DNA of 64,000 nt from the NCBI GenBank assembly GCA_037445735.1, contig JBBIJY010000009.1, positions 35,241-99,240 on the forward strand. The letters run 5' to 3'. A model generated the notes under the pieces. It searched no databases. It was not told the origin of the DNA and saw only the letters and a program-made list of their open reading frames with translations. Positions 1-64,000 of this stretch are shown in pieces. The position numbers and the translations under genes are program-made. How positions within the stretch are numbered: position 1 is the first letter of the stretch; the number at the start of each line of letters is the position of its first letter. Source of the DNA: Armatimonadota bacterium. Lineage in GTDB: Bacteria; Armatimonadota; Fimbriimonadia; Fimbriimonadales; GBS-DC.

Positions 1-1
1 G

Positions 2-745
2 GCAATTGTGCTGGCAGGTGGGGCGACCGATGAGCAGTGGCGGGCAGCGAGCGGCGCGGAGTCGCGCGCGCTGGTGCCCATCGAGGGCGAGCCGATGTAT
101 CGGCGGGTGCTGCGCGCGTTAAAGGGCGTGCCGGAAATCGCGCATATTCTGGTGGTGGGTGATGTGCCGCCCGGTGAGGGCTATGAGGTGCTGCCTGCGC
201 CTGAAGGCGGTCTGATGGCGAGCGTGCGCGTCGGGCTGGAAGCCAGCCCGACCGAATCGGTGCTGTTTGTAACGGTCGATGTGCCCTTTTTGACGGCGGA
301 GAGCGTGCGGTTCTTTCTGCAAGCGAGCCTGCGCAGTGGGGCGGCGCTGACCTACGCGGTGGTGCCAGCGGAGGTGTGCCGTGAGCGGTTTCCCCAGATG
401 AAGCGCACGACGGTTCGGTTGCGCGAGGGCGAGCTGACGGGCGGCAACCTCTTCTGGGCGCAGCGCTCGGTGGCGTTGCGCGAATTGCCGCGCCTGCAGG
501 CGGTCTATGCCGCTCGCAAGCAGCCGTTGCGCCTCGCGCTGATTGTGGGGCTGGGCATACTGGTGCGCTTTGTGCTGGCGCAGTGGCTCTCGCCCCGCTT
601 TTTGAGCATCAGCGATGTTGAGCGTCGCGCGGAGCGGCTGCTCGGCGTGCCCGGACGCGCCATCATCTGCCCCTACGCCGAAATCGGCACCGACATCGAC
701 ACCCTCCAGCAGTGGCAACAGGTGATGGGCGGTTGCAGGAATTAA
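2..745 (+). CDS. MobA-like NTP transferase / nucleotidyltransferase family protein (5' end outside window)
   Basis: Frame open from the window start: AIVLAGG...RALVPIEGEPM, VDVP and DIDT motifs. Confidence 0.75.
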   Translation, partial: AIVLAGGATDEQWRAASGAESRALVPIEGEPMYRRVLRALKGVPEIAHILVVGDVPPGEGYEVLPAPEGGLMASVRVGLEASPTESVLFVTVDVPFLTAESVRFFLQASLRSGAALTYAVVPAEVCRERFPQMKRTTVRLREGELTGGNLFWAQRSVALRELPRLQAVYAARKQPLRLALIVGLGILVRFVLAQWLSPRFLSISDVERRAERLLGVPGRAIICPYAEIGTDIDTLQQWQQVMGGCRN

Positions 746-763
746 CTATCAATCTATTCGAAA

Positions 764-790
764 GTAGGGGCGCGGAGACCACACCCCTAC
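764..790. repeat. GTAG-type REP-like hairpin
   Basis: GTAGGGG-cgcggagaccaca-CCCCTAC palindrome. Confidence 0.5.
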
Positions 791-828
791 TGCATAGCTA
801 AGGCAGCGCAACACCGATGCCGTCCTAA

Positions 829-3708
829 CTAAAACTCTTCCTCTTTATAGTGAACCAACGCAATCCCGCCAATGTAAAACGATCCCGGTCCTGCCGAAAA
901 AATGTTTCTAATATCTATGTAAACCCTCTCTATTTGATTGGAACAGATATACTCTGTGTTGTACCCTATAGGCTCTTCATTAACCCAATTAGAGGTATAC
1001 CGAGAGAAAGGCAGCATGATACTAAGCAGGTGCCACTTGCCATCCCCTGCGGGCACATAAGCAGTTCCAACATGCGTGATCCCATAATCCTGTCCTTGAT
1101 TATTTAGATACTCTTCCAAACTGGCACCAACTGAATACAATCGTTCTGTGCCATAGTACCAAGCCACCACTTCCGTCAACGCACGCTCAGATAGTGGCGG
1201 CAGCTGTATTGGTGGTTGCACATTGGAGTCTATCTGCACAAACACGCTCTCCTCTCTTGCTGCAGAAGGACCCAGCCCGTATCCATTCCAATCAAACTGC
1301 ACAGCTCCAAATCGATAATCTATCTTCGCAACAGCAGGTGGTGTCATGATTGGATCACCCCCTTCAAAAGTCGTCGGTGGCGCAACAAAACTCAGGCTAA
1401 ACCAAGGCGGTGGTGCGCAGCTGGGGCGATCGCTCCAGCCTCTCCACGGACGCGCCCACTGACCTACTTTAAATCGATCACCGTTTGGATTTGTTGGATT
1501 AGAAACAAAATGATCACATGACAAGCATGGATCCGGCCAGTCTTGTAGAGAACTACCCCAATCACCCGCATCTCGCCAGCTGAAAAGCAAGGTCACATGC
1601 CGTGGACCCCACTCCGCCACTATATTATTTAATAAACTATCCAGTAACTGAATTTTCTCTATTGTTACCCACTGAGTAACATCCTCAGCGGCAATCCTAA
1701 ACGGCACTAACACCGTGCCTCCTGCTGGGATTGAAACGGACCGCAAAATGGGCTGCTGTTGCCCGCTGACCCAAATAGCCGCTGTACCCTGCCAGCTCTC
1801 TTCGCTATATGATTGTAAGCGCAATGCGAACATTGGAACATCGAGCCGAGTCGGTACACTTATCTGCCCTCGCACAGGCACGATTTTGCACTCAATTGGG
1901 TTTATGACCGAGACCCAGATACTGCGGCGGCTTGCCAGGGGCGGGTCGAAGCTATTCCCCCAACCAAAAGCCAACTGTGCCTGCAACTCTTGAGATGCCC
2001 GTCGAAACCGCCATGGAAGCACTATCCGATTGCGGAACCACGCGCTATTGCCTTGCCGATTGAGGGTGAAAGTTACTGAAAGGTTTACTCCTCGCCCTTG
2101 CAACAGCAGCAGCCCTTTATCGGGAAGGGTAGGTAATCCATTGCGTGAGGTGGGAGAATAGCCCTCCACAATCAACTCCAGATTGCCTCCCGCGCGCACC
2201 ACCGCTTGCTCCGAGACACGCCACGAAATCTCTGGCAACGAGCGCGGGTGGAAACGATCCAGCAGATAGTAAAATGGTGCAGCATTATATGGTAAGGGTA
2301 AGGCATCACTCTGATCACAAGTTGTAGGGCAGCCATAAGAACCGTAGCGGATTAGGTCAGGATCATAGTATGGACACGGCATATCAAAGAAGTCTGCCCA
2401 GAGAGGAATCCGCAGAGGAACATTATCGCCCAGCGCAAAGAAGCTATTACTGGCAGCTCCGTAACCGATCAAAAGACTATATTCCTCTGCAGCTTTACCC
2501 AAGAAGTTGTACCAAACCCCTGATGCCCCATAAATGGGCAGTATTGGCGAATCTGCACCTGTGCGAACCCGTCCGTGTCGATCCCAAACCACAATCAGCC
2601 ACTCCTTGGGAGCTAAACCCGTAGGCGAATGTTTGCGCTTGCGATATATCAGCACCCATAAATCGGGATCATCCAGCCGCATCCGTGTCCAATAATCATA
2701 TTCCCAGAAAAACTTCGCGAAATTCAAAACAGAGTAATAAGCCAGTGTCTTTTGTTGCCCACGATCATCCGAGAAGAGAATCAAGGAATAATTCGTATCA
2801 CCTGCAGCATCAAAATTGTAGATATAAAGTGGTACATTGCATGCCTGATGGATTAATAGATACCGCTGTAAGTACTTTGCTGCACGCCGCACTTGCCAGT
2901 TTTCAAAATTAAGTAGCACCTCGCATGGCAACCAAGGATTATGGACTGGGTCAATTGCCCCTGGCCAAGCGTTTCCCTCGTTCGCAACTATGCCCCGCTC
3001 TTCGCCCGCATAGCGCCCGATTACCGAACGCAAATAGGCATAGTAGGGCACCAAACTTTCGGGAGTTAACAACCGATACGGGTGAACTGCTTGCACATCG
3101 CCATAGTTCCACAAACCCGCTTTATAACACTCCTCCAGATAATCGCCAAAACCATCCACCCGATGCCAAAAGACTGGCGCAGGCAGATAGAGCAATGCTT
3201 GAGCGCCTAACATACTATTCCGCAGCGGGACATGCTTTTGATAGAACGCCACCATCTGTTCTGGCTCCACCAACATCGGGCGAAACCATGCTCCCGGCTC
3301 GTTAATCAGTTCTAACCCTATCACGCGACCAGAATTACCTCCAGCTTGACTGAGCTGTGCCAAGAAATCGGCTATTTGCAACTCGCTATACTTCAATCCG
3401 CTGTCAGTCCACGGAAGTCCCCCACGCCAAAAACCGCCTCCATCTGTATACCGAAGAAACTGAAAATATGTTCCTACTTTAATCAAACCAGCAAGGTTGT
3501 TGGAATGTCCTCCTCGTGCCACGCGGAAACCAAGAGCACTCCAGTCTGGAACCCAGTTATAGTTACCACGATACCAAGGTGTTCCGGATCCAAAGAACAC
3601 TGGAATAAGCGGTTCTGTGTTTGGCGAAGTCTGTAGTTGCGCTTGCACGACTTGCAACAGCAGCAAGCCAACGCCTATCAGCCAACCAAGCCGTTTGCTC
3701 TGCATCAT
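829..3708 (-). CDS. Large secreted protein with a putative clan GH-A glycoside hydrolase-like TIM barrel
   Basis: 959 aa ORF, signal peptide, ELINEP / VHPY / IVANEG motifs, AGGAGG SD. Confidence 0.6.
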   Translation of the reverse strand: MMQSKRLGWLIGVGLLLLQVVQAQLQTSPNTEPLIPVFFGSGTPWYRGNYNWVPDWSALGFRVARGGHSNNLAGLIKVGTYFQFLRYTDGGGFWRGGLPWTDSGLKYSELQIADFLAQLSQAGGNSGRVIGLELINEPGAWFRPMLVEPEQMVAFYQKHVPLRNSMLGAQALLYLPAPVFWHRVDGFGDYLEECYKAGLWNYGDVQAVHPYRLLTPESLVPYYAYLRSVIGRYAGEERGIVANEGNAWPGAIDPVHNPWLPCEVLLNFENWQVRRAAKYLQRYLLIHQACNVPLYIYNFDAAGDTNYSLILFSDDRGQQKTLAYYSVLNFAKFFWEYDYWTRMRLDDPDLWVLIYRKRKHSPTGLAPKEWLIVVWDRHGRVRTGADSPILPIYGASGVWYNFLGKAAEEYSLLIGYGAASNSFFALGDNVPLRIPLWADFFDMPCPYYDPDLIRYGSYGCPTTCDQSDALPLPYNAAPFYYLLDRFHPRSLPEISWRVSEQAVVRAGGNLELIVEGYSPTSRNGLPTLPDKGLLLLQGRGVNLSVTFTLNRQGNSAWFRNRIVLPWRFRRASQELQAQLAFGWGNSFDPPLASRRSIWVSVINPIECKIVPVRGQISVPTRLDVPMFALRLQSYSEESWQGTAAIWVSGQQQPILRSVSIPAGGTVLVPFRIAAEDVTQWVTIEKIQLLDSLLNNIVAEWGPRHVTLLFSWRDAGDWGSSLQDWPDPCLSCDHFVSNPTNPNGDRFKVGQWARPWRGWSDRPSCAPPPWFSLSFVAPPTTFEGGDPIMTPPAVAKIDYRFGAVQFDWNGYGLGPSAAREESVFVQIDSNVQPPIQLPPLSERALTEVVAWYYGTERLYSVGASLEEYLNNQGQDYGITHVGTAYVPAGDGKWHLLSIMLPFSRYTSNWVNEEPIGYNTEYICSNQIERVYIDIRNIFSAGPGSFYIGGIALVHYKEEEF

Positions 3709-5300
3709 TGTTCACCTCCTAAGGTCCATTGCCCCTTCAGCAGAAGAGAGGGTGTGCTGCTATTCGGCGCTAACCGAACCCCTACATCCACATATCGGTT
3801 GATCAGGTCGCGCCGAAACTGCATCTGCAACTCTGTGTAAGACGGGGGGCTGCTCCCCATCTCCGTGATACAGCGAGAGGCACTCCACAGCAGGTTCCCA
3901 TATGCATCGCGCCACTCCACCAAGATGCCCCCTGCTGACTGACACGGCTGCCATAACACCCAACCAAAACTTCCGTTCTCAAATGCTTGCATCGCTAAAA
4001 CCTGTCCTGTGCTATTGGAAGGATCACGTGTCACACACACTATTCGTGTTGCTGGATTGTTCTGCGTGGGATCAAAACGCCATACCTCACTGCAAGAGGT
4101 TGAATTGTTACAACAAGGATTGTTGGGATTGTTGAAACGCAACAGTGCAATATATGCCTTATCTCCTATAGAATCTAATCCAACTAATTTACCATTAATA
4201 CCCCACTCTCCCACGATGCTGCCATCCACTAAACTAAGCGCGATTACACGAGACGGAAGCATCTCATCAAAACCAATAAATAGGTAGCTTGCCCCAAAGC
4301 GAACCCAGGTGTCTCCATCGGCTGTTAACCATTGCGCCCATCTAACAGCCCCAGACGAATCTAATAGAACTACAACGCACCCGGAATTTCCTTGCTGCTG
4401 CCGTGCACGAAGTATCATAGCCACTTCACCAGTAGCACTTACGGCAGCTGCCTTCAAATAATCAATGCTCTTCAGATTGAGTGAGGAATTAATTCTATTC
4501 AATTCCTGATAATGCAAACGAGCGCCTCCTATGACCTTGGAAGGCTGCACCGAAAGACGAATTACTTCGCCAAATCTATCTGGAAAGTTACAAGACCCTC
4601 CGGTTCCGCTACGGAACAGGAACAGCTGATTGCTCGCAAGATAAAGCCCATACGCTTGGGTATGGACAGCCCAATCATAGGCAAAAACACGCTCCAGTAA
4701 ATGCTTACCATCACTGGCACGCAACTGCTCATATACCAGAGTGCGTACAGACCAGCGGCGACAGTCATCACGATTAGAGATGTCCGCATCTCGAAACGCC
4801 CCTAACAACACATGCAACAACCCATCTTTTAGAGCTAAAGTCGGACCAGCTATCCGATTACCTTTGCGTGGATCTATACACGGATTATACGGATCAGGAT
4901 CAATGGGTAAAAAGAACGGCGCTTGAAACGCATCTATAGATACATTGCTGCCATTGCTGTCGAAACAATTTGTATTACAGCAATCTAAACCGCTCGGTAA
5001 TGGTTCTGGTGCAAAGGTGCAGTTAAAGCGATACAGCCCATCCTGCACCCAGACATCCTGCCCCGCGGCAGAAATACGCTTCACCACATTCGCATTTACA
5101 GCACTCGCCCCAGTACCACACAGAACGGTAACGGGCTGGGAGTAGTGGACATAGACCTCGCCTGACGGTCCCAACAGCCAGCTCGTCCGCGAGGGCACTT
5201 GCCGCGACCACTGCCAATCGGCATGCGCCACACCCACTATCACCGCTATCACCGCTAAGCCCATTAGTTGCTCATACACTCCGCGCTTTCTCGCTTGCAT
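3705..5300 (-). CDS. Secreted Cys-rich hypothetical protein, possibly beta-propeller
   Basis: Long ORF, GGAGG SD before ATG 5300, signal peptide ending AHA, DSSGAVRW / DAYGNLLW-type repeats. Confidence 0.6.
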   Translation of the reverse strand: MQARKRGVYEQLMGLAVIAVIVGVAHADWQWSRQVPSRTSWLLGPSGEVYVHYSQPVTVLCGTGASAVNANVVKRISAAGQDVWVQDGLYRFNCTFAPEPLPSGLDCCNTNCFDSNGSNVSIDAFQAPFFLPIDPDPYNPCIDPRKGNRIAGPTLALKDGLLHVLLGAFRDADISNRDDCRRWSVRTLVYEQLRASDGKHLLERVFAYDWAVHTQAYGLYLASNQLFLFRSGTGGSCNFPDRFGEVIRLSVQPSKVIGGARLHYQELNRINSSLNLKSIDYLKAAAVSATGEVAMILRARQQQGNSGCVVVLLDSSGAVRWAQWLTADGDTWVRFGASYLFIGFDEMLPSRVIALSLVDGSIVGEWGINGKLVGLDSIGDKAYIALLRFNNPNNPCCNNSTSCSEVWRFDPTQNNPATRIVCVTRDPSNSTGQVLAMQAFENGSFGWVLWQPCQSAGGILVEWRDAYGNLLWSASRCITEMGSSPPSYTELQMQFRRDLINRYVDVGVRLAPNSSTPSLLLKGQWTLGGEQ

Positions 5301-5334
5301 CTCTCTACACCTCCACACTTCTTATTGCAGAGGA

Positions 5335-5360
5335 TGGGGGCGTTTCACCGAACGCCCCCA
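5335..5360. repeat. REP-like/terminator hairpin
   Basis: TGGGGGCGTT-tcaccg-AACGCCCCCA perfect inverted repeat. Confidence 0.5.
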
Positions 5361-5372
5361 CCGCTGACTGCA

Positions 5373-7424
5373 CTACGGCGAGCAGCCTAATCCAAAGTTG
5401 AACAATACAATCAACAGATCATCATCATTTACTTCTCCATTGCAGTCCACATCACCTGCGCCGGGTTTGAACTGGGAAGAATAATCATATGTGGTGCCAA
5501 AGTAGAAAAGCACTTGCAACAGGTCGTCGTCGTCCACGCAACAGTTGCCTAGCAAGTAGGGAGGAGTGTCGATATTGTATGGTGCGACATCACCGTCCCT
5601 CCAGCCTACACCGTTTGGACAAACACTGTCGGAACACGGGTCAATTTTGCACCCAACACGAACAGGATAGTCCAAGGTGCCAACTTCTACAGTGGCAGGA
5701 CGCTCTGCAATCCGATCGCCCACCGGAGTAGCATAAACGGTAAAACTAGGCAAGTGGCCGGGATTATCTGTACAAACGATGCGCGGCTCAAAAGAAATAT
5801 TACACCTCCTATTTGGCATATCCAGCATCGTCTGCCGATCCCACGGCCAGAAGCCAAGAGCAGGCAAATATACGTAGCCGTTTTGGCAGTTGCCTCCTAT
5901 GGCAACATTGGTGTCGTCGCCAAAAACAATATAGCTACCCATCGTAGCAAACAGAAATGCCCTATCGCCCACATCCCAGCAGTCTGGTGAAAACATAGGA
6001 TAACAAACCGCCTGGCACTTTATCGGCGTGATACCACTGTCATCTATGGAGTAGAGAAGGCCAGGATCTCCAATCCTCCACAACCATTGCCCACCAACTG
6101 GAACACGAGCATAGGTATCGCTTGGACCAAATGGTCCAGTCGATGCCCATAGCGGATTGCCATTGGTTGCATCCACATAGGTCAGGAAGGGTGTCTGGTA
6201 GCCCCAGGCGGTCAGCAGACGCAGCCCGCTGCTATTGCTGTCATCCACAGCCACAAAAAATGCGCCTGCATACTGTGGATCGGAATAAGAACCATCTCTG
6301 TTCAGGAGGCGGTACATGCGTGCCCAGCGTACCCGACCATCTAACCTAAAGCGTACTAACACGGGGTTTCCAATCGGTCGTGATTCGTTCAGGCGTATGT
6401 TTGTGAAGAGGATGGCATACTCATCGGGTGCGCCATCAACGGGCGGCAGGGCAGCAATTGGACCCACATTCGCGCTTCCACCACCGCCTCCAAACACTCC
6501 AAGCGGGATCTCACCAGCCGAGACCCCACATATGGGTCGCGCGGGCACAACTTCATCTTCTATGAACGCGCTCAACTCCCACGCGCCTATCAGGTTGCCA
6601 TCCCCATCAAGAGCAACAAAGCGCGGCCGTGTGTAAAAGAGATTTCCTTGACCCCACACCAGTATAGACGAGATGTATCTATCCCGACGAACCACACTGA
6701 GTGGCAATATCGCTGGCTGCTGCACGAACGCCCACGCACCAAACACAGGGTGATCAGCACTGTCTGTATAGGCAAAATATTTGGCTTGGATCTGACCTGC
6801 TAACACCTGTGGACTCATCGTGTAAAACCTGTCGGGCAAGATGATGAGGAAACTACTGTGCGCGAACAGATACCATTTAGCAGGAATGATCCCGCCACTC
6901 CATATTCTCGGCGGCTGGTATACCAGCTGCGCTCGCAACGGATAGGATGGCGTTAGCGAACCACTCACGCGAGGACGAAAGGTCAGCACATTTCGGATAG
7001 TCAACCGAAGCGGCAAGCCACCGTAGCTGAAGTAAACAATGTGAATCGGAGCATAGCGCGGGTCGCGATGTACAGGGTCGTTCGGATCCTCGAAGCGTGT
7101 CCCTGAAGGATAATTCAGGTTCACAAACACCGCTAAGAACTCGTCCTCACCAGTTTCACGCGACACACCCAGATAGTGCAGATCAGTGATGTCAAGCATG
7201 TGATTGTTGTACCACATCTCCGGGTCACTGAAGATGAAGCCATAGTCGCCTGGTAAAGGTGCAGGGAGCTGGGCATAGAGACACGCAGCAAGAAGAGCAA
7301 GGACAGTACCAAGCAGCCACTTGGGGTTACCCCTTGCCCTAAACGATGCACTTGGTCGCCAAATTCGATTCTCCATCCCTTCAGCAGCTACCTGTCGCTC
7401 TGCCATCATCACACGCCGTTTCAT
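5373..7424 (-). CDS. Secreted protein with C-terminal dockerin-like duplicated Ca-binding motif
   Basis: GAGGAGG SD before ATG 7424; hydrophobic signal; C-terminal GDV...VDDDDLLQVLFYFG...GDVDCNGEVNDDDLLIVLFNFG. Confidence 0.7.
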   Translation of the reverse strand: MKRRVMMAERQVAAEGMENRIWRPSASFRARGNPKWLLGTVLALLAACLYAQLPAPLPGDYGFIFSDPEMWYNNHMLDITDLHYLGVSRETGEDEFLAVFVNLNYPSGTRFEDPNDPVHRDPRYAPIHIVYFSYGGLPLRLTIRNVLTFRPRVSGSLTPSYPLRAQLVYQPPRIWSGGIIPAKWYLFAHSSFLIILPDRFYTMSPQVLAGQIQAKYFAYTDSADHPVFGAWAFVQQPAILPLSVVRRDRYISSILVWGQGNLFYTRPRFVALDGDGNLIGAWELSAFIEDEVVPARPICGVSAGEIPLGVFGGGGGSANVGPIAALPPVDGAPDEYAILFTNIRLNESRPIGNPVLVRFRLDGRVRWARMYRLLNRDGSYSDPQYAGAFFVAVDDSNSSGLRLLTAWGYQTPFLTYVDATNGNPLWASTGPFGPSDTYARVPVGGQWLWRIGDPGLLYSIDDSGITPIKCQAVCYPMFSPDCWDVGDRAFLFATMGSYIVFGDDTNVAIGGNCQNGYVYLPALGFWPWDRQTMLDMPNRRCNISFEPRIVCTDNPGHLPSFTVYATPVGDRIAERPATVEVGTLDYPVRVGCKIDPCSDSVCPNGVGWRDGDVAPYNIDTPPYLLGNCCVDDDDLLQVLFYFGTTYDYSSQFKPGAGDVDCNGEVNDDDLLIVLFNFGLGCSP

Positions 7425-7590
7425 GTCCTTTACCTCCTCAATCACGATTATGCACGATATCGATCCGCACATCGTTGCGAAATCGTTTCATAAATTACAA
7501 TATTATCACTATATAGAGCAATACGGGATTAAATCCGTCGGCAGGAATCCATCTCCAACTGGCGAATTCCTTATGAAGCGTGGGCAGCGA

Positions 7591-7616
7591 GTAGGGTGCA
7601 GTGACTGCGCCCGTAC
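7591..7616. repeat. GTAG-type REP-like hairpin (imperfect)
   Basis: GTAGGGTGCA-gtgac-TGCGCCCGTAC. Confidence 0.35.
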
Positions 7617-7653
7617 TCCAGATTATCTCCCACGCTCAGTAAGGAGGGATAGA

Positions 7654-8886
7654 ATGATGCGACTGATACAGAGCAGTCCGAACGAGCGAGTGCGGATGGC
7701 AATCATCGGCTGTGGCGGCATCGGACGCCACCACTATCGCGTGTTCACCACACACGGCGGCACAATGTGCGAGTTCGTCGCGGTGGCAGACCCCCACCGC
7801 AAGCAGATCGCCGAGTTCCTGCAGATGGCGCAACGCCCGCTGGACACCTACACCGACTATCGCCGCATTCTGGAGCGCAAGGATGTGGACGCAGTGGTTG
7901 TCGCCACGCCCGACCACTGGCACGCGCGCATCACCATCGATGCGTGCGAAGCGGGCAAGCATGTCTATGTGGAGAAGCCCACCTCGCATAATGTGGTGGA
8001 GGGGCTGGCGATGGTGCATGCCGCCCGCGAACACAAGCGCGTGGTGATGGTCGGCTTGCAACAGCGCAGCGGCGAGCATTTCAAGGAAGCGGTCGAAATT
8101 GTGCGGTCGGGCAAACTGGGCAAAATCACGATGGTGCATTGCTGGAACATGGACAACGAGTCGCCCGACGGCATCGGCAACCCGCCCGATGGCGACCCGC
8201 CGCCCGAACTGGACTGGGATATGTGGCTGGGTCCCGCGCCCAAACGACCCTACAATCCGAACCGATGCCTTTTTAATTTCCGCTGGTTCTGGGACTACGC
8301 TGGCGGCAAGGTGACGGACTGGGGCGTGCATCTGATCGATATCGCGGTGTGGGCGATGGGCGATCACAACCCCATCGAGGTGTCGGCGTCGGGCGGCAAG
8401 TTCGCCCTGCGCGACAATCGGGAGACGCCCGACACGGTGGAGTGCCTGTTCCGCTTCAAGGACTGGCTGCTGGTCTACTCTCATCGGGCGGCGAACGCTT
8501 TTCCTGCCAACGGGCGCGGCTACGGCACGATGTTCTTCGGCACGAACGGCAGCCTTTTTGTGGATCGGGGCGGGCTGCAGGTTCATCCCGAAGGGGAGCG
8601 CATCCCTGCCTATCAGCGGGGCGGCTCGCCGCAGAGCGAACCGCACGCGGTGAACTTCCTGCGGGCGATCCGCGAGGGCGTGCCGCTGGCGTGCGATATT
8701 CTCACTGGCGTGCGCTCCACCATCGTGCCGCTGCTGGGCAACATCGCCTACCGCACGGGACGCACCATTCGGTGGGACGCGCAACGGGCGCAAATTATCG
8801 GCGACAGGGAGGCGAACGCGCTCCTTGCGCGCAACTGGCGGGCGCCGTGGGGCATCCCGAAACGCTATATCAAGCCCATCGGCTGA
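7654..8886 (+). CDS. Gfo/Idh/MocA family oxidoreductase
   Basis: IIGCGGIG, DAVVVATPDHWH, HVYVEKP, DWGVHLID; AAGGAGG SD upstream of ATG 7654. Confidence 0.92.
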   Translation: MMRLIQSSPNERVRMAIIGCGGIGRHHYRVFTTHGGTMCEFVAVADPHRKQIAEFLQMAQRPLDTYTDYRRILERKDVDAVVVATPDHWHARITIDACEAGKHVYVEKPTSHNVVEGLAMVHAAREHKRVVMVGLQQRSGEHFKEAVEIVRSGKLGKITMVHCWNMDNESPDGIGNPPDGDPPPELDWDMWLGPAPKRPYNPNRCLFNFRWFWDYAGGKVTDWGVHLIDIAVWAMGDHNPIEVSASGGKFALRDNRETPDTVECLFRFKDWLLVYSHRAANAFPANGRGYGTMFFGTNGSLFVDRGGLQVHPEGERIPAYQRGGSPQSEPHAVNFLRAIREGVPLACDILTGVRSTIVPLLGNIAYRTGRTIRWDAQRAQIIGDREANALLARNWRAPWGIPKRYIKPIG

Positions 8887-8945
8887 GGCTCACACTGTCG
8901 CATGGGCATCCTGCCCATAGCAAGCCCCCGAAAATCGGGCGAGGT

Positions 8946-9854
8946 TCACGCGCGCGGATGGGCGCGCTTGTAAACCTCCTTGAGGCGTTCAAGGTCGACC
9001 TGCGTATAGATTTGCGTGGTGGCGATGTCGCTGTGTCCGAGCAGCTCCTGCACGGTGCGCAAGTCGGCGCCGCCGCTGAGCAGATGTACGGCGAACGAGT
9101 GGCGCAGGGTGTGGGGCGAGATGTTTTTGGTGATGCCCGCACTGGCAGCGTAGAGCTTGACCTTGTTCCAGAAGGCGATTCGGCTCAGTTTGCCACCGCG
9201 CTCGTTGAGGAACACGCAGTCGGTTCCGTGCGGGCGGCGGTCGGGTTTGAGCAGTTTGGGTCGCGCTTCGCTGAGGTAGCGCTGGAGCCAGCCGGTGGCG
9301 TTCTCGGTGAGGGGCACGAGCCGCTCGCGCGACCGCTTGCCCTGCACGCGCAGCAGGCGGTCCGTTAGATTCAGATGCTCCATGCGCAGGTTCAGCAGTT
9401 CCGACACGCGCAGCCCTGTGGCGTACATCAGTTCCAGCATGGCGCGGTCGCGGATGCCGAGCGGGCTATCGAGCGGGGGCTGAAGCATCAGGCGGCGGAT
9501 TTCGCCTGGCGTGAGCGTGCTGGGCAGGGCGCGACGGGGCTTGACAGCGGTGAGCGCTTCGGGTGGCTCGTCGGTCAGCAGCCCGCGCCGATGGAGATAG
9601 CGCAGGAACGCGCGCGTCGCGCTCAGCTTGCGAGCAATGCTCGATTCGCTCATCGAACGGCGGCGCAGATAATAGAGGAAACCCTCCCAGAGGCTGGCGT
9701 CCCATTCGGCAGGCTCCAGCCGATCGGCGCGAACGAGATAATCGACAAACTGCGCCAGATCGGTGGCGTAGGCGTTCAGGGTGTGCGGCGAGAGTTGCCG
9801 CTCCCGCCGCAGATAGTCCAGAAAGCTGTCGACCCACTGCTCCCAGAGTGTCAT
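8946..9854 (-). CDS. xerD: Site-specific tyrosine recombinase XerD
   Basis: RDRAMLELMYATGLRVSEL, HTLRHSFAVHLL, LLGHSDIATTQIYT; homology begins at MTLWEQWVDSFLDYL. Confidence 0.88.
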   Translation of the reverse strand: MTLWEQWVDSFLDYLRRERQLSPHTLNAYATDLAQFVDYLVRADRLEPAEWDASLWEGFLYYLRRRSMSESSIARKLSATRAFLRYLHRRGLLTDEPPEALTAVKPRRALPSTLTPGEIRRLMLQPPLDSPLGIRDRAMLELMYATGLRVSELLNLRMEHLNLTDRLLRVQGKRSRERLVPLTENATGWLQRYLSEARPKLLKPDRRPHGTDCVFLNERGGKLSRIAFWNKVKLYAASAGITKNISPHTLRHSFAVHLLSGGADLRTVQELLGHSDIATTQIYTQVDLERLKEVYKRAHPRA

Positions 9855-9876
9855 CCCTCCCAGGTAGGCTACCAGC
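9848..9876 (-). CRISPR. Solitary degenerate CRISPR-type repeat containing the xerD ATG
   Basis: GCTGGTAGCCTACCTGGGAGGGATGACAC matches the repeat at 62843-62872 at 24/30 positions (manual alignment) and follows a homologous leader. Confidence 0.6.
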
Positions 9877-10028
9877 CAACCCCTGTAGCGGGCAGGCGTG
9901 AACACCCACCCACGCAGAGGCATCTCCCTGAACCCCAGTCGAACCCCTCACCCGATTGCAGGGTTCACACGCTCCTTTGCCCCTTTGGCGTTTATACTAT
10001 ACTTCAGCGATGACGGTGAAGTCAAGGG
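9877..10028 (-). promoter_or_regulatory. Promoter + leader module upstream of xerD, homologous to the leader before the pdxT mini-array
   Basis: TTGACT (10025-10020) -18 nt- TATAGT (10001-9996); ~80% identical to 62634-62787 by hand alignment. Confidence 0.75.
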
Positions 10029-10058
10029 ATGTCCAAAGATGTCCAGAGAGAAGGCAAA

Positions 10059-10317
10059 CCCCTCACCCCAGCCCTCTCCCCCGCTGGGGGAGAGGGAGCA
10101 TCCGAACCCCTCTCCCCCGCCTGCGGAGAGGGAGCATCCGAACCCCTCTCCCCCGCGTGCGGGGGAGAGGGTACGGGTGAGGGGGCTATATCCTGCACGC
10201 CTGCAAGAAACCCCTCACCCCAGCCCTCTCCCCAGAGGGAAAGCTAACCCCTCACCCCTACCCTCTCCCCTGTGGGGAGAGGGAGAAATAACTCCCTCAC
10301 CCCAGAGGGGAGAGGGA
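10059..10317. repeat. Cluster of CCCTCTCCCC...GGGGAGAGGG palindromic REP-like units (family A)
   Basis: About six hairpin units, many with CCCCTCACCC arms. Confidence 0.9.
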
Positions 10318-10318
10318 G

Positions 10319-13300
10319 TTATTCGCCTTTTTCCCCCGCCTGGAGCGATTGGAGCGCTGTCAGCACGGTCAGGAGCGTCTCCAGCGGCTGGGCGGTGAGA
10401 GGCAGGCTCATCTTTTCGGGGCGCGTGCGGATAAAGGCAAACTGCCGCTGCAACGCCGTCTGCCAGCGCGCTTTCAGCCGCCGTTCAGGCTTGAAATCAA
10501 CTATCAGCCGATTGCCCTCTGCCTGCAGGCTGGCGGCGCCCACCGCATGCGCCAGAATGCGCACCTCCATTATGCGCAACAGGTTGCGCACGGTCGGCGG
10601 CAACTGCCCGTAGCGGTCGCGCAGCTCGCGCACGAGGTCTTTCAGCTCCTCGCGTGTGCGGCTGCCCGCGATGCGCTTGTAGTAGCCCAGCCGTTGCGCC
10701 ACATCGGGGATGTAGTCGGCGGGGATGTAGGCGTCCACTGGCAGCTGGGCAGGCGGCAGCTCCTCCTGCAGGGGCGTATCCAGCGACCAGTGCGTCTCCC
10801 CGTTGCGCAGGTGGCGGATGGCGTCGCGCAACATTGCCTGATAGAGTTCGAAGCCGACCATACGCATCGCGCCATGCTGTTCCTCACCCAGCAGGTTGCC
10901 CGCGCCGCGGATTTCGAGATCGCGCATCGCCAGCGCGAAGCCCGAACCCAGGTGGGAGAACTCCCTGAGCGCCTGCAGACGCTCCTCTGCCTTCTCGCTG
11001 AGCTTGCCCGCTTTGAACAGGAAATAGGCGTACGCCTGGCGGTCGCTGCGCCCGACGCGCCCGCGCAACTGATAGAGCTGCGCCAGCCCGAACCGCTCCG
11101 CGCCCTCCACAATCAGCGTGTTCACATTCGGCATATCCAGCCCGTTCTCGATAATCGTCGTGCTGACCAGCACATCGTAGCGGTGCTGATAGAAGTCCAG
11201 CACCGTCGCCTCCATTCGGGCGGCAGGCATCTGCCCGTGCGCGACCGCGATTCGGGCGCCGGGCACCAGTCGCTGGAGCCGCTCCGCCACATGCTGGATG
11301 CCCTGCACGCGCGGCACCACATAGAACACCTGCCCGTCGCGCTGGAGTTCACGCAGAATCGCCTCGCGCACTGTCCACTCCGTGTAGGGCAGAACATAGG
11401 TGCGGATAGGGAGCCGCCCCGGCGGCGGGTCGGTGATGAGGCTCATATCGCGGATCTCGGTGAGCGCCATATAGAGCGTGCGCGGGATGGGCGTCGCGCT
11501 CATCGTCAGCACATCGACCGCGCCACGCAACTGCTTGAACCGCTCCTTCTGCATCACGCCGAACCGCTGCTCCTCATCGATAATCACCAGCCCCAGATTG
11601 TGAAACTGCACATCTTTAGAGAGCAGGCGGTGCGTGCCGATGACCATATCGACGGCGCCCGTCTTCAGCCCGTGCAGGATGCGCCGCTGCTCGGCAGGCG
11701 TGATGAGCCGGCTCAACAGCGCAACCTGGATGCCGAACGGTTCGAACCGCTCGGTGAAGGTCTGCCAGTGTTGATACGCCAGCACGGTGGTGGGGCACAG
11801 CAGGGCGACCTGCCGACCCGACATGATGGCTTTGAAGGCGGCTCGCAGGGCGACCTCCGTTTTGCCGAAGCCCACATCGCCCACCAGCAGCCGATCCATA
11901 GGATGGGACGATTCCAGATCGCGCTTAACCTCCTGAATCGCCTGCAGCTGGCTGGGCGTTTCGAGGTATGGGAAGCCCGCCTCCATCTCCTGCTGCCAGG
12001 GTGTGTCGGGGTCGCAGGGCGGGCGGGTCGCCTTCTCGCGCAGGGCATAGAGGCGCACCAGCTCCTGCGCCACCTCCTTCGCCCTGCGGCGTGCCTGCGC
12101 CACGCGGCGCGTCCACAGCGCACTGTTGAGCCGATGGATTTCGGGCGGCTTCTCATCGGGCGCAATATATTTCTGGATGCGGTCTAACTGGTCTGTCGGC
12201 ACATAGATGCGGTCGGGGTGCGCGTATTCAATCAGCAGGTAATCGCGCCTGACCCCATCGCGCTCCAGCGTGGTCAGTCCGCGAAAGATGCCGATGCCGT
12301 GATAGAGATGTACCACATAGTCGCCGGGCTGGAGGTCCATAATGGAGGTGATGGGCACGCCCTCGTTGAATCGGCGGGGGGGCAGGCGCAGGCGATTGCG
12401 CTCGAACAGCTCCGCGTCGGTGATGAGCGCGAACCGCTGGCTGTCCCACACGAAGCCGCCGCCCAGATTGCCCCGCCAGAGCAGCAGCGGGCGCGACGCC
12501 GCATCGGTTTGGACTGCGGAAGCAGGGCTTCCGCACTCCATATCGGCGTCCGCGAAGGGTAGCTCCGCCTGGCGCAGGGCATGCTTCACCTGATTGGGGC
12601 GGTCGGTCGCGATAACAATCTGGTAGCCTGCTTCGTGCCAGCGGCGCAGGCAGTTCCAGAGGTCAGGCAGCCGCCCGCGTGTCGTCTCCAGCGAGCGTGT
12701 GCCAATCGGAACACCCCCCTCACCACTTAGCACCAGCGTGCGCGCATGCGAATCGAGCTTCTGAATCGGCTCCAGATAGGCGTCCGCCTGGAGCGGGATA
12801 ATATCGCCGCGCGATGCACGCGATTCCAGCGCCTGCTGGAGGTCGTCCATCAGCCGCTCGTATGCCATCTGCAGGCGGAGCGGCTCCTCCAGAATCAGCA
12901 CTGCATCGGCGGGCAGGTAGTCCAGCAGGCAGGCGCGTTCCGCCACCAGCCACGGCAGATAGAGTTCCAGTCGGTCAAACGGCGCGCCCTGCGACAGGGG
13001 ATGCAGGTCCGCCTCCAGATTTTCGCGCAGAACGGCTTGCAGCGCCTTCGGCTGGAGCGCGATCCGGGTTTCCCATTCGGCGCGGATGCGTTCGGCAAGC
13101 TCCGGATTGCCCATCGGCACCTCGCGGGCGGGCGGGATGCGCACCACGCGCAGGCTGGCGACCGAGCGCTGCGTGGCGGGGTCAAAACGGCGGAGGCTGA
13201 CAATCTCGTCGCCGAAGAACTCGATGCGCACAGGCGCGTTCGCACCCATCGGGAACACATCCACAATTCCGCCCCGCCGCGCGAACTGACCTGGCAACCG

Positions 13301-13987
13301 CACTGGTTCCTGATGCTCATAACCGCTCACCATCAGCTGCTGGATGAGCGCGTCAGGGGAAATGAATGGCTGGGGCGTCCCGCCCCGCAATGCCCCCTCA
13401 CCCGTACCCTCTCCCCCGCTGGGGGAGAGGGGTTCAGTTGCTCCCTCTCCCCTCTGGGGAGAGGGCTGGGGTGAGGGGTTTCCTGCAAGCCTGCGCCCCA
13501 CAGCCCCCTCACCCGTACCCTCTCCCCCGCTGGGGGAGAGGGGTTCGGACGCTTCCTCGCCATCCTCAACGGTGGCGAGGGCTAACAGCAATTGTTCAAA
13601 CATCGCGGGGGGCATCGTGCGTTGCAGGGCGGCGGCAAGCGGAGCAATCACGATGACCGATTCGCCCCGATAGAGCGCCCGCAGCGCGCGCACCCGCTCA
13701 TGCAGAACCTCCAGCTCCACTCCCGTCGGCTCCATCACGGGCGTCAACCCTGCTGGCACACGCACCAGCCGCGATTCAGGGACGCCGAGCCGCAGCAGGA
13801 TCGCCAGCCACTGCTCGGCGCGCTCCAGCGAAGGGGTCAGAATCAGCGCAGGGGCTTGCTGGTCAGCCATCAGCGCTGCTGTCAGCACAGGCGCCGACTC
13901 CGAACACACCTCGCGCCACACCAGCGGACGTCCCCCATCCCAGTCAGGCAATCCACCCCGCAACGCCTGTAGCCAGACGGGCAACAT
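10319..13987 (-). CDS. mfd: Transcription-repair coupling factor Mfd
   Basis: [44 protein letters not shown]-terminus. Confidence 0.97.
12508..12542. repeat. Family B palindrome in-frame within mfd
   Basis: TGGACTGCGGAAGC-agg-GCTTCCGCACTCCA; encodes [12 protein letters not shown]. Confidence 0.75.
13392..13550. repeat. Family A REP cluster in-frame within mfd
   Basis: Three hairpin units; encodes [14 protein letters not shown]...[13 protein letters not shown]...[14 protein letters not shown]. Confidence 0.9.
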
Positions 13988-14169
13988 GCAACTTTAGAGT
14001 GTACCTCAGAAACTGTCCAGTAGTTCGCCCACCGAGCGAGGCGACGGGATTTTCAAACACCCTCGCCTCCCGGTGAGCAGGAGAGCGATTGTTCAACTGA
14101 CCTTTCAGTCGATTCCGGGCAGGAGAAGAGAGCGGAGGAGCGAATCATGAGCGACGGAGGTGAGCAACG

Positions 14170-14574
14170 ATGGGATTTCCATACAAGGACACGGAGCAGG
14201 CGAAGGCGTTCGTGCTGGGATTCATTGAGCGACTGCGCGAGGTGGATGTGATCCGGGAGGGCTGGCAAAAGCTCGATATGCTGATCGCGATTCACATCCG
14301 CCAGCCCGATATCGACTTCTGGATCGACACGCGCGGGGGCAAGCTCGAACTCTGCACCGAAAAGCCTGAAGGCGAAGAGGAAGCCGCGTTGACCCTGACC
14401 GCCGACCTGTTCCACAAACTCTACACGGGTCAGGAGAACGCGATGATGGCGTTCACACAGCGCAAGATTCAGCCCAGAGGGCGCGTGAGCGGCATCATGC
14501 AGCTGACCAGCACCATGCCGCAGGCGGTGGCGGTCTATCGGGAGTACCTCAAGGAGCGCGGGCTGGAACCCTAA
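14170..14574 (+). CDS. SCP2 sterol/lipid-binding domain protein
   Basis: LTLTADLFHKLYTGQENAMMAFTQRKIQPRG pattern; GGAGG SD. Confidence 0.7.
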   Translation: MGFPYKDTEQAKAFVLGFIERLREVDVIREGWQKLDMLIAIHIRQPDIDFWIDTRGGKLELCTEKPEGEEEAALTLTADLFHKLYTGQENAMMAFTQRKIQPRGRVSGIMQLTSTMPQAVAVYREYLKERGLEP

Positions 14575-14581
14575 AAAAAGA

Positions 14582-14658
14582 TGGTAGCCCCAGGGGGATT
14601 CGAACCCCCGTCCTCCTGGCTGAGAACCAGGCGTCCTAGACCGCTAGACCATGGGGCC
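14582..14658 (-). tRNA. tRNA-Glu (CTC)
   Basis: Cloverleaf with CCTGG-TTCTCAG-CCAGG anticodon arm, GTTCGAATC T-loop, encoded CCA. Confidence 0.95.
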
Positions 14659-14710
14659 ACCCGCCGTTCTGCATGATACCCACTTGATGACGGGAAAGTC
14701 AAGAGGAGAG

Positions 14711-14842
14711 GATGCCCCTCACCCGTACCCTCGCCCCCGCTGGGGGAGAGAGAGAGTTATTAGCCCCTCTCCCCCGCCTGCGGGGGAGAGGGTATGGGTG
14801 AGGGGGCTTCACACAGACGGATATGATGCCAGCGATTTTTCG
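14711..14842. repeat. Family A REP pair with tail; partial copy of the element at 27731-27900
   Basis: Shares the GGCTTCACACAG..GATATGATG..GCGA.TTTTCG tail with 27855-27891. Confidence 0.8.
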
Positions 14843-14980
14843 GATGGAGCGGAGCCATTGCAAAAAGATGGGTGTTCCACACTCACGCGCTTAAAGGCTC
14901 CTCCGGCAAGCACCGGGCGCAGGTAAAGGGTACCGCGCCCCACCGCTACCCCGTAAAAATACGGGTTTTTTGTGTTTCCC

Positions 14981-15010
14981 TTGACAGAACCGCGCATGTT
15001 GGGCTATAAT
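14981..15010 (+). promoter_or_regulatory. Consensus sigma70 promoter
   Basis: TTGACA-18 nt-TATAAT. Confidence 0.8.
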
Positions 15011-15150
15011 AGCGGTACAGGTACGCGCCCTGTTCTGATTCGGGCGGCTCCGAGGCACTGATTACATCCTAGCTCCAGACAAAATCCTTCAGCCCGAAGC
15101 CGAGAGAAGGGTGTCGTCCTGAAAAAAACCATCGAAAGGAGGTGTTTGTT

Positions 15151-15891
15151 GTGAGCCTGAAAGGTATCGCAGCAGTGCTTGTGGTAGTGTGTGCTGGCAC
15201 GCTGGCACATGCCCAGACTGTTCTGTGGGACACCGGGGCGCCACACCAGGTGGTCTTTAATAACAATCCCACCTATCTGGGCTATGTGTCAGGGAATGCA
15301 GGCGCCGGGCTGGAACAGCGCTGGGCGGCTATCCCCTTCCGTCTGCCCGGACCCATCTCCGTGATCACCCAGATTGATGTGGACTGGTTCATCGTCGCCG
15401 GTCAGGAGGCGGAAACCGTTAACTACATTATCTGGCGTCGGAACGGTTTGAATCGCCCCGTGGATGGTGACCAGGTAGCATCAGGGGTGCTTGGTGCCTT
15501 TGGCCCGGGCATCGATGATCCGCGTGTACCTGGCACCGAGGATTGGCTCCATCAGTACACGGGTTTGAATATCTCTCTGCCCGGGGGCGACTATTACCTC
15601 ACCGTTTACGGGGATGGCGGGACGGCTCCCAATGTTATTGCCTGGCTCACTGGAGGCGACCTGCAAGCCGAAGACCTGGAGCAGGGGTTTATGTGGCGCT
15701 CGGCGACCTTCCCCAATCCCGGATTCCAGCAATATGCTCCAAGCACCATTCAGCCTGCGCCGGGTCAGGACCCCGACGATCGCTGGAACCCATCCTTCAC
15801 CATCTATGGGTATATCGTGCCTGAGCCAGCAACTCTACTGGCACTGAGCGCGGGGCTGGCAGGAGTTGCACTCCGTCGACGGAAGCGATAG
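15151..15891 (+). CDS. PEP-CTERM sorting domain protein
   Basis: AAGGAGG SD, signal peptide, C-terminal VPEPATLLALSAGLAGVALRRRKR. Confidence 0.9.
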   Translation: MSLKGIAAVLVVVCAGTLAHAQTVLWDTGAPHQVVFNNNPTYLGYVSGNAGAGLEQRWAAIPFRLPGPISVITQIDVDWFIVAGQEAETVNYIIWRRNGLNRPVDGDQVASGVLGAFGPGIDDPRVPGTEDWLHQYTGLNISLPGGDYYLTVYGDGGTAPNVIAWLTGGDLQAEDLEQGFMWRSATFPNPGFQQYAPSTIQPAPGQDPDDRWNPSFTIYGYIVPEPATLLALSAGLAGVALRRRKR

Positions 15892-15912
15892 CAGCCTGCC
15901 TTCGGTCCGACT

Positions 15913-15949
15913 CATCCCACCCCCTCTGCATGAGGGGGTGGGATGTTTT
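15913..15949 (+). terminator. Rho-independent terminator
   Basis: CATCCCACCCCCTC...GAGGGGGTGGGATG followed by TTTT, between convergent genes. Confidence 0.7.
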
Positions 15950-15967
15950 ATGGGGATGCGGCGCTTC

Positions 15968-17281
15968 CTATGGGCGGGCGCGATACTTCTCGTAGAGCCG
16001 AATGTGCTTGCTGGTCATCTCGATGGGGCGTCCAGCAATCCACACCTGGCGCACCTGCGTGCGGATGTCCAGCGGGTCGCCCGTGGTGAGAATGAGATTC
16101 GCGTCTTTGCCGGGTTCGATCGTGCCGAGCCGATGCTCCAGCCCCAGAATGCGCGCAGGGTAGAGCGTGATGGCTTTCAGACCCTCTTCGTAGGGCAATC
16201 CGAAGGCGACCGCCGTCGCCACATGGTAAGGCAGGTTGCGCACATTGCTGTCATCCGCGCTGGCGATGCAGAACAGCACGCCCTTCTCGTGGAGCCGGCG
16301 CGGCTCGGTGAACGGCTCGTCATACGGCGCGTCCTCGCTGCGAGGGAGCTGATGCACGCGCTGTAAGATCACGGGCACACCCTTTTCGCGCAGTAAGTCG
16401 GCGACTTTCCATGCCTCGTCGCCGCCCACAATCACGATTCGCACCTTCTCTTCCTCCGCCCAGCGGACGGCTGCCTGAATGCCCAGCGCACTGGTAACGC
16501 GCACAAACAGTAGCAGCTTGCCCTCCAGGATGGGTAGCATCGCTTCGAAGCGCGGGTCGCGCTCGTGCAGGGGTACGCCGTCTTTGCCTTCGGTGCTGCG
16601 AGCGCGGGCGTAGCGGCGCGCGTTCTCGAAAAACTCACGCAGCGGTCGCATGCGGCTCTCCCAGTCGCGCAGGCGCGACTCCGCCGACTGACCCGCCTCG
16701 CCCGACGGCGATGGGAAGTTCACAAAGACCCCAATCGGTGTCTTGAGGCACATGTCTTCCCATGTCCAGCCGTCCAGATTGATCACGCAGCCCATGCCCG
16801 ACAGCATGCCGCCGCTGGGCGCGACCACCGCCGTGGTGATACCGTTCACACGGGCGACAGGGATCAGCTCCGAATCGGGATTGATGGCGATTTCGGCGCG
16901 CACATTCGGGTTGAACGCGCCCGTCTCGGCGGTATCGTTGGTGGCGGGCACGGAGCCGACCTCGGTCAGCCCCAGCGTGGTACTGGCATCGATGAAGCCC
17001 GGATAGAGGTGCAGCCCCTTCGCATCGTACACCTGCGCATCGGGCGGCACGCTCACCTGCGTGCCCACCGCCTCGATGCGCCCGTCGCGAATCAGCACCG
17101 TCGCGCCCTCTATCGTCGCGCCACTGATCGGATGAACCGTCGCATTAACAATCGCGTAAACGCCCTTCGTGGTGAGCGGTCGCTCGCGCGACGCCGTGTA
17201 CACGGGTCCCAGCGAGCTGCCAGACCCATCCCACGCCAAGCCACCAAGCCATAAACCCAGCATCCACAGCCATGCACGCAT
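15968..17281 (-). CDS. Amidohydrolase family protein (secreted)
   Basis: LYPGFIDA, GTIEPGKDANL motifs; signal peptide. Confidence 0.85.
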   Translation of the reverse strand: MRAWLWMLGLWLGGLAWDGSGSSLGPVYTASRERPLTTKGVYAIVNATVHPISGATIEGATVLIRDGRIEAVGTQVSVPPDAQVYDAKGLHLYPGFIDASTTLGLTEVGSVPATNDTAETGAFNPNVRAEIAINPDSELIPVARVNGITTAVVAPSGGMLSGMGCVINLDGWTWEDMCLKTPIGVFVNFPSPSGEAGQSAESRLRDWESRMRPLREFFENARRYARARSTEGKDGVPLHERDPRFEAMLPILEGKLLLFVRVTSALGIQAAVRWAEEEKVRIVIVGGDEAWKVADLLREKGVPVILQRVHQLPRSEDAPYDEPFTEPRRLHEKGVLFCIASADDSNVRNLPYHVATAVAFGLPYEEGLKAITLYPARILGLEHRLGTIEPGKDANLILTTGDPLDIRTQVRQVWIAGRPIEMTSKHIRLYEKYRARP

Positions 17282-17428
17282 AGCGAATCTTCCTTTTCAC
17301 GCCCCGAAGCCACTTTCCTGCAAAAGCGCGGCGAAAACCCGATAATTAATCGGGAACCTGACGCGCCAGCGCACCGACAGAAGGCATGTGGATGGGGTAC
17401 AATAGAATCGCATGGAGGACGAAGCGGA

Positions 17429-17833
17429 ATGAAGAAGATTCTGGTGGTAGATGACGAGCGACACATTGTGCGCCTGATTCAGGTCAACCTGGAGCGTCAG
17501 GGCTATCAGGTCGTCACGGCACACGACGGGAAGGAGGCGCTGGAGAAGGTGGCTTCCGAGAAGCCCGATCTGGTCGTGCTGGATGTGATGATGCCCTATA
17601 TGGACGGTTTTGAGGTTCTGCGCCACCTGCGGCGCGATCCGGAGACGGCGGAGCTGCCCGTGATTATGCTGACCGCGAAGGCGCAGGATATGGATGTGTT
17701 CCGCGGGTATCAGGAGGGCGTCGATATGTACCTGACGAAGCCGTTCAACCCGCAGGAGCTGCTGGCGTTTGTGCGACGGATTTTCCGCGCACGCGAGACA
17801 GGTGAAGATGGTGAAAGCCGCTACCAACTCTGA
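17429..17833 (+). CDS. Single-domain response regulator (receiver)
   Basis: ILVVDDE, LDVMMP, YLTKPF. Confidence 0.93.
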   Translation: MKKILVVDDERHIVRLIQVNLERQGYQVVTAHDGKEALEKVASEKPDLVVLDVMMPYMDGFEVLRHLRRDPETAELPVIMLTAKAQDMDVFRGYQEGVDMYLTKPFNPQELLAFVRRIFRARETGEDGESRYQL

Positions 17834-18035
17834 GGGTCGCGCTCGCTACTGGTATGGCTGGATGCTCGGCGCAGCGGTGATTACCGCCGCGATTACCGCG
17901 CTGGCGGTCTATCGGCGCGTGCAGGAGCGCCACGCGCAGCCCGAATATCGCGCGGAGCGCGCCTATCAGCGCGGGCTGAAACAGGTGCAGACGGTGGAGG
18001 AGCGCATCCCGCGCTGGCTGGCGGAGCGCAGCTGA
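17808..18035 (+). CDS. Small membrane-anchored hypothetical protein
   Basis: One TM segment, host-like codon use, fills the gap before purA. Confidence 0.55.
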   Translation: MVKAATNSEGRARYWYGWMLGAAVITAAITALAVYRRVQERHAQPEYRAERAYQRGLKQVQTVEERIPRWLAERS

Positions 18036-18101
18036 GCGCCTGCCAGAAGCCGTTCGCAACGCGACACACCCAACCCCCATCGCTATTCATGGAGGCACAG
18101 C

Positions 18102-19370
18102 GTGGCGGTTAAAGTGGTGGTGGGCGCCCAGTGGGGCGACGAAGCCAAAGGCAAAATCGTCGACCTGTTCGCACAGGATGCCGATTTCGTCGTGCGCTAC
18201 GCCGGCGGTAGCAACGCCGGACACACCGTCTGCACCGATGGACAAACCTATAAGTTCCATCTGATCCCCTCCGGCATTCTGCACCCGCGGGTGACGCCCG
18301 TGATCGCCGACGGCGTGGTGGTGGATCTGTGGGCGCTGGAGTCGGAAGCGGACGCGCTTGCCCGACAGGGCATCGATGTCTCACGCCTGCGCATCGGGCT
18401 GGGCGCGCACCTGACCCTGCCCTACCACCGTATGCTGGACGAGCTGAGCGAATCGCACGCTGATGGGCGGCTCGGCACCACCCGCCGCGGCATCGGACCC
18501 GCCTACGCCGACAAAGCCGCCCGAATCGGGCTGCGCATGGCAGACCTGCTGGACCCTGAACGCTGTCGAACCCGCCTGCTGCGCGTGCTGACCACCCGCA
18601 ACGCGACCTTTCAGCGGGTGTATCACGCGCCGCCCCTCGACGCCGACGCGCTGCTAACTGAACTGATGCGCCTTGCAGAGCGGTGGCGGGCATGCCTCGT
18701 GGATGTGCCTGCCCTGCTGATGGACGCGCTGGATGCAGGACGCGGAATCGTGCTGGAGGGCGCGCAGGGAACCCTGCTCGATCTGGATTACGGCACCTAC
18801 CCCTATGTGACCTCGTCGCATCCGGTGGCGGCGGGCGCATGTCTGGGCACGGGCATCCCGCCGCGCCAGCTGGACGAAATCTGGGGCGTGGCAAAAGCCT
18901 ACACCACGCGCGTGGGCGAGGGACCCTTCCCGACGGAGCTGGCAGACGAGGTGGGCGACTATATTCGTGAGCGCGGGCGCGAGTATGGCACCACCACCGG
19001 GCGCGCCCGCCGCTGCGGATGGCTCGATCTGGTCGCCCTGCGCTACGCCGCCCGAATCAACGGCTTTGACGCGCTGGCTATCACCCTGCTCGATGTGCTG
19101 TCGGGATTGCCGACGCTTCGAGTCTGCACCGCCTATCGGCTGGGTGGGAGGCTCACGGAGCGATTTATCCCCGACGGCTTCACCCTCGCCCGCTGCGAAC
19201 CCGTCTATACCGAGCTGCCAGGCTGGCAGGAGGACATCAGCGACTGCCAGCAGCGCGACCAGCTGCCGCCAAACGCCCAGCGCTATCTGGAGTTCATCGA
19301 ATCGTATGTGGGCGTGCCGATCCGAATCATCTCCGTCGGCGCCAGCCGCGAACAGACCATCCTCTGCTGA
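18102..19370 (+). CDS. purA: Adenylosuccinate synthetase
   Basis: GAQWGDEAKGK, GGSNAGHT, EYGTTTGRARRCGW. Confidence 0.98.
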   Translation: MAVKVVVGAQWGDEAKGKIVDLFAQDADFVVRYAGGSNAGHTVCTDGQTYKFHLIPSGILHPRVTPVIADGVVVDLWALESEADALARQGIDVSRLRIGLGAHLTLPYHRMLDELSESHADGRLGTTRRGIGPAYADKAARIGLRMADLLDPERCRTRLLRVLTTRNATFQRVYHAPPLDADALLTELMRLAERWRACLVDVPALLMDALDAGRGIVLEGAQGTLLDLDYGTYPYVTSSHPVAAGACLGTGIPPRQLDEIWGVAKAYTTRVGEGPFPTELADEVGDYIRERGREYGTTTGRARRCGWLDLVALRYAARINGFDALAITLLDVLSGLPTLRVCTAYRLGGRLTERFIPDGFTLARCEPVYTELPGWQEDISDCQQRDQLPPNAQRYLEFIESYVGVPIRIISVGASREQTILC

Positions 19371-19431
19371 TACTGTGGCAGGAGTGTCGTGCTAACCGTC
19401 GAATCGCTGGGTCGAGAGCGAGGAGAGGCAG

Positions 19432-20148
19432 ATGCTGATACCGATACGCGACCATAACCCGACGCGGCGGTTCCCTATCGTCACGGTGGCGCTGATAGTG
19501 GTCAACACCATCGTGTTCCTGATGCAGCAGTTCGACCCGCACATCACGCTCTACTACTCGGCGATACCTGCGGAGGTGCTGCGCAATCAGCCCGGCGTCC
19601 TCTATGTGCCTGTGGAGGTGATGCCGGGCATCGTTCAGCGTGTGCCCATCGAGCGCGAGGTTGCGCCTCAAATCACCCTCTTCACCTCGATGTTTCTACA
19701 CGGTGGCTGGCTGCACCTGATTGGCAACATGTGGTCGCTGTGGATATTTGGCAACAATGTGGAGGACACGCTGGGGCACTGGCGCTATCTGGTTTTGTAT
19801 ATCGTGTGGGGCTATCTGGCGGCGTGGTCGCACATTTTGCCGAACATGAACTCCACAGTGCCGGTGGTGGGCGCGAGCGGCGCGATTGCGGGCGTGATGG
19901 GCGCGTACGCGCTCCTCTTTCCGCATGCGCGACTGGACTGCATGCTGCTCTTTTTCGTGCTGACCTTCGTGGAGGTGCCCGCGATCTTCTTTCTGGTGTT
20001 CTGGTTCGTGTCGCAGTTCTTTGTGGCGTCGCCCGGGATTGCCTATCTGGCGCATATCGGGGGTTTCGTGGCGGGCTGGGTGACCATCAAACTGCTGGGT
20101 GGTCGCGACGCGCTGCTGCCCCACCGCCGCTACTGGGACGATTACTGA
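19432..20148 (+). CDS. Rhomboid family intramembrane serine protease
   Basis: SMFLHGGWLHLIGNM, GASGAIAG, AHIGGF. Confidence 0.93.
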   Translation: MLIPIRDHNPTRRFPIVTVALIVVNTIVFLMQQFDPHITLYYSAIPAEVLRNQPGVLYVPVEVMPGIVQRVPIEREVAPQITLFTSMFLHGGWLHLIGNMWSLWIFGNNVEDTLGHWRYLVLYIVWGYLAAWSHILPNMNSTVPVVGASGAIAGVMGAYALLFPHARLDCMLLFFVLTFVEVPAIFFLVFWFVSQFFVASPGIAYLAHIGGFVAGWVTIKLLGGRDALLPHRRYWDDY

Positions 20149-20251
20149 TTCAGACGGAAAAAAAAACCCGAATCGGGACTAAAGCCCCTTTTCCATCGCC
20201 AATTTTGGGGTATACTTTAGGTGCAGGTTCATTACCTGCAAAGGAGGCTTA

Positions 20252-23200
20252 ATGAACAACCATATGATTCACCCGCTGCCTGGCAGCTGGGGAGCGAAGT
20301 TGCTTCTGGCAAGCTGTGTGTTCGTGATGCTGGCGAACGCTGCCCCAGAGGGAACCTGCTCTTCTAATGCTTGCGTGTTGCCTGCGACCATGCAGGCGCT
20401 GGAGCAGCAGATGCGTGAGGCGTATCAGGCGCGCAAAAGCTGCAAACCCGAACCCCCGATCGAAGTTCGGCTCGAACTGGCACAGTCGCCTGTGCGGAGT
20501 CAGCCCGTGCAGGTGGTCTTCTCCGTGTTGCCGTTTGAGTTCCTGCACAACGCCGAGATCAGCTGGGATGTATCGGAGGGCATCAGCGTGCTGAGCCGCC
20601 CCCAGCCCCTTCAGAACCTGCAGATCGACACCAAGGGCGTGTCCCAGTATCGGCTAACGGTGCAGTTCAACCGTGCGGGCAAGTACGAGATTGCGGCATC
20701 GGTGGTGGAGCGTGGCAACGGCTTCACGATGGGTCGGCGCGTGCATCTCTATTTCGATGTGCGTCCCGACGGCACGATTGAGGTGAGCCGATTGCCCTTC
20801 TGGGAGCCGCTTAAGGAGCCGCCCGCAGCGCAGGAGGTTCCTCCATCCGAACGGATTACGCCGCCTGCCCCCGATTCGCTGGCGCATCTGGGCATCCCAC
20901 CTGCCCCCCAATCCGAACCCGTGAACGACGACGAGACCGTTTCGCCTCAGGGTCCCACGGGCACCGCGCGCGTGCGCGGCTACTTCTACTATCGCCACCG
21001 CGATGGAACCCTGCATGGCGCGTACGGCGCCCTCGTGCAAATCTGGGACGACGACAGCTGGTCGGGTGATGACCTGCTGGCGGAAGCCGTCTGCGGGAGC
21101 GACGGCTTCTTTGAAACGCCCGACTTCGACAACGGCAACGATGGCGACCCGTTCGATGACGCCTCACAGGAGCCGTATGTGCGCTGGTACGCCCGCAACG
21201 GGCGCGTGAATGTGGTGCATTACACGGGCGGACATAACTTCCAGGTGAACGGACCCTCAAGCACCGACCTGCCCGATGGCGTGTGGGATATTGGCGGCTG
21301 GTTCATCGATACCGATGGCCCCGGCAACTATCCCGATGATGGCTGGGAAGCCGCCTACGAGATCTGCGACGCGCTCAGTCGCGCCTGGGCAAGCTACTAC
21401 TACGGGCTGGGCTATGACCTCGCGCTCATCAACTGCCGCTGGCAGGAGGGCGGCTCCGATGGCGCCTACTATGAGGGCGGTTCCCAGCGCATCACCCTCC
21501 GCGATGGCGACCAGCAGGACGACTCGGTCATCTTCCACGAATACGGGCACCATGTGATGCAGGTGGTCAAGGGCGGTTTCCCGCCCGGTTCTGGCGGCGC
21601 TCATAGCTGGTTCGGCTGCTACAACGGCGGACTCGCCTGGAGCGAAGGCTGGGCAACCTACTCCGGTCAAAGCTCGCTGGGCGGTACCACCTACTGCGAC
21701 ACACCCGGCGTGGGTGATTCGGCGAACTTCTGCGTGAATGTGGAGACGACCACAGGCAACTGCTTCGACGGCACCGTTGGCACGACAGGTGAAGCCTCCG
21801 TGCTGTCCTCGCTCTGGGATGTGTATGACAATCTGGCGGGCGACCCCCATCCGCGGGACCGCCTCGCGCTGGGACGCAGCGCCATCTGGGACACCTTCGT
21901 CAACGGCGGAACCCTCAACCACATGCTGGACTTTGTCAATGCATGGTTCGCGCGCGGGTACGACTACGACTCCGCCTTTCGCGATATTATGCGCGACCAC
22001 CGAATCCTGGCGGAAATCAGCAACTTCGTGACGGTGGAGATCGACCACACCTATCGGGGTGACCTGGTGGTGGATGTGGGCGTGGGCAATCCCGACGCGC
22101 CGCTTTATTCCAAGCGTATCTGGAACCGCGCAGGCGGCAGTGCGGACAACCTCTACATTCAGGAGAGCGTGGCGGACGCGCCCAGCTTCTACCTGAACAA
22201 CCCCGACGAGAGCGTGGTCTGGTTCTGCAAAGTGTACGATGCTGCGGGCCTGGATCAGGGCACCCTGCGCCGATTCAGCCTGACCACTAACAACACTTAT
22301 GTATCGGGCAATGTGCCCCAACCTGTAACGGACTTCAACGCGACCTATGCCTTCTACCCGACGCGCACCGCACGCCACGCCCTGATTGGGCTGGATCACA
22401 CATACAGGGGCGACCTCGTGGTGACGATAGGGGCTGGCGATCCGAGCAGTCCGCTCTGGAGCCGCGTGGTGGCAAACCGCACGGGCGGCTCGCTGGACAA
22501 CATGTGGTGCCAGGTGGACCTTTCGAGCGCCGCCGCGTTCCTACCCCCTGACCCGCGCACCTGCGACATGCGCGGCTGGTGGGTCAAAGTGGAGGACCGG
22601 GCAGGCGCCGATGAGGGCACGCTGCACACCTTCCTCATCAATAACAACGGCAGTATCACCGACACGAACGATGCGGATCAGCCGATTGTGGACTTCAGCA
22701 CCAGCTACCTGCGTCAGTGGGGCGACAGCGTCTGGACCGCAATTACACCCGTTACGGGCGCTTACGGACAGACCGTGCCGCTGAGCGTGCGTATGAATGC
22801 TGTCAATCTGGTCAGCTGGATCTGCAACCGCGCCATCGCCTTCTCCGTGGCGGGCAACCCTGCGGGCAGCGCGAACACCGATGTCAACGGCTGGGCAAGC
22901 GTCAACTACACCATCCCTGAAAGCCTTGCCGTCAGCACGCATAATGTGACCTTCGCCTTCGCGGGCGACTTCTTCTTCAGCGCGCGTACCGCGACCGTCG
23001 CCGCGCTGACCGTGCAGAAGGCGAACACCAGCCTCAGTGTGGTGAACCGCTCCGGCTTCATCGGGCAGACGATTCAACTGCAGGCGACGCTCCGCCGCAC
23101 CACCGATAACGCGCCGCTGACAGGCAGAAGCGTGCAGTTCCGCATCGATGGCAACCCCGTCGGCAGCGCAAACACCAACGCCTCTGGCATCGCCACGCTC

Positions 23201-23476
23201 AACTACACCATCCCGAATATCGCCTGCGACAACCACACCATTCAGGCGGTCTTTGCGGGCGACAGCTGGTACAACGCCGGCTCAGGCGACGCCACGCTGA
23301 CCGTTCGCCTGCAGGGCGATGTGAACGGCGATCACGTGGTGGATGACGCCGACCTGCTCGCGGTGCTGTTTGCGTTCGGTCAGACAGGGAGCCGCCCCGA
23401 AGATGTGAACAGCGACGGCGTGGTGGATGACGCCGACCTGCTGATTGTGCTGTTCAACTTCGGGCAGAGCTGCTAA
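20252..23476 (+). CDS. Secreted multidomain zinc metalloprotease-like protein (HExxH, two P-domain-like modules, Ig-like repeats, dockerin-like C-terminus)
   Basis: HEYGHH and SEGWA; HTYRGDLVV twice; GSANT..G.A..NYTIP twice; GDVNGD..VDDADLL twice. Confidence 0.8.
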   Translation: MNNHMIHPLPGSWGAKLLLASCVFVMLANAAPEGTCSSNACVLPATMQALEQQMREAYQARKSCKPEPPIEVRLELAQSPVRSQPVQVVFSVLPFEFLHNAEISWDVSEGISVLSRPQPLQNLQIDTKGVSQYRLTVQFNRAGKYEIAASVVERGNGFTMGRRVHLYFDVRPDGTIEVSRLPFWEPLKEPPAAQEVPPSERITPPAPDSLAHLGIPPAPQSEPVNDDETVSPQGPTGTARVRGYFYYRHRDGTLHGAYGALVQIWDDDSWSGDDLLAEAVCGSDGFFETPDFDNGNDGDPFDDASQEPYVRWYARNGRVNVVHYTGGHNFQVNGPSSTDLPDGVWDIGGWFIDTDGPGNYPDDGWEAAYEICDALSRAWASYYYGLGYDLALINCRWQEGGSDGAYYEGGSQRITLRDGDQQDDSVIFHEYGHHVMQVVKGGFPPGSGGAHSWFGCYNGGLAWSEGWATYSGQSSLGGTTYCDTPGVGDSANFCVNVETTTGNCFDGTVGTTGEASVLSSLWDVYDNLAGDPHPRDRLALGRSAIWDTFVNGGTLNHMLDFVNAWFARGYDYDSAFRDIMRDHRILAEISNFVTVEIDHTYRGDLVVDVGVGNPDAPLYSKRIWNRAGGSADNLYIQESVADAPSFYLNNPDESVVWFCKVYDAAGLDQGTLRRFSLTTNNTYVSGNVPQPVTDFNATYAFYPTRTARHALIGLDHTYRGDLVVTIGAGDPSSPLWSRVVANRTGGSLDNMWCQVDLSSAAAFLPPDPRTCDMRGWWVKVEDRAGADEGTLHTFLINNNGSITDTNDADQPIVDFSTSYLRQWGDSVWTAITPVTGAYGQTVPLSVRMNAVNLVSWICNRAIAFSVAGNPAGSANTDVNGWASVNYTIPESLAVSTHNVTFAFAGDFFFSARTATVAALTVQKANTSLSVVNRSGFIGQTIQLQATLRRTTDNAPLTGRSVQFRIDGNPVGSANTNASGIATLNYTIPNIACDNHTIQAVFAGDSWYNAGSGDATLTVRLQGDVNGDHVVDDADLLAVLFAFGQTGSRPEDVNSDGVVDDADLLIVLFNFGQSC

Positions 23477-23499
23477 CCGCAGTTAGGCAACCCTTCAGG

Positions 23500-23538
23500 G
23501 CACGGGGGGTACGCTCGCCTCCCGTGCTTTTTTTTTTT
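23500..23538 (+). terminator. Rho-independent terminator
   Basis: GCACGGG...CCCGTGC followed by a long T run. Confidence 0.75.
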
Positions 23539-23933
23539 CACAGGCGGAAAGCATGAGGGAGCAGCTCGGCTAAGGTGAAGCGTGCCACGGGGTGTTCCGG
23601 GGTGGCAATCAGCACAGGCACAGCCTGCGGGTTCGGGGCGAACTCCATCAGCACCTGTCGGCATGCGCCACAGGGTGTGCCGCCATCCATCGTGACGACC
23701 GCCAGCGCCACGATTTCGCGCGCGCCGTCGGCAACCGCGTGAAAAACGGCGGCACGCTCGGCACAGATGCTCAGCCCATAGCTGGCGTTCTCCACATTAC
23801 AGCCCGTAAAGATTCGCCCGTCGGCGGTACGGATTGCTGCGCCGACCGCATAGTTCGAGTAGGGCGCATAGGCTCGCTCGCGCGCCTGCCGCGCCCGCTC
23901 AATCAGTTCCTGCTCCTCCGGGCGAAGGCTCAT
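23538..23933 (-). CDS. cdd: Cytidine deaminase
   Basis: AYAPYS, NVENASYGLSICAER, PCGACRQ. Confidence 0.95.
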   Translation of the reverse strand: MSLRPEEQELIERARQARERAYAPYSNYAVGAAIRTADGRIFTGCNVENASYGLSICAERAAVFHAVADGAREIVALAVVTMDGGTPCGACRQVLMEFAPNPQAVPVLIATPEHPVARFTLAELLPHAFRL

Positions 23934-24265
23934 TCGTCGTCCTCTGAATCGTCCGCCGCGCCTGCCAGCTCCTCTTCGAACATGGCTTCCATCTCGGCAG
24001 GGTCTTCGTCCATCGCCGCGCTCATCTCGCGCAGGAAGCTGCGCATCGTGCGGGGATCATCGGGGTCGCCTGCCATCTCCATGCGGTCGGCAAGGTCGTC
24101 CAGCATCTGGTCTTCGGTGCGCAGGCGGGCGACGCGCGATACGAGCCGTCGCGACTGCTGCGCCCCGCAGTGCGGGCAGGTCTGCGGCTCGTCCCGCTCC
24201 GCGATGCTCAACAACAGCGTGAACCGTCGCCGACACGCCTGACACCGATACTCGTACAGCGGCAT
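23930..24265 (-). CDS. FmdB-family zinc ribbon protein
   Basis: MPLYEYRCQAC...CPHCG. Confidence 0.85.
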   Translation of the reverse strand: MPLYEYRCQACRRRFTLLLSIAERDEPQTCPHCGAQQSRRLVSRVARLRTEDQMLDDLADRMEMAGDPDDPRTMRSFLREMSAAMDEDPAEMEAMFEEELAGAADDSEDDE

Positions 24266-24266
24266 A

Positions 24267-25193
24267 TCAGCCCATCACCTTCTGGATGGTCTCTTTCAGC
24301 ACGCCTGCCGAGCTTTGCAACGCCGTCCGCTCCTCGTCGCTGACCGAAATCTCGACGATTGCCTGCACGCCCGTGCGTCCCAGTCGTGTGGGCAGGGAGA
24401 AGCACACATCGCGGATGCCGAGCGCGCCCGTCTGCAGGGTGGACACAGGCAGAATCTGGCGGCTGTCCTGCGCGATCGCGTTCACCACCTCGCAGATGGC
24501 GACGCCGACCGCATAGCCCGCGCCACCCTTGAGCCGAATGACCTCCGCGCCGCTGCGCCGCGTGAAGTCGAAAATCTCGTCCATCTTCTCCCGGCTGTAG
24601 CCCGGGTAGTCTTTGAGAGGCACGCCCGCGATGGTCGCGCTGCTCCAGATGGGCACCATCGAGTCGCCATGCTCGCCCAGAATGAGCGCGTTCACATCGG
24701 TGGCTGCCACCTGGAAATACTCCGCTAACAGCGAGCGGAATCGGCAGGTGTCCAGCACCGTGCCCAGCCCGATCACGCGCCCGGCGGGCAGTCCCGACTC
24801 TTTGACCGCCAGATAGGTCAGCACATCAACGGGGTTGGACACCACCAGCAGGATGGCATCCGGGGCAAGCGACACGGCGCGCAACGAGCCGAGAATCTCG
24901 CGGAACAGCCCCACATTGCGATTGATCAGCTCCAGTCGGCTCTCGTCGGGTCGGCGGCGCAGCCCGGCGGTGATAATCACCAGATTGGCGCCATCGAGCG
25001 CGTCGTAGTCGCCCGCATAGATTCGGATGGGTTGCGACATGGCGGCGCCGTGCCGCAGGTCTAACGCTTCGCCTTCCGCCGCCTCGCGATTAATGTCCAG
25101 CAACACGATTTCGGAGACCGCGCCTTTGAGTTGCAGGGCATAGGCGGCGTTGGAGCCGACCCGCCCGCCTCCGCCGACAATACCAACCTTCAT
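24267..25193 (-). CDS. ldh: L-lactate (lactate/malate family) dehydrogenase
   Basis: GIVGGGGRVG, SNPVD, GTVLDTCRF, GEHGDS. Confidence 0.8.
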   Translation of the reverse strand: MKVGIVGGGGRVGSNAAYALQLKGAVSEIVLLDINREAAEGEALDLRHGAAMSQPIRIYAGDYDALDGANLVIITAGLRRRPDESRLELINRNVGLFREILGSLRAVSLAPDAILLVVSNPVDVLTYLAVKESGLPAGRVIGLGTVLDTCRFRSLLAEYFQVAATDVNALILGEHGDSMVPIWSSATIAGVPLKDYPGYSREKMDEIFDFTRRSGAEVIRLKGGAGYAVGVAICEVVNAIAQDSRQILPVSTLQTGALGIRDVCFSLPTRLGRTGVQAIVEISVSDEERTALQSSAGVLKETIQKVMG

Positions 25194-25221
25194 CCCATAG
25201 CCCTCCAGAAAAGGAGTATAC

Positions 25222-25384
25222 CCGATGCTGCAGGCTGGTGTGCAGCACCAGAATTGCAGCTCGGCTGGCGTTTTCCGGCAGAGTGGAAGCGGCTAAAGCC
25301 GTTCGCCGGCAAACGATGCCCGCATGCGCCGATTTGAGCTGACGCGAGTCCGCTCCGTTTGCCCAGGAACGGCTTCAGCCGCTA
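25222..25384. other. Intergenic region with two long imperfect hairpins
   Basis: CCGA-TGCTGCA..CTGGTG..CACCAG..TGCAGC-TCGG; AGCGGCTAAAGCCGTTC...GAACGGCTTCAGCCGCT. Confidence 0.5.
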
Positions 25385-25417
25385 TAGAACCCCCATCGGG
25401 ATGGTTGTATGGGAACT

Positions 25418-25630
25418 TTATGCTGCCTTGCGTTCCAGCACATTCACATTCACGATGCGGTCGAGCCGAATCTCGCCGTAATCGGTGATCAGGCACAGCC
25501 CGTAGAGGGGCACGAAGGTCACATCGGTCACGAACACCTGCTTCGTCTGTATCTCCCCGTGGCGGTTGCGCCATGCCACCTCGCAGGTGGTACCAACATA
25601 CTGCTGGGCTTCCTTGAAGCTCATCGTCAC
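25418..25630 (-). CDS. Small hypothetical protein
   Basis: 70 aa ORF, GGGAGG SD, host-like codon use. Confidence 0.65.
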   Translation of the reverse strand: MTMSFKEAQQYVGTTCEVAWRNRHGEIQTKQVFVTDVTFVPLYGLCLITDYGEIRLDRIVNVNVLERKAA

Positions 25631-25713
25631 AGCCTCCCCTGAAAGTGATATGCTATGGGGGATTCTGCCGCGCCGATGGGCAACTCTTTTCGGTCAAAAT
25701 ACGGGTTTTGGGG

Positions 25714-26736
25714 TTATCGTCCGACCTTTTTCTCCAGCTCGTCCACGCGCTTGACCAGTTCGGGCAGTTTATAAAGATGCGCCAGGATCTGCAGCCATTC
25801 GCGGTGGGCAATCGCGGGTGTGCCCCAGTAGACTCCGTTCGGGGGCAGATTTTTGGACACACCGCCCTGTGCGCCCACCACCGCGCCGCGCCCGATGCGC
25901 ACATGGTCCTTCACACCCACCTGCCCCGCCAGCACCACATGGTCTTCCAGCACCGTGCTGCCCGCAATCCCCACCTGCGACACCAGCAGGCAATGCTCGC
26001 CAATCTCCACATTGTGCGCAACCTGAACCAGATTATCGATTTTGGTGCCGCGTCCGACGCGGGTTGCCCCGGTCGTTGCCCGATCGATGCAGGTGTTGCA
26101 GCCGATTTCCACCTCGTCCTCAATAATCACTGTGCCAATCTGCGGGATTTTGTGGTGGACGCCCTCGTGCTGCACATAGCCGAAGCCATCGCCACCGATG
26201 ACGGCGCCCGGGTGGACAATCACGCGCTGACCAATCTGCACGCGCGGCATCACCACCACATGCGGGTACAGCACCGTGTCGTCGCCAATCTGCACATCGT
26301 CGCCGATATAACAGAAGGGATAGACCTGCACGCGCGCACCGAGTCGCACGCGATTGCCCAGCACCACATAGGGCATCAGCGCCACTTCGTCGCCCAGCTC
26401 GCAATCGTCGCCCATCACGACCGTCGGGTGAACGCCGGGCGCGGGGGTCTCAAACGGGCTGAAGAGGGTCAGCAGCTGGGCAAATGCCAGTCGTGGCAGG
26501 GGATGGAGCAGCAGGCTCTTCTCACAACGCAGGTTCTCCACCAGGTTCGGGCGGGTTATAATCGCGGCGGCAGGCGACTGGAGCGCAAGACGCAGGTTAC
26601 GCTCATCTTCCGCAAAGGTCAAGCCGCCGTCCGCCACATCGGATAGCCCGCCGATGCCCGTAATCATCAGGTCGGGATCGCCCCGCACCACGCCGCGCAC
26701 ATGTTCTGCCAGCTCCACCAGCCGATAGCGTGCCAT
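25714..26736 (-). CDS. lpxD: UDP-3-O-acylglucosamine N-acyltransferase
   Basis: Hexapeptide repeats, GGDGFGY, KIDNLVQVAHNV. Confidence 0.95.
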   Translation of the reverse strand: MARYRLVELAEHVRGVVRGDPDLMITGIGGLSDVADGGLTFAEDERNLRLALQSPAAAIITRPNLVENLRCEKSLLLHPLPRLAFAQLLTLFSPFETPAPGVHPTVVMGDDCELGDEVALMPYVVLGNRVRLGARVQVYPFCYIGDDVQIGDDTVLYPHVVVMPRVQIGQRVIVHPGAVIGGDGFGYVQHEGVHHKIPQIGTVIIEDEVEIGCNTCIDRATTGATRVGRGTKIDNLVQVAHNVEIGEHCLLVSQVGIAGSTVLEDHVVLAGQVGVKDHVRIGRGAVVGAQGGVSKNLPPNGVYWGTPAIAHREWLQILAHLYKLPELVKRVDELEKKVGR

Positions 26737-26744
26737 CAGCGGGT

Positions 26745-27065
26745 ATGATACCCCTTCGAGCCGTGCAAAGCCTGACGGAGCAGGTGTACGCGCTGGTGCG
26801 GCAGGTGCCAGCGGGTCGTGTGGTCAGCTATGGGCAGATTGCAGAGCAGTTTCCCCCTCTGAGTGCGCGTCAGGTCGGGCGGTGGATGGCGCTGGCGCCC
26901 GACGATGTGCCCTGGTGGCGCGTGGTGGGCGCGGACGGCACTTTGCGCATCGCCCGCCGCGACCCAATGCTGGCAAATCTCCAGCGCGCCTATTTGCAGG
27001 CGGAAGGCGTGCCGTTCGACGAGCAGGGGCGTGTCTGCATGCGGCTATGCCAGTGGGAGCTCTGA
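26745..27065 (+). CDS. Alkyltransferase-like (MGMT family, Atl/YbaZ-type) protein
   Basis: SYGQIA, ARQVG, PWWRVV (no catalytic Cys); start may be GTG 26763. Confidence 0.85.
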   Translation: MIPLRAVQSLTEQVYALVRQVPAGRVVSYGQIAEQFPPLSARQVGRWMALAPDDVPWWRVVGADGTLRIARRDPMLANLQRAYLQAEGVPFDEQGRVCMRLCQWEL

Positions 27066-27072
27066 AAACTTT

Positions 27073-27101
27073 TCCCCCTCCCGAAAGCCTTCGGGAGGGG
27101 G
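27073..27101. terminator. Hairpin between convergent genes
   Basis: CCCCCTCCCGAA-agcc-TTCGGGAGGGGG. Confidence 0.6.
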
Positions 27102-27113
27102 TGCATACCACGC

Positions 27114-27629
27114 TTAGCGTCCACCAGAGCGAGAGAACACAGCGATATCGCCGCGTTTCACCTCGCCTGAGTAGGTGAACACGGTGTTGCCATCCTCGTC
27201 GGTGAAAGTTACCTCCAGCGTGTCGGGGTCGCCACTGCCATCGCGCGAGCGATTATCGGCGACGCTGACCTGCACCGTGCCACGAACGCGCTCGAACCCC
27301 GTGCGCGAACGCACGGTCAGCACCGCCTGACCGCTGAAACTCGCCGTGCGATTGTCAAGGTCAACCGTCAGGTCCTCGAGGCGGAACATCAGCACCGAAA
27401 CGAGCTGGGTATCCTGGCGTGTGGTCAGGCTGAACCAGCCCCCTTGCCAGGAGCGCGCACCGAAGGTGAACTCAACCACGGTGAACGAGAAGAAGGCATT
27501 CGGTTGATCCGAGTCGGGGGCGCCAGCCGAGCCAGCGCCCGATGCGCCTTTCACGCTAAAGGTCTGTGCCAGCGCCAATGCGCTCGTCAGCACCATCAAC
27601 GCGCCAAACCACACTGCTCTTCGCATCAT
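27114..27629 (-). CDS. Secreted beta-rich hypothetical protein
   Basis: AAGGAGG SD, signal peptide ending ALA. Confidence 0.7.
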   Translation of the reverse strand: MMRRAVWFGALMVLTSALALAQTFSVKGASGAGSAGAPDSDQPNAFFSFTVVEFTFGARSWQGGWFSLTTRQDTQLVSVLMFRLEDLTVDLDNRTASFSGQAVLTVRSRTGFERVRGTVQVSVADNRSRDGSGDPDTLEVTFTDEDGNTVFTYSGEVKRGDIAVFSRSGGR

Positions 27630-27730
27630 CCATCCCTCCTTCGTCAGTGCTGGCTACCTCAGCGATCCATCTCGCTCATGGTAGCCTCTTTTATTATACC
27701 CTATCGAGGACAAAGAAGCCAAGGAGTGAG

Positions 27731-27900
27731 GAGGGTGTTCGAAAAATCCAACCAGCGGCAAGGATGCCCCTCACCCCTACCCCCTCCCCAGAGGGGAGAG
27801 GGAGAAAATAAACCACTCTCCCCCGCAGGCGGGGGAGAGTGTACGGGTGAGGGGGCTTCACACAGGCAGATATGATGTCCGCGAATTTTCGAACACCCTC
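27731..27900. mobile_element. MITE-like element with 15-bp terminal inverted repeats enclosing a family A REP pair
   Basis: GAGGGTGTTCGAAAA ... TTTTCGAACACCCTC perfect TIR. Confidence 0.65.
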
Positions 27901-27987
27901 CGGGGTGAGGAAGCCACCTCTATATCCCTCTCAAGTGCGGAACAGCGGGTATAATGGGGCAGTCCAACCAGTGGAGGTGCATGCAAA

Positions 27988-28833
27988 GTGCAATGTCCGA
28001 ACTGTCGGCAGCCGTTGCCAGAGAACGCGCAGTTCTGTCTGCGCTGCGGTCGCCCGCTCACAGCCACGCTGATGAGCAGCCCGCCCGTTAGCTCCAGCAG
28101 TAGTCGCGCGCTCCGGTGGCTCGCGCTCGCGCTGGGAGTGCTGGTGCTGCTGGGGGCTGTCGCCTTCATCGGCATCCACAGCGGACTGCTCACCCGGGCG
28201 CAGGTGAAAAAGCCCGCGGGTCCCAGCGTGCTGGAGGCGGAGGCGCCCAAGCCCCCAGCGCCCAGCGTGCTGCAAGCCGAAGCGCCCAAGCCGTCGGGTC
28301 CCAGCGTGCTGCAAACCGAGACGCCCCAGCCCAAACAGGCGCCCCAGCATGTGATCAACTGGCTCGAACACCTGCGCCGTATCGAAATGAAACGCCGCAC
28401 AATGGAGCGCAACTTCAATCCCGCACTGGAGATGCTTAAAGACGCACTGGCGCTCAAACTGGAACTGGACGAGGAGAAGCAACAGGAAAAAATGCAAAAT
28501 CTGCAGCAGGGCTATCAGCGCTATCAGCAGGATTGGGCAGGGCTGCTGCGCGAATATCGCTCCGTGCCGCCGCCCGCTGAGTGCCGCGTGTTAGCCGACA
28601 CCTACGACGCCGCACTGAGCAGCTATGTTACCTTCATGCTCCAGATCGAAGACGCCATGCAGAAGCAGGACCTCAACCGCCTGATGAATATGCGTGGCAC
28701 GGCTCAATCCGATGTGGATCAGAAGCTCATTAATGCCGATGTGGAGCTGATGAAGGTGTGTGAGAGCTACGGCGTGCGCAAATATTTTGACATTCGCCCG
28801 TCGGGCGCCGTCGAAACACTGTTCGGGTTTTAG
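27988..28833 (+). CDS. Zinc-ribbon membrane protein
   Basis: CPNC...FCLRCG, one TM, helical C-terminal domain. Confidence 0.8.
   Translation: MQCPNCRQPLPENAQFCLRCGRPLTATLMSSPPVSSSSSRALRWLALALGVLVLLGAVAFIGIHSGLLTRAQVKKPAGPSVLEAEAPKPPAPSVLQAEAPKPSGPSVLQTETPQPKQAPQHVINWLEHLRRIEMKRRTMERNFNPALEMLKDALALKLELDEEKQQEKMQNLQQGYQRYQQDWAGLLREYRSVPPPAECRVLADTYDAALSSYVTFMLQIEDAMQKQDLNRLMNMRGTAQSDVDQKLINADVELMKVCESYGVRKYFDIRPSGAVETLFGF
28213..28332 (+). repeat. Three 39-bp in-frame tandem repeats (PxxPSVLxxExPx linker)
   Basis: CCCAGCGTGCTG recurs every 39 bp. Confidence 0.7.
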
Positions 28834-28835
28834 CC

Positions 28836-29471
28836 ATGGAACTCTATCATCCGCAACTGATGCCGTATTTAGAGTCGCTGGTGCCGGTGCGCCATCCCGT
28901 TCTGCAGGAGATGGAGCGTCGGGCAGCCGAAACGCGCTTCCCGATAGTGGGTCCCGTGGTGGGGCATCTGTTCTATCTGCTGACCCGCCTGACGGGGGCA
29001 CGGCGCGTGTTCGAACTGGGTTCCGGCTACGGCTATTCCACTGCCTGGTTCGCGATGGGCGTGCGCGAGAACGGCGGTGGCGAGGTCTACCATGTGGTGT
29101 GGGATGAATCGCTCTCGCGCGATGCCCGCGAATATCTGGGGCAGCTGGGGCTGGTGGACCTCGTGCGCTTCGAGGTGAGCGAAGCCATCGCCTGCCTGCA
29201 ACGCACCGAAGGACCGTTCGATATCATCTTCAACGACATCGATAAGGAGATGTATCCCGACTCTTTGCCCGCCATCAAGCCGAAGTTGCGTTCGGGCGGT
29301 TTGCTGCTGGTGGATAACGCGCTGCGGCATGGGGAGATTTTTGACCTGGAGAACCGCTCGCCTGCCACCGAAGGCGTGCGCACGCTCACCCACATGCTGA
29401 TCGCCGACTCCGACTTTATCACCAGCCTTGTGCCTGTTCGCGACGGCGTGCTGCTGGCATATAAGCGATAG
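28836..29471 (+). CDS. O-methyltransferase (Methyltransf_3-like)
   Basis: ELGSGYGYS, FDIIFNDIDK, VDNAL. Confidence 0.9.
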   Translation: MELYHPQLMPYLESLVPVRHPVLQEMERRAAETRFPIVGPVVGHLFYLLTRLTGARRVFELGSGYGYSTAWFAMGVRENGGGEVYHVVWDESLSRDAREYLGQLGLVDLVRFEVSEAIACLQRTEGPFDIIFNDIDKEMYPDSLPAIKPKLRSGGLLLVDNALRHGEIFDLENRSPATEGVRTLTHMLIADSDFITSLVPVRDGVLLAYKR

Positions 29472-29472
29472 T

Positions 29473-30495
29473 TTACAGGTGTGCGAGCAACCGTTCCGTT
29501 GCCTCAATCACCGCCTCTTCGCGGAGTGAGGCGACACAGGTGGTGGGGTGATGCTGGCAGCGTATGCGTGTACAACCGGGGCAGTGCTCGTCGGGCACGA
29601 CAGTCTCGCTGGGAACCTGCCACGCATGCCACTGATGGGGCGGATAGTCGCGCCGAAAGTGGAGGGTGACGCAGGGCGTGCCGACCGCCGCTGTTAGATG
29701 CACCACGCCCGTGTCCACACTTATCAGCAGCCGTGCCCGCCGCAACACCTCCGCCAGCTCCAGAACTGTGATCGCGCCCACCAGATTGATGGCGTTGCTC
29801 TGGATGCTCTGCAGGCACCGCTTTGCCATTGTTATATCGCCTGGTGCCCCCGTCAGCACCGGCAGCAGGTGGTGCTGACGGGCAAGCCAGTTCGCCACCG
29901 CAGCAAATCGCTCTGGTAACCAGTGAGGCTGAACCCCGCCTGTACCCAGATGCAGCACCGCATAGCTCCTTTCGGGCAGAGCGCGAATGGCTGCCGGGAG
30001 CGCTGCTAACTCGCGCGGCGCGAAGTGGAGCGGATAGCGCGGCAGTGCGTGCCCTACCACCGCTTCCGCAATCGCCAGATTGCGCTCCACCTGATGCATT
30101 TTCGGCTCCAGCTTCACAACATGCGTGAGCAATCGCCTCACCGAAGGGCGCCCCTGCACCGCGCCCACCCGCAGGCAAACCCCTGCCTTCTTCGCAATCC
30201 AGGCGAAACGGCGCGTATCAGGGCGTAAAATCAACACCGCATCGGGACGCTGACGGTGCAGCTCCAGAGCAAGTCGCCAGCAGTGGAGCCACGAAGGGCG
30301 ATAAGGAACCCCGCGCACCGCATCAATCCACGGTGAAGCCTCTACCAGCGAGCGCCAGCGCGGGTTGAACCACGCCTCTATATAAAGCCCATCGACGGCT
30401 TCTTTCAGAGCCTGGAAAACAGGCGTCGCTAAAAGCGTCTCGCCCAGCTTGTCATCGGAGCGAACCACAATAATTCGCTTGATGGAGTTGTTCAT
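29473..30495 (-). CDS. Glycosyltransferase family 9 (heptosyltransferase-like)
   Basis: DKLGETLLATP, DTGVVHLTAAVGTP; start MNNSIKR. Confidence 0.88.
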   Translation of the reverse strand: MNNSIKRIIVVRSDDKLGETLLATPVFQALKEAVDGLYIEAWFNPRWRSLVEASPWIDAVRGVPYRPSWLHCWRLALELHRQRPDAVLILRPDTRRFAWIAKKAGVCLRVGAVQGRPSVRRLLTHVVKLEPKMHQVERNLAIAEAVVGHALPRYPLHFAPRELAALPAAIRALPERSYAVLHLGTGGVQPHWLPERFAAVANWLARQHHLLPVLTGAPGDITMAKRCLQSIQSNAINLVGAITVLELAEVLRRARLLISVDTGVVHLTAAVGTPCVTLHFRRDYPPHQWHAWQVPSETVVPDEHCPGCTRIRCQHHPTTCVASLREEAVIEATERLLAHL

Positions 30496-31486
30496 TGACA
30501 GCCTCCAGCACATCCTGCACAGCGATGGCTTGCATACAGGCAAGACGGTTATGACAGGTGCCGATGCGGCATGTCGGCGCGCAGAGCGAGGAGCGATCAA
30601 TAAACAGATGCCCCTCGCCAATCGGGGCGAAGCGGCGGGCGGAGCTGGGTCCAAAAAGCCCCACCACGCGCGTGCCCATCGCCGCCGCCAGATGCGCCGG
30701 TCCCGTGTCGCCACTGACGAGCACATCGAGCAGACCCAGACATACAATCAGCTCATCCAGGCTCAACTGCGCGGCAAGATTGATCGGCGTCTGATGCATC
30801 GCCTGCAGAACCGCCTGCACCTGCGGCAGGTCCGACCCCGCACCGAACAGCACCACATGCACCCCCGATTCAAGCAGGGCGTCGGCAACCTGGGCGAACC
30901 GTTCGGGAAACCATCGCTTGTTGGGCGCGCTGGCGCCTGGATTGATGCCCACCAGCGGTCGCTCCCCGCGCCAGCCTGCCTGCTCCAGCTTGCCCCGTGC
31001 CGTCTCCTCCGCTTTGGGATCGGGGAACAGCTCCAGCCGCCAGTCCGACACCTCACAACCCAGCCGCGCCACAATCGCCCGATTGAGATCGTTGATCTGG
31101 TGCGCATCGAGGTCCACAGGCACAGCATCGGTCAGCAGACGGCTGAAGTAGCGCTTGGCGCCGCCCACCCGACGCGGGATGCCCGCCAGAAAAGTGTGCA
31201 GGGTCTTCTCGTCGCTGTTGTCCAGGATCACGGCGAGGTCATAGCGTCCCCTGCGCAGGCGTATAATCTCGCGCAGCTTGCCTGTCAACCCGTTGCCGAG
31301 ATGCCGCAAATAGAGCGCGTCCAGATAGGGGCATCGCTGGAGCAGCGGGTAGCCGCGATTGCCTGTGATGACCGTGATGTGTGCCTGCGGATAGCGACGC
31401 CGCAGCGCCCGCAACGCCGGGATCACATAGACGGCATCTCCTAACCCCGCCCGTGTCAGCACCACAATCCGCTTCGGCTCGCCCAC
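30452..31486 (-). CDS. Glycosyltransferase family 9 (heptosyltransferase-like)
   Basis: GLGDAV, NPGAS..KRW, DTGPAHLAAAMG; GTG start. Confidence 0.9.
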   Translation of the reverse strand: MGEPKRIVVLTRAGLGDAVYVIPALRALRRRYPQAHITVITGNRGYPLLQRCPYLDALYLRHLGNGLTGKLREIIRLRRGRYDLAVILDNSDEKTLHTFLAGIPRRVGGAKRYFSRLLTDAVPVDLDAHQINDLNRAIVARLGCEVSDWRLELFPDPKAEETARGKLEQAGWRGERPLVGINPGASAPNKRWFPERFAQVADALLESGVHVVLFGAGSDLPQVQAVLQAMHQTPINLAAQLSLDELIVCLGLLDVLVSGDTGPAHLAAAMGTRVVGLFGPSSARRFAPIGEGHLFIDRSSLCAPTCRIGTCHNRLACMQAIAVQDVLEAVNEQLHQANYCGSLR

Positions 31487-31525
31487 AACCGCTATTGTAC
31501 CTCGCTGTTCGAGTACTATCAAACC

Positions 31526-31900
31526 ATGCAAAGCAAGCAGGTCAGGGTTGAGCATGGCAAACGCACGCGGCGGCAAGAGGCACTCTATCAGCGGGTGCAG
31601 GCGCTCTATCGGGAGGCAGGCATCGCGGTGCCGTCGATCCATCACGCTTCGCGGCTGATCGGCGCGCCGCCCGATGCCATCCGCGCGATGATTCAGATGG
31701 GCATCGAACGGGGCGAGTTTGTTGATGCGGGCGAAGGCATCTACTTCCCCATCGACACACTCCAGCAACTTGCGGAGCAGCTGCGCACGCTGCCAGAACC
31801 TGTCACCGTCGCGAAGGTGCGCGACCTGACCCAAAGCTCGCGACGCTATGCTGCTGCCGCCCTGCGCTGGCTCAAACGCAACGGCTGGATTCGCGGGTAA
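31526..31900 (+). CDS. Stand-alone SelB C-terminal winged-helix-like protein
   Basis: TVAKVRDLTQSSRRYA..L resembles the SelB WH4 'TVA.FRD..G.SRKYA..LL' pattern. Confidence 0.6.
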   Translation: MQSKQVRVEHGKRTRRQEALYQRVQALYREAGIAVPSIHHASRLIGAPPDAIRAMIQMGIERGEFVDAGEGIYFPIDTLQQLAEQLRTLPEPVTVAKVRDLTQSSRRYAAAALRWLKRNGWIRG

Positions 31901-31921
31901 AATAGAACTGGAGGTGCGCAG

Positions 31922-32251
31922 GTGCGAATCGAACTGCTGTACTACCCTGAATGCCCCTCGCACGAGCGGGCGCTGGAGCTGTTGAGGGAGGCACTGCGAG
32001 CCGAGGGCGTCGATGCGCCGATCGAGATTATCCGCATCGACACGCAGGCGCAGGCGGAGCAACACCGCTTCATCGGCTCGCCCACCATCCGCATCAACGG
32101 CATCGAGGTGGACCCTCACCCCGAACTGCCCTACCGCCTGACCTGTCGCACCTTCGTCCACGAGGATGGACGCCTGTCGCCCCTGCCCTCGCTGACCATG
32201 CTCCGACAGGCAATCCGTCAAGCGAAGGAGGTGAGCAACGATGGCACTTGA
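31922..32251 (+). CDS. Thioredoxin-fold protein (DUF2703-like, CPS motif)
   Basis: IELLYYPECPS, FIGSPTIRING, CR motif. Confidence 0.75.
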   Translation: MRIELLYYPECPSHERALELLREALRAEGVDAPIEIIRIDTQAQAEQHRFIGSPTIRINGIEVDPHPELPYRLTCRTFVHEDGRLSPLPSLTMLRQAIRQAKEVSNDGT

Positions 32252-32771
32252 AATCGGTCATTCGGCTTACGACTTTTCACTGCCTGGTGTGGATGGCAAG
32301 ACCTATTCGCTGAAAGACTTTGCCGATAAGCCAGTGCTGGTGCTGTTCTTCTGGTGCAATCACTGCCCTTATGTGAAAGCCTACGAAGATCGCGTGATCG
32401 CACTGGCGAAGGAGTTCGGCGACCGCGTGGCTTTCGTCGCGATTAATTCGAACGACCCGACGCAATACCCCGAAGACAGCTTCGAGGAGATGAAAAAACG
32501 CGCTGAGGAGAAGGGCTACCCCTTCCCCTATCTGTTCGACGAGACCCAGAGCGTGGCTCGCGCTTATCAGGCAACGCGCACGCCCGAGTTCTTCGTGTTT
32601 GACGAGGAGCGCGAGCTGAAATATCACGGACGCTTCGACGACAACTGGGAGAACCCTGACCAGGTACGGCAGGAGTTCGTGCGCGACGCGATTATCGCCC
32701 TGCTGAATAACGAAGTACCCCACTACTCCCAGACCCCACCAATCGGCTGCACCATCAAGTGGAAGGTGTAG
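32241..32771 (+). CDS. Thioredoxin/AhpC-TSA family protein
   Basis: CNHCPYV, AINSND, YLFDETQ, GCTIKW. Confidence 0.92.
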   Translation: MALEIGHSAYDFSLPGVDGKTYSLKDFADKPVLVLFFWCNHCPYVKAYEDRVIALAKEFGDRVAFVAINSNDPTQYPEDSFEEMKKRAEEKGYPFPYLFDETQSVARAYQATRTPEFFVFDEERELKYHGRFDDNWENPDQVRQEFVRDAIIALLNNEVPHYSQTPPIGCTIKWKV

Positions 32772-32794
32772 CTCTCACCCGCAGTTTCTGAACT

Positions 32795-32941
32795 CCCTCT
32801 CCCCCGCAAGCGGGGGAGAGGGTACGGGTGAGGGGGCTTTTTATCCTGCCAGGCTGAGAAAACCCCCACCCCGACCCTCTCCTTAGCAGGGAGAAACTAA
32901 GCCCCTCTCCCCCAAAGGGGGAGAGGGTACGGGTGAGGGGC
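32795..32941. repeat. Family A REP cluster
   Basis: Three CCCTCTCC...GGGAGA hairpin units. Confidence 0.88.
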
Positions 32942-33045
32942 TTAAAAACCCCTCGCGGACACCACAAACCCCTTCTGTCAACCCCAACATATCGGAAATT
33001 CGGGGTGATTTCGCCCAAATCTGGGGGTTTGTGGGGCTTAACCCC

Positions 33046-33074
33046 TTGACAAACGCGCATTCATGTGCTATAAT
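33046..33074 (+). promoter_or_regulatory. dcw operon sigma70 promoter
   Basis: TTGACA-17 nt-TATAAT. Confidence 0.85.
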
Positions 33075-33082
33075 ATATCCCA

Positions 33083-33120
33083 GTGGAGGATTGGTGGAGA
33101 CTCAGTGGTAGATCGGTGGT
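33083..33120 (+). promoter_or_regulatory. Putative MraZ operator, four GTGG boxes
   Basis: GTGG at 33083, 33094, 33105 and 33116 upstream of mraZ. Confidence 0.7.
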
Positions 33121-33148
33121 AAACGGACGCAAGCGACGGTGACGCGAC

Positions 33149-33592
33149 ATGGCGAAGTTTCAGGGCGGAAGCTACTATGCGGTGGATGACAAGGGGCGCA
33201 TTGTGATCCCGATGCGCTTCCGCTCGATGCTCGGCGAGCGGTTCATCATCACGCGCGGCTTCGGCGGCTGCCTGTTTGTTTTCACCACCGACCAGTGGCA
33301 GCGACTGGGCAGCAAGTTCGATGACGGCGCACTGTTTGACCCCCGCAAAATCCGCCTGCAACGCTTTCTGTACACCAACGCGACCGAAGTGATGCCCGAT
33401 AGTCAGGGTCGCGTCGCCATTCCGCAGGAGCTGCGCGAATGGGCGCAGATCGAGCCGAACTCGGAAGTGCTGATCGCCGGCTGTGCGAACTGGGTCGAAA
33501 TCTGGAGTCGCCCACGCTACGAAGCGCTCATGCGCACTGAGCTGGAGCAGGGCGACGAACTGATGGAGTTAGCCGTGCAGATGAACATCTGA
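33149..33592 (+). CDS. mraZ: Transcriptional regulator MraZ
   Basis: DDKGRIVIP and DSQGRVAIP repeats. Confidence 0.95.
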   Translation: MAKFQGGSYYAVDDKGRIVIPMRFRSMLGERFIITRGFGGCLFVFTTDQWQRLGSKFDDGALFDPRKIRLQRFLYTNATEVMPDSQGRVAIPQELREWAQIEPNSEVLIAGCANWVEIWSRPRYEALMRTELEQGDELMELAVQMNI

Positions 33593-33599
33593 GGTCGAT

Positions 33600-34535
33600 A
33601 TGCACAAGCCCGTAATGCTGGAACAGGTGCTTGGATTGCTGGAGCCGCCGCCCAAAGGCGTGGTGGTCGATGGAACGGTGGGGGCGGGCGGGCACGCGCG
33701 CGCCCTCGCCGAACGAATCGGACGGAGCGGAACCCTGATTGCCATCGACCGTGACGAAAGCATGCTTGAACTCGCCTACCAGCACCTGTGCGACCTGCCC
33801 ATCACACTCCACCTGATCCACGGGGATTATCGCCACCTGCCCGACATCCTGCACGAGCTGGGCATAACGGAGGTGGACGCGATTTTAATCGATATGGGCG
33901 TCTGCTCGGCGCAGCTGGACGACCCGCAGCGCGGGCTGGCGTTCCGCTACGACGCCCCGCTCGATATGCGCCTCGATCGCTCCCAGACGGAGACGGCAGC
34001 CACGCTGTTGCAGCGGGTCTCAGTGGGCGAGCTGGCGCGAATCCTGCGCGAATATGGGGGCGAACGCTGGGCGAACGCCATCGCGAAAGCGATTATCCGC
34101 CGACGCGAGGCAGGACGCATGAACACCACAGGCGACCTCGTTGCCGCCGTGCTGGAAGCCATCCCGCGCAAATATCAGGATAAACGCATCCACCCTGCTA
34201 CACGCACCTTTCAGGCGATTCGCATCGCGGTCAATCGCGAGCTGGATCGGCTTCAAGAATCGCTGGAAGCCATCTGCGGTTGCCTGCGCGTGGGCGGGCG
34301 CATCGTGACGCTGGCGTACCACTCGCTGGAGGACCGCGCGGTCAAGCACGCCTTCCGCAATCTGAGCGTGCGCCAGCCTGAACATGCGCTGGTGGGCGGC
34401 ACGCGCACGCCGTCATCCCCACGCCCGCAACTGCAGGTGCTGACGCCCAAACCACTGGAGCCAGCGGATGAGGAGATTTGTCAGAATCCGCGCGCCCGCA
34501 GTGCCAAACTGCGTGCAGCACAGCGCGTGGCATAG
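33600..34535 (+). CDS. rsmH: 16S rRNA m4C1402 methyltransferase
   Basis: HKPVML, DGTVGAGGH, HPATRTFQAIRI, NPRARSAKLR. Confidence 0.97.
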   Translation: MHKPVMLEQVLGLLEPPPKGVVVDGTVGAGGHARALAERIGRSGTLIAIDRDESMLELAYQHLCDLPITLHLIHGDYRHLPDILHELGITEVDAILIDMGVCSAQLDDPQRGLAFRYDAPLDMRLDRSQTETAATLLQRVSVGELARILREYGGERWANAIAKAIIRRREAGRMNTTGDLVAAVLEAIPRKYQDKRIHPATRTFQAIRIAVNRELDRLQESLEAICGCLRVGGRIVTLAYHSLEDRAVKHAFRNLSVRQPEHALVGGTRTPSSPRPQLQVLTPKPLEPADEEICQNPRARSAKLRAAQRVA

Positions 34536-34544
34536 CGAGAGGAC

Positions 34545-35012
34545 ATGGAGGTGCAACCCGTGAAGACCTTAACGAAACCAGGAACGGTACAGCACAGGAC
34601 GCATCCTGCCCCGCCATCAGGCGCGTGGGCGCCTGCTCGCGCTCGCCCTGCCAGACCCCCCCACACTCGCCGCAGGAGCAATCGGCTCGCGTTCATACTG
34701 CCCGTTGTGCTCTGCCTGCTGTTCGTTGCGGCGCATCTGACGGGGATTGCCCTGCTCAACTACGAGAGCGCGCGACGCACCGCTCTCGAAAAAGAGATTC
34801 AGCAGCTGCAGCAGCAGAATGAGGCGCTGCGAATGCGCCTGAACGCGCTCACAGCAGAGCCAGTCATCCAGCACTGGGCGCAGGCACAGGGCATGGTGCG
34901 TGCTGAGACCCAGAGCGCGGCGGTTGTCTCTGTTACCACCGTCGCTGCCGTTGACCATCCGCTGGCGATGGTCGCGACAGCGGCACGACCTTCACAGGAG
35001 GGAGAGATGTGA
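34545..35012 (+). CDS. ftsL: FtsL-like cell division protein
   Basis: Position between rsmH and ftsI; TM followed by coiled coil. Confidence 0.6.
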   Translation: MEVQPVKTLTKPGTVQHRTHPAPPSGAWAPARARPARPPHTRRRSNRLAFILPVVLCLLFVAAHLTGIALLNYESARRTALEKEIQQLQQQNEALRMRLNALTAEPVIQHWAQAQGMVRAETQSAAVVSVTTVAAVDHPLAMVATAARPSQEGEM

Positions 35013-36817
35013 AACAGCGGGGCACAGCGGTCGTGTATACAGCGGGCGAGGCGCGCCAGCGTCAGCAGGAGTCGCAGCGCCTCGCGGTCGCGGGCGGGCT
35101 GATGGCGCTGGGCGGCGTGCTGATTGTCGGGCGGCTCTTCACCCTGCAGGTGCTGCAGGCGCAGGAGATGCGTGAGGCAGCCCGCATCCGTCGTGAGCGC
35201 ACGCGCCCACTGCTCGCCCGACGCGGCGCGATCCTTGACCGCTATGGACGATCCCTCGCCCGCACCACTTTCCATTATCACCTGGCGATCGACCCGCGGA
35301 GCGTGCGCGATCCTGCCGCGACCGCTCGCTGGCTTGCGCACGGGCTGCAACTCGACGCGAACCGCCTGCAGGCTGCCATCGAAGGGGCACAGGCGAGCAA
35401 TGCCCGCTACCTGCGCATCGCCACCTTCGTGCCGCAGGCGCGTGCCGAACCGCTCCTGCAAGCCTATCGGCGCACACCCACCCGCGAGCGGCTCGCCATT
35501 CTCACGAGAGAGGTTGTGCCCTCGCGTGAGCTGCCCGAAGGGCGGCTCGCTGCGCAGGTCGTGGGGCTGACCACCCTCGAAGAGAACCGTGAACAGGGCA
35601 ATATGCTCAAGCCCCTTTGTGGGCTGGAGCTTTCGATGGACGCGCGACTGAACGGCAAAAACGGTCAGGAAGAGGGTGAGGTCGCGCCGAACGGCGCCAT
35701 CATTCCCGAAACTCTGCGCCGGCGGGTGCCGCCCGTCGATGGCGAACCCGTGCGACTCACGCTCGATATCGAAATTCAACAGGCTGTGGAGGATGCGCTG
35801 GACGACCTGATGCGCCGACATCAGCCTGCAGGCGCGCTGGCGATGGTGCTGAATGTGCGCACGGGCGAACTCCTCGCGCTCGCCAACCGCCCCACCTTTG
35901 ACCCCATCACGCGCAAAGGGCTGGAGCGTAGCGCCGAACCGCTGCGCAACCGCGCCATCACCTTCCTGTACGAGCCTGGCTCCACGCTCAAGCCAGTCGT
36001 GCTGGCTGCCGCGCTCGACGCGGGCATCGTGCGCCCAACAGACCGATTCTACTGCCGCAACCGTTTTGTGGTCAGTGGCAAACGCATCAATTGCGTGGTG
36101 CATGGGCGCTCGCACGGCTTGCAAACCGTTGAGGCGGTGCTGAAGAACTCCTGCAATGTTGCCTGTGCGCAGATTGGCTTGCGAATGGGGCTGGAGCGGT
36201 TGTACAGGGGGCTACAGCGGTTCCACCTGCTGGAGCCGACGGGCATCGAGCTGCCTTCGGAGTGGACGGGCTGGACGGAGCCACCCCAGCGCGTGCGATA
36301 TGGGCGTACCCTGCGCGAGGCGAACCTCGCCTTCGGGCAGGGCGTGTTCGTGACGCCCCTCGCGCTTGCCGCCGCCTACGCCGCGCTCGCCAACGACGGA
36401 CGCTGGATCCAGCCACACCTGCTCTACGGACGCACCGACCTGAAAACCACACAGGTGGTTCAGCCCGCAATCGCGCGGCTCATCCTGCACGCGCTGGTGC
36501 AGGCAGTGGAGGAGGGCACGGGCAGGCAGGCACAGATACCCGGCTACTGGATCGCGGGCAAAACGGGCACAGCGCAGAAAGCTATCCCCGAACGCGGCTA
36601 TGTGCGCGGCAAATATATCGCCTCCTTTATCGGCATCGTGCCCGCCGATGAGCCGCGCGCCGTCATCATGGTGCTTGCAGATGAACCGCGCAACGGCTAC
36701 TACGGTGGCGAGGTCGCAGCGCCCACCTTCCGCCGAATCGCCCAGTTCCTGCTCTGGTACTGGAAAATCCCGCCCAGCAGAGAACTTAAAAGCAGAGCGA
36801 GGTCTAACCGGGTATGA
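35009..36817 (+). CDS. ftsI: Class B penicillin-binding protein (FtsI)
   Basis: RGAILDR, EPGSTLK, SCN, KTGTAQ. Confidence 0.9.
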   Translation: MKQRGTAVVYTAGEARQRQQESQRLAVAGGLMALGGVLIVGRLFTLQVLQAQEMREAARIRRERTRPLLARRGAILDRYGRSLARTTFHYHLAIDPRSVRDPAATARWLAHGLQLDANRLQAAIEGAQASNARYLRIATFVPQARAEPLLQAYRRTPTRERLAILTREVVPSRELPEGRLAAQVVGLTTLEENREQGNMLKPLCGLELSMDARLNGKNGQEEGEVAPNGAIIPETLRRRVPPVDGEPVRLTLDIEIQQAVEDALDDLMRRHQPAGALAMVLNVRTGELLALANRPTFDPITRKGLERSAEPLRNRAITFLYEPGSTLKPVVLAAALDAGIVRPTDRFYCRNRFVVSGKRINCVVHGRSHGLQTVEAVLKNSCNVACAQIGLRMGLERLYRGLQRFHLLEPTGIELPSEWTGWTEPPQRVRYGRTLREANLAFGQGVFVTPLALAAAYAALANDGRWIQPHLLYGRTDLKTTQVVQPAIARLILHALVQAVEEGTGRQAQIPGYWIAGKTGTAQKAIPERGYVRGKYIASFIGIVPADEPRAVIMVLADEPRNGYYGGEVAAPTFRRIAQFLLWYWKIPPSRELKSRARSNRV

Positions 36818-38397
36818 GACGCTTGAGCGAACTGTTGCAGGAGGCTGGCGTGGCGCATCGGCTGTATGGCGACAGCTGGATTCGCGCCATCCAGGTCGAT
36901 TCGCGTCAGGTGCAGGCGGGCGATCTGTTCGTTGCGCTCAAAGGCACGCGCCATGACGGGCATCAGTTCCTGCAACAGGCGATTGAGCGGGGCGCCGCCG
37001 CGCTGCTGGTGAGCAACGCGAGCGCCATCCCGCCCAACGCACCCGCATGGGCACAGGTGGACGACACACGCGACGCACTGTGGCGGATTGCCCGGCAATT
37101 TTACGGGGACGCGAGCCGCCAGCTGAGGGTGGTGGGCGTCACGGGCACCAACGGCAAGACCACCACCACGCACCTGATGCGCGCGATTTTCGAGGCGGCA
37201 GGTCTGCCCTGTGCGCTGATTGGCACGCTGGGCGCCGCGCTACCCCACCTACTGGAAGATGCCCCCTCACCCGTACCCTCTCCCCAAAAGGGGAAGAGGG
37301 GTATAGAGAATCCCCTCTCCCACGCTGTGGGGGAGGGGGCAGGGGGCGAGGGACCTGCCCTGACCACGCCGGAGCCGTTTGTGCTGCAGGCGCTGTTGTG
37401 CCGTGCGCTGGAGCGGGGCGCCCGCGCCGTCGCGATGGAGGTCTCCTCGCACGCGCTCGACCAGCGCCGCGCCGATGGCATCCGCTTCGACGCAGGCATC
37501 TTCACCAACCTCACGCCTGAACATCTGGACTATCACCCCACGATGGAGGCTTACGCCGCCGCCAAACTGCGTCTGTTCACCGAGCTGGCACGCCAGTCGG
37601 GCAAGCCGTTCCGCGCCGTTATCAATCTCGATGCGGAATGGGGCGGGTGGTTCGCCGAGCGTGCCGAAGGCGAGCTGTGGACTTACGGCACACAGCCGAA
37701 CGCGCGCGTGCGAGCCACCGAGGTGCAGATTCACACCGATGGCATCCAGTTCATCGTGCAGGCGGATGCCGGCAAGCCGTTGCGCTTCCCTGCCCGCATT
37801 CGGCTCAGTGCACCGTACAACCTGCAGAATGCGCTGGGCGCGATTGCCGCCGCGCTCAGCCTCGAACTGCCGATTGAAGCCATTCAGGTGGGTCTGCTGC
37901 GTGTGGAGCGGGTGCCCGGGCGCTTCGAGCGCGTGCCCATCGATGCCCCCTTCACCGTGATTGTGGACTACGCGCACACGCCCGACGCCCTCCGACGCCT
38001 GCTGGAGGCGGCGCGGGCGCTGGAACCCACACGCCTCACCATCCTGTTCGGCTGCGGGGGCGACCGCGACCCGACCAAACGCCCCGTGATGGGCGCCATC
38101 GCCACTGAACTCGCTGACCGCGTGATCCTGACCTCCGATAACCCGCGCACCGAACCACCCGAACGCATCCTTGAGCAAATAGTGGCAGGCATCCCGCCCG
38201 AACGACGCGAGAAAGTGGTGGCGATTGAACCCGATCGGCGCACCGCAATCGCGATTGCTCTGGAGCAGGCGATCGCGGGCGAGCTGATCCTGCTAACAGG
38301 CAAGGGACACGAGAACTATCAGATTATCGGCACGACAAAGTTTCCGTTCAGCGATCGTGAGACCGTGCTGGAGTTGATGGGAGCGAAGCGAGCATGA
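36814..38397 (+). CDS. murE: UDP-MurNAc-tripeptide synthetase MurE
   Basis: GTNGKTTT, MEVSSH, DYAHTPD, DNPR. Confidence 0.96.
   Translation: MRRLSELLQEAGVAHRLYGDSWIRAIQVDSRQVQAGDLFVALKGTRHDGHQFLQQAIERGAAALLVSNASAIPPNAPAWAQVDDTRDALWRIARQFYGDASRQLRVVGVTGTNGKTTTTHLMRAIFEAAGLPCALIGTLGAALPHLLEDAPSPVPSPQKGKRGIENPLSHAVGEGAGGEGPALTTPEPFVLQALLCRALERGARAVAMEVSSHALDQRRADGIRFDAGIFTNLTPEHLDYHPTMEAYAAAKLRLFTELARQSGKPFRAVINLDAEWGGWFAERAEGELWTYGTQPNARVRATEVQIHTDGIQFIVQADAGKPLRFPARIRLSAPYNLQNALGAIAAALSLELPIEAIQVGLLRVERVPGRFERVPIDAPFTVIVDYAHTPDALRRLLEAARALEPTRLTILFGCGGDRDPTKRPVMGAIATELADRVILTSDNPRTEPPERILEQIVAGIPPERREKVVAIEPDRRTAIAIALEQAIAGELILLTGKGHENYQIIGTTKFPFSDRETVLELMGAKRA
37261..37351. repeat. Family A REP pair in-frame within murE
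   Basis: Encodes [31 protein letters not shown]. Confidence 0.85.
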
Positions 38398-39794
38398 GAG
38401 CGATGACCTTACGCGAGGTTGCGCAGGCGTTGCATGCGAGCCTGCCTGTGCTGCTGACGGGCGAGGAGCGCGTGCAGGGCGTCACGACCGACAGTCGCAC
38501 GGTGCAGGCGGGCGACCTGTTCTTTGCGCTGCGGGGCGAACGCACCGATGGACACATGTACCTGCAGGAGGTGTTCGCGAAGGGCGCGGTCGCTGCGGTG
38601 GTGGAGTATATCCCGATTGGCGCGGAAGGGCTGCCCCTGCTGCGCGTGCCCTCCACCCTGCAGGCGCTGGGCACGCTGGCGCACCACTACCGCATGCAGA
38701 TGCCCGATCTGGTGGTGATCGGCATCACAGGCAGCACGGGCAAGACCACCACGCGCGCGATGACCGCCGCCGCGCTTGAAGCGGGCTATCCTGGCGCCAT
38801 CCAGAGCAGCCCGGGCAACTTCAACACCGAGATTGGCGTGCCGCTCACCATCTTCGGGCTGGAGGCGCACCATCGGCTGCTGGTGCAGGAGATGGCGATG
38901 CGCGGGCGCGGGCAAATCGCCTACCTTGCCGGGATCGCCCGCCCGCAAATCGGCGTCATCACTCAAATCGGCTGGTCACACATCGAGCTGCTGGGCAGCC
39001 GTCAGGCGATTGCGGAGGCGAAGGGCGAGCTGCTGCTGGCATTGCCACCCGACGGGTGGGCAATCCTGCCCCGCGACGACAGGTTCTATGAGTTCCTGCG
39101 TTCGCTGGCGCCCTGCCCCGTGCTGACCTTCGGACGCCATCCCGAATCGGACGCCTGCCTGCTCGAAACGCGCCTTGCGCCCGACAGCACCACAGGCGTC
39201 ATCCAGATTCGGATACCCGCCACCGGCGAGCGAGCGATTGTCGAACTCACCCTGCCCTATCTGGGCGAGCATCTGCTGATGAACGCGACGGTCGCCCTGC
39301 TGGTCGCTGCCGTGCTGGGTGTCGATCTGGAGCGGGCTGCCCGCGCGCTGGCGCAGGTGCAACTGCCCGAGATGCGCATGAACATTCAGCCCCAGCCCGG
39401 CGGCTGGACGCTCATCAACGACGCCTACAACGCGAACCCCGATTCGATGCGCGCGGCGCTGCAGGTGCTGCTCTATCAGGCGCCTGCTAAACGCCGGATC
39501 GCCATTCTGGGCGATATGAAGGAGCTGGGCGCCTACAGTATGCGCCTGCACTGGCAACTGGGGCGCTGGCTTGCCACTCAGCCGCTCGATTACCTGATTC
39601 TGGTCGGCTACGATGTGCTATGGACGGCGGCTGCCGCCAGGGAGGGCGGGTTCCCCCCTCAGCGCGTGCTGCACTTCGAGAACCCGCTGAGCGCAGGGGA
39701 GTGGCTCTGGCGCAATGTGCAAAAGGGCGACTGGGTACTGCTCAAAGGCTCCCGCGCCATCGGACTGGAACGCATCATGGGCGTGAAGGCGTAA
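38394..39794 (+). CDS. murF: UDP-MurNAc-pentapeptide ligase MurF
   Basis: GSTGKTTT, NTEIGVP, NDAYNANPDSM, KGSR. Confidence 0.96.
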   Translation: MRAMTLREVAQALHASLPVLLTGEERVQGVTTDSRTVQAGDLFFALRGERTDGHMYLQEVFAKGAVAAVVEYIPIGAEGLPLLRVPSTLQALGTLAHHYRMQMPDLVVIGITGSTGKTTTRAMTAAALEAGYPGAIQSSPGNFNTEIGVPLTIFGLEAHHRLLVQEMAMRGRGQIAYLAGIARPQIGVITQIGWSHIELLGSRQAIAEAKGELLLALPPDGWAILPRDDRFYEFLRSLAPCPVLTFGRHPESDACLLETRLAPDSTTGVIQIRIPATGERAIVELTLPYLGEHLLMNATVALLVAAVLGVDLERAARALAQVQLPEMRMNIQPQPGGWTLINDAYNANPDSMRAALQVLLYQAPAKRRIAILGDMKELGAYSMRLHWQLGRWLATQPLDYLILVGYDVLWTAAAAREGGFPPQRVLHFENPLSAGEWLWRNVQKGDWVLLKGSRAIGLERIMGVKA

Positions 39795-39880
39795 TCAGCC
39801 TCCCTCTCCCCCTTTGGGGGAGAGGGTACGCAATCAGCCTCCCTCTCCCCCAGAGGGGGAGAGGGTACGGGTGAGGGGGC
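39794..39880. repeat. Tandemly duplicated family A REP units between murF and mraY
   Basis: AATCAGCCTCCCTCTCCCCC....GGGGGAGAGGGTACG occurs twice. Confidence 0.85.
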
Positions 39881-39893
39881 AACATTAAGCAAG

Positions 39894-40955
39894 ATGATGA
39901 TAGAGATGGTGATCGCGGCACTAACGGCGCTGGTAATGGGCAGGCCGATAATCGGTGCGCTGGCGCGACTGAACATTCGCCAGAGCATCTATTCCTACGC
40001 GCCTGAAAGCCATCGGGTGAAGGAAGGCACGCCCACGATGGGCGGGTTCATTATTCTGCTCGGCGTGGCGGTCGGGCTGCTCGCGTTCGCCTTTCTGCCC
40101 CATCCTGCACAACCAGTAGCTGGGGCATCCATGCCCCAGTCTATCCCCAGAGGTAGCCTGTACCTTGTGCCGTTGCTCACCTTCTTCGCCGCGGCGGGGC
40201 TGTTCGCCCTGCTGGGCTTCCTCGACGACTATCTGGTGCGCCGCTGGCTGGGGCGGCGCGGGCTGGAATGGAAAACGAAACTGCTGCTGCAGGCACTGAT
40301 GGCGGCGGTCGCACTCTATGCAACAGCGAGCATGCCAGCGCAGTTGCTGAGCGCCCCTCATGCCGATGGAGCAAACGCGCCTGCTCTTCCCTCCCCTGCT
40401 CTGCCCCTCTCCGTCTGGCTGCTGGCGCTGGTGTGGGTGGTCGGCTGGGTGAACGCTTTCAACCTGACAGATGGGCTGGACGGGCTGGCAGCGGGGCTGA
40501 GCGTGATTGCGTTCGGTATACTCGCCGCGCTCTGTCGCGACACGCTGAGCGTCATCACCGCGATGCTCTGGTGCGGCGCCGCGCTCGGCTACCTGTGGTG
40601 GAACCTTCATCCCGCGCATGTGTTCATGGGCGACACCGGCTCGATGGCGCTCGGCGCAACCTTCGCGCTAATCACCTGGCGCGAACTGATGCTCGCTGGG
40701 AGCCTGTCGGGTGAATGGCTCCCGCGCGCCGCGCTGTTCGTGCTGATCGGGCTGATGTTCGCGATCGAAATCATCACCGTGATAATTCAGTTGAGCGCGG
40801 TGAAGGTGCTCAAGCGGCGCATCTTCCGCGCGACGCCCATCCATCACCATTTTGAGCTGATGGGCTGGCAGGAGAGCCTGATTGTGGGTCGGTTCTGGAT
40901 TGCAGGTGCGCTGACGGGACTGATGGCGTACGCGCTTTCGGGAGGGTTGCGATGA
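39894..40955 (+). CDS. mraY: Phospho-MurNAc-pentapeptide transferase
   Basis: GTPTMGG, NLTDGLDGL, FMGDTGS, PIHHHFEL. Confidence 0.96.
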   Translation: MMIEMVIAALTALVMGRPIIGALARLNIRQSIYSYAPESHRVKEGTPTMGGFIILLGVAVGLLAFAFLPHPAQPVAGASMPQSIPRGSLYLVPLLTFFAAAGLFALLGFLDDYLVRRWLGRRGLEWKTKLLLQALMAAVALYATASMPAQLLSAPHADGANAPALPSPALPLSVWLLALVWVVGWVNAFNLTDGLDGLAAGLSVIAFGILAALCRDTLSVITAMLWCGAALGYLWWNLHPAHVFMGDTGSMALGATFALITWRELMLAGSLSGEWLPRAALFVLIGLMFAIEIITVIIQLSAVKVLKRRIFRATPIHHHFELMGWQESLIVGRFWIAGALTGLMAYALSGGLR

Positions 40956-42493
40956 ACTGGAGCGAGATGCGGGTGGCAATCGTTGGCACGGGGCGTAGCG
41001 GCATAGCCGCTGCCGCCGCACTGCTCCAGCGCGGCGCCACCGTCGAACTGTATGACCGCAACATGCAGCTGGATGCACTGGAACAGTTGATGGCGCATCT
41101 GGAAAACGCTCAGCTCGATCCCGATATGGAGATCACTATTGCAGGGTTCCCGCAACAGGATGTGCCTGACTGGGAATCGCCGCCCGATCTGATTATCGTC
41201 AGCCCTGCCCTGCCCCCGTCGCATCCGCTGTTTGAGGGCGCCCGCGCGCACGGCGTCCCCGTCTGGAGCGAGATCGAGCTGGGCTATCGCCTCGCAAAAG
41301 CGCCCATTATTGCCATCACGGGCACAAACGCCAAAACGACGACCGCCGCGCTTGTCCACCACCTGCTGACCCATGCGGGCATCCGGGCGCACCTGTGCGG
41401 CAATATCGCGGGCACCGAAAGCGACCAGACGCTTACCACCGCCGCGCTCAAGGCACAGCCCGACGAGTGGCTTGTGGCGGAGGTCAGCTCGTTCCAGCTG
41501 CAAAACATCCATCAATTTCGCCCGCACATCGCGGTCATCACCAATATCACGCCCGATCATCTGGACTATCATGGCAGTTTTGAGGCGTACGCGCGGGCGA
41601 AGGGGCGATTGCTGGAGAACCTGACGCCCGACGACTGGGCAGTGCTGAACGGCAACGATGCGGGCATCCAGCAGCTTCTAAAATGGCTGCGTGCCGAGAA
41701 CTGCCCCGGATTGCTGAATGTGGAGCGCGCGGGGCATCTGATCCTGAATCCCGCTTCCCTGTGGGGAGATGAAGAACCCAAATCCCTCTCCCCCTCTGGG
41801 GGAGAGGGGGTTGCTGAAGCCCTCTCCCCCGCCTGCGGGGGAGAGGGTACGGGTGAGGGGGCTGTTCCCAGCGGTGAAGAGAGGAACCCCTCACCCCAAC
41901 CCTCTCCCCAGCGGGGAGAGGGGGTTTCTGACGCCCTCTCCCTTTCTGGAGGAGAGGGTATGGGTGAGGGGGCACTTTTAGCAGCAGCTGTCGCACGGAT
42001 AGTGGGCTGTAGCGAGGCACAGATTCAAACAGCACTGACAAGCTTTCGTGGCGTGCCCCACCGCATGGAGTTCGTCGCCGAAATCAAAGGCGTGCGGTTC
42101 ATCAACAACTCGATGTGTACCAACGCCGCCGCGCTGGATTACTCCCTGCGCCTTGCACCCAAGCCCTGCATCGTGATCGCGGGCGGTGTCGATAAGAACG
42201 ATTCAGCGGAGCAGCTCGCCGATGCAATCCGCCGATATTGCCGCGCAGCGATTCTGATCGGTCAGGATGGCGAGCGCATCGGTGCATGCCTGAGCGCGGC
42301 GGGCTACACGAACTGGCGCTATGCAGGCACGCTGGAACGCGCTGTGGAGCAGGCGTTCGCGCTGGCGCAATCGGGCGAAACGGTGATTCTGGCGCCAGGC
42401 TGCGCCAGCTTCGATCAGTTCCGCAACTTTATCGAGCGCGGCGAGCGGTTCCGCGCATGCGTGCGAACACTGAGCGAGAGAGGTCAGGGATGA
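40952..42493 (+). CDS. murD: UDP-MurNAc-L-Ala:D-Glu ligase MurD
   Basis: ITGTNAKTTT, EVSSFQL, DHLDYH, HRME, PGCASFDQF. Confidence 0.93.
   Translation: MNWSEMRVAIVGTGRSGIAAAAALLQRGATVELYDRNMQLDALEQLMAHLENAQLDPDMEITIAGFPQQDVPDWESPPDLIIVSPALPPSHPLFEGARAHGVPVWSEIELGYRLAKAPIIAITGTNAKTTTAALVHHLLTHAGIRAHLCGNIAGTESDQTLTTAALKAQPDEWLVAEVSSFQLQNIHQFRPHIAVITNITPDHLDYHGSFEAYARAKGRLLENLTPDDWAVLNGNDAGIQQLLKWLRAENCPGLLNVERAGHLILNPASLWGDEEPKSLSPSGGEGVAEALSPACGGEGTGEGAVPSGEERNPSPQPSPQRGEGVSDALSLSGGEGMGEGALLAAAVARIVGCSEAQIQTALTSFRGVPHRMEFVAEIKGVRFINNSMCTNAAALDYSLRLAPKPCIVIAGGVDKNDSAEQLADAIRRYCRAAILIGQDGERIGACLSAAGYTNWRYAGTLERAVEQAFALAQSGETVILAPGCASFDQFRNFIERGERFRACVRTLSERGQG
41783..41973. repeat. Family A REP cluster in-frame within murD
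   Basis: Four hairpin units encoding ~63 aa of a G/E/P/S-rich insert. Confidence 0.9.
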
Positions 42494-43767
42494 TAAAGGC
42501 TATATCGCGCCGGCGTATGGGAGCGATCATCCAGCCGCTGACATTTCGGCACAGACGGCTGGCAAGTAAGGACGCAATAACCGCGCCCTTGCCGCGAGGT
42601 GAGCGTGAGCGGGCAACGCTCCAGAGTGTACGGCACGCGCTGTTCTGGCTGCCCCTCACGCTCTGCCTGATCGGGCTGGTGTTTCAGACCAGTGTACAGA
42701 TTGGCGACATTCTGAAAGCCAGCGCCGCCTCACCGATGGAGCCGTTTCGACCCGTGATATTGCAGGCGTGCTGGGTGCTGCTAAGCGCGGGCATGATGCT
42801 GATACTGGCTCATATTCCGTCGCGTTTCTATCAGGCGAGCGCGTGGTTCTGGCTGGTGCTGAGCGCCCTGGTGCTGATCGCGCTCTGGCGAATACCGGGG
42901 CTGGGTGTGGAGCGCAACGGCGCAGTACGCTGGTTCGAGTTCACGCTGCCCGCGCTGGGACGCATCAGCGTTCAGCCCTCCGAGATGTTCAAACTTACAA
43001 CTCTGCTCTATTTCGCTGCGCTCTATAGCCGGCGCAGGGCGTGGAGCAAAGCTGCTTACGGGCTGATCGCGCTCTGGCTGATTGCGCTGATTGCGATTGA
43101 GCGTCAGCCCGACTTCGGCACGATGGCGCTTATCTTCGCGCTGGGTGTGGGCGTGGCGTTTCATGGTGGGGCGAGCCTGACCCGAATCGCCTTGCTGGGG
43201 CTGGCAAGCCTGATGGCGTTTGCGCTGCTCATCTGCCTGCCCGCCATCAAAGCAGCATTCACCGATAAGCCACACGCCATCGACGAGACGGGCTATCGGC
43301 TGAAACGCATCCTGGTGATGCTGAACCCGTGGGAGTATGAGCATGACATCGGCTACCAGATGGTATGGTCGCAGATCGCAGTGGGCAGCGGCGGCATTGG
43401 GCGACTCGCGATTGGCGAGGGGCGCGGGAAACGCTACCTGCCCGCCGCTGAGAACGACTACATCTTCGCCACAATCGCTGAGGAGACGGGCTTCGCGGGC
43501 AGTGTGCTGTGCATCGGGCTGTTTGCGTGGCTGGTGGGCGCGTGCCTGAAGCTGGCGGCGCGGGCGCCCACACGGTTCGGACGGCTGTTCGCGGGCGGAC
43601 TGGCGCTCTGGATTGGACTGCAGGCGCTGATTAATATCGGCATGGCGATAGGGCTGTTGCCGACGGTGGGATTGCCGCTGCCGTTCGTCAGCGCGGGCGG
43701 CTCCGCCCTTGTGAGCCTGATGGCGGCGCTGGGCATCGCGCAGGCGATCGCGAGGGAGACGCGATGA
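42490..43767 (+). CDS. ftsW: SEDS peptidoglycan polymerase FtsW
   Basis: QPSE, QPDFGT, DYIFATIAEE, LPFVSAGGS. Confidence 0.9.
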   Translation: MIKAISRRRMGAIIQPLTFRHRRLASKDAITAPLPRGERERATLQSVRHALFWLPLTLCLIGLVFQTSVQIGDILKASAASPMEPFRPVILQACWVLLSAGMMLILAHIPSRFYQASAWFWLVLSALVLIALWRIPGLGVERNGAVRWFEFTLPALGRISVQPSEMFKLTTLLYFAALYSRRRAWSKAAYGLIALWLIALIAIERQPDFGTMALIFALGVGVAFHGGASLTRIALLGLASLMAFALLICLPAIKAAFTDKPHAIDETGYRLKRILVMLNPWEYEHDIGYQMVWSQIAVGSGGIGRLAIGEGRGKRYLPAAENDYIFATIAEETGFAGSVLCIGLFAWLVGACLKLAARAPTRFGRLFAGGLALWIGLQALINIGMAIGLLPTVGLPLPFVSAGGSALVSLMAALGIAQAIARETR

Positions 43768-44882
43768 GGGTGGCGATAGCGGGCGGTATCACAGGCGGGC
43801 ATCTGTTCCCTGCGCTGTGTGTGGGCGAGGCGCTCCAGCGAGAGGGCGCCAGCGTGCTGTATCTGGGCGCCCAGCATGGGCTGGAAGCACGGATCGCCCT
43901 GCCCTTCCCTGCCCTGCTGCTCGATATGAGCCACCTGCGACCCGCTGCGCGTGTCCCGTGGCGACTGCCGTTCACATTGCTACGCCTGTGTGCCGAAGCC
44001 CGACGCGCTCTCGATCGGTTCGACGCCGAGCTGCTGTTCTGCACGGGGGGCTACTCCGCACTGCCGATTGCATTCGCCCAGCGCAGCCGCCGCAAGCCGA
44101 TGGTGCTGCTGGAACCCGATGCCCGCCCTGGTCGCGCCAACCGCTATCTGGCGCGGTTCGCAGCGCGAATCGCCATCAACTTCGAGGAAGCTGCCGCCCA
44201 TTTCCCGCGCGGCAAAACCGTTCGCACAGGCTTGCCCGTGCGCCTGGAGGTGTGTCGCCCCGATGTACCGGTGGCAACCGCTCGCGAATCGTTCGGGCTG
44301 GCGCTGGCGCGATTCACCGTGCTGGTCATTGGCGGCAGTCAGGGTGCGCAGTCGCTGAACGAGGCGGTACTGAACACCGTGCAATATATGCCCGCCACAT
44401 CGATCCAGTGGTTGCACATCACGGGCGAGGCGCACTACGAGATGGTTCGCGCGACGGCGGACCGCCTCGCGCTCAACGGCAACTATCATCCTCTGCCCTT
44501 TTTGAGTGCAGAAAAGATGGGGCTGGCGTATCGCGCGGCGGATGTGGCTGTCGCGCGCGGCGGCGCGGGCACCATCACCGAACTCGCGCTGAACGGTCTG
44601 CCCGCTGTGCTGATCCCCTACCCCTTTGCCGCCAGCGCCCATCAGCGGTATAATTGTGAGGCGATGGTGCAACGGGGAGCCGCGCTGATGATCGAACAGT
44701 CTGCCCTCTCACCGAGTCTGCTGGCACAGATGCTGACCGCTCTCCACGAATGCCCGCAACAGCGGGAGGAGATGCGCCAGCGTGCCCGCCAGTGGGCAAT
44801 CCCCGACGCCACCCAGCGCGTGCTGCAGATCATCCGCGACACGCTCGTAGACTGGGCGTCTCACCCAGCGAGACCCCGATAA
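43764..44882 (+). CDS. murG: MurG glycosyltransferase
   Basis: GGITGGHLFP, GGSQGA, RGGAGTITE. Confidence 0.95.
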   Translation: MRVAIAGGITGGHLFPALCVGEALQREGASVLYLGAQHGLEARIALPFPALLLDMSHLRPAARVPWRLPFTLLRLCAEARRALDRFDAELLFCTGGYSALPIAFAQRSRRKPMVLLEPDARPGRANRYLARFAARIAINFEEAAAHFPRGKTVRTGLPVRLEVCRPDVPVATARESFGLALARFTVLVIGGSQGAQSLNEAVLNTVQYMPATSIQWLHITGEAHYEMVRATADRLALNGNYHPLPFLSAEKMGLAYRAADVAVARGGAGTITELALNGLPAVLIPYPFAASAHQRYNCEAMVQRGAALMIEQSALSPSLLAQMLTALHECPQQREEMRQRARQWAIPDATQRVLQIIRDTLVDWASHPARPR

Positions 44883-44894
44883 GGAGGAGCCACC

Positions 44895-47507
44895 ATGCAG
44901 TCCCCGACGGGCATCCCGCTGACGACCGACCGCGAACCCAGCCTCCAGACGCGATTCCATTTTGTGGGCATCGGGGGCGCGAGCATGTCCGCGCTGGCAC
45001 GCTGGCTCGCCGAAAAGGGCGCAACGGTCAGCGGCTCCGACCTTGCCGACTCACCTGCGCTGGAATCGCTGCGCACGCGCGGTATCCATGCCTACGCGCC
45101 TCACGACCCCGCACGGATGGGTGAACCCGACTGGCTGATTGTGTCCGACGCCATCCATCCTGATAACCCCGAAGTGATGGAAGCACAGCGTCGCCACCTG
45201 CCCATCTGGCGACGCTCGCAGCTGATGGGCTGGCTGCTGAAGCCCTATCGCGTGATTGCCATCAGCGGCACGCACGGCAAAAGCACCACCACCGCGCTTG
45301 TTGCTGCCATTCTGGAAGCGGCTGGCTACGACCCGCTCGTGCTGCTGGGCGCCGACACGCCGCTCACCACGCCCCCATGGGCGGGCAATATCCGACTGGG
45401 CAGCGGCGAATGGGCAGTCGTCGAAGCCTGCGAAGCCTACGAGTCGTTTCTGGACTTCCAGCCCGACATCGCGCTCATCACCAGCATCGAACCTGACCAC
45501 CTCGATTATCATGGCACTTTTGAGAATCTGCTAACGAGTTTTGCCCGCTTCCTGCACCAGCTGAAACCCGAAGGGTGCTGGATTGGCTGTGGGGATCATC
45601 CGGGGGTACAGCGGCTCTGCGAGCGTGGCGATGTGCCGCGCCCGCGCCTGCTGTACGGCTTCACTGTGGACTGCGGAAGCCCCGCTTCCGCAGTCCAAAC
45701 TGCTGAAATCATCGAGCGAACGCCCTCCATCACCCGCTTCCGCGTGAAGAATGAGCCCCTCTCCCCCACAGGGGCGGAGGGCGAATCCAGACCCCTCTCC
45801 CCCAGTGGGGGAGAGGGTACGGGTGAGGGGGTTTTTTATCCTGCATCTGCGATCAACCCCTCACCCCAACCCTCTCCCCAGAGGGGAGAGGGGGTTTCTG
45901 AAGCCCTCTCCCCCTTTGGGGGCGAGGGTACGGGTGAAGGAGTGCCATCTCCAGCCGATTGGGACTTCGCCCTGCCGCTTGTGGGCGATCACAATGTGCT
46001 GAACGCGCTGGGCGCGATTGGCATCGCCCAGCTGCTGAACATCCCGATGGAGGTGGCACAGCGTGCACTAACAGGGTTTCAGGGCGTTCGGCGGCGGCAG
46101 GAGCTGATTGGCGAGGCGATGGGTATCACGCTCGTAGACGACTACGCGCACCACCCGACGGAGATCGACGCCACGCTCGCCGCGTTGCGCCAGCGGTTCC
46201 CCAACCGCCGCCTGATCGTGCTTTTCCAGCCGCATCTGTACAGTCGCACGCGCGACCTGCTGGGAGGGCTGATCCAGAGCCTGCGCGGCGCCGACATGGT
46301 GGTCATCACCGATATTTATCCCGCTCGCGAGAAGCCAATACCAGGCGTGAGCGCGTCGCTGATTGCCGATGGCTTGCTGGAGGGCGATCAGCCACCCACG
46401 CTCTATGTGCCCATCAAAGAGCAGATCCCTGCGCGTCTCCTGCCCCATCTGATGCCGGGCGATGTGGTGGTCACGATGGGCGCAGGTGATATCGATAAGG
46501 TGGCGCCCGCCCTGCTACGCATGCTGGAGGCGCGGGGTCAGGTGCGGCGACTGCGCATCGCTGTGCTGATGGGCGGCGACTCGCCCGAACGCGATGTGTC
46601 GCTGCTCTCTGGCTCGCGTGTGCTGCAGGCGCTCGACCCCGACCGCTACATCGGCATCCCGGTGGACCCTGCCCTGATGCGCGGCCGGGAGGGCGTCTGG
46701 GGACTGCTCGATTTATTGCAAAGCGAACGCCCCGATCTCGCTTTCATCGCTTTGCACGGTCGGCACGGCGAGGACGGCGCGATTCAGGGTCTGCTGGAGA
46801 TGCTCGGCATCCCCTACACGGGTTCGGGTATCCTGCCCAGCGCACTCGCCATGAACAAATACGCTGCCAAAATCGTGTTGCAATCGGCGGGCATCATCAC
46901 GCCGCGCGGCGTGCTGGTGTCGCGTGCGGAACTGAACGAACTGCTAACGCCTGCTGCCAGCCCGAAGCTTGCCGGGCTGAAACCACCGCTGATTGTGAAG
47001 CCCAACGAGGGCGGCTCCACGCTGGGCACAACGCGCGTGTGGGAGTGGGAGCAGTTGCCCCGTGCCCTGCGGAAGGCGTTCGCCTACGACGAGCGCGCCT
47101 TGATCGAGGAGCTGATTGAGGGTGTGGAGGTCTCCGTGCCCGTGATTGGCACGCGCCATCCGCGCGCGCTGCCCCCTGTGGAGATTGTGCCCCGCGGCGG
47201 CTTCTACGGCTTTCAGGCAAAATACACCCCCGGCTGGACAGAGGAGATTGTGCCCGCTCGCCTGCCCGATGAACTGCTGGATGTGCTGATGGCGACCGCC
47301 CTGCAGGCGCACCTCGCGCTCGGCTGCCGCAGCATGAGCCGTGTGGATATAATCCTGCGCGAGCGCGTGCCCTTCGTGCTGGAGGTGAACACGATTCCGG
47401 GCTTGACCCCCACCTCGCTTCTGCCGCGCAGCGCGGAGGCGGCGGGCATCCCCTTCCAGCAACTGATCACTTTGCTGATAGAGGACGCGCTGGAGGGTTC
47501 CTCATGA
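44895..47507 (+). CDS. murC-ddl: Bifunctional MurC / D-Ala-D-Ala ligase fusion
   Basis: N-terminal GIGGASMS, GTHGKSTTT, DDYAHHPTE; C-terminal GGDSPERDVSL, LHGRHGEDG, EVNTIPG. Confidence 0.93.
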   Translation: MQSPTGIPLTTDREPSLQTRFHFVGIGGASMSALARWLAEKGATVSGSDLADSPALESLRTRGIHAYAPHDPARMGEPDWLIVSDAIHPDNPEVMEAQRRHLPIWRRSQLMGWLLKPYRVIAISGTHGKSTTTALVAAILEAAGYDPLVLLGADTPLTTPPWAGNIRLGSGEWAVVEACEAYESFLDFQPDIALITSIEPDHLDYHGTFENLLTSFARFLHQLKPEGCWIGCGDHPGVQRLCERGDVPRPRLLYGFTVDCGSPASAVQTAEIIERTPSITRFRVKNEPLSPTGAEGESRPLSPSGGEGTGEGVFYPASAINPSPQPSPQRGEGVSEALSPFGGEGTGEGVPSPADWDFALPLVGDHNVLNALGAIGIAQLLNIPMEVAQRALTGFQGVRRRQELIGEAMGITLVDDYAHHPTEIDATLAALRQRFPNRRLIVLFQPHLYSRTRDLLGGLIQSLRGADMVVITDIYPAREKPIPGVSASLIADGLLEGDQPPTLYVPIKEQIPARLLPHLMPGDVVVTMGAGDIDKVAPALLRMLEARGQVRRLRIAVLMGGDSPERDVSLLSGSRVLQALDPDRYIGIPVDPALMRGREGVWGLLDLLQSERPDLAFIALHGRHGEDGAIQGLLEMLGIPYTGSGILPSALAMNKYAAKIVLQSAGIITPRGVLVSRAELNELLTPAASPKLAGLKPPLIVKPNEGGSTLGTTRVWEWEQLPRALRKAFAYDERALIEELIEGVEVSVPVIGTRHPRALPPVEIVPRGGFYGFQAKYTPGWTEEIVPARLPDELLDVLMATALQAHLALGCRSMSRVDIILRERVPFVLEVNTIPGLTPTSLLPRSAEAAGIPFQQLITLLIEDALEGSS
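45666..45700. repeat. Family B palindrome in-frame within murC
   Basis: TGGACTGCGGAAGC-ccc-GCTTCCGCAGTCCA; encodes [12 protein letters not shown]. Confidence 0.75.
45755..45940. repeat. Family A REP cluster in-frame within murC
   Basis: Encodes [46 protein letters not shown]. Confidence 0.9.
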
Positions 47508-48400
47508 GGCGTGCATCGCGCGGGGTTCGACGGGCGATTCGGGTTCCGTCCCCACGGACGGCTGTTCAGATGCGGCGTCGCCGGCTGGCGTCGCGCGTCC
47601 CTGCCCTGCCCCGCCGCCGTCGCCCGCTCATCGCCGCGCGTCATCTGGAATATCTGCTCTGGCTGATGGTCGGGTTCGCTCTGATAGCGAGTTTGTGGGC
47701 GTCGCCCCGCATGCAGCCGCGTCAGATTGTCATTCATGGTGTGCCGCCTGCCGCGCAGAGCGAACTCGAACAGCAGCTGCGCCAGCTCTGGCAGGAGCCG
47801 TTTGGCATTCGGCTCGGTGTACGCCCCGTCGAGACCACACTTCGGCAACACGACTGGGTCGAAGCCGTGCAGGTTCGCCCCACAATTCCCACCCGGCTGC
47901 AGATTCAGGTGCGCCCGCGGGTGCCACTGGTGGAGATTCGCACATTCAGCGGTGATCGGATTTTCGTCGATTCGGCAGGAATCGCCTTTCGTGCGCCGAA
48001 TCCACCCGAACGGGCAGCAGGCGGAATCATCTCCCTACCTGCCAATATGCCCCTGCCGACCGGGGGCGACCTGAAAACCGACACTCCGCTCTGGCGTGCC
48101 TTTGCGCTGTTGAAAGAACTCGCGCGGACAACACGAGCGACATACCATGTGCAAATAGACGCGGATAGCGAGCTGTGCCTGAGCTGTCAGCTGGAGGGCG
48201 GTGTGGTGATTCGGTTCCGGCTGGGCGATGCGACACTCTGGCGGCAACAGCTCCCGATTGTGCAGATGCTGTTGCAAAGTGCACCGTTGCAGGCGGCTCA
48301 ATGGGACTATATCGATCTCACAAGCCCGCACTACCCCGCGGTCAAGCCGCGCAGGGGCAACGGGTACACTCCTGCAGGGCACTCACAGGCGGTTCAATAG
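47504..48400 (+). CDS. ftsQ: FtsQ/DivIB-like protein
   Basis: Position, basic N-terminus + TM + POTRA-like region, YIDL near C-terminus. Confidence 0.7.
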   Translation: MRRASRGVRRAIRVPSPRTAVQMRRRRLASRVPALPRRRRPLIAARHLEYLLWLMVGFALIASLWASPRMQPRQIVIHGVPPAAQSELEQQLRQLWQEPFGIRLGVRPVETTLRQHDWVEAVQVRPTIPTRLQIQVRPRVPLVEIRTFSGDRIFVDSAGIAFRAPNPPERAAGGIISLPANMPLPTGGDLKTDTPLWRAFALLKELARTTRATYHVQIDADSELCLSCQLEGGVVIRFRLGDATLWRQQLPIVQMLLQSAPLQAAQWDYIDLTSPHYPAVKPRRGNGYTPAGHSQAVQ

Positions 48401-48414
48401 GGAGTGACAGATAC

Positions 48415-49173
48415 ATGCCAGGCGACAACAAGCGATTACAGATGCTGATCTTCTTCATCATCTGGACGGTGGTGGGCGTGCTGCTGGGCATCGCGCTCAA
48501 AGCCCAGTTCCGTCTGCACACGGCGGAACTACCCAGCACCCGCCTGCCCGAACTGGCACGCGCCTATGTGCAGGAGAAGCGCGCTGTGCAAATGATGGAA
48601 ACCGAAATCCGCCAGCTGCGCCAGAAAACCACCGAACTCGAAAACGCGCTCGCCACGGGCACCAAACAGGCGAAAGTGCTTAACGATAGCCTGCAGACCG
48701 CTAAAATGCTGGCTGGGCTGGTGGAAGTCGAGGGACCGGGCATCGAGCTGGTGCTGCGCGATAGCACGCGCCGCCCCACGCCCGGCTCCACCGAATCGCT
48801 GCTGATCGATCTCTACATTATTCACGACTATGATCTGCTGCGCGTGGTGAATGAACTGCGTCAGGCGGGCGCGGAAGCGATCGCCATCAATGGGCAGCGA
48901 CTGGTCGCCAACAGCGCCATCCGCTGCGTCGGACCCGTGATCTATGTGAACGACATCAAGATGGCGTCGCCCTTTGTGATCCATGCGATAGGCGACCCGA
49001 ACACGCTTTTAGGCGCGCTCAAGACGCCCGGCGGCGTGCTGAGCGATATTATGGAGGCAGACCCCAAAATGGTGGAGATGCGTGCACTGGAGCGGGTGCG
49101 TATCCCCGCCTACACTGGCTCCACGCAGTTCCGCTTCGCTCGACCTGTGCCTTCAGAGGAGGTTGCCCCGTGA
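48415..49173 (+). CDS. DUF881 family protein
   Basis: GPGIELVLRD, VVNELRQAGAEAIAING.R, AIGDP. Confidence 0.88.
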   Translation: MPGDNKRLQMLIFFIIWTVVGVLLGIALKAQFRLHTAELPSTRLPELARAYVQEKRAVQMMETEIRQLRQKTTELENALATGTKQAKVLNDSLQTAKMLAGLVEVEGPGIELVLRDSTRRPTPGSTESLLIDLYIIHDYDLLRVVNELRQAGAEAIAINGQRLVANSAIRCVGPVIYVNDIKMASPFVIHAIGDPNTLLGALKTPGGVLSDIMEADPKMVEMRALERVRIPAYTGSTQFRFARPVPSEEVAP

Positions 49174-49529
49174 TTGCGATTGGCATGCTCGGACTGTTGC
49201 TCGGACTATTGCTGGCGTATCTGCTGCTGGACATCCCAATTCCAGCGGAGTGGGCGTCCTATCTGTCGCTGGCGGCGCTGGCGGGGCTGGATACCGCCTT
49301 CGGCGGCTGGCGAGCTGCCCTCGAAGGGCGGTTCCATCCCGATGTGTTCGTGTCGGGCTTCATCGTGAACGCCCTGCTCGCCTCGCTCCTGGCTTATCTT
49401 GGCGACCGCATGGGTGTTGACCTCTTCCTTGCCGCGGTCGTCACGCTCGGCGGACGGATGTTCCTGAACCTGTCGATTATCCGACGCTACTATCTGAACC
49501 AGTTATCGCTGAGGAAATCGCGCGGATGA
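49170..49529 (+). CDS. sbp: Small basic protein (Sbp/DUF1290)
   Basis: YLSLAALAGLDTAFGG...FVSGF...NLSIIRR. Confidence 0.85.
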   Translation: MIAIGMLGLLLGLLLAYLLLDIPIPAEWASYLSLAALAGLDTAFGGWRAALEGRFHPDVFVSGFIVNALLASLLAYLGDRMGVDLFLAAVVTLGGRMFLNLSIIRRYYLNQLSLRKSRG

Positions 49530-50761
49530 ACCCGATTGTAGCGCTGGATGTGGGCACGACGAAGGTCTGCTGCCTGATCGCTCAGCCGATGCCGGAGCGG
49601 TCGCTGCAGATTATCGGCTATGGCGTCTGCCCCTCACGCGGGCTGCGTCAGGGAACGATTATTGACCTTGACCAGACCGTCGCAGCCATCGAACACGCCG
49701 TGCAGGACGCCCAGTCGATGGCGGACACGCCCGTCACCGCTGCCTATGTGGGCGTTACAGGGGCGCATATCGAGACCATCCAGCGCCGCTCCGAAATCGT
49801 GATTGCCCGACCCGACCGCGAAATCACCGAAGAGGACATCGAACGCCTCCGCTTTCAGGTGCAACAGGTGGCACTGCCACCCGACCGCGAGCTGCTGCAC
49901 ACCCTGATCCGCCACTACAGCGTGGACGGTCAGCGCGGGATTATGAACCCTATCGGCATGAGCGCCACGCATGTGGAGGCGGAAGCGCTGCTGGTGACAG
50001 GAGGAGTGACCTTCTTGCAGAATCTGCGCCGGTGTGTGGAGCGGGCGGGGCTTCAACCGCTTGCGCTGGTGGTGGAACCCTACGCTTCGGGGCTGGCAGT
50101 GCTGAGTCCCGAAGAGCGCGAGGTGGGCGTCGCTCTGCTCGATATCGGTGGTGGCACCACCGATGTCGCCATCTTCATCGAGGGCAGCCTCGCCTACACT
50201 GGCGTGGTGCCACTGGGCGGCAACCATGTGTCGCGCGATGTATACTTAATGTTCCGCATCGCCTCCCCCGAGGAGGCGGAACGGGTCAAACGGGAGTACG
50301 GGTGCGCCCTTGCTGAGCGCGTGCCCGACGATGAGCTGGTGAGTTATCAGGAGATGGGCACAATGCAGCAGCGGCGGGTGCCCCGCCGAATCTTGACCGA
50401 AGTGATCGAGGAACGCATGCGCGAGATTCTGGAGCTGGCATACCAGGAAATACAGCAGTCCGGGCTTGCCGATCGACTGATGGCAGGCGTGGTGCTGACC
50501 GGCGGCGGCGCCTGCCTGCCCTGCACTGCCGAACTGGGGCGGCAGATTTTCGGCGCACTGCCCGTGCGCATCGGCACACCGATGCTCAAGGGCGACGCGC
50601 GCGCCAGCCTGAACCTGAGCCTGCAGCAGCCACCCTTCGCCACCGCCATCGGGCTGCTGCTCTACGCCCTGCACGAACTGCAACACCATCCCGATGAAGG
50701 CTGGACGCTTCGCCTCTGGCAACGGTTCATCCAGTCGTTCAAACGCCTGTTCAAACGCTAA
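49526..50761 (+). CDS. ftsA: Cell division protein FtsA
   Basis: LDVGTTKV, DIGGGTTD, VVLTGGGA. Confidence 0.96.
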   Translation: MNPIVALDVGTTKVCCLIAQPMPERSLQIIGYGVCPSRGLRQGTIIDLDQTVAAIEHAVQDAQSMADTPVTAAYVGVTGAHIETIQRRSEIVIARPDREITEEDIERLRFQVQQVALPPDRELLHTLIRHYSVDGQRGIMNPIGMSATHVEAEALLVTGGVTFLQNLRRCVERAGLQPLALVVEPYASGLAVLSPEEREVGVALLDIGGGTTDVAIFIEGSLAYTGVVPLGGNHVSRDVYLMFRIASPEEAERVKREYGCALAERVPDDELVSYQEMGTMQQRRVPRRILTEVIEERMREILELAYQEIQQSGLADRLMAGVVLTGGGACLPCTAELGRQIFGALPVRIGTPMLKGDARASLNLSLQQPPFATAIGLLLYALHELQHHPDEGWTLRLWQRFIQSFKRLFKR

Positions 50762-50810
50762 GCGGGCACTATCAGCCCACCCAACAAAGTCATGAACAAG
50801 GAGCACAGCC

Positions 50811-51998
50811 ATGGCAAAGGATAGCACCCAAACGAGCAGACCGAACACGGAGCCGACCGGGATCCGTGAAGCGCGTATCAAGGTTGTGGGCGTCGGTGGC
50901 GGCGGCAGCAACGCCGTCAACCGCATGATTGAAGTTGGCATTCAGGGCGTGGAGTTTATTGCGATGAACACCGACGCGCAGGTTCTCAACCTCTCACGGG
51001 CGTCCCAGAAACTGCAGCTGGGTCCCAGTGTGACGCGCGGGCTGGGCGCAGGCGGCAACCCCGAAGTGGGGCGCAAAGCCGCCGAAGAGAGCCGCAACGA
51101 AATCGCCCACCTTCTCGAAGGGGCTGACCTCGTGTTCGTCACCGCCGGTCTGGGCGGCGGCACGGGCACTGGCGCCGCCCCCATCGTCGCCGAAATCGCC
51201 CGCGATATGGGCGCCCTCACCATCGCCGTCGTCACCAAACCCTTCCGATTCGAAGGACCGCGCCGCGCCAGAGTCGCTGACGCCGGCGCCCAGCAACTCC
51301 AGGAGTTCGTCGACGCCATGATCGTCATCCACAACAGCCGCCTCGTCGATATCGCCGACCGAACCACCACCATGACCGAAGCCTTCCGCCTCGCCGACGA
51401 TGTGCTGCGCTACGGCGTGCAGGGCATCTCCGACATTATCCAGAAACCCGGTGAGATCAATGTCGACTTCGCCGATGTGCAGACCGTCCTGCGCAACGCC
51501 GGCACCGCCATGATGGGGCTGGGCAAAGGCACAGGCGAACAACGCGGACTGCAAGCCGTTCAGAGCGCCATGACCAGCAAACTGCTGGAAACCTCCATCG
51601 ATGGCGCTACGCGCGTGCTGGTCAATGTCACCACCCCGCAGGATATGGGTCTCCACGAGTTCGAAGAGGCACTGAGCCACCTCTACCAGCGGGTGGACCC
51701 CGAAGAAGCCAACATCATCGTGGGCTGGGTCAAGGACCCCAATATCGAAGATGTGGTCTATGTGACTCTGCTGGTGGCGGGCTTTCCGTCCACATCGCGC
51801 GATCAGGCGGTTGCCCAGTTCGAGCCGAAGGAAGAGCCACTGCCCCCGGTGCTGCTGCCGCCCAACACACGTCCATCGACGCCGCGTCCACCCCAGCCGT
51901 CCACCAGCAACCCGCCTGGCAACATCAGCCGCGACCGCAAGCTGGACTCCGACGAGTACGACATCCCCGCCTTCCTCCGCCGACACAATCTGCAATAA
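50811..51998 (+). CDS. ftsZ: Cell division protein FtsZ
   Basis: GGGTGTG tubulin signature, C-terminal DIPAFLR. Confidence 0.99.
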
Positions 51999-52009
51999 CC
52001 TGTTGCTGT

Positions 52010-52038
52010 GGGTGCGACGACAGCCGTCGTCGCACCCT
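52010..52038. repeat. REP-like/terminator hairpin after ftsZ
   Basis: GGGTGCGACGAC-agcc-GTCGTCGCACCC. Confidence 0.55.
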
Positions 52039-52115
52039 GCCCGCAACGCCTGTGTGCTATAATTCCATAGCCATTTCAGGCACGGCGTGGAATAATCTGC
52101 CTGAGGGAACCAGCC

Positions 52116-53087
52116 ATGCGAATCTTTCTCACAGGGTGCGCAGGCTTTATCGGCGCAAAGACGGCGCAACTGCTGCTGGAGCAGGAGGCGCAGGTCATCG
52201 GCGTGGACAACCTCAACGACGCCTATGACCCCCGCCTCAAACAGTGGCGACTGACCCAGCTGGAACGCTTCCCGAACTTCCAGTTCCATCAACTGGACAT
52301 CAGCGACTGGGAGGCGACACGGGCGCTGTTTGAAGCCTATCGCCCCTACGATGCGGTGATTAATCTGGCGGCGCGGGCAGGCGTGCGCCAGAGCGTGGAG
52401 AACCCATGGGTCTATATCGCCACCAACATCACGGGCGCGCTGAACCTGCTGGAACTGTGCCGGCGCCACGATGTGCCCAAATATATTCTGGCGTCCACCT
52501 CCAGCCTGTACGGCAATAACGAACGCCCCTTCCGCGAGGATCAGCCGACCGACCAGCCGCTCTCCCCTTACGCCGCCTCCAAAAAGGGCGCGGAGGCTCT
52601 CTGCCACACCTACCACCACCTCTATGGGCTGGACATCACGGTGCTGCGCTACTTCACCGTGTACGGTCCCGCCGGGCGACCCGATATGAGCATCTTCCGA
52701 TTCGTGCGCTGGATTGCGGAGGGCGAGCCGATTCAACTGTTTGGGGACGGTTTGCAGGAGCGCGACTTCACCTATGTGGACGACATCGCGCGGGGCACGA
52801 TCGCCGCGCTCAAACCGCTCGGCTACGCCATCATCAATCTGGGGGGCGACCGCCCCGTGTCGCTGCGCTGGGTGATTGAAACGCTGGAGCGCCTGCTGGG
52901 CAAGCCCGCCCGCTGGGTTCAGGCACCGATGCACCCCGCCGATGTGAAAGCCACCTGGGCGGACATCACCCGCGCGCGCACCCTGCTCGGCTGGGAACCG
53001 CAGGTGCCCCTCGAAGAGGGACTGCGCCGCTGCGTCGAATGGTACCTCCAGAATCGCGACTGGGCAAGGGAGATTCAACTGCCATGA
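52116..53087 (+). CDS. NAD-dependent epimerase (UDP-glucuronate 4-epimerase-like)
   Basis: TGCAGFIG, AARAGVRQS, YAASK, RPDM. Confidence 0.9.
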   Translation: MRIFLTGCAGFIGAKTAQLLLEQEAQVIGVDNLNDAYDPRLKQWRLTQLERFPNFQFHQLDISDWEATRALFEAYRPYDAVINLAARAGVRQSVENPWVYIATNITGALNLLELCRRHDVPKYILASTSSLYGNNERPFREDQPTDQPLSPYAASKKGAEALCHTYHHLYGLDITVLRYFTVYGPAGRPDMSIFRFVRWIAEGEPIQLFGDGLQERDFTYVDDIARGTIAALKPLGYAIINLGGDRPVSLRWVIETLERLLGKPARWVQAPMHPADVKATWADITRARTLLGWEPQVPLEEGLRRCVEWYLQNRDWAREIQLP

Positions 53088-54388
53088 CAGAGAAGACAGT
53101 CTGTGTTGTGGGACTGGGCTATGTGGGCGTGCCACTAACGGTGGAGTTCGCTCGCTGGATGCCCACCATCGGCTACGACATCGATGCGGAGCGAGTACAG
53201 GAACTCCAGCAAGGCTATGACCGCAACGGGGAAATTCCCGAATCGGCACTGCGCCAGCCGAATCTGCGCCTGACCACCGACCCCACCGCCATTCGGGAAG
53301 CCGACTTCGTGATTATCACCGTGCCGACCCCCGTCGATAAAGCGAAGCGTCCCGACCTCCGCTACCTCAAAGAAGCCAGCTTCACCGTCGGACAGAACCT
53401 CAAGCGCGGCGCCATCGTGGTCTACGAATCGACCGTGTATCCTGGCTGCACGGAAGAGGAGTGTGTGCCGGTACTGGAAGCCGCTTCGGGCATGCGCTGT
53501 GGCGTCGATTTCAAGGTGGGCTACTCACCCGAACGCATCAACCCCGGTGACCCTGAGCATAACCTGCGCACGATAGTGAAGGTGGTCGCCGGGCAGGATG
53601 AAGAGACCACCGAGACGCTGGCGCAACTCTACGGGCTGGTGGTTGAGGCTGGTATTCACAAAGCACCAGATATTCGAACCGCCGAAGCTGCCAAAGTGAT
53701 CGAAAACACCCAGCGCGACCTGAACATTGCCCTGATGAATGAGCTGGCGTTGCTGTTCCATCAGCTGGGGCTGAACACGCGCGAGGTGCTGGCTGCCGCC
53801 CGCACCAAGTGGAACTTCCTGCCGTTTGAACCCGGGCTGGTTGGTGGACACTGTATCCCTGTCGACCCCTACTATTTGACCCACAAGGCGCAGGAGATAG
53901 GCTTCCACCCCGAAGTGATTCTGGCAGGACGACGCATCAACGACCAGATGGGCATCTATGTGGCGCAGGAAACTGTCAAGTTGCTTATTCATGCCGGGCG
54001 CTCGGTGCTGGGTGCGCGCCTGCTGGTGATGGGACTAACTTTCAAAGAGAATGTGCCCGATGTGCGCAACTCGCGCGTCGTTGAACTGATTGCCGAGTTG
54101 CAACGCTTCGGCTGCGAAGTGGAGGTGTGCGACCCGCTGGTGGTGGAAAGCGAGCGTCGCCGCCTGCCCTGCACCTTCATCGACAACCCGTTCGAGTGTC
54201 GACGCGGCGCCTATGATGGGATTGTGCTGGCTGTGCCGCATCGTATGTTCCGTGAACGCCCTCTGCGCGACTATCTGGCTCTCCTGCGCGAGCGCATACG
54301 CGGCGTCTTTGTGGATGTGAAAGGTGTTTACCTTGCTGAAGCCCGCGACAGCACCGTTAACTCCCAAATTTTATACTGGAATCTGTAA
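53084..54388 (+). CDS. UDP-N-acetylhexosamine dehydrogenase (WbpO/TviB-like)
   Basis: GLGYVG, YSPERINPG, GGHCIPVDP, FKENVPDVRNS. Confidence 0.9.
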   Translation: MTEKTVCVVGLGYVGVPLTVEFARWMPTIGYDIDAERVQELQQGYDRNGEIPESALRQPNLRLTTDPTAIREADFVIITVPTPVDKAKRPDLRYLKEASFTVGQNLKRGAIVVYESTVYPGCTEEECVPVLEAASGMRCGVDFKVGYSPERINPGDPEHNLRTIVKVVAGQDEETTETLAQLYGLVVEAGIHKAPDIRTAEAAKVIENTQRDLNIALMNELALLFHQLGLNTREVLAAARTKWNFLPFEPGLVGGHCIPVDPYYLTHKAQEIGFHPEVILAGRRINDQMGIYVAQETVKLLIHAGRSVLGARLLVMGLTFKENVPDVRNSRVVELIAELQRFGCEVEVCDPLVVESERRRLPCTFIDNPFECRRGAYDGIVLAVPHRMFRERPLRDYLALLRERIRGVFVDVKGVYLAEARDSTVNSQILYWNL

Positions 54389-55538
54389 TATCAGGTGATG
54401 TGGGGTGACCGCCCTGAAGCAGGGCTTCATACAGGGCTTCGTAGCGGCGCACTGTGTGGCGGATGTCGAAGTGGGCAACGGCACGCTGGCGTGCCGCGAT
54501 GCCCATCTGTTGCCGCCGCCCAGGCTGATCGATGAGCGTCTGCAGCGCATGGGTCAGTGCCGATTCATCCTCGGAGGGCACCAGTAGTCCACTGATGCCA
54601 TCCTCAACCAGTTCGGGCACACCCCCTACCGCCGTCGCGACCACAGGCAGCCCGCTCGCCATCGCCTCCTGCACCGACAGCGGGTTGCCCTCCACCCGCG
54701 AGGAAAGCACAAAGATGTCCGAAGCGTTCAGAATAGCGGGCACATCGGAACGCTGTCCCAGCAGGCGAACTCGCTCCGAGAGCCGCAACGCCTCGACTTG
54801 CTGGCGGATGGCAACATCCTGTTCGCCCGTGCCCACAATCAGCAGATAGAGAGGCACAGATGCCCGCAGCTGGGCAAAAGCGCGCATTAGCAGCGCATGG
54901 TTCTTGAGCGCCACCAGCCGCCCCACTGTGGTGATGACCATCGCGTGCGGTTCCAACCCCTGCTCGGCTCGCCAGCGCAGACGCCGTTCCATATCGGGCG
55001 CGTACTCATCGGTGGGGATGCCGTTGGGTATCAGGGGCGCATTCCGATAGCCGTAAAGCTGCTCTATGGTTCGCTGAACCCCCGCTGCCACAGCAACGGG
55101 CACGACGCGCCCGATGCGATAGCGGAACGCCAGCAACCGCACCCACTTGCCCACCCGAACCCCCATCTCTTTTGGCGCTAGGCTGTGAATCGTATGCACA
55201 CGCACGGGCGTGCGATAAAGCAGCATCAGGGGATAGGCATAGTTCAGCCCGATAATGTGCGTGTGCACGACGGTGGGGCGATACTGGCGAAACAGCGCCT
55301 GCAGCTGACGATAGACACGCGCGTTAGCCCCACTGCCCTTGCCCAGAAAATAGAGCGGAATGCCCGCCTGCTGCAGCGCTGTCTCATAATGCGTGCCCAG
55401 CGGCTTTTCCAGGCAAATCGCCACTGGCGCATAGCGCCGACGGTTCAGGTGCAGTAACAGGTTCACCACCAGCCGCTCCGCACCGCCGACCACCAGACTG
55501 GGCACAATCTGAAAAAGGGGCTGAGCCTCGCCGTGCAT
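54357..55538 (-). CDS. Glycosyltransferase family 4
   Basis: GGAER, EGNPLSVQEAMASG. Confidence 0.9.
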   Translation of the reverse strand: MHGEAQPLFQIVPSLVVGGAERLVVNLLLHLNRRRYAPVAICLEKPLGTHYETALQQAGIPLYFLGKGSGANARVYRQLQALFRQYRPTVVHTHIIGLNYAYPLMLLYRTPVRVHTIHSLAPKEMGVRVGKWVRLLAFRYRIGRVVPVAVAAGVQRTIEQLYGYRNAPLIPNGIPTDEYAPDMERRLRWRAEQGLEPHAMVITTVGRLVALKNHALLMRAFAQLRASVPLYLLIVGTGEQDVAIRQQVEALRLSERVRLLGQRSDVPAILNASDIFVLSSRVEGNPLSVQEAMASGLPVVATAVGGVPELVEDGISGLLVPSEDESALTHALQTLIDQPGRRQQMGIAARQRAVAHFDIRHTVRRYEALYEALLQGGHPTSPDITDSSIKFGS

Positions 55539-55588
55539 TGTCCCAAGTGTACCTGAGGTGGTGGGCAGTTTTATGGTACAATCGGCAT

Positions 55589-56695
55589 GTGCAGCCCAAG
55601 GTGCTGTTCTATCTCCGCAATCTGGCGGCTGGTGGCGCTGAGCGGGTGATGGTTATCCTTGCCAATAACTTCGCCCGCATCGGCGCGGAGGTGGTGATGG
55701 TTATCATGTCACCACCCGACACCCTCGCCAAGGAGCTGGAGCCAAACATTCGGCTTATTAATCTTGGCACGGGGCGCTACGCCGTTGGCGGACTTCGCCT
55801 GGCGCGGGTGCTGCGTCAGGAACGCCCCCATGCCCTGCTCAGCTCCCAGCACGGCACAAACTTCTGGGCAATTCAGGCACGGCGTCTGGCGCGCGTGCCT
55901 GTGCGCATCGTGCTGCGCGAAGCGACCACACCCACTGAAGCGATGAGATACTATCGCAGGCTGAAAAACCGCCTGCGCACTCTTCTCTTCATTCGCAGCG
56001 CTTACCCCAAAGCGGATGCCGTCGTTGCCCCCTCGCAGGGCGTGCGCGAGTCGCTGGCTGCCCTCACCGGCTTACCCATCGAACACATCCATCTCATCTA
56101 CAACCCCACCATCACACGGCAGATGCCGATGCTCATGAAAGAGCCTCTGAACCATCCATGGTTTGCTCCAGGGGAGCCGCCTGTGATTCTGGCGGTGGGA
56201 CGGCTGGTGCCGCTCAAAGGCTATGCGACACTGATTCGAGCGGTTGCACGGGTGCGCCAGCAGCTCCCCGCTCGCCTGCTTATTCTGGGTGAAGGAGAGG
56301 ATCGCCCGCGCCTGGAAGGGCTGATCCGCCAGCTGAATCTGGAGCCTTATGTTCAGCTGCCCGGCTTTGATCCGAACCCGTTTCGCTATATGGCACGCGC
56401 GAGCGTCTTCGTGCTATCCTCGGAATATGAAGGGATGCCCAACGCACTGATTCAGGCGCTGGCGTGTGGCTGCCCCGTTGTCAGCACGGATTGCGTCAGC
56501 GGACCGCGTGAGGTGCTGCACAACGGTCGCTATGGGCGGCTGGTGCCGGTGGGGGATGCCGATGCACTGGCTGCTGCTATCATCGAAACCCTCAGCAGTG
56601 AACCGCCATCGGTGCCTGAATCGTGGCTGGATCAGTTCCGCGAGGAGCATGTGTTCGCCCGCTACCGCCAGCTACTGCTACCGGAGGGAAGCTGA
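55589..56695 (+). CDS. Glycosyltransferase family 4
   Basis: GGAERV, EGMPNALIQALACG; GTG start inferred. Confidence 0.9.
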   Translation: MQPKVLFYLRNLAAGGAERVMVILANNFARIGAEVVMVIMSPPDTLAKELEPNIRLINLGTGRYAVGGLRLARVLRQERPHALLSSQHGTNFWAIQARRLARVPVRIVLREATTPTEAMRYYRRLKNRLRTLLFIRSAYPKADAVVAPSQGVRESLAALTGLPIEHIHLIYNPTITRQMPMLMKEPLNHPWFAPGEPPVILAVGRLVPLKGYATLIRAVARVRQQLPARLLILGEGEDRPRLEGLIRQLNLEPYVQLPGFDPNPFRYMARASVFVLSSEYEGMPNALIQALACGCPVVSTDCVSGPREVLHNGRYGRLVPVGDADALAAAIIETLSSEPPSVPESWLDQFREEHVFARYRQLLLPEGS

Positions 56696-58158
56696 TGGAA
56701 AGTCAGAAGGTATCGGAAAGTCTGCGCCAGAAAGCCTTTAAAGGGGCTGCTTATCTCACTGTGCGGCAGGCAATTCTGACCGTAGTCAGGGTGGCAGGTG
56801 CCTTCTATCTGGCTCGGGTGCTGGGACCGGAACCCTATGGACTTTATGGAGCCGCTTTTGCCATCTTTACCTACCTGCAAACGGTGGGATTGATGGGCAT
56901 CGATATCTACCTGATTCGGGAGCTTTCAAACCGAAACCTGTTCCATATGGTGTTCTGGTGGTTTCTCCTGTACGGCACAGGGATCATGCTGGTATCACAG
57001 GGGCTGCTAATACTGATAGGGCATTACTGGATACGCACGGAGGGATTTGTTGCTCTTTCGCTCATTCTCTGTCTCAATCTGCCCGTCGCGTTGCTTACCC
57101 GTATCCCCACCGCTCTGCTGGAGCAACAGCTGGACTATCGGCGGGTCGCCGCAATTGAGGTCAGCAGCCAGCTGGTTTACTATCTAACGGCAATACCGGG
57201 AGCACTTCATGGCATGGGGGCGTGGGCGCTGGTGCTTGGCTTCTGGGTCAGTCAGCTGACCGCCGCGGTGGTGGCGTTCCTTGCTGCGCGCTTCCGCCCA
57301 CGCTGGTACTGGGATAAGCGTCAATTAAAGCCAATGCTCTCGTATGGTTTCGGTCAGTTTCTTTATCAGGGCTTAACTAACCTTCAAAACATCGTGCCTT
57401 CTCTGGTTTTACTACCTCTGGCTGGCAAGGAAGCAATGGGGCACTGGGCAATGGCGGAGCGAATCATCGCCATGCTTTCCTTCATAAAAGGGGTTGCTGG
57501 GCGTCTCTCACTGCCTGCTTTCGCGCATCTTCAGCACGACTTGGCGCGGTTATGCAAAGCAGTCAATGATACTGTTCGTCTACAGGCATTTATTATGGGA
57601 TTAACTTATTCTGTATGGAGCTTAGTAGGTGTTGTAGCTGTACCCGTGATACTGGGCTCCCGCTGGAACCACCATCTACTTCTTTCTCTGATAGCAATTT
57701 TGGCGATTCGATCGTTGTTCTCTGCCCTAACGGCGGCTCAATCCTCTGCTCTTGCCGTACGCAAGCACAATGCTGCCGTCGTGATCACTGTGCTCATCTA
57801 TCTGGTGGGCTTCACTCTCTTGGGATATGTGCTGGTGGCATGGTTACCTCCTGCATGGAAGGTAATCGGTTTTGGTGTCGCTTCGCTGTTAGCTGTTCTA
57901 CCCAGCCGCCTCGTACGGCATATGGCTTTCGTTCACTATATCGGTCGCCCAACCTATACGGATAGTTTTCTTTTTGGTGCAATTACAGGTTGCCTGCTTT
58001 TTGCACCGCTGACAACCCCCTGGCTTTACGCAGTTGCTGCCTTAGTCCTTGCCCTTCCGATCACTCGCCGTGCAATCAAAGAGACCCTGCAGTCTCTGCG
58101 TACTCAGAATCCTCTCAGATGGCGCAAAAGGCATGCGAACCGCTCGGAAACGGTGTAG
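56695..58158 (+). CDS. Wzx-like polysaccharide flippase
   Basis: Multi-TM, LARVLGPEPYG, GAWALV. Confidence 0.85.
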   Translation: MESQKVSESLRQKAFKGAAYLTVRQAILTVVRVAGAFYLARVLGPEPYGLYGAAFAIFTYLQTVGLMGIDIYLIRELSNRNLFHMVFWWFLLYGTGIMLVSQGLLILIGHYWIRTEGFVALSLILCLNLPVALLTRIPTALLEQQLDYRRVAAIEVSSQLVYYLTAIPGALHGMGAWALVLGFWVSQLTAAVVAFLAARFRPRWYWDKRQLKPMLSYGFGQFLYQGLTNLQNIVPSLVLLPLAGKEAMGHWAMAERIIAMLSFIKGVAGRLSLPAFAHLQHDLARLCKAVNDTVRLQAFIMGLTYSVWSLVGVVAVPVILGSRWNHHLLLSLIAILAIRSLFSALTAAQSSALAVRKHNAAVVITVLIYLVGFTLLGYVLVAWLPPAWKVIGFGVASLLAVLPSRLVRHMAFVHYIGRPTYTDSFLFGAITGCLLFAPLTTPWLYAVAALVLALPITRRAIKETLQSLRTQNPLRWRKRHANRSETV

Positions 58159-58207
58159 TTTCATGACTGGATATGGTATAATCGTGACAACGCAAGGTGA
58201 GAGGCAC

Positions 58208-58700
58208 ATGCTGAGTAAACTGAGAAGGTACCTGATTGGGATACCGATTTGTAATGCGCTATTATGGTGGTCTGTTTTTGCTTTCCCTGCCAGCCTCTCG
58301 AGGAGCATCTGGACACGCGGTGAGCGATTTCGAGCAGAGGATCTGCAGTTTTCAACCCGTCTGTTGCGCCCTGGTGATGTCTTCGTGGATGTGGGTGCTA
58401 ACATTGGCACACATACAGTATATGTCTTGGGCGTCTTGTTGCTCCCACTGGCTGGGTCTATTCCTTTGAACCGCACCCTCGTATTTTCCACTATCTGGAA
58501 CAAAATGCGAAGCTTAACTCCCTGCGCAATGTATCCTCTATAATGTTGCGCTTGGAGAGAGTGAAGGCGAGGCGATCATGACGGACATGCGTGCCGATGA
58601 CATTAACTATATCGCATCCAGCGTTTCGGAGGGGGTCAAGGTCCCTTTACACCGCCTTGACTCGTTCGAATGGGCAGAATCACCTATAACGCTAACGGTG
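58208..58700 (+). pseudogene. FkbM-family methyltransferase, frameshifted and truncated
   Basis: VFVDVGANIG, then VYSFEPHP and YNVALG in other frames; no KIDVEG motif. Confidence 0.75.
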
Positions 58701-58725
58701 TATTTATCAAATATTATAAAGTTTT

Positions 58726-59859
58726 CTATGATTTTATTTGAGCAATGGTCAGGATTGACTCCACATAACGCTCAGGATGATGGCGCTCCACCACCAGCTG
58801 ATAGCTGCGTTCACCCATCGCGACCATTCGATCCCGATCCACGATAATTGCCTCGATTTTCACTGCCAGATCGTCCACATCATCCGTTCGAAAGATATAA
58901 CCATTCTGCCCCGGTTCGATGTAGCATCGGGTGCCGCAGGTATCGCTGCAAATCACAGGCAGACTGTTCGCCATCGCCTCCACAGGCGAGACCGCTGCAG
59001 GCTCATCCCTGCTGGGCAATACAAACAGGTCATGGTGAGCATATTCCTGGAGCATCTCGGCAAAAGGAATGTTGAGCCGAATATCGACCAGCGACTGCAT
59101 GCCATGCTCGCTGATAAACTGCTGCACCTGCTCGAGAACCGCTCGTCGATGCGCCTCTGTGCAATCACCTATAAGGGTCAGGTGCAGGGGGTAGGTGTCG
59201 CGCAATCGCTCAATCGCCTGCAATAGTAGCAGGTGATTTTTTCGCCGCTCAAACTTGCCAACCATAACAATATTAATCTTATCATTTCGGAACCACAACT
59301 TGAGCTCGGGAGGTGTCACAGGTGGGACAACAAAGGGTACGTAGTGAATCAGGTCTGATGATGGACGGTTCGGCTCAGGTTCTCCCAACACAGGGGTCAT
59401 CCACTGTGCCTGACACCAGCGGGTCAAACGCTCTACACGTGGACTTAAGACGCTGTATCGGGGAAACTGTGCATAAAAGATGAGGCGCGATCGGTTAAGC
59501 TTGGCCATAATGATACTTAATCGCCCATACATAGTCGTTATGGGATCGCGAATAATCGTTATGGTCGGGCGAAATTGGCGAAACAGGCGCCCGAGTCGTC
59601 CCACAGGGGGCAGATAGTACCTCAAGTAGGCATGGTATGACTTTTGCTTGATATGGAAGTATCGATCAACTGCTTTGAAAAACCATGACGGACCCAATAT
59701 CTGCGGCTGCAACACGCGGTAATCCTCGCTGCTACCCTGAAAAAGAGCAAAGAATTGAACTTGATGCCCCGCCTCAAGCAGAGCTTTCACCGCATAGTAC
59801 TGATTTGTATGAAAGCGGGGTGCCGTGAACACAATTCGCTGTGCGGAAGGCTCCTTCAT
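58726..59859 (-). CDS. Glycosyltransferase family 4
   Basis: FVLPSRDEPAAVSPVEAMA. Confidence 0.85.
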   Translation of the reverse strand: MKEPSAQRIVFTAPRFHTNQYYAVKALLEAGHQVQFFALFQGSSEDYRVLQPQILGPSWFFKAVDRYFHIKQKSYHAYLRYYLPPVGRLGRLFRQFRPTITIIRDPITTMYGRLSIIMAKLNRSRLIFYAQFPRYSVLSPRVERLTRWCQAQWMTPVLGEPEPNRPSSDLIHYVPFVVPPVTPPELKLWFRNDKINIVMVGKFERRKNHLLLLQAIERLRDTYPLHLTLIGDCTEAHRRAVLEQVQQFISEHGMQSLVDIRLNIPFAEMLQEYAHHDLFVLPSRDEPAAVSPVEAMANSLPVICSDTCGTRCYIEPGQNGYIFRTDDVDDLAVKIEAIIVDRDRMVAMGERSYQLVVERHHPERYVESILTIAQIKS

Positions 59860-61532
59860 CCCATCACCTCTGCGGGCGATTCTGCAGCCGCTGGGGGCGC
59901 AACCGCGAGCTGATTCGTGCGCTTCCAGTGGAACGCCAGCTCTACCACTGACCATAGTAAAACCACCGGCAAGGAGGTCGTAGCGTCCAGCAAATCGGAA
60001 TGGACAGAATCATAGGCAAGCACCGAGACCATTGCTGCTGCCACGGCCACCACCAATGAACGCGCCCAGGGATCATGACAGCTGAAAAATGCCACAGCTG
60101 CACGAATGAAAAAGCCTATCAGAAGCAGCGCCAGCAAGCCCGTGCCTATCAAACCGATATGAAGCTGACGCGCCAGCCACGGAAAGTGCATTTGAGTTTT
60201 CAAAATATATACATTTGTAAAACGAGGGTTCCTGATTCCCGCTTGAGTGAGTGAAACATACCGTCCATAATCGGCTTCAAGCCCGGCTCCGAAAAGGCGC
60301 TGCCAGAGGGTGAGTCGCTCCATGCGTATCTCCCACGCTTCGCGTTCACGCACACGCGCCAGATAGGATGGGTCGCTGCGCGGGTCGCCTCCAAACGCAT
60401 AGTTGCGCTCCCAGCGCTGAACCGCCTCTGAAACAATTCGATTTACTACCCCGCTCACCACAGGATGCAGCATTAGTACCAGCCCAAATAGAATCGCTGT
60501 TAAACCGATCTGTAGCTGACGCAGCAACGCCTGCGGCGGCTTCCAGAGCAGCACCAGCGGCATCACAGCCATCATCCCCCCCCATAATGCACGATTTTTG
60601 GTTGCCAGAACCGCATATAATGCTAACGCAATGTAGACGACCGCAACCGCCGCTTTCCAGCCGCGGTAGTAGCCCAGTGAATAAAGCGCAAAAAAGAAAC
60701 CCAGCACAACAATATAAAGCCCAGCAGGGTCGCGAATACGATAGCCCTCTTCTGTCTCCCCAGCCGCTCTCAGCTGAAAGAGAACCTTCCAGAAGAAAGG
60801 CAACGGCGCGAAATATTCCCAGAGAATCGAAAGAAGCGCCACCGTCAGCACAATGCCGATCGCTGCTGCGACACGCTTCATCCGCTGTACATCCCTTAGC
60901 AAAACTATAAGAGGAAGAATGCCTATCCAGAGCATGTGCGCATCAAAGTAACGAAAAATTCCCTTACCAGCATATCCCAGCACAACCTCAGCATTGTCAT
61001 ATGGAAGCTTATCTTGTAAAAAGATGTAAATATAGCCTACATGGAGCATATAATAGCCCCAGAAAATCAACAATAGGGCGATAAACCACGAGAAGATGTG
61101 TGGGCGTTCCGCACGCGGGATGCGCACATATTCATAAATCGCACGCGCCGAAACAATCCCAAAAAAGAGCAGAATAAGCGTGCGCTCTCCTGTGCCACCG
61201 CCGGGGCCTGCAGCAAAGTACATCGCGTTGACGAACAATCCTGATCCTGCTGTGATAAAAACCACCACACTCAATTCAGGAACAAAAAACGCCAGCGGCG
61301 CCAGCAACGCCAGAATCGTGAACGCGATCGCGCGGTTGTCCTGACCCTGCAGCAGAAAGATCAGGACCACCAGATTCGCCAGCACCACCACCCCGATTGT
61401 GAGCAGGTTCGTCCAGCGCTCCTGTGTCATCCAGCAGCTGATGCGCGCGGTTAACGCAGACACCCACTCCAGCGGCAGTGTTAGCACATCGCGCAACCCT
61501 GTAAGCCGCTCCCGCGTTGTTCCCAGTGCCAT
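59856..61532 (-). CDS. O-antigen polymerase/ligase-like membrane protein
   Basis: Many TM segments, periplasmic loop with FGAG...H...GLIG, context. Confidence 0.65.
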
Positions 61533-61612
61533 CGTCGCCTCGCTATATATTATGGCACATTCGACACCCCGAATGGAGCAATCCCCTGCCCTTCAGGTAT
61601 AATCTTGTTGCT

Positions 61613-62545
61613 ATGGAGACGCTGGACAGAAGCCTGCAAAGCGAAGCCGTCAGTCGCTATGAGGTTCAGAAAGCCACCTGGCGCGTGAAGGTCGGTCTGG
61701 CGGAGATGTTGCGCGGTGGCGTGATTATGGATGTCACCGACGCCGAGCAGGCGCAGATTGCCGAGGAGGCGGGCGCCGTCGCCGTGATGGCGCTGGAGCG
61801 CGTGCCCGCCGACATCCGACGCGAGGGCGGCGTCGCTCGCATGGCGGACCCGCTCAAGATTCTGGAAATCAAGCAGGCTGTTACCATCCCCGTGATGGCG
61901 AAGTGTCGAATCGGGCACTTCGCCGAGGCGATGATTCTGGAAGCGCTCGGCGTCGACTTCATCGACGAGAGCGAGGTGCTGACCCCCGCTGATGAGGAGC
62001 ATCACATCAACAAGCACGCCTTTCGCGTGCCGTTTGTGTGCGGGGCGCGGGAGCTGGGCGAGGCGCTGCGCCGAATCGGGGAAGGCGCCGCCATGATCCG
62101 CACCAAAGGCGAGGCGGGCACAGGCAATATCGTGGAAGCCGTGCGCCACATGCGCGCGATTATGCGCGACATCCGTCGCATCAAAAGCGCACCCGAAGAC
62201 GAGCTGATGAGCATCGCCAAACAGCTGCAGGCGCCTTACGACCTCGTGGTGGAGATTCACCAGACGGGTCGCCTGCCCGTGCCGAACTTCTCGGCGGGCG
62301 GCATCGCGACGCCTGCCGACGCCGCGCTGATGATGTGGCTCGGCGCGGAGGCGGTGTTCGTCGGGTCGGGCATCTTCAAATCGTCTAACCCGCGCGCTCG
62401 CGCCCGCGCCATCGTGGACGCCGTGACCTACTATCGCGAGCCAGAGATCCTCGCGGAGGTCTCCAAAGGGCTGGGCGAGGCGATGCCCGGCATCGATGTA
62501 CGCCGCCTGGCTGAAGAAGAGCTGCTTGCCGTGCGCGGCTGGTAG
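61613..62545 (+). CDS. pdxS: Pyridoxal 5'-phosphate synthase lyase subunit
   Basis: [31 protein letters not shown]. Confidence 0.98.
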
Positions 62546-62633
62546 CTACAGGAGCGTGAAGGCTATGCCTGCTATCCGAGCGAAGAAGATGAGCGCGGCG
62601 GACTTTCAGGTCCGTTGGCGCATTTAGACGGAC

Positions 62634-62787
62634 CCCTTGACTTCGCTGTCATCGATGGGGTATAGTACAAGCGCCATCGGGGCAAAGCTGTGCGTGCACC
62701 TTGACAATCGGGCGAAGGGTCCGATTGGAGTTCAGAGCTGTGCCTCTGAGCGGGTGGGCGTTCGCGCCTGCCCGCTGCAGGGGGTTG
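62634..62787 (+). promoter_or_regulatory. Promoter + putative CRISPR leader
   Basis: TTGACT (62637) -18 nt- TATAGT (62661); hairpins; abuts the first repeat; homologous copy upstream of xerD. Confidence 0.7.
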
Positions 62788-62872
62788 GTTTGTAGCCTAC
62801 CTCTGAGGGATTGAAAGAATCGTTTGTAGCCTATTCGAGAAAGTTTGTAGCCTACCTCTGAGGGATTGAAAC
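62788..62872 (+). CRISPR. Orphan CRISPR mini-array (2 repeats, one aberrant 25-nt spacer)
   Basis: GTTTGTAGCCTACCTCTGAGGGATTGAAA(G/C) at 62788-62817 and 62843-62872; 30 bp, ATTGAAAC end typical of type I-B/III repeats. Confidence 0.78.
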
Positions 62873-63435
62873 TCGGCGTACTGGCGTTGCAGGGCGATTT
62901 CGAGAAACACGCGGCGATGCTGGAGCGCATCGGCGTCGACTGGCGCGAGGTGCGCAAGGTCGCCGATCTCCACTCCGTCGACGCGCTGATTATCCCCGGC
63001 GGCGAAAGCACCACCATCGGGCGGCTGATGGCACGCTATGGACTCGATACCGCCATCCGCGAGCGGGCACAACAGGGCATGCCCATCTACGGCACCTGCG
63101 CTGGCATGATCCTGCTGGCAAAAGAGATTGCCGGCAGCCAGCAGGAACGGCTGGGGCTGATGGATATTGAGGTTATCCGCAACGCCTTCGGCAGCCAGAT
63201 CGAAAGCTTCGAAGCCGACCTGCCCTTCAAACCACTGGGCGACCGCCCTGTGCGAGCGGTTTTCATCCGTGCGCCTGTCGTGAGCCGCGCGGGCGCCCGT
63301 GTGGAGGTGTTGAGCGAGTTTGACGGCAAAATCGTGGCGGTTCAGCAGGGCAAGCTGCTGGCGACGGCGTTCCACCCGGAGCTGACCGACGACGAGCGCG
63401 TTCACCGCTACTTTTTAAGCCTGCTGACCCGATAA
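62866..63435 (+). CDS. pdxT: PLP synthase glutaminase subunit
   Basis: GVLALQG, PGGESTT, GTCAG, FHPEL; TTG start inside repeat 2. Confidence 0.96.
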   Translation: MKLGVLALQGDFEKHAAMLERIGVDWREVRKVADLHSVDALIIPGGESTTIGRLMARYGLDTAIRERAQQGMPIYGTCAGMILLAKEIAGSQQERLGLMDIEVIRNAFGSQIESFEADLPFKPLGDRPVRAVFIRAPVVSRAGARVEVLSEFDGKIVAVQQGKLLATAFHPELTDDERVHRYFLSLLTR

Positions 63436-63438
63436 AAA

Positions 63439-63516
63439 TGGTCGGGGCGCCCGGATTCGAACCGGGGACCTCCTGCACCCAAAGCAGGCGCGCTAACCAT
63501 GCTGCGCTACGCCCCG
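63439..63516 (-). tRNA. tRNA-Pro (TGG)
   Basis: CGGGGCG acceptor stem, CCTGC-TTTGGGT-GCAGG arm, GTTCGAATC, CCA. Confidence 0.95.
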
Positions 63517-63534
63517 ACGCTCCTGATTATACCT

Positions 63535-63945
63535 TAGCTGGCTCCGGGCGAGTGTGAGCGTGGTTTGCGCTGCATCGAGCGGCTGATGCGACACATAGCC
63601 CTTCTCGTGCAGGGATTGGACACGCTCATAGTTGCGCTGGGCTTCCTGCAGGCGGGCTTCGGCGTCGCGCACGGCGTTCGCCACCTCGATGCGCTCCTGC
63701 GGGTGCTTCACCGGCTCCAGCATGCGAAGGTTCTCCTGTGCGCTCTGATAGGCGGCTTCGGCGGCACGGAGGGCAGCCTATGTGAGCGCGGACTGCGCTT
63801 TCGGCTCGCGCTCCATCGGCTCCACGCGCAGCTGCGCCTGACGCACGGCGAGGCGAGCCTCTTTCGCCTGCATCTAGAGTGCAAGTTGCGCCTGTGCGGT
63901 GCTGAGTCGCGCCGATTCGACCGGCGCACGGCCCTGCTCCACCTG
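63535..63945 (-). pseudogene. Degenerate HlyD/efflux adaptor-like coiled-coil fragment
   Basis: One frame reads ...AQENL...EAQRNYERVQSLHEKGYVS..LDAAQ with in-frame TAGs at 63874-63876 and 63778-63780. Confidence 0.6.
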
Positions 63946-64000
63946 TCACCAATCCAACCACAACACCTCGTATCCACACAACCCGATTGCCGTCGATCAC

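What the first reader, a model, noticed from the sequence alone, without database searches (positions are those of the whole stretch)
9848..10028. Second, diverged copy of the same promoter-leader-repeat module in front of xerD, again ending on the start codon
Seen: the minus strand of 10028-9848 aligns end to end with 62634-62817 at about 80% identity (hand count ~31 differences in ~154 bp of leader). The -35 and -10 hexamers and the 18-nt spacing are identical. It ends in a degenerate repeat GCTGGTAGCCTACCTGGGAGGG-ATG-ACAC whose ATG is the xerD start, where the pdxT copy has ATTGAAAC. The same geometry at two unrelated genes 53 kb apart argues against chance. Inference: a dispersed family of CRISPR-derived expression cassettes, spread either by selection (a regulon) or by repeated leader-repeat insertion at SD/start-like sequences that resemble the repeat 3' end. 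I know of no description of such a system.
Basis: partly seen in the sequence, partly recalled or inferred. Interest (0 to 1): 0.93.

Follow-up and report, generated by a model that had tools for sequence, protein, structure and literature searches.

The report
CRISPR leader-repeat scar driving xerD
The DNA in front of the recombinase gene xerD is a fossil copy of this bacterium's CRISPR leader and one decayed repeat, most likely a scar from an old attack of the CRISPR system on its own chromosome, and it now supplies the gene's start codon and probably its promoter.

Summary
Window 10028-9848 (minus strand) is an 80% identical paralogue of the CRISPR leader plus one decayed repeat. Its ATG is the xerD start, and an independent assembly spans the junction.

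The module is CRISPR-derived and belongs to a dispersed family: 8 tracts plus one remnant in this 2.8-Mb draft, and more in relatives. It is not a regulon, and it is not aimed at SD/start-like sites. Only 2 of 8 copies sit on a start codon.

All the tracts share one feature. The host DNA after the repeat begins exactly where relatives with the "empty" site have CCN. This holds for 10 of 11 assessable junctions or spacers, against a CC background of 0.079. CCN is a documented type I-B PAM, and the genome has a I-B cas operon. In 4 cases, 528-817 bp on the PAM side were replaced in situ by array DNA (33-377 bp).

My reading is that these are autoimmunity scars. A self-derived spacer led to Cas3 damage, and repair was templated on the array through the spacer. 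The repeat's in-frame TTG (now ATG) and the leader promoter rescued xerD and pdxT.

For xerD itself the PAM evidence is weaker. I found no description of this in print.

The parts
8946..9854 (-). xerD coding sequence (302 aa plus stop). The start ATG 9854-9852 lies inside the repeat remnant.
   Evidence: ORF list. NCBIfam TIGR02225 XerD equivalog scores 350.7 bits against a cut-off of 329.6. Orthologues were found in 5 of 5 relatives searched.
9848..9876 (-). Decayed CRISPR repeat (29 nt, GCTGGTAGCCTACCTGGGAGGGATGACAC). Host DNA starts at 9847.
   Evidence: Ungapped scan gives 9 mismatches to the 30-nt repeat. With one gap there are 6 differences (my reading). A related strain's contigs leave the sequence at 9845.
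9877..10028 (-). Leader-derived tract, 80% identical to the genome's main CRISPR leader. -35 TTGACT at 10025-10020, -10 TATAGT at 10001-9996. The box CCTTGACAATCGG, shared by most of the family leaders I collected, is decayed here to CCCTGCAATCGG.
9921..9923 (-). Alternative in-frame ATG inside the leader tract. It would add 23 residues encoded by leader and repeat.
   Evidence: ORF 8946..9923. The XerD model aligns from residue 10 of the shorter form.
10060..10310 (.). Cluster of G/C-rich palindromic repeats between mfd and the module. A terminator-like hairpin lies at 10309-10294 (minus strand).
   Evidence: Sequence. Very high summed depth and many joints show a dispersed repeat. Terminator-like site. 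The BoxC-type label comes from earlier scan notes and was not tested here.
10319..13987 (-). mfd, the gene upstream on the same strand. This adjacency to xerD was not seen in any of the 4 relatives whose mfd downstream region I read.
62634..62787 (+). Sister copy: leader tract between a remnant of a gene (Uma2-like by my reading) after pdxS and pdxT. It is 100% identical to the leader on contig C45.
62788..62872 (+). Mini-array of the sister copy. It consists of repeat 62788-62817, 25 odd bases 62818-62842 (AATC, the first 12 nt of a repeat, then 9 nt equal to positions 27-35 of the pdxT flank), and repeat 62843-62872.
   Evidence: Rfam CRISPR-DR2 matches 62843-62872.
62866..63435 (+). pdxT. 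Its TTG start lies at repeat positions 24-26 and the host DNA starts at 62873.
   Evidence: The empty site in G002 reads ATGACCA|TCGGTGTACTGG.
63944..64000 (+). Start of the next array-derived tract. The window (contig) end overlaps the end of contig C45 by about 55 nt. C45 continues into an identical leader, 3 repeats and a PBP_like_2 gene.
   Evidence: Synteny with G002 contig C8.

Best explanation
**What it is (shown).** The stretch is a fossil copy of a CRISPR leader, promoter included, plus one decayed repeat of this genome's type I-B system. It is joined base-exactly to the 5' end of xerD. It is one of 8 array-derived tracts scattered in this genome. Three nearer relatives (G001, G002, G003) begin xerD differently; two of them carry CCN at the junction and G002 has only what looks like a short repeat-end remnant there.

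**How it arose (inferred from the family; weaker for xerD itself).**
1. The array acquired a spacer from the first codons of xerD, next to a CCN PAM.
2. Cascade-Cas3 attacked the chromosome, and the DNA on the PAM side was lost, including the native start codon and upstream region.
3. The break was repaired by copying from the CRISPR array. Repair was primed by the roughly 36-bp spacer/protospacer identity and ran leaderwards through the repeat and then the leader. The far end was joined illegitimately.
4. The PAM is now replaced by the repeat's 3' end, which is how arrays themselves are exempt from targeting, so the cell escaped.

**How it works now (partly shown).** The repeat end TTGAAAC put a TTG in frame with xerD (TTG AAA C|TC TGG GAG). 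Loss of one T made it ATG. Either this ATG or the ATG 23 codons upstream must start XerD, and both lie in the CRISPR-derived tract. The leader's TTGACT-18-TATAGT promoter most likely transcribes xerD, because a terminator-like hairpin follows mfd. Promoter use is inferred.
For: **Homology and reality of the junction**
-; the X1 contig covers 8900-10118 with 0 differences.

**Lineage specificity**
- 0 of 5 relatives have the module before xerD.
- A roughly 96% identical strain in runs X2-X4 leaves the sequence at 9845 into the G002-type upstream.

**System present**
- A cas6, cas7 (DevR), cas3, cas4, cas1b gene cluster lies on contig C2. Cas1b scores 450 bits against a cut-off of 304.

**PAM signature**
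- CC sits at -3,-2 of the empty site in 10 of 11 assessable junctions or spacers:
  - pdxT: CCA/CCG/CCG
  - PBP_like_2 gene: CCT
  - C18: CCA
  - anmK: CCC/CCA/CCT
  - C21: CCG/CCG/CCC
  - C10: CCG/CCA, with G001 reading CTG
  - mlaD: CCA/CCA
  - G002:C27: CCG
  - xerD: CCT in G001 and CCC in G003
  - the internal spacer of the anmK mini-array (next item)
- The background CC frequency is 0.079.
- CCN is a documented I-B PAM (PMC8406132 abstract and passages; PMC8482600 Table 1).

**Direct self-spacer**
- The internal spacer of the anmK mini-array matches 28 of 36 bases of the anmK 5' part that G000 has lost. In G002 that site is preceded by CCT.
- The pdxT and PBP-gene scars each keep a truncated copy of the flank-derived spacer before the last repeat.

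**In-situ replacement**
- At pdxT, C18, anmK and C21 both flanks are syntenic with G002. There, 550, 817, 528 and 784 bp on the PAM side are replaced by 267, 33, 110 and 377 bp of array DNA. The array DNA is always ordered repeat, then spacer or leader, reading away from the junction.
- At the PBP_like_2 gene the junction site lies 1.47 kb from pdxT on G002 contig C8, as in G000.

**xerD-specific hints**
- G002 has GGGGTTGAAA directly before the same flank, 9 of 10 bases matching the repeat end.
- A promoter-like site in the module and a terminator-like site after mfd.

**Precedent**
- Recombination between spacers and their targets is reported for phages (Varble 2019, as summarised in PMC8616872, passage read).
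Against: **For xerD itself**
- The closest relative (G002) has AAA, not CCN, before the flank. The PAM fit rests on the more distant G001 and G003.
- The second flank base differs (TC versus TG).
- The left flank (mfd plus palindromic repeats) is not syntenic with any relative, so at least one further rearrangement is needed.
- The tract is 20% diverged from every leader found (best foreign hit 78%). No source array is known, and a 22-nt core of the decayed repeat has no exact match in 185,579 species genomes.

**For the family**
- One junction does not fit (G002:C28, after a truncated gene I take to be cas8b).
- Three fits needed 1-2 mismatched first flank bases (C10, mlaD, G002:C27).
- The PAM of this particular system was not determined independently. 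Spacers matched nothing in the genome, in the fetched loci or in viral contigs.
- All genomes are draft assemblies from metagenomes.
- The repair pathway is inferred from end products only.
- No RNA data exist for promoter use.
Confidence: 0.58

Rival explanations
1. Ordinary decayed orphan array. A small CRISPR array once sat downstream of mfd and decayed to a leader plus one repeat. An unrelated rearrangement, for example between the dispersed palindromic repeats, brought xerD next to it. The overlap with the start codon is chance plus selection.
For: The left flank is not syntenic, and palindromic repeats abut the module. The tract is old-looking: 20% diverged with a decayed repeat. G002, the closest relative, has no CCN at the site. 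Orphan arrays are common (PMC8616872, passage read).
Against: It does not explain why host DNA starts exactly at the repeat's last base, as in 7 other tracts. It does not explain why G001 and G003 have CCN there, or why G002 has a repeat-end-like GGGGTTGAAA at the same junction. The same codon phase as at pdxT (TTG AAA C|TC) would be a coincidence.
Confidence: 0.2
2. Integrase-made junctions. The same PAM-adjacent junctions were made directly by Cas4-Cas1-Cas2, without homologous recombination. For example, a half-site integration of a long, PAM-trimmed chromosomal end into the leader-proximal repeat could be resolved as a rearrangement.
For: The junctions lie exactly at PAM|protospacer position 1, the cut that the adaptation machinery makes. 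cas4 and cas1 are present. Two tracts (xerD, C10) join non-syntenic flanks.
Against: The 4 in-situ replacements with variable lengths of array DNA fit copying from a template better than integration into the array. So do the retained spacer copies before the last repeat. I found no such reaction described, but I did not search for it specifically.
Confidence: 0.1
3. First reader's model. A dedicated, selected family of CRISPR-derived expression cassettes (a regulon or mobile promoter) inserts at SD/start-like sequences resembling the repeat's 3' end.
For: 4 of 8 tracts point into a gene start within 65 nt on the same strand. The promoter hexamers are intact in the xerD copy. G002's xerD upstream GGGGTTGAAATG resembles the repeat end.
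Against: 4 of 8 tracts break genes or face gene 3' ends. The empty sites share CCN, not an SD/start motif. Tract lengths vary from a bare repeat to leader plus about 195 bp upstream. No tract is conserved beyond two sister species. The intact hexamers are weak evidence: at 80% identity, 12 unchanged bases are expected by chance about 7% of the time.
Confidence: 0.07
4. Assembly chimera. The assembler joined a leader-repeat-spacer to xerD because a self-targeting spacer equals the xerD 5' end.
For: The genome is a fragmented draft from a metagenome. Contigs break at arrays. A second strain coexists in sister samples.
Against: An independent assembly of X1 runs through 8900-10118 in one 10.5-kb contig at even depth, with no branch at the junction. 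The module is unique sequence. At the 4 in-situ sister sites both flanks are syntenic with G002, which a chimera cannot produce. One scar (mlaD) is shared by two separately assembled species.
Confidence: 0.03

Closest known systems
Orphan (isolated) CRISPR arrays and their leaders
   Same: A leader with promoter and a cognate repeat lie far from the cas operon. The cas genes are on contig C2 and the module is on C9.
   Different: There is one decayed repeat, no spacer, and the repeat is fused in frame to a housekeeping gene. Known orphan arrays are described as arrays, not as gene 5' ends (PMC8616872, passages read).
Solitary repeat units (SRUs) and mini-arrays of viruses and proviruses (Faure 2019 as cited in PMC8616872; Medvedeva 2019, PMC6858448, seen in a search listing only)
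   Same: Single or few host-like repeats lie outside arrays. Mini-arrays have one spacer and a truncated repeat.
   Different: Those lie in mobile elements and are proposed to act as decoys or in interviral conflict. The tracts here are chromosomal, sit at PAM-adjacent sites of host genes, and carry leader DNA.
Escape from CRISPR self-targeting (review PMC6990116, passages read; Vercoe 2013 and Stern 2010 as cited there and in PMC8616872)
   Same: The premise is the same: self-derived spacers are lethal, and survivors carry deletions or rearrangements at the target. G002 appears to have lost most of its cas operon, which is a listed outcome.
   Different: The routes listed in the passages I read are homology-directed repair from sister copies, end joining, PAM/protospacer mutation, spacer loss, cas loss and anti-CRISPRs. 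Copying repeat and leader into the target is not among them.
Recombination between spacers and their targets in phages (Varble 2019; paper not held, known to me from the passage in PMC8616872)
   Same: A spacer-length identity is enough for recombination that joins array DNA to target DNA.
   Different: There the partner is a phage genome and the outcome is transduction of CRISPR loci. Here the partner is the host chromosome and the outcome is a fixed scar and a gene fusion.
CRISPR repeat-like regulatory RNAs in cas loci (Shmakov et al. 2023 preprint, abstract start seen in the listing) and CreTA-type modules (recalled)
   Same: Stand-alone repeats give rise to cr-like RNAs with functions other than defence.
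   Different: Those lie inside CRISPR-cas loci and act as guides with partial matches to promoters. The xerD module is far from cas. Its 'guide' would be the xerD mRNA itself, and no regulatory pairing is evident.
Neo-CRISPR loci from off-target spacer integration (Nivala 2018; recalled, not read here)
   Same: CRISPR-like structures arise at new chromosomal places through the adaptation machinery.
   Different: Off-target integration duplicates a local pseudo-repeat around a new spacer. Here the canonical repeat and up to 377 bp of leader-side DNA were imported and host DNA was deleted.
   Same: One decaying host repeat sits exactly where a PAM used to be, read as a scar of immune escape by copying host array DNA.
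   Different: That case is a phage genome with a single instance. I did not check it.

Membership tests
CRISPR leader-repeat unit of this genome's type I-B arrays | Sequence homology to leaders that precede genuine arrays | tested here: met
   80% identity over about 175 nt, E 2.8e-39, to the main leader. 78% identity to the leader of a real array in G002:C26.
CRISPR leader-repeat unit of this genome's type I-B arrays | The leader is followed directly by the direct repeat | tested here: met
   The 29-nt remnant at 9876-9848 starts at the same leader junction (GGGGTTG|G). It has 6 differences to the repeat with one gap.
CRISPR leader-repeat unit of this genome's type I-B arrays | Repeat-spacer-repeat periodicity (an array) | tested here: not met
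   There is a single repeat remnant and xerD follows at once.
CRISPR leader-repeat unit of this genome's type I-B arrays | Conserved leader box CCTTGACAATCGG, shared by most of the leaders collected from the family | tested here: not met
   The box is decayed to CCCTGCAATCGG in the xerD copy. It is present, with at most one change, in 15 of the 16 full leaders listed.
Array-templated autoimmunity scar (class proposed here, not an established family) | The empty site in relatives has the PAM (CCN) directly before the flank | tested here: inconclusive
   For xerD, G001 reads CCT and G003 reads CCC, but the closest relative G002 reads AAA preceded by a repeat-end-like GGGGTTGAAA. For the family, 10 of 11 fit.
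Array-templated autoimmunity scar (class proposed here, not an established family) | Host DNA on the PAM side is replaced in situ by array DNA ordered repeat, then leader | tested here: inconclusive
   The order repeat then leader is met. The native start and upstream region are gone. The left flank is not syntenic, so in-situ replacement cannot be shown for xerD. It is met at 4 sister sites.
Array-templated autoimmunity scar (class proposed here, not an established family) | A type I interference and adaptation module is present in the lineage | tested here: met
   cas6, cas7, cas3, cas4 and cas1b lie on C2. cas8b, cas5 and cas2 were not identified by any model.
Known cis-regulatory RNA or riboswitch (Rfam) | Match to a curated covariance model | tested here: not met
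   There was no match in 9750-10100 at E<=1. At gathering score the window yields only 2 tRNAs and CRISPR-DR2 at 62843-62872.
Solitary repeat unit / mini-array | Single host-like repeat outside an array | tested here: met
Solitary repeat unit / mini-array | Location in a virus, provirus or other mobile element | not tested
   The neighbours are mfd and xerD and nothing phage-like was noticed, but no dedicated search was run.
Neo-CRISPR from off-target integration | Duplication of a local pseudo-repeat flanking a newly integrated spacer | tested here: not met
   There is no duplication at the junction. The repeat is the canonical family and the leader DNA is imported.

The most novel reading that the evidence does not exclude
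Array-templated repair of self-targeted chromosomal sites is a general, undescribed way out of type I CRISPR autoimmunity.
- It leaves repeat-for-PAM scars.
- It seeds new leader-repeat units and mini-arrays around the genome.
- It deletes or breaks genes on the PAM side.
- When the hit falls in the first codons of a needed gene, it rewires that gene onto a CRISPR leader promoter with a repeat-encoded start codon.

By recalled knowledge, Cas6 cuts 8 nt before the repeat end. If so, Cas6 cleavage would release xerD and pdxT mRNAs that begin one base before their start codon. That would tie expression of housekeeping genes to the CRISPR machinery.
Probability: 0.4. Interest if true: 0.9.

Novelty: new variant of a known kind. 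Interest (0 to 1): 0.8.

Why it matters
If the reading is right, solitary CRISPR repeats and orphan leaders in chromosomes can be read as dated records of past autoimmunity. Each would name the gene that was hit, the PAM used, and the array that served as template.

That would give a way to measure how often CRISPR systems turn on their hosts, a long-standing open question about the cost of CRISPR. It would show CRISPR as a source of genome rearrangement: this 2.8-Mb genome carries 8 such tracts. It would also show CRISPR as a source of new promoters and start codons. Finally, it offers an origin for the many small arrays with their own leaders seen in this group, and perhaps for solitary repeats in viruses.

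The idea can be tested directly. One test is a survey for the cognate PAM at the empty sites of relatives. Another is a self-targeting experiment in a tractable type I-B host.

Tried and rejected
**Independent PAM from real spacers**
- I BLASTed 55 distinct spacers from G000 and relatives' loci against the genome and all fetched loci. Only the anmK self-match came out.
- I looked for two G000 spacer cores in viral contigs: 0 hits each.
- I searched a 20-spacer array of G001 against 29 family genomes. It only aligned array to array through the repeats.

**Source of the xerD-type leader or repeat**
- The 22-nt core of the decayed repeat gave 0 exact hits in genome contigs.
- The best foreign leader match among 41 relatives was 78%.

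**More junctions from G001**
- I fetched 5 mini-array loci. The flanks are too diverged from G000 to read the empty site: 4 were aligned without a clear answer, and for 1 the match starts only 507 nt from the junction.
- Two G002 solitary units could not be assessed because their flanks are absent from G000.

**Expression**
- No RNA holder is listed for this stretch.

**Reconstructing the mfd/xerD rearrangement**
- The partner ends on C8 and C3 carry no CRISPR sequence, so a simple reciprocal exchange with an array is not supported.

**Literature**
- Searches found no paper that describes repeat or leader copies at chromosomal self-targets.
- T4 'minihomology' escape (PMC8262927, abstract read) is deletion only.
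- PMC10608574 merely cites Varble.
- The Varble paper itself is not held.
- Supplements are closed, so PAM tables and escape-mutant sequences in supplements were not seen.

**Considered and dropped**
- A known riboswitch or leader RNA.
- An IS end. I saw no inverted repeat or transposase in my reading, but this was not formally tested.
Full report
**1. The observation**

Read on the minus strand, window 10028-9848 is CCCTTGACTTC...TATAGT...GGGGTTG followed by GCTGGTAGCCTACCTGGGAGGGATGACAC and then TCTGGGAGCAG.... It aligns with 62634-62817:
- mean column identity 79%;
- 80% identity over 178 of 184 query bases, E 2.8e-39, in a search of the whole genome;
- 80% in the reciprocal search.

The consensus scan finds TTGACT-18-TATAGT at 10025 to 9996 as the only promoter-like site in 9700-10400, against 0.1 expected. 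The pdxT copy has the same hexamers and spacing.

The ATG at 9854-9852 opens a 302-aa protein that passes the XerD equivalog cut-off (350.7 vs 329.6 bits). An in-frame ATG at 9923, also inside the module, is the only alternative start.

No Rfam family matches, either at gathering score or at E<=1.

The junction is not an assembly artefact. A 10,515-nt contig from an independent assembly of run X1 covers 8900-10118 with 0 differences, and the module is unique sequence in the genome.

**2. What the module is related to**

The window is contig C9:35241-99240 of a 2.78-Mb draft in 59 contigs. Run metadata label the holding runs as subsurface metagenome. Earlier notes of this scan call the organism Armatimonadota; I did not test that.

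The 30-nt repeat GTTTGTAGCCTACCTCTGAGGGATTGAAAC matches Rfam CRISPR-DR2. It occurs in arrays at contig ends (C20, C41) and in several short or single units.

The leader occurs in these places:
- before pdxT;
- 100% identical on C45, twice, once cut by the contig end;
- at 84% on C21;
- at 80% before xerD;
- as a 3' half at 74% on C10;
- as promoter only, plus a repeat, on C13.

Leaders in G002, G001, G003, G011 and others precede real arrays. They share the promoter, a box CCTTGACAATCGG, a hairpin, and GGTTGG at the repeat junction. The box is decayed in the xerD copy.

A cas gene cluster lies on C2: cas6, an unnamed gene, cas7/DevR, an unnamed gene, cas3, cas4, and type I-B cas1b.

**3. The xerD junction in relatives**

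xerD orthologues were found in 5 of 5 relatives searched, and none has the module.

In G002 (97% protein identity, about 96% DNA identity) and in G003, the upstream neighbour is another gene. Its G000 orthologue sits on C8.
- G002 reads ...GTTTCAACCCGTTAAGGGGTTGAAATG|TGGGAGCAG.
- G000 reads ...GGGAGGGATGACACTC|TGGGAGCAG.

Contigs of a G002-like strain in runs X2-X4 cover xerD up to 9845 and then continue into the G002-type upstream.

The sequence downstream of mfd differs in all 4 relatives I looked at. The left side of the module is therefore a rearrangement point too.

**4. The family gives the key**

For each place where a repeat abuts host DNA, I looked up the 'empty' site in relatives. 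Homology resumes at, or within 2 bases of, the base after the repeat. The relative has CCN immediately before it.

| Junction or spacer | Empty-site reading |
|---|---|
| pdxT | CCA (G002), CCG, CCG |
| PBP_like_2 (PstS-type) gene on C45 | CCT |
| Broken gene on C18 | CCA |
| anmK | CCC, CCA, CCT |
| C21 | CCG, CCG, CCC |
| C10 | CCG, CCA; G001 reads CTG |
| MlaD-domain gene on C13 | CCA, CCA; G002 shares this scar |
| G002:C27 unit | CCG in G000 |
| xerD | CCT (G001), CCC (G003) |
| Internal spacer of the anmK mini-array | CCT in G002 |
| G002:C28, after a truncated gene I take to be cas8b | no CC |

That is 10 of 11 assessable cases. Three fits (C10, mlaD, G002:C27) accept 1-2 mismatched first flank bases.

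The CC dinucleotide frequency in the genome is 0.079.

Seven further junctions could not be assessed: two in G002 whose flanks are absent from G000, and five in G001 whose flanks are too diverged.

CCN is a documented 5' PAM of type I-B systems:
- In C. difficile, 96% of plasmid-derived new spacers came from CCN sites, and the paper cites a CCN motif in Pyrococcus furiosus I-B (PMC8406132, abstract and passages).
- CCA/CCN/CCT are listed for I-B repeat clusters (PMC8482600, Table 1).

**5. Evidence that self-derived spacers were involved**

The anmK tract is repeat, 36-nt spacer, repeat. Its spacer matches 28 of 36 bases of the anmK 5' part that G000 has lost. In G002 that site lies about 270 bp upstream of the junction site, on the same strand, after CCT.

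In the pdxT tract, the 9 bases before the last repeat equal positions 27-35 of the pdxT flank.

In the PBP-gene tract, the 21-nt 'spacer' before the last repeat contains 17 bases identical to positions 20-36 of the flank. Both look like remains of a spacer taken from the very site that now follows the repeat.

**6. What happened to the host DNA**

At four sites both flanks are syntenic with G002, and DNA on the PAM side was replaced by array DNA.

| Site | Host DNA lost | Array DNA gained | Content of the array DNA |
|---|---|---|---|
| C18 | 817 bp | 33 bp | 3 nt plus repeat |
| anmK | 528 bp | 110 bp | repeat-spacer-repeat plus 14 nt at the left junction that also occur, with one change, in G002 |
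| pdxT | 550 bp | 267 bp | 27-nt filler, leader, repeats |
| C21 | 784 bp | 377 bp | about 195 bp upstream of leader, leader, repeat |

The PBP-gene site lies 1.47 kb from pdxT in G002, as in G000. There the end of contig C9 overlaps the end of C45 by about 55 nt. The two neighbouring tracts have 100% identical leaders.

Pfam confirms the genes: PBP_like_2, MlaD, and an AnmK that lacks profile positions 1-125.

The array-derived DNA always reads repeat, then spacer or leader, going away from the junction. This is what copying leaderwards from a spacer would give.

The lost DNA lies on the PAM side. By established knowledge, which I recall and did not test here, that is the direction in which Cas3 travels.

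**7. Proposed mechanism**

1. A spacer is acquired from the host chromosome next to CCN. This is inferred from the PAM signature and the spacer remains.
2. Cascade-Cas3 damages the site and DNA on the PAM side is lost. This is inferred.
3. The end that carries the protospacer uses the identical spacer in the array as template and copies the repeat and whatever lies beyond. The other end is joined without homology. This is inferred from the end products. Spacer-target recombination is known with phages (Varble 2019, via PMC8616872).
4. The PAM is now the repeat's 3' end, so the site is exempt from targeting. This follows from how arrays avoid self-targeting.

The retained partial spacers suggest more than one round, or out-of-register annealing at repeats. 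I cannot resolve this.

**8. Why two tracts end on a start codon**

The repeat ends GAGGGATTGAAAC.
- At pdxT the fusion reads TTG AAA C|TC GGC GTA (M K L G V L). G002 has ATG ACC A|TC GGT GTA.
- At xerD an intact repeat would give TTG AAA C|TC TGG GAG. The present ATG ACA C|TC TGG GAG differs by loss of one T and one A>C change.

Both junctions fall after the first base of a codon within the first four codons. Hits elsewhere in needed genes would not survive. Hits in dispensable DNA did survive: 2 broken genes, 2 gene 3' ends and 2 upstream regions.

No targeting to start-like sequence is needed. The 'expression cassette' is an accident kept by selection.

For xerD, the terminator-like hairpin after mfd and the intact hexamers make the leader promoter the likely promoter. 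There are no RNA data.

**9. Where xerD fits less well**

- G002 has AAA, not CCN, before the flank. It has GGGGTTGAAA there, which matches the repeat end at 9 of 10 bases. I read this as a remnant of the same scar, which would place the event before the G000/G002 split, with G002 later deleting the leader. This is an inference.
- The left flank is not syntenic.
- The tract is 20% diverged from all known leaders, and its repeat variant has no exact 22-nt core match in 185,579 species genomes.
- Leaders differ by about 15% even between G000 and G002. Two other scars (C21, C13) carry an older repeat variant (CCTGTGAGGG) that is used today by G001, G003 and G011. Scars may therefore be fossils of earlier arrays. 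This too is inference.

**10. Comparison with what is known**

The module works like a promoter plus a 5' leader donated by a CRISPR array. By homology it is a member of the leader-repeat family, but it is not an array.

The passages I read of the review of self-targeting outcomes (PMC6990116) list repair from sister copies, end joining, target or PAM mutation, spacer loss, cas loss and anti-CRISPRs. They do not list copying of array DNA into the target.

Six literature searches found no description of such chromosomal scars. The library lacks most subscription journals, and supplements were closed.

I did not check it.

**11. Verdict**

The regulon and start-site targeting ideas are rejected.
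- The best explanation is a CRISPR autoimmunity scar made by array-templated repair. It is well supported for the family and moderately supported for xerD.
- I rate it a new variant of known kinds (self-targeting escape; spacer-target recombination).

Noticed in passing
window 62634-62872 and 63944-64000 (continuing on contig C45:10926-10529): Two neighbouring array-derived tracts with 100% identical leaders lie before pdxT and before a PBP_like_2 gene. Their target sites are 1.47 kb apart in G002, on the same strand. This looks like a cluster of self-spacers, as in primed adaptation.
   Followed up: partly
window 62818-62842: The odd 25 bases between the two pdxT repeats are AATC, the first 12 nt of a repeat, then 9 nt equal to positions 27-35 of the pdxT flank. 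A single crossover does not explain this arrangement.
   Followed up: partly
window 63493-63977 (minus strand): Broken reading frames lie between tRNA-Pro and the next leader tract. In G002 the DNA just upstream of the PBP-gene site reads as the start of an opposite-strand gene. This may be DNA lost on the PAM side of that scar.
   Followed up: no
L108 (G002:C28:8526-8625): In G002 the cas locus stops about 700 bp into the gene after cas6. It is followed by repeat, 45 nt, repeat, and then DNA that in G000 lies 852 bp beyond an array. The sister species seems to have lost most of its cas genes.
   Followed up: partly
G000 contig C9:30247-30263 (outside the window): An 18-nt repeat 3' remnant (CCTCTGAGGGATTGAAAT) lies downstream of a pyrR-like gene. 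In G002 that gene is followed by a full leader and array.
   Followed up: partly
L075 (G002:C29, upstream of anmK): G002 has an extra 27 nt containing GAGGATTGAAAC upstream of anmK that G000 lacks. This may be another small repeat remnant.
   Followed up: no
L125-L128 (G001 contigs C53, C19, C15, C12): G001 has long arrays (143 repeat matches) and at least 5 small units of 2-3 repeats, 4 of them with their own full or partial leader. This suggests that leader-bearing mini-arrays are common in the genus.
   Followed up: partly
leaders (G000, G001, G002, G003, G007, G011, G021 loci): The box CCTTGACAATCGG, about 80 nt before the first repeat, is among the best conserved leader elements across genera. 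Its function is unknown; it could be an integration or regulator site.
   Followed up: no
window 10060-10310 and 13393-13543: Dispersed G/C-rich palindromic repeats lie between mfd and the module, with summed depth up to about 1,400. Earlier scan notes report them also inside mfd.
   Followed up: no

Follow-up and report, generated by a model that had tools for sequence, protein, structure and literature searches.

The repeats described here are very dense in an Armatimonadota (Fimbriimonadales-like) genome, and about half of them lie inside conserved genes. In the reading that we consider probable, the repeats of the window (the whole stretch of DNA analysed, 64 kb) are MITE-like and gene-less, and derive from a selfish element associated with DUF559, an element whose mobility we infer. 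The host genes, arrays and intergenic clusters are arranged as follows (positions are those of the window; intergenic features and the 29-nt palindromes are given without strand).

10043..10320: five clustered intergenic hairpins that adjoin the stop codon of mfd, between a tyrosine recombinase gene (8949-9923) and mfd
10319..13987, minus strand: mfd (transcription-repair coupling factor), 1222-aa ORF; Pfam TRCF, DEAD, UvrB_inter, CarD_TRCF_RID, Helicase_C
12511..12539: unrelated 29-nt palindrome (family D20), in frame in mfd, encoding a 10-residue peptide
13392..13550, minus strand: mfd array of three units, B, A, B on the gene strand, residues ~146-205
14699..14817: intergenic pair A+B; a tRNA gene (14585-14658, minus strand) lies 41 nt away
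27751..27866: intergenic pair A+B, from the hairpin and full-motif searches
32795..32942: intergenic cluster upstream of mraZ, flanked by an AhpC/TSA gene and mraZ
36814..38397, plus strand: murE, 527-aa ORF; Pfam Mur_ligase, Mur_ligase_M, Mur_ligase_C
37261..37351, plus strand: murE repeat pair, one A unit and one degenerate hairpin (hairpins at 37276 and 37313)
39781..39890: intergenic repeat pair in the murF/mraY gap, from the hairpin and full-motif searches
40952..42493, plus strand: murD, 513-aa ORF; Pfam Mur-ligase domains
41750..41973, plus strand: murD array at residues ~267-341, with a degenerate hairpin and a further hairpin followed by B, A, B
44895..47507, plus strand: murC-ddl fusion, 870-aa ORF; Pfam Mur-ligase domains with Dala_Dala_lig_N and Dala_Dala_lig_C
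45668..45696: the 29-nt palindrome again, here in frame in murC and encoding a 10-residue peptide
45755..45940, plus strand: murC array, a hairpin, then B, A, B (hairpins at 45757, 45793, 45870 and 45904)

Each unit has a C-rich arm and a G-rich arm separated by a loop and then, after 3 nt, a further G-rich stretch, the "third strand". Units occur in both orientations (labelled A and B), joined as palindromic composites; the murD and murC copies of the 86-nt A-spacer-B composite (family D4) share 90% identity, and its ends are mutually reverse-complementary. The exact hairpin CCCTCTCCC-N2-9-GGGAGAGGG occurs 12 times in the 64-kb window versus 0.00 expected (100 shuffles), and a G-arm followed by N3 and a second G-arm, with at most one mismatch, is found at 21 sites versus 0.01 expected. 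The repeats are multi-copy, palindromic and selfish-looking, in agreement with the initial annotation. C-arm hairpins are found at these sites, and a fuzzy hairpin census of the window yielded 30 hits, 27 of which were judged to belong to the family. The repeats fall into nine clusters over 36 kb, seen in both orientations, and the five intergenic clusters that had been annotated are all present.

The initial annotation took the repeats for a new REP family; they match instead the published pattern of the G/C-rich intrastrand triplex motif TMECO/PIT/BoxC (PMC4666352). The pattern tested was CCCTCNCCC N3-6 GGGNGAGGG N3 GGGNGAGGG, and at some window sites the loops are 7-8 nt if the arms are taken as 9 nt, the stems running longer. 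According to the same paper, 3610 copies are known from 262 proteobacterial genomes (Holder 2015, PMC4666352), with 23 per E. coli genome and a top genome count of 143; the E. coli motif was associated neither with mobile elements nor with a stable triplex in vivo. The likeness extends to sequence pattern, multiple copies, occurrence singly or as inverted pairs, and local sequence variability. However, the copies of E. coli MG1655 are described there as "always intergenic", whereas 10/21 full motifs and 14/27 hairpins of the window lie inside the four ORFs mfd, murE, murD and murC-ddl, the motifs in frame; the intergenic placement is reported for one species and stands outside the definition of the motif. 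The setting differs as well, i.e. Armatimonadota rather than the proteobacteria in which the motif is known, with 21 motifs per 64 kb and, elsewhere, a position flanking DUF559.

None of the four host ORFs is interrupted, and each has the Pfam domains expected of it. New peptide loops have, as the initial annotation held, arisen without breaking conserved genes; its insert coordinates (13392-13550, 37261-37351, 41783-41973 and 45755-45940) and the two peptides that it quoted (16 and 17 residues) are likewise correct. The Mfd insert adds ~60 aa, including peptides of 12, 13 and 12 residues encoded by the array (hairpins at 13407, 13443 and 13518; full motifs at 13395, 13457 and 13506), and lies immediately N-terminal to UvrB_inter (residues 209-289, Pfam), the protein aligning to the solved Mfd from residue ~209 onward. 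The Mur inserts take the place of short variable loops: MurE has ~35 aa, with a 31-residue insert peptide, in place of a ~5-aa loop between residues 152 and 158 of the solved MurE chain 8f5d_A, MurD (hairpins at 41750, 41784, 41820, 41900 and 41934) is longer by ~47 aa than its closest relative, and MurC is longer by 55 aa than its closest relative and by ~70 aa than the solved MurC. The murC-ddl fusion itself is common to most Fimbriimonadales homologues, where it is ~800 aa long. The MurC and MurD arrays occupy homologous positions, where the middle domain has ended and a conserved helix is about to start. An AlphaFold2 model of MurD has a mean pLDDT of 86.4, with values below 50 for residues 276-335 only, and its best Foldseek matches are solved MurD structures; the insert is predicted to be disordered within an otherwise confident MurD fold, in keeping with the disorder that had been proposed for it.

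Two of the three sense frames are open in each insert, and one identical frame is used in 4/4 genes. The "LPRWGRG" frame, annotated initially as open, has 1-5 stops on the sense strand in every insert and therefore leaves two open sense frames, not three; because there are two, use of a single frame in 4/4 genes has a chance probability of ~0.06. A further correction to the initial annotation concerns the first murE hairpin, whose G-arm reads KGKRG instead of GEG. The statement that selection tolerates only the G/E/P/S frame goes too far in view of this chance value and of the other frames used elsewhere; e.g. among the homologues listed, the hairpin of related Fimbriimonadales MurD is read as SPSPTSWERGQGGEG in 13/120 and as SPLPRSGRGAGGEG in 2/120, and a proteobacterial LpdA linker reads the motif as PLTPALSP. 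Canonical coding-strand copies are read as GEGxGEG in 4/4 window genes and in four verified cross-phylum cases, and as ERxxVRG in 0-1, the single case being unverified. Two further proteins with the GEG-frame peptide (P0125 and P0126) come from a search that favoured that frame. A mild bias toward the GEGxGEG frame is supported, with few independent events behind it, and this bias may reflect selection on the peptide.

Alignment to orthologues, which the initial annotation had proposed, reveals that the nearest relative has fewer units than the window, in MurD as in MurC. Five units in the window MurD compare with one in P0005, and four units in MurC with one degenerate unit, PLSSSRSEGTGEGV, in P0277, each the closest relative among the homologues listed and both encoded on one 218,956-nt contig. 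Most of the MurD and MurC homologues aligned are without a repeat unit at the insert site, and the differences from the closest relative look as if units had been gained or lost between directly repeated GGEG-coding arms.

The motif is also found in many other phyla, including non-proteobacterial ones, at 144 sites in 125 loci, with the same architecture in all 144. At six of the 144 sites the motif is in frame and has Pfam domains on either side or around it (L003 Mfd, L006 ABC transporter, L020 class-I aaRS, L058 LigA, L091 LpdA and L110 IspG), and in the AcrB gene at L056 the frame changes at the element. DUF559 is present at only 2/125 of these motif loci, and most motif copies are therefore solitary; the motif adjoins a DUF559 ORF at L124 and at L063, where the third strand stops 3 nt ahead of the DUF559 start codon.

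A scan of the 64-kb window found no DUF559 gene among its genes. The repeat-flanked DUF559-like nuclease that the initial annotation had envisaged was found outside the window: in a non-random set of 14 replicon loci, hand-picked from 36 hits as one per species or replicon type, hairpins lie within 250 bp of DUF559 in 12/14 and on both sides in 8/14, and are absent at the two others, both cyanobacterial. Hairpin density at the replicon loci is 2.4 per kb near the DUF559 gene versus 0.11 per kb elsewhere. Deinococcus modules, whose terminal inverted repeats are longer, have the form [third strand + hairpin]-DUF559-[hairpin + third strand] and occupy different hpa operon junctions in different species, and the DUF559 gene ycjD of E. 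coli K-12 has a C-arm at its end and a full motif ~170 bp downstream. At the protein level, a strict motif-coded heptapeptide stands at an end of 18/150 DUF559 representatives versus 1/120 of the MurD controls listed, and a whole DUF559 (PF04480) is in frame, with repeat-coded peptides on either side, in 9/120 listed MurD homologues. Two such MurD::DUF559 proteins (P0035 and P0082) combine Mur-ligase domains with the DUF559-related nuclease domains PF04480, PF18741 and PF10881 and have weak N-terminal matches to Rossmann-type NAD(P)/FAD-binding domains; a Pfam search found no intein (Hint) domain in either. DUF559 is, to our knowledge, no known transposase.

A number of known systems share features with these repeats. 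Like MITEs (PMC10969869), the window repeats are small, have terminal inverted repeats and lack coding capacity of their own. A longer MITE relative shares these ends and carries an enzyme gene; here a possible counterpart is hairpin-DUF559-hairpin, present at the 12/14 replicon loci and in relatives' MurD and at no site in the window, which differs in that DUF559 is no recognised transposase. The same review describes the Rickettsia palindromic elements (RPE), which have entered numerous unrelated conserved genes in frame, add a peptide presumed to be compatible with the fold and have no known mobiliser (PMC10969869). In-frame, fold-compatible insertion into unrelated conserved genes applies also to the window repeats, but these units are shorter (~40 nt, in arrays of 90-190 nt), G/C-rich and spread over many phyla rather than one genus; on host and base composition, membership of one of the RPE families is unlikely, and the repeats are better set apart as another sequence family in another host. 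A precedent for a nuclease that drives the selfish spread of its own gene into conserved genes is I-Bth0305I, an EDxHD homing endonuclease of Vsr-like fold (PMC3239194). The EDxHD enzymes are placed in introns or inteins and have NUMOD DNA-binding repeats, whereas MurD::DUF559 is without an intein domain by Pfam.

Several other origins for the repeats have to be weighed. REPs and BIMEs (REPINs) are short palindromes in inverted pairs or clusters, associated with a single-copy RAYT gene that is bracketed by the repeats. A conventional REP/BIME family, mobilised by a RAYT (a tyrosine transposase of the IS200/IS605 type) whose gene lies elsewhere in the genome, would account for short, clustered palindromes in BIME-like alternating orientation, but is very unlikely here: no Y1 transposase domain was found by Pfam among the 55 window ORFs scanned, the repeats have the third strand that REPs lack and lie partly within genes rather than extragenically, and the bracketed gene is DUF559, a PD-(D/E)XK nuclease rather than a tyrosine transposase. 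We give hardly any credence to the idea that the insert-bearing genes are non-functional copies, or products of misassembly, and that their inserts never become protein. Long-read MAGs are error-prone at G-runs, and the AcrB gene at L056 shifts frame at its element; however, each of the four ORFs is intact and has its full set of domains, the relative's orthologues have shorter in-frame versions at identical sites, and confidence in the MurD model is high except in the loop. The canonical order of the dcw cluster, with domains intact, argues that the host genes are not obvious inactive duplicates.

The inserts might instead be adaptive, i.e. Gly/Glu/Pro/Ser loops that came to serve the Mur ligases and Mfd as flexible or regulatory segments, with the constant frame due to selection for that peptide. 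The single peptide frame in 4/4 window genes and in P0125 and P0126, together with the homologous positions of the MurC and MurD arrays, favours such a role, but we think it quite improbable: the search that yielded P0125 and P0126 was biased to the GEG frame, relatives use other frames, the closest relative has a single degenerate unit at both sites and most homologues have none, the MurD loop is predicted to be unstructured, and the 90% identity of the murD and murC DNA copies fits recent repeats, not old protein segments. An account with no dedicated enzyme deserves more weight, though it too seems unlikely. The motifs would then be non-B-DNA hot spots that stall replication and are copied, expanded or lost by slippage, break repair and gene conversion from one copy to another. 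DUF559 genes would simply collect at such unstable places, or the motif would serve them as a regulatory or ribosome-binding signal; the third strand at L063 is placed where it could be a ribosome-binding site. Holder et al. (PMC4666352) indeed connect the motif with instability of the local sequence, with deletions and with copies that have mutated, and the gain or loss between GGEG-arm repeats points the same way. Slippage explains array size, but not the first arrival of a near-identical sequence in unrelated sites, genes and phyla, and it leaves unexplained the symmetric inverted copies with extended terminal repeats that bracket DUF559 at varied operon junctions.

Derivation from a DUF559-associated selfish element would proceed from a source module in which hairpins or triplex motifs bracket the gene for DUF559, a Vsr-like PD-(D/E)XK endonuclease that may be the enzyme moving or copying the repeats. 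Fresh copies would arrive at or next to existing ones, so that arrays would grow and shrink. In essential genes an insertion would survive only if its length is a multiple of three bases, if the third-strand TGA stays out of frame and if it sits in a permissive surface loop, and the surviving inserts, which we infer to be translated, would form disordered loops rich in Gly, Glu, Pro and Ser. We suggest more tentatively, with somewhat more doubt than belief, that DUF559 is the missing mobilising or homing enzyme of the BoxC/TMECO repeats and that the two together constitute a pan-bacterial selfish class, whose gene-less and nuclease-carrying forms can both live in frame in essential genes as disordered linkers (around an inserted domain in the latter form, MurD with its whole DUF559 being the example). 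If so, DUF559 and the triplex-motif repeats would parallel RAYT and the REPINs.

Two smaller observations concern murC. Its copy of the 29-nt palindrome is missing from 15/15 aligned relatives, and the transcript region 45750-45945, which spans the array, has a computed RNA hairpin fold of -128.2 kcal/mol (z = -6.9).

Four conserved genes of the window carry a G/C-rich palindromic repeat in frame within uninterrupted ORFs that have full domain sets; the insert coordinates given in the initial annotation are correct. The order of the units, whose two orientations are called A and B, is that on the coding strand:

Repeat arrays within genes of the window
mfd, 10319-13987, minus strand: B, A, B
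murE, 36814-38397: A, degenerate hairpin
murD, 40952-42493: degenerate hairpin, hairpin, B, A, B
murC-ddl fusion, 44895-47507: hairpin, B, A, B

The three Mur ligase genes belong to a dcw cluster with normal gene order (mraZ, rsmH, ftsI-like PBP, murE, murF, mraY, murD, ftsW, murG and murC-ddl, with ftsA further on). MurC and D-Ala-D-Ala ligase form a single 870-aa ORF, and the same fusion, of ~800 aa, is found in most of the Fimbriimonadales homologues listed. By the names that homologues bear, the source organism belongs to Armatimonadota/Fimbriimonadales.

The B unit consists of a C-rich arm, a short loop, a G-rich arm, 3 nt and a second G-rich block (the "third strand"), and A is its reverse complement. 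Units are joined in an 86-nt A-spacer-B composite, 90% identical between its murD and murC copies, and in a 91-nt B-spacer-A composite, whose four copies show 69-79% identity to the reference copy. Because loop length varies, a hairpin pattern with a fixed 4-nt loop had no match in the window, and variable-gap and third-strand patterns were used for the counts in its place. In the window, whose G+C content is ~63% across most of its length, there are 12 exact hairpins of the form CCCTCTCCC-N2-9-GGGAGAGGG (0 in 100 shuffles) and 21 sites with a G-arm, N3 and second G-rich block (GGGNGAGGG-NNN-GGGNGAGGG, at most one mismatch) vs 0.01 expected. A fuzzy census yielded 30 matches, 27 of them judged to be family members and 14 of these 27 located within four ORFs; the five intergenic clusters noted previously are also present. 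The murC array as RNA gives a fold of -128 kcal/mol (z = -6.9), and the repeats are covered by no family in an Rfam scan of the window. G-arm and third strand together hold four G-tracts, and a G-quadruplex was considered; the structure described in published biophysical work is a triplex (PMC4666352).

This pattern is exactly that of the G/C-rich triplex motif TMECO, earlier known as the BoxC repeat (1990s) and as the PIT element (2000) (PMC4666352), and the repeats, called a REP family in the initial annotation, are therefore not a new family of that kind. According to that paper, TMECO is present in 3610 copies in 262 proteobacterial genomes, forms an intrastrand triplex that folds in vitro but not detectably in vivo, marks raised sequence variability, and has neither promoter nor terminator activity nor any mobile-element link that was found; its origin and spread are not explained there (PMC4666352). 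The 23 copies of E. coli MG1655 are described there as "always located intergenically", unlike the window copies in frame within genes. A motif scan of genome contigs found at least 125 loci with 144 sites, all of the same architecture, which among the matches listed come from Proteobacteria, Verrucomicrobiota, Planctomycetota, Chloroflexota, Acidobacteriota, Nitrospirota, Cyanobacteria, Deinococcus, Omnitrophota, Elusimicrobiota and others, a range far wider than PMC4666352 reports; none of the listed loci is from the source genome. The in-frame copies in essential genes and the association with DUF559 nuclease genes considered below appear unreported in the literature searched; neither is described in any paper found there.

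For MurD, the earlier reading of the insert as a disordered loop is supported by structure prediction. In an AlphaFold2 model of MurD (62-row alignment; mean pLDDT 86.4) the loop coded by the repeats is predicted to be disordered, with pLDDT <50 only at residues 276-335; the best Foldseek matches of this model are solved MurD structures, with TM-scores up to 0.79 (target length). Alignment with solved sequences maps the MurD insert between residues 242 and 271 of 3lk7, MurC has ~70 additional residues between 253 and 282 of 6cau, and MurE has ~35 residues in place of ~5 between residues 152 and 158 of 8f5d. The MurC and MurD arrays occupy homologous positions, just ahead of the helix following the middle domain. 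The Mfd insert lies immediately before the UvrB-interaction domain, and the alignment with solved Mfd begins at residue ~209. A 29-nt perfect palindrome unrelated to the repeat (13-nt arms, 3-nt loop) is also found twice in the window, in mfd (12511-12539) and murC (45668-45696); both copies are in frame and code the same 10-residue peptide, and the murC copy is missing from all 15 aligned MurC relatives.

Close relatives differ in their arrays. The nearest relative is the source of the MurD P0005 and MurC P0277 proteins, both from one 218,956-nt contig, and P0005 is 96% identical to the window MurD over aligned columns. At the MurD site there is one unit in P0005 (ALSPACGGEGMGMGEGA) vs five in the window, and at the MurC site one degenerate unit in P0277 (PLSSSRSEGTGEGV) vs four; array size has thus changed since the two lineages split. 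More distant Fimbriimonadales MurD and MurC homologues are mostly without such a unit at these sites. The common ancestor of the window lineage and its nearest relative probably had one unit per site, and the variable loop of MurD looks like a recurrent landing site. Other low-complexity inserts occupy the same variable region in many Fimbriimonadales MurD proteins (~490-530 aa, e.g. P0022), and one homologue, P0078, has four copies of HPPTPSPKALGEGEG.

Among the ten full motifs within the window genes, all six coding-strand B copies are read GEGxGEG and all four A copies PSPxPSP. The third sense frame has 1-5 stops per insert, from TGA in the third strand, leaving exactly two open sense frames; LPRWGRG, previously counted as a further open frame, is open on the antisense strand only. 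The unused open sense frame contains Arg, Val, Trp and Phe, e.g. TPHPNPLPSGERGF. The proposal that the frame is under selection is supported in part. One frame is used in all four window genes, and with two open frames in each this is suggestive only, at a chance probability of ~0.06 and with statistics drawn from a small number of independent events. The MurD insert as query (E <= 0.001) matched three proteins, including a BirA-like ligase (P0125) and a 782-aa protein (P0126), both with the same peptides; these two were left out of the frame counts because such a query could find its own frame only. Other frames are used in MurD homologues: in the 120 listed the hairpin is read PSP…ER in 13 (SPSPTSWERGQGGEG) and PLP…GRG in two (SPLPRSGRGAGGEG). 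Judged from the peptides, the spacer from arm to third strand must be longer in these variants, the TGA thereby being shifted to another frame, and by the same sequence comparison the GEGxGEG reading rule is not general. Constant in all frames used are the avoidance of stops and a Gly/Pro/Ser-rich, often charged product.

In other phyla, as here, the repeat is found in frame in conserved genes. Pfam was run on those ORFs (31 + 23) that stay open for 60 aa or more to either side of a site (50 aa for 45 short loci), and among the matches listed 6 of the 144 motif sites are in frame with domains flanking or enclosing them; the last four lines below are less clear cases:

Motif copies in genes outside the window
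L003: Mfd of a Burkholderiales MAG, read PSPQPSP
L006: ABC transporter linker, read GEGRGEG
L020: class-I tRNA synthetase, read GEGQGEG
L058: adenylation domain of NAD-dependent DNA ligase (LigA), read GEGRGEG
L110: IspG, read GEGGGEG
L091: LpdA, linker between lipoyl and FAD domains, read PLTPALSP
L009: FadB tail, read PHPGPLP (less clear)
L069: GlnE, motif beyond the last domain match (less clear)
L081: GERARVRG, 12 aa N-terminal of an ABC ATPase domain (less clear)
L056, 971-4856: AcrB-family gene of a MAG, divided exactly at the motif into two overlapping ORFs whose frames differ (less clear)

On the coding strand this sample thus favors GEGxGEG by 4 to 0-1, and LpdA is read in another frame. 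The AcrB split could be a real disruption or could stem from an assembly error in a G-run.

The same hairpins bracket DUF559 genes in many lineages, and the bracketed genes are found at different junctions of related operons. DUF559 (PF04480) is a Vsr-like PD-(D/E)XK nuclease (PMC1189080), with 19,518 cluster representatives at E <= 0.001. Of the 120 MurD homologues listed, nine contain this domain and have lengths of 700-829 aa. In the homologue P0035, DUF559 (335-442) lies between Mur_ligase_M (113-228) and Mur_ligase_C (573-685) and is bordered on both sides by repeat-coded peptides; an intein domain is absent by Pfam. An AlphaFold2 model of P0035 (50 MurD rows) is confident for the MurD parts, whereas the shallow alignment across the insert (237-504, with DUF559) leaves that segment at low confidence. 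Among the 125 motif loci listed, DUF559 was found by phmmer in two, each time immediately next to the motif: the third strand of L063 stops 3 nt short of the DUF559 start codon, and in L124 the motif is read PSPQPSP ~20 aa ahead of the domain. A strict motif-coded heptapeptide stands at the N- or C-terminal end of 18 of the best 150 of the 19,518 DUF559 representatives vs 1 of 120 MurD controls.

The initial annotation had suggested looking for a repeat-flanked mobilizing nuclease; the window itself contains neither DUF559 (by phmmer) nor RAYT, but such flanking is evident on other replicons. Searching plasmids by tblastn with the L063 protein gave 36 records, from which 14 plasmid or chromid loci, one per species or replicon type, were picked by hand with 5 kb on each side. 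A CCCTCNCCC-loop-GGGNGAGGG hairpin is found no more than 250 bp from the DUF559 match in 12 of the 14 (upstream in 11, downstream in 9 and on both sides in 8), and hairpins are absent from the two remaining loci, which are cyanobacterial. Hairpin density in these loci is 28 in 11.6 kb near DUF559 vs 15 in 133 kb elsewhere, and 13 of the 15 distant hairpins belong to one array running on from the DUF559 gene of a Photobacterium sp. GJ3 plasmid (L137). The array in this plasmid (5397-6970) has 15 hairpins of two alternating types and starts ~35 nt downstream of the DUF559 match.

The Deinococcus module has the form [C-rich third strand + hairpin]-DUF559-[hairpin + G-rich third strand], with inverted repeats that reach ~15 nt further out; at the sequence level it equals the window's A-spacer-B composite, a gene replacing the spacer. 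In four Deinococcus plasmids (L131, L133, L135 and L138, ~position 5000) the module is found at intergenic hpa operon junctions that differ from species to species, and junctions holding it in one species are tight or overlapping in the others, an insertion polymorphism. In Sinorhizobium meliloti a DUF559 gene lies between A-spacer-B composites whose spacers are mutual reverse complements. In E. coli K-12 (NC_000913.3, locus L126, 5040-5840) the DUF559 gene ycjD terminates within a C-arm; next comes a fragment duplicating the 3' end of ycjD, with a full motif ~170 bp downstream of the gene.

The gene-less composites may be MITE-like derivatives of a DUF559-carrying module. DUF559 would nick or cut the DNA at the motif or close to it, and another copy would serve for repair of the break, so that new copies would arise where old ones are or next to them, accounting for the clustering; insertions into essential genes would persist only if they were length-preserving, free of stops and placed in permissive loops. 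That a Vsr-like fold can serve in homing has a precedent in the EDxHD homing endonucleases (PMC3239194). The main rival explanation is that non-B DNA is unstable without any enzyme; it agrees with the changes in array size but fails to account for first arrival at unrelated sites or for the symmetric bracketing of DUF559. Copying driven by DUF559 is a concrete hypothesis, founded on this bracketing, on how the repeat moves and on the role of a very large uncharacterized nuclease family. Essential enzymes possess loops able to absorb selfish DNA, and such repeats are therefore a probable source of disordered segments in bacterial proteins. For annotation, repeat-bearing genes are not to be called pseudogenes, and their low-complexity segments are not trustworthy as conserved sequence.

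Other features of the window include a lower-GC stretch (832-7472, 49-56%) with three large minus-strand ORFs of 959, 537 and 699 aa, near which lies a tyrosine recombinase gene (8949-9923), with a large intergenic repeat cluster beyond. The stretch and the recombinase may be an acquired island; PADLOC gave no match for five large Pfam-less window ORFs that include these three. A single Rfam CRISPR-DR2 match (62843-62872, 43.3 bits) is without a tandem array around it and is probably a stray. A zinc-ribbon protein contains three tandem 39-nt coding repeats (28210-28332), and a 1074-aa Ig-domain protein has internal repeats of ~65 nt (22853-23468), the last two copies of which code a GDVNxDxVVDDADLL-type segment.

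Follow-up and report, generated by a model that had tools for sequence, protein, structure and literature searches.

The 5' end of pdxT in an Armatimonadota bacterium (GCA_037445735.1) directly adjoins a leader-proximal piece of a type I-B CRISPR array, and we regard it as probable that this piece was grafted there via self-targeting or repair. From the sequence comparisons described below, we read the 5' end of pdxT as a former self-protospacer, and the graft looks like one of several scars left by past targeting of the cell's own chromosome. Here, the window denotes the whole stretch of DNA analyzed (64,000 nt; contig JBBIJY010000009.1, positions 35,241-99,240 of the forward strand). The features around the graft are listed in Table 1.

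Table 1. Features at and around the 5' end of pdxT, in coordinates of the window.
Feature	Position	Strand	Remarks
pdxS, PLP synthase subunit	61613-62545	+	stop TAG 62543-62545; Pfam SOR_SNZ, E 2.3e-108
Uma2-family remnant, about the first 13 codons, MPAIRAKKMSAAD	62565-62605	+	homology to G002 ends at 62605 or 62602
26-nt filler between the Uma2 remnant and the leader	62606-62631	.	origin search given in the text
CRISPR leader, proximal 156 nt	62632-62787	+	same sequence as in the C45-end leader
Predicted promoter TTGACT-18-TATAGT	-35 62637-62642, -10 62661-62666	+	10/12 consensus matches
Repeat R1	62788-62817	+	ends AAAG; Rfam CRISPR-DR2, 36.5 bits
Composite pseudo-spacer, 25 nt	62818-62842	+	AATC, repeat nt 1-12, TTCGAGAAA
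Repeat R2	62843-62872	+	canonical, ends ATTGAAAC (AAAC); Rfam CRISPR-DR2, 43.3 bits
Predicted Cas6 cut	between 62864 and 62865	+	inside R2; expected from the canonical 8-nt Cas6b handle
pdxT, glutaminase subunit, 189 aa	62866-63435	+	Pfam SNO, E 6.1e-65, residues 5-185
Predicted pdxT start TTG	62866-62868	+	inside R2
Putative former protospacer	62873-62908	+	the 36 nt of native DNA that follow R2
tRNA-Pro (TGG)	63439-63516	-
Putative HlyD-like coiled-coil gene fragment, internal, 410 nt, with stops	63536-63945	-	duplicate of intact C23:33465-33874
Second, longer leader copy, start	63946-64000	+	its remainder, followed by a 3-repeat array, is on contig C45 (reverse complement)

The initial annotation had described an orphan leader and mini-array, with two 30-nt repeats between pdxS and pdxT behind a promoter of their own. 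Both repeats are present as exact copies of the type I-B repeat of this genome and are identical to those of its genuine arrays; R1 and R2 share 29 of 30 nt, and against the consensus of the 17 genomic repeat copies R2 has no mismatch and R1 has one. A scan for the repeat pattern gave two matches in the window and none in 100 shuffles, and R2 scored above the gathering score of Rfam CRISPR-DR2 (37) while R1 fell slightly below it. The promoter was recovered at 62637-62666 by a scan of 2.2 kb, which found two sites (0.6 expected), and the leader bearing it lies directly 5' of the first repeat. The leader piece and R1 together match the leader copy at the end of contig C45 at 185 of 186 nt. The core of the description holds with two corrections: the element covers only 156 proximal nt of a leader that is longer and present in multiple copies, and its spacer is composite. 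The 25-nt spacer between R1 and R2 differs from an ordinary one in that it joins a repeat fragment to 9 nt of pdxT, TTCGAGAAA being the same 9 nt as found at 62899-62907 (nt 27-35 after R2). Being single and 25 nt long, it also departs from the regular spacer length of 35-37 nt, which is seen in 135 of the 156 spacers of the relatives G001-G003.

The repeat has 17 copies in the genome at no more than 3 mismatches (15 of them at 0-1), several of which lie in contig-end arrays with 36-nt spacers; a degenerate terminal repeat was found as well. The genome-wide searches for the repeat and for cas6 or a type I-B locus, both suggested earlier, were answered by genuine arrays and by a complete type I-B operon, cas6-cas8b?-cas7-cas5-cas3-cas4-cas1-cas2, in which an unnamed 487-aa ORF takes the cas8b position and cas1 matches the type I-B Cas1b model with 450 bits. 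The cognate cas genes, including cas6 and cas1-cas2, are on contig C2 and the pdxT locus is on C9. The initial annotation had no cas genes in the window; neither Cas1 nor Cas6 genes were detected there, and the only matches to them in the genome are on C2. No array adjoins the C2 operon. Contig C41 bears arrays at both ends, but has housekeeping genes and a SAVED-domain protein and no cas genes.

The alignment of PdxT covers positions 1-184 of the 188 of the SNO profile, and the protein carries GTCAG at residue 76 and FHPE at residue 169, which we take to be the nucleophile Cys and His/Glu motifs; as a full-length family match with these motifs, it is an SNO glutaminase. An in-frame TAG at 62848-62850, followed by five non-start codons (CCT ACC TCT GAG GGA), excludes any upstream start, as had been argued, and the start position aligned with the TTG of R2 in all 30 relatives compared. 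Judging from reading frame and homologs, this TTG appears to be the only compatible start, and the earlier proposal that the repeat supplies the start codon of pdxT fits the sequence. The repeat ends with ATTGAAAC, so that TTG falls in frame precisely at the position of the former ATG, and the predicted N-terminus reads M-K-L-GVLALQG in place of the ancestral M-T-I-GVLALQG. Only 1 nt separates an SD-like GAGGG from the UUG, which is poorly spaced and speaks against use of this start, and the RNA fold of the 5'UTR is unremarkable (z = -1.37). pdxT is single-copy (one strong match in G000), PdxJ was not found in the 99.2%-complete genome, and the dN/dS of pdxT against G002 is 0.11; we read the gene as having been kept alive by the in-frame TTG of the repeat. 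As a genuine coding start may lie within a CRISPR repeat, masking of arrays can truncate genes in annotation.

We then compared the pdxS-pdxT spacer with those in relatives, as proposed in the initial annotation. The closest relative, G002, of which PdxT is 97% identical, has the order pdxS-Uma2-pdxT and no repeat in 10.5 kb; the ORF between the two genes matches Pfam Uma2 (E 2.5e-36), and this Uma2-family gene is intact in G002, G001, G012, G017, and G009. The homology of the window to G002 stops at 62605 and resumes at 62873, which is the first base after R2, and approximately 550 nt, comprising Uma2 and 7 nt from the start of pdxT, have been replaced. The 26-nt filler has no other match of at least 16 nt in the genome or in the compared loci of the relatives.

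Beyond pdxT, there are five sites in the genome at which a repeat joins native DNA. The junction is exact at all five sites compared with G002 (pdxT, the C45-end array, of which the last of the three repeats adjoins native DNA, the anmK mini-array, C18, and C21), and an exact junction was also seen at the C13 site against G001; the trailer ends of the genome's own C20 and C41 arrays are outside these comparisons. The native DNA missing at the five sites compared with G002 amounts to 550, 1362, 528, 817, and 784 nt and was always lost from the 5' side. At the anmK site, profile positions 1-134 of anmK are lost, and the spacer between the repeats is a piece of the deleted part (20 of the first 20 nt and 95% identical to G002 anmK). 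At two sites, the last repeat is immediately preceded by a partial copy of the native 36 nt, which measures 9 nt at pdxT and 17 nt at the C45 end. No intact pdxT-derived spacer was found in the genome, in which only the 9-nt remnant is left. A transposon-like mobile element made of leader and repeat was rejected because every site is a replacement with a loss of 0.5-1.4 kb rather than a simple insertion.

The DNA flanking the junctions in graft-free genomes follows a pattern. At the place of the pdxT junction, G002 carries CCA while G001 and G003 carry CCG, and the 3 nt preceding the six junctions are CCA, CCT, CCC, CCA, CCG, and CCA. With the anmK-derived spacer (CCT) and one reciprocal case in G002 (CCG), CCN precedes the junction in eight of the nine testable cases (CC background 0.079; binomial P ~1e-8), and the DNA lost was always on the CCN side. 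The single exception, G002:C28, also lacks an exact junction. The reciprocal test on the arrays of relatives covered 17 loci, of which 2 were flanked by too short a sequence, 7 lacked a homolog in the genome studied, 6 aligned only at least 13 nt away from the repeat, and 2 were informative. We infer that CCN is the PAM of the type I-B system of this genome; in Pyrococcus furiosus, CCN is the PAM immediately 5' of protospacers, and self-spacers cluster near arrays (PMC5737086). Searches with spacers bore on the PAM as follows. Three spacers of the genome had no exact match in viral contigs, and one spacer searched at no more than 3 mismatches in 151 genomes of the order matched its own array only. 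The 156 spacers of G001-G003 gave one near match in the genome (2 mismatches over 35 BLAST-aligned nt, 3 differences over the 36-nt spacer, 5' flank ATT), besides partial tRNA-like matches, all unusable for the PAM. Altogether, the pdxT site shows homology from 62873 on, a CCN flank, and the loss of about 550 nt, and we propose such a self-protospacer graft as a category outside the known families.

These data allow us to propose how the graft may have arisen. The ancestor would have had pdxS-Uma2-pdxT, with pdxT beginning ATGACCA|TCGG, and the 36 nt after CCA would have been taken up as a spacer by virtue of the CCN PAM, so that the cell targeted itself. Damage by Cas3 would have run upstream of the PAM, consistent with the unidirectional deletions described in this direction for type I-E and I-B Cas3 (PMC6897959, PMC11096372). 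Recombination or copying that paired the chromosomal protospacer with its spacer copy in an array may then have mended the lesion; in phages, spacers are known to recombine with their targets (PMC8616872, citing Varble 2019). Such repair would put the repeat and leader directly before the protospacer, remove the PAM, thereby ending the autoimmunity, and delete Uma2 together with the first 7 nt of pdxT. PdxT with M-K-L in place of M-T-I would have made the rearrangement survivable. At present, pdxT probably owes its transcription to read-through from pdxS and to the leader promoter, some 190 nt upstream. Its 5'UTR would be a mini pre-crRNA; given the 8-nt handle that Cas6b canonically leaves (PMC5965381), the expected Cas6 cut falls 1 nt ahead of the UUG and would at most dampen translation. 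It is about as likely as not that the type I-B arrays of this lineage have generally spread by copying onto their own self-targets, with the repeat, often accompanied by the leader, replacing the PAM after each autoimmune hit.

Some observations count against this history, including the lack of an intact pdxT-derived spacer. The partial protospacer copies upstream of the last repeat at two sites are beyond what a simple crossover gives. The left junction at pdxT consists of the 26-nt filler and a leader truncated at 62632. Furthermore, the leader copies in the genome are 100% identical, whereas the neighboring fragment, for which the name HlyD-like is putative and comes from a reading of its translation, is 3.7% diverged from its source (96.3% identity to C23:33465-33874, 15 mismatches); the events may be of different ages, or else homogenization has acted on the leaders.

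An exact junction and the CCN rule could also be had without any prior self-spacer, if a CCN-trimmed chromosomal end (Cas4-Cas1-Cas2) was joined by half-site integration to a leader-proximal repeat on its spacer side. The joined end would in effect be a giant spacer, with the leader and repeat fused to a chromosome arm, and cas1, cas2, and cas4 are intact in this genome. However, this route predicts neither the self-derived anmK spacer nor the partial protospacer copies before the last repeat, and it requires an array already upstream in cis or a translocation. We know of no precedent for the joining of a chromosome arm to an array repeat by half-site integration, and our literature search turned up none. 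We consider such an origin unlikely.

The initial annotation had interpreted the leader and repeat as co-opted for the promoter and 5'UTR of pdxT. By position, this is plausible, as the leader promoter is directed into pdxT with no intervening gene, and a second leader promoter with a repeat lies 12 nt before an MlaD gene in both the genome studied and G002; the evidence, on the other hand, favors an origin over a purpose. A fully evolved regulation would mean that the mini-array has been kept for its promoter and for control of pdxT by Cas6 or Cascade, either by binding of Cascade or by a cut 1 nt ahead of the start codon, so that PLP synthesis would be tied to CRISPR activity. The 10/12 consensus promoter, the two repeats left unmutated despite a junk spacer, the presence of cas6, and the retention of the MlaD arrangement in two species speak for it. 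Nevertheless, there is no evident biological link of B6 synthesis to CRISPR, the MlaD-site repeat has decayed in G002, and the leader-repeat unit at pdxT is absent in the nearest relative. No regulatory target of the pseudo-spacer was found: its 12-nt seed, at no more than 1 mismatch, has four other genomic matches, none of which is preceded by CCN. The same grafts truncate anmK and delete whole genes elsewhere, implying that the process is not tuned to regulation. We therefore hold evolved regulation to be doubtful, albeit compatible with an origin as a scar, with which it can coexist, and, from its sequence context, the mini-array looks more like a scar that has been tolerated than like a regulator that has evolved.

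It is very improbable that illegitimate recombination, independent of CRISPR, dropped an array fragment in front of pdxT and that the junction and frame arose by chance. The native and grafted sequences share TGA at -6 to -4 of the junction (aTGAcca versus tTGAaac), which may be read as microhomology, but six junctions in the genome fall exactly at the repeat 3' end, CCN occurs far above its background at the testable sites, and the deletion was always on the PAM side.

The junction was also checked for misassembly, as had been recommended. An independent k=31 assembly of run X1 likewise has a full repeat directly adjoining pdxT: record 5 spans 62843-63507 at a depth of 18, and record 4 spans 62787-71 at a depth of 15 (single-copy depth 18-22), although the k=31 contigs alone cannot link R1-spacer-R2 to R2-pdxT. 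The wild-type region upstream of pdxT is absent from this assembly. In run X2, the alternative allele is present, in which 62602 and 62873 are separated by 553 different letters. The graft allele was found in a single MAG and a single run, possibly the run from which that MAG derives, and the 44-nt R2-pdxT junction had no match in JGI metagenome contigs. A contig joined chimerically through CRISPR repeats during metagenome assembly or binning is thinkable for a 59-contig draft with the site 1.1 kb from a contig end and a leader that is itself an assembly-breaking repeat, but it is extremely improbable, given that the contig overlaps, at 55 nt, exceed the length of the 30-nt repeat, that the X1 assembly runs from repeat to pdxT at single-copy depth, and that synteny with G002 puts C9 and C45 in the assembled order.

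If the pdxT mini-array did arise from repair after self-targeting, it would represent an undescribed escape route from CRISPR autoimmunity; in the literature searched, to which many subscription papers and supplements did not belong, we came across no account of leader-repeat units joined to self-protospacers on the chromosome. The same process would give birth to orphan and mini arrays while rewiring genes through new promoters, truncated genes, and, in pdxT, a repeat-encoded start, and a housekeeping mRNA would begin as a Cas6 substrate. It would answer where isolated and mini arrays arise and how cells survive the acquisition of self-targeting spacers, and CRISPR autoimmunity would emerge as a force that alters core metabolism in structure and regulation, by gene loss, promoter replacement, and a repeat-encoded start codon. 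The signature, a repeat 3' end adjoining native DNA that has a PAM in sister genomes, can be searched for elsewhere.

Among the known systems, the crRNA-like regulators, CreA of CreTA and crlRNAs, share with the pdxT unit two repeats around a short non-standard spacer and a proposed role in gene control (PMC8501985, 10.1101/2023.03.03.530964). As far as the cited parts of these sources go, they lie in cas loci and have degenerate repeats and a spacer partly matching a PAM-flanked promoter, whereas the repeats of the pdxT unit are perfect, its position is remote from cas (C9 versus C2), and its seed has no CCN-flanked target; a regulator of this type was rejected on these grounds. Orphan arrays reportedly consist of a leader and few canonical repeats far from the cas operon, with the cognate system elsewhere in the genome. 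The pdxT unit agrees with them in all of these respects. However, it interrupts a housekeeping operon, the fusion of its last repeat to a gene is exact to the base and appears to give the start codon, and its origin may be traced to a PAM-flanked self site via sister genomes. Orphan or isolated arrays away from cas genes are treated in PMC8616872 (citing Shmakov 2020).

Off-target spacer integration gives rise to neo-CRISPR arrays (Nivala 2018, described in 10.1101/148544). As there described, these resemble the pdxT unit as new small arrays formed at non-CRISPR chromosomal sites via the CRISPR machinery. In neo-CRISPR arrays, the local native sequence is reportedly duplicated as the repeat; in contrast, the repeats and leader are canonical here, native DNA has been deleted, and the G002 site has no repeat-like sequence, and off-target integration was rejected accordingly.

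Genome remodeling by self-targeting type I systems has been documented (Vercoe 2013, PMC3630108; PMC6990116; Haloferax I-B, PMC7521656). The grafts are similar in the loss of 0.5-1.4 kb of native DNA on the PAM side of a retained protospacer and, on our reading, in an escape by destruction of the PAM and its context. Escape from self-targeting can proceed by mutation or deletion of the target, spacer, or cas genes, or by anti-CRISPRs (PMC6990116, PMC7521656); a repeat and leader copied before the protospacer, as proposed here, is not among the routes named in the cited parts of these sources. The phage case of Varble 2019, as presented in PMC8616872, provides a parallel in substrate, a spacer-target identity of about 36 bp serving for recombination that leaves CRISPR sequence beside the target. 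The case described there, unlike ours, involves phage genomes and transduction and moves CRISPR loci, whereas the partner at pdxT would have been the cell's own chromosome and the grafts are stable.

The region between pdxS and pdxT contains two genuine CRISPR repeats (R1 and R2). The repeat pattern gave two matches in the window against none in 100 shuffles, and the Rfam model CRISPR-DR2 scored 43.3 bits for R2 and 36.5 bits for R1 (gathering score 37). The initial annotation described a CRISPR leader and mini-array co-opted as the promoter and 5'UTR of pdxT. A promoter scan recovered the proposed promoter ahead of the repeats, and both leader and repeats stood, but the leader is the proximal part only and the 25-nt "spacer" is a composite of AATC, repeat nucleotides 1-12 and TTCGAGAAA; no PAM-flanked target was found for this pseudo-spacer. 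The pdxT frame is closed upstream by a TAG (62848-62850), and the earliest possible start past it is the TTG at 62866-62868, within the ATTGAAAC end of R2. The Pfam SNO alignment to PdxT begins at residue 5 and the aligned start position is common to PdxT of 30 of 30 relatives (M-x-x-G-V-L), in agreement with the claimed start in the last repeat. This TTG is the only start retaining the conserved first strand (GVLALQG) and is quite probably the functional one. The best named match of PdxT, that of a Fimbriimonadales MAG (80%), places the organism in the Armatimonadota.

Features of the pdxS-pdxT locus and of the other sites at which a leader/repeat unit adjoins native DNA. Five-digit positions without a contig (C) refer to the window (G000:C9:35241-99240, its last base being that of contig C9); the flank is the 3 nt immediately 5' of the junction point, read in genomes without the graft (G000, this genome; G001-G003, relatives)
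Feature	Position	Description	Flank
pdxS	61613-62545	sequence reading of 61500-64000
pdxS-pdxT gap		320 nt; holds R1, 25 nt and R2
Promoter	62637-62666	TTGACT-18-TATAGT
R1	62788-62817	ends AAAG
R2	62843-62872	ends AAAC
pdxT	62866-63435		CCA (G002); CCG (G001, G003)
Coiled-coil gene fragment	63536-63945	internal, with stops; 96.3% identical to intact copy C23:33465-33874
C45-end array			CCT
anmK site (L050)	C45:4385-4480	two-repeat mini-array; 528 nt native DNA missing, including the anmK 5' part (about 134 codons)	CCC
Spacer between anmK-site repeats			CCT (G002)
C18 site	C18:15616	solo repeat; 817 nt native DNA missing	CCA
C21 site	C21:33388	solo repeat, diverged leader; 784 nt native DNA missing	CCG, CCC, CCG
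C13 site (L016)	C13:16042-16071	sixth site	CCA (G001); CCA in G003 after 2-nt shift of extrapolated alignment
Reciprocal site G002:C27			CCG (G000)
Reciprocal site G002:C28			GTG (G000); first 7 nt unaligned

The draft genome (2.78 Mb in 59 contigs, completeness 99.2%) holds both the repeat (17 copies at 3 or fewer mismatches) and a complete type I-B operon on C2:49276-57195 (L054:7277-15196; cas6, a 487-aa ORF in the cas8b position, cas7, cas5, cas3, cas4, cas1 and cas2), the cas1 of which matched the Cas1b model with 450 bits. No CRISPR array was detected beside this operon in the fetched region (about 7 kb before and 6 kb after). All arrays are remote from the cas genes and have one long leader in common, which breaks the assembly at at least six contig ends; this longer leader version was found at the ends of C12, C19, C25 and C36 and both ends of C45, and contig C9, carrying pdxT, itself terminates in it (63946-64000). 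The stretch from 62632 through R1 (186 nt) equals the leader plus first repeat of the three-repeat array at the C45 end, except for the last base of R1. Arrays with 36-nt spacers run off contig ends (C20, C41), and one has a degenerate terminal repeat. On C41, which otherwise carries housekeeping genes (PolA and others), a SAVED-domain protein of 346 aa (Pfam E 2.2e-8; C41:14123-15163 in L049, minus strand) adjoins the trailer end of the array.

In four family genomes (L023, L030-L032), pdxS and pdxT are spaced by 3-5 nt, while a gene of about 580-600 nt separates them in G002, G001, G012, G017 and G009, and decayed remnants lie in others. The intervening gene of G002, the nearest relative (PdxT 97%, flanks 91-97% identical), belongs to the Uma2 family (Pfam E 2.5e-36), and no repeat occurs within 10.5 kb around its pdxS-pdxT site. 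Homology to G002 reaches 62605, taking in about 13 first Uma2 codons, and resumes at 62873, the first base past R2, through pdxT and tRNA-Pro to 63535. Thus, about 550 nt, comprising Uma2 together with the initial 7 nt of pdxT, gave way to 267 nt made up of filler (26 nt), leader and mini-array. At the pdxT start, G002 reads ATGACCA followed by TCGGTGTACTGG, whereas the repeat ending in ATTGAAAC is followed by TCGGCGTACTGG here; the final 7 nt of the repeat, TTGAAAC, stand where ATGACCA was, with the frame kept. Downstream of tRNA-Pro lie a 410-nt fragment of a coiled-coil gene, putatively HlyD-like from our own reading of its translation, then the long leader and, on C45, three repeats separated by 32 and 21 nt.

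Such direct fusion of a leader/repeat unit to native DNA, hereafter a graft, was found at other sites as well. At the C45-end array, G002 homology restarts at the first base after the last repeat and a 1362-nt G002 gene is missing. At the anmK site, the remaining gene covers AnmK profile positions 135-364 of 367, and the single spacer of the mini-array is a copy of the deleted anmK part; in G002, 30 nt follow a decayed repeat end (GAGGATTGAAAC) at this place, implying that the common ancestor already carried a CRISPR remnant here. In all five comparisons with G002, native sequence starts at the first base past the 3' end of the repeat, within 1 nt, and in every comparison the missing native DNA lies on the 5' side. 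At the sixth site, an MlaD-domain gene (475 aa) is preceded, 12 nt away, by one repeat with a 45-nt promoter-leader (TTGACT..TATAGT), and synteny with G001 and G003 breaks at this unit. The unit is common to G002 (C8 end, L061), in which the promoter stretch is identical and the repeat decayed or rearranged, and its presence in two species possibly represents a long-lived promoter capture. In G001, one spacer of a three-repeat mini-array (C53, L079) matches C3:48680-48714 of the present genome with 2 mismatches across the 35 aligned nt, or 3 differences when the full 36-nt spacer is counted, and is possibly a further case of a self-derived spacer within the genus.

A spacer of a type I system has its PAM-proximal end next to the 3' end of the preceding repeat, and the layout of a repeat-native junction is thus that of a repeat and its spacer. 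The flank of the junction point was CCN in 8 of the 9 testable cases, which exclude three trailer ends of this genome and the 15 uninformative loci among the 17 array loci examined in relatives (CC frequency 0.079; binomial P about 1e-8). In Pyrococcus furiosus, adaptation and interference share 5'-CCN-3' immediately 5' of the protospacer as their PAM, and self-spacers cluster around arrays (PMC5737086).

We consider it reasonably probable that the pdxT arrangement is a self-targeting scar in which the pdxT start was restored by chance. At every graft, the native DNA that follows the repeat would be the former protospacer of a self-targeting spacer, with CCN as the candidate PAM. Type I-E and I-B Cas3 deletions are described in parts of PMC6897959 and PMC11096372 as unidirectional, upstream of the PAM and often leaving the protospacer intact, a direction matching the side of the missing DNA at the grafts. 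The sole homology for repairing such a lesion would be a spacer of roughly 36 bp in an array; after invasion at the spacer, either a crossover or copying toward the leader would bring a repeat in front of the protospacer, and earlier spacers and the leader could follow. The PAM would thereby be removed and autoimmunity would end. As a new spacer adjoins the leader, this repair would explain why grafts carry one to three repeats, often with a leader. Recombination between a spacer and its target has been documented in phages (Varble 2019, cited in PMC8616872), and the routes of escape from self-targeting set out in the relevant part of the review PMC6990116 do not include a repeat or leader placed before the protospacer. 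Partial copies of the 3' part of the protospacer just before the last repeat (9 nt at pdxT, 17 nt at C45) are unaccounted for by this repair; speculatively, template switching between repeats in repair synthesis could yield them. The untidy left junctions, namely the 26-nt filler at pdxT and the duplicated gene fragment downstream, are outside the explanation. Less probably, Cas4-Cas1-Cas2 joined a PAM-trimmed chromosomal end directly to a repeat, which agrees with the flank rule and with the junction but leaves the self-derived spacers unaccounted for.

An assembly artefact is highly improbable, as contig ends overlap by 55 nt, more than the 30-nt repeat, and repeats alone therefore cannot join unrelated DNA, and as an independent assembly (k=31) of X1, a public subsurface metagenome run that is possibly the source sample, has the whole repeat directly before pdxT and the tRNA (62843-63507) at depth 18 against 18-22 for single-copy flanks, with the wild-type pdxT upstream region absent. 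A second X1 contig covers R1, the 25 nt and R2 (62787-62871) at depth 15; k=31 cannot link the two pieces, and the k=55 contig does. Another public run, X2, carries the other allele on a 6.6-kb contig, which contains 62003-62602 and 62873-63535 with 553 different letters between. The R2-pdxT junction had no match in JGI metagenome contigs. The X1 contig over the shared leader (depth 51) has GC at 62688-62689 in place of the CT of the window, which suggests small variation among leader copies or strains.

The single-copy pdxT has 14 synonymous and 5 non-synonymous changes against G002 in codons 4-189 (dN/dS 0.11), and has been under purifying selection over the joint history, from which the post-graft period is not isolated; PdxJ was not found in the genome. 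Transcription of pdxT can come from pdxS read-through or the leader promoter, and we lean toward some contribution of the latter. No convincing terminator was found between pdxS and pdxT, the one weak match (62767-62781) being present in every leader copy. The canonical 5' handle left by Cas6b enzymes is 8 nt long (PMC5965381), so that the predicted cut falls between 62864 and 62865, a single nucleotide ahead of the UUG. Cleavage of the predicted leader-repeat-pdxT RNA by Cas6 seems moderately probable, and would strip the SD-like GAGGG, which ends only 1 nt from the start. The predicted 5'UTR fold is unremarkable (z = -1.37), with the start region unpaired in the minimum-energy fold. The end of a TATAAT box in 61598-61615 is 10 nt from the ATG of pdxS, the mRNA of which may thus have no leader or hardly any; if common in this organism, leaderless translation bears on the translatability of a Cas6-cut pdxT RNA. 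Altogether, the observation in the initial annotation was confirmed and its interpretation partly supported; retention of the arrangement for regulation is unlikely and we prefer the scar.

The pdxT unit was rejected by membership criteria both as a CreA/crlRNA-type regulator and as a neo-CRISPR made from local sequence. It shares repeats, leader and cas genes with orphan mini-arrays of a type I-B system, but lacks the regular spacers of these. Within the part of the literature searched, two features appear to be new, namely a CRISPR repeat that supplies a conserved housekeeping gene with its start codon, and fusion, recurrent and PAM-marked, between leader-repeat units and self-targets in the chromosome. 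Genome remodelling driven by self-targeting and orphan arrays are already known, and we class the pdxT case with these.
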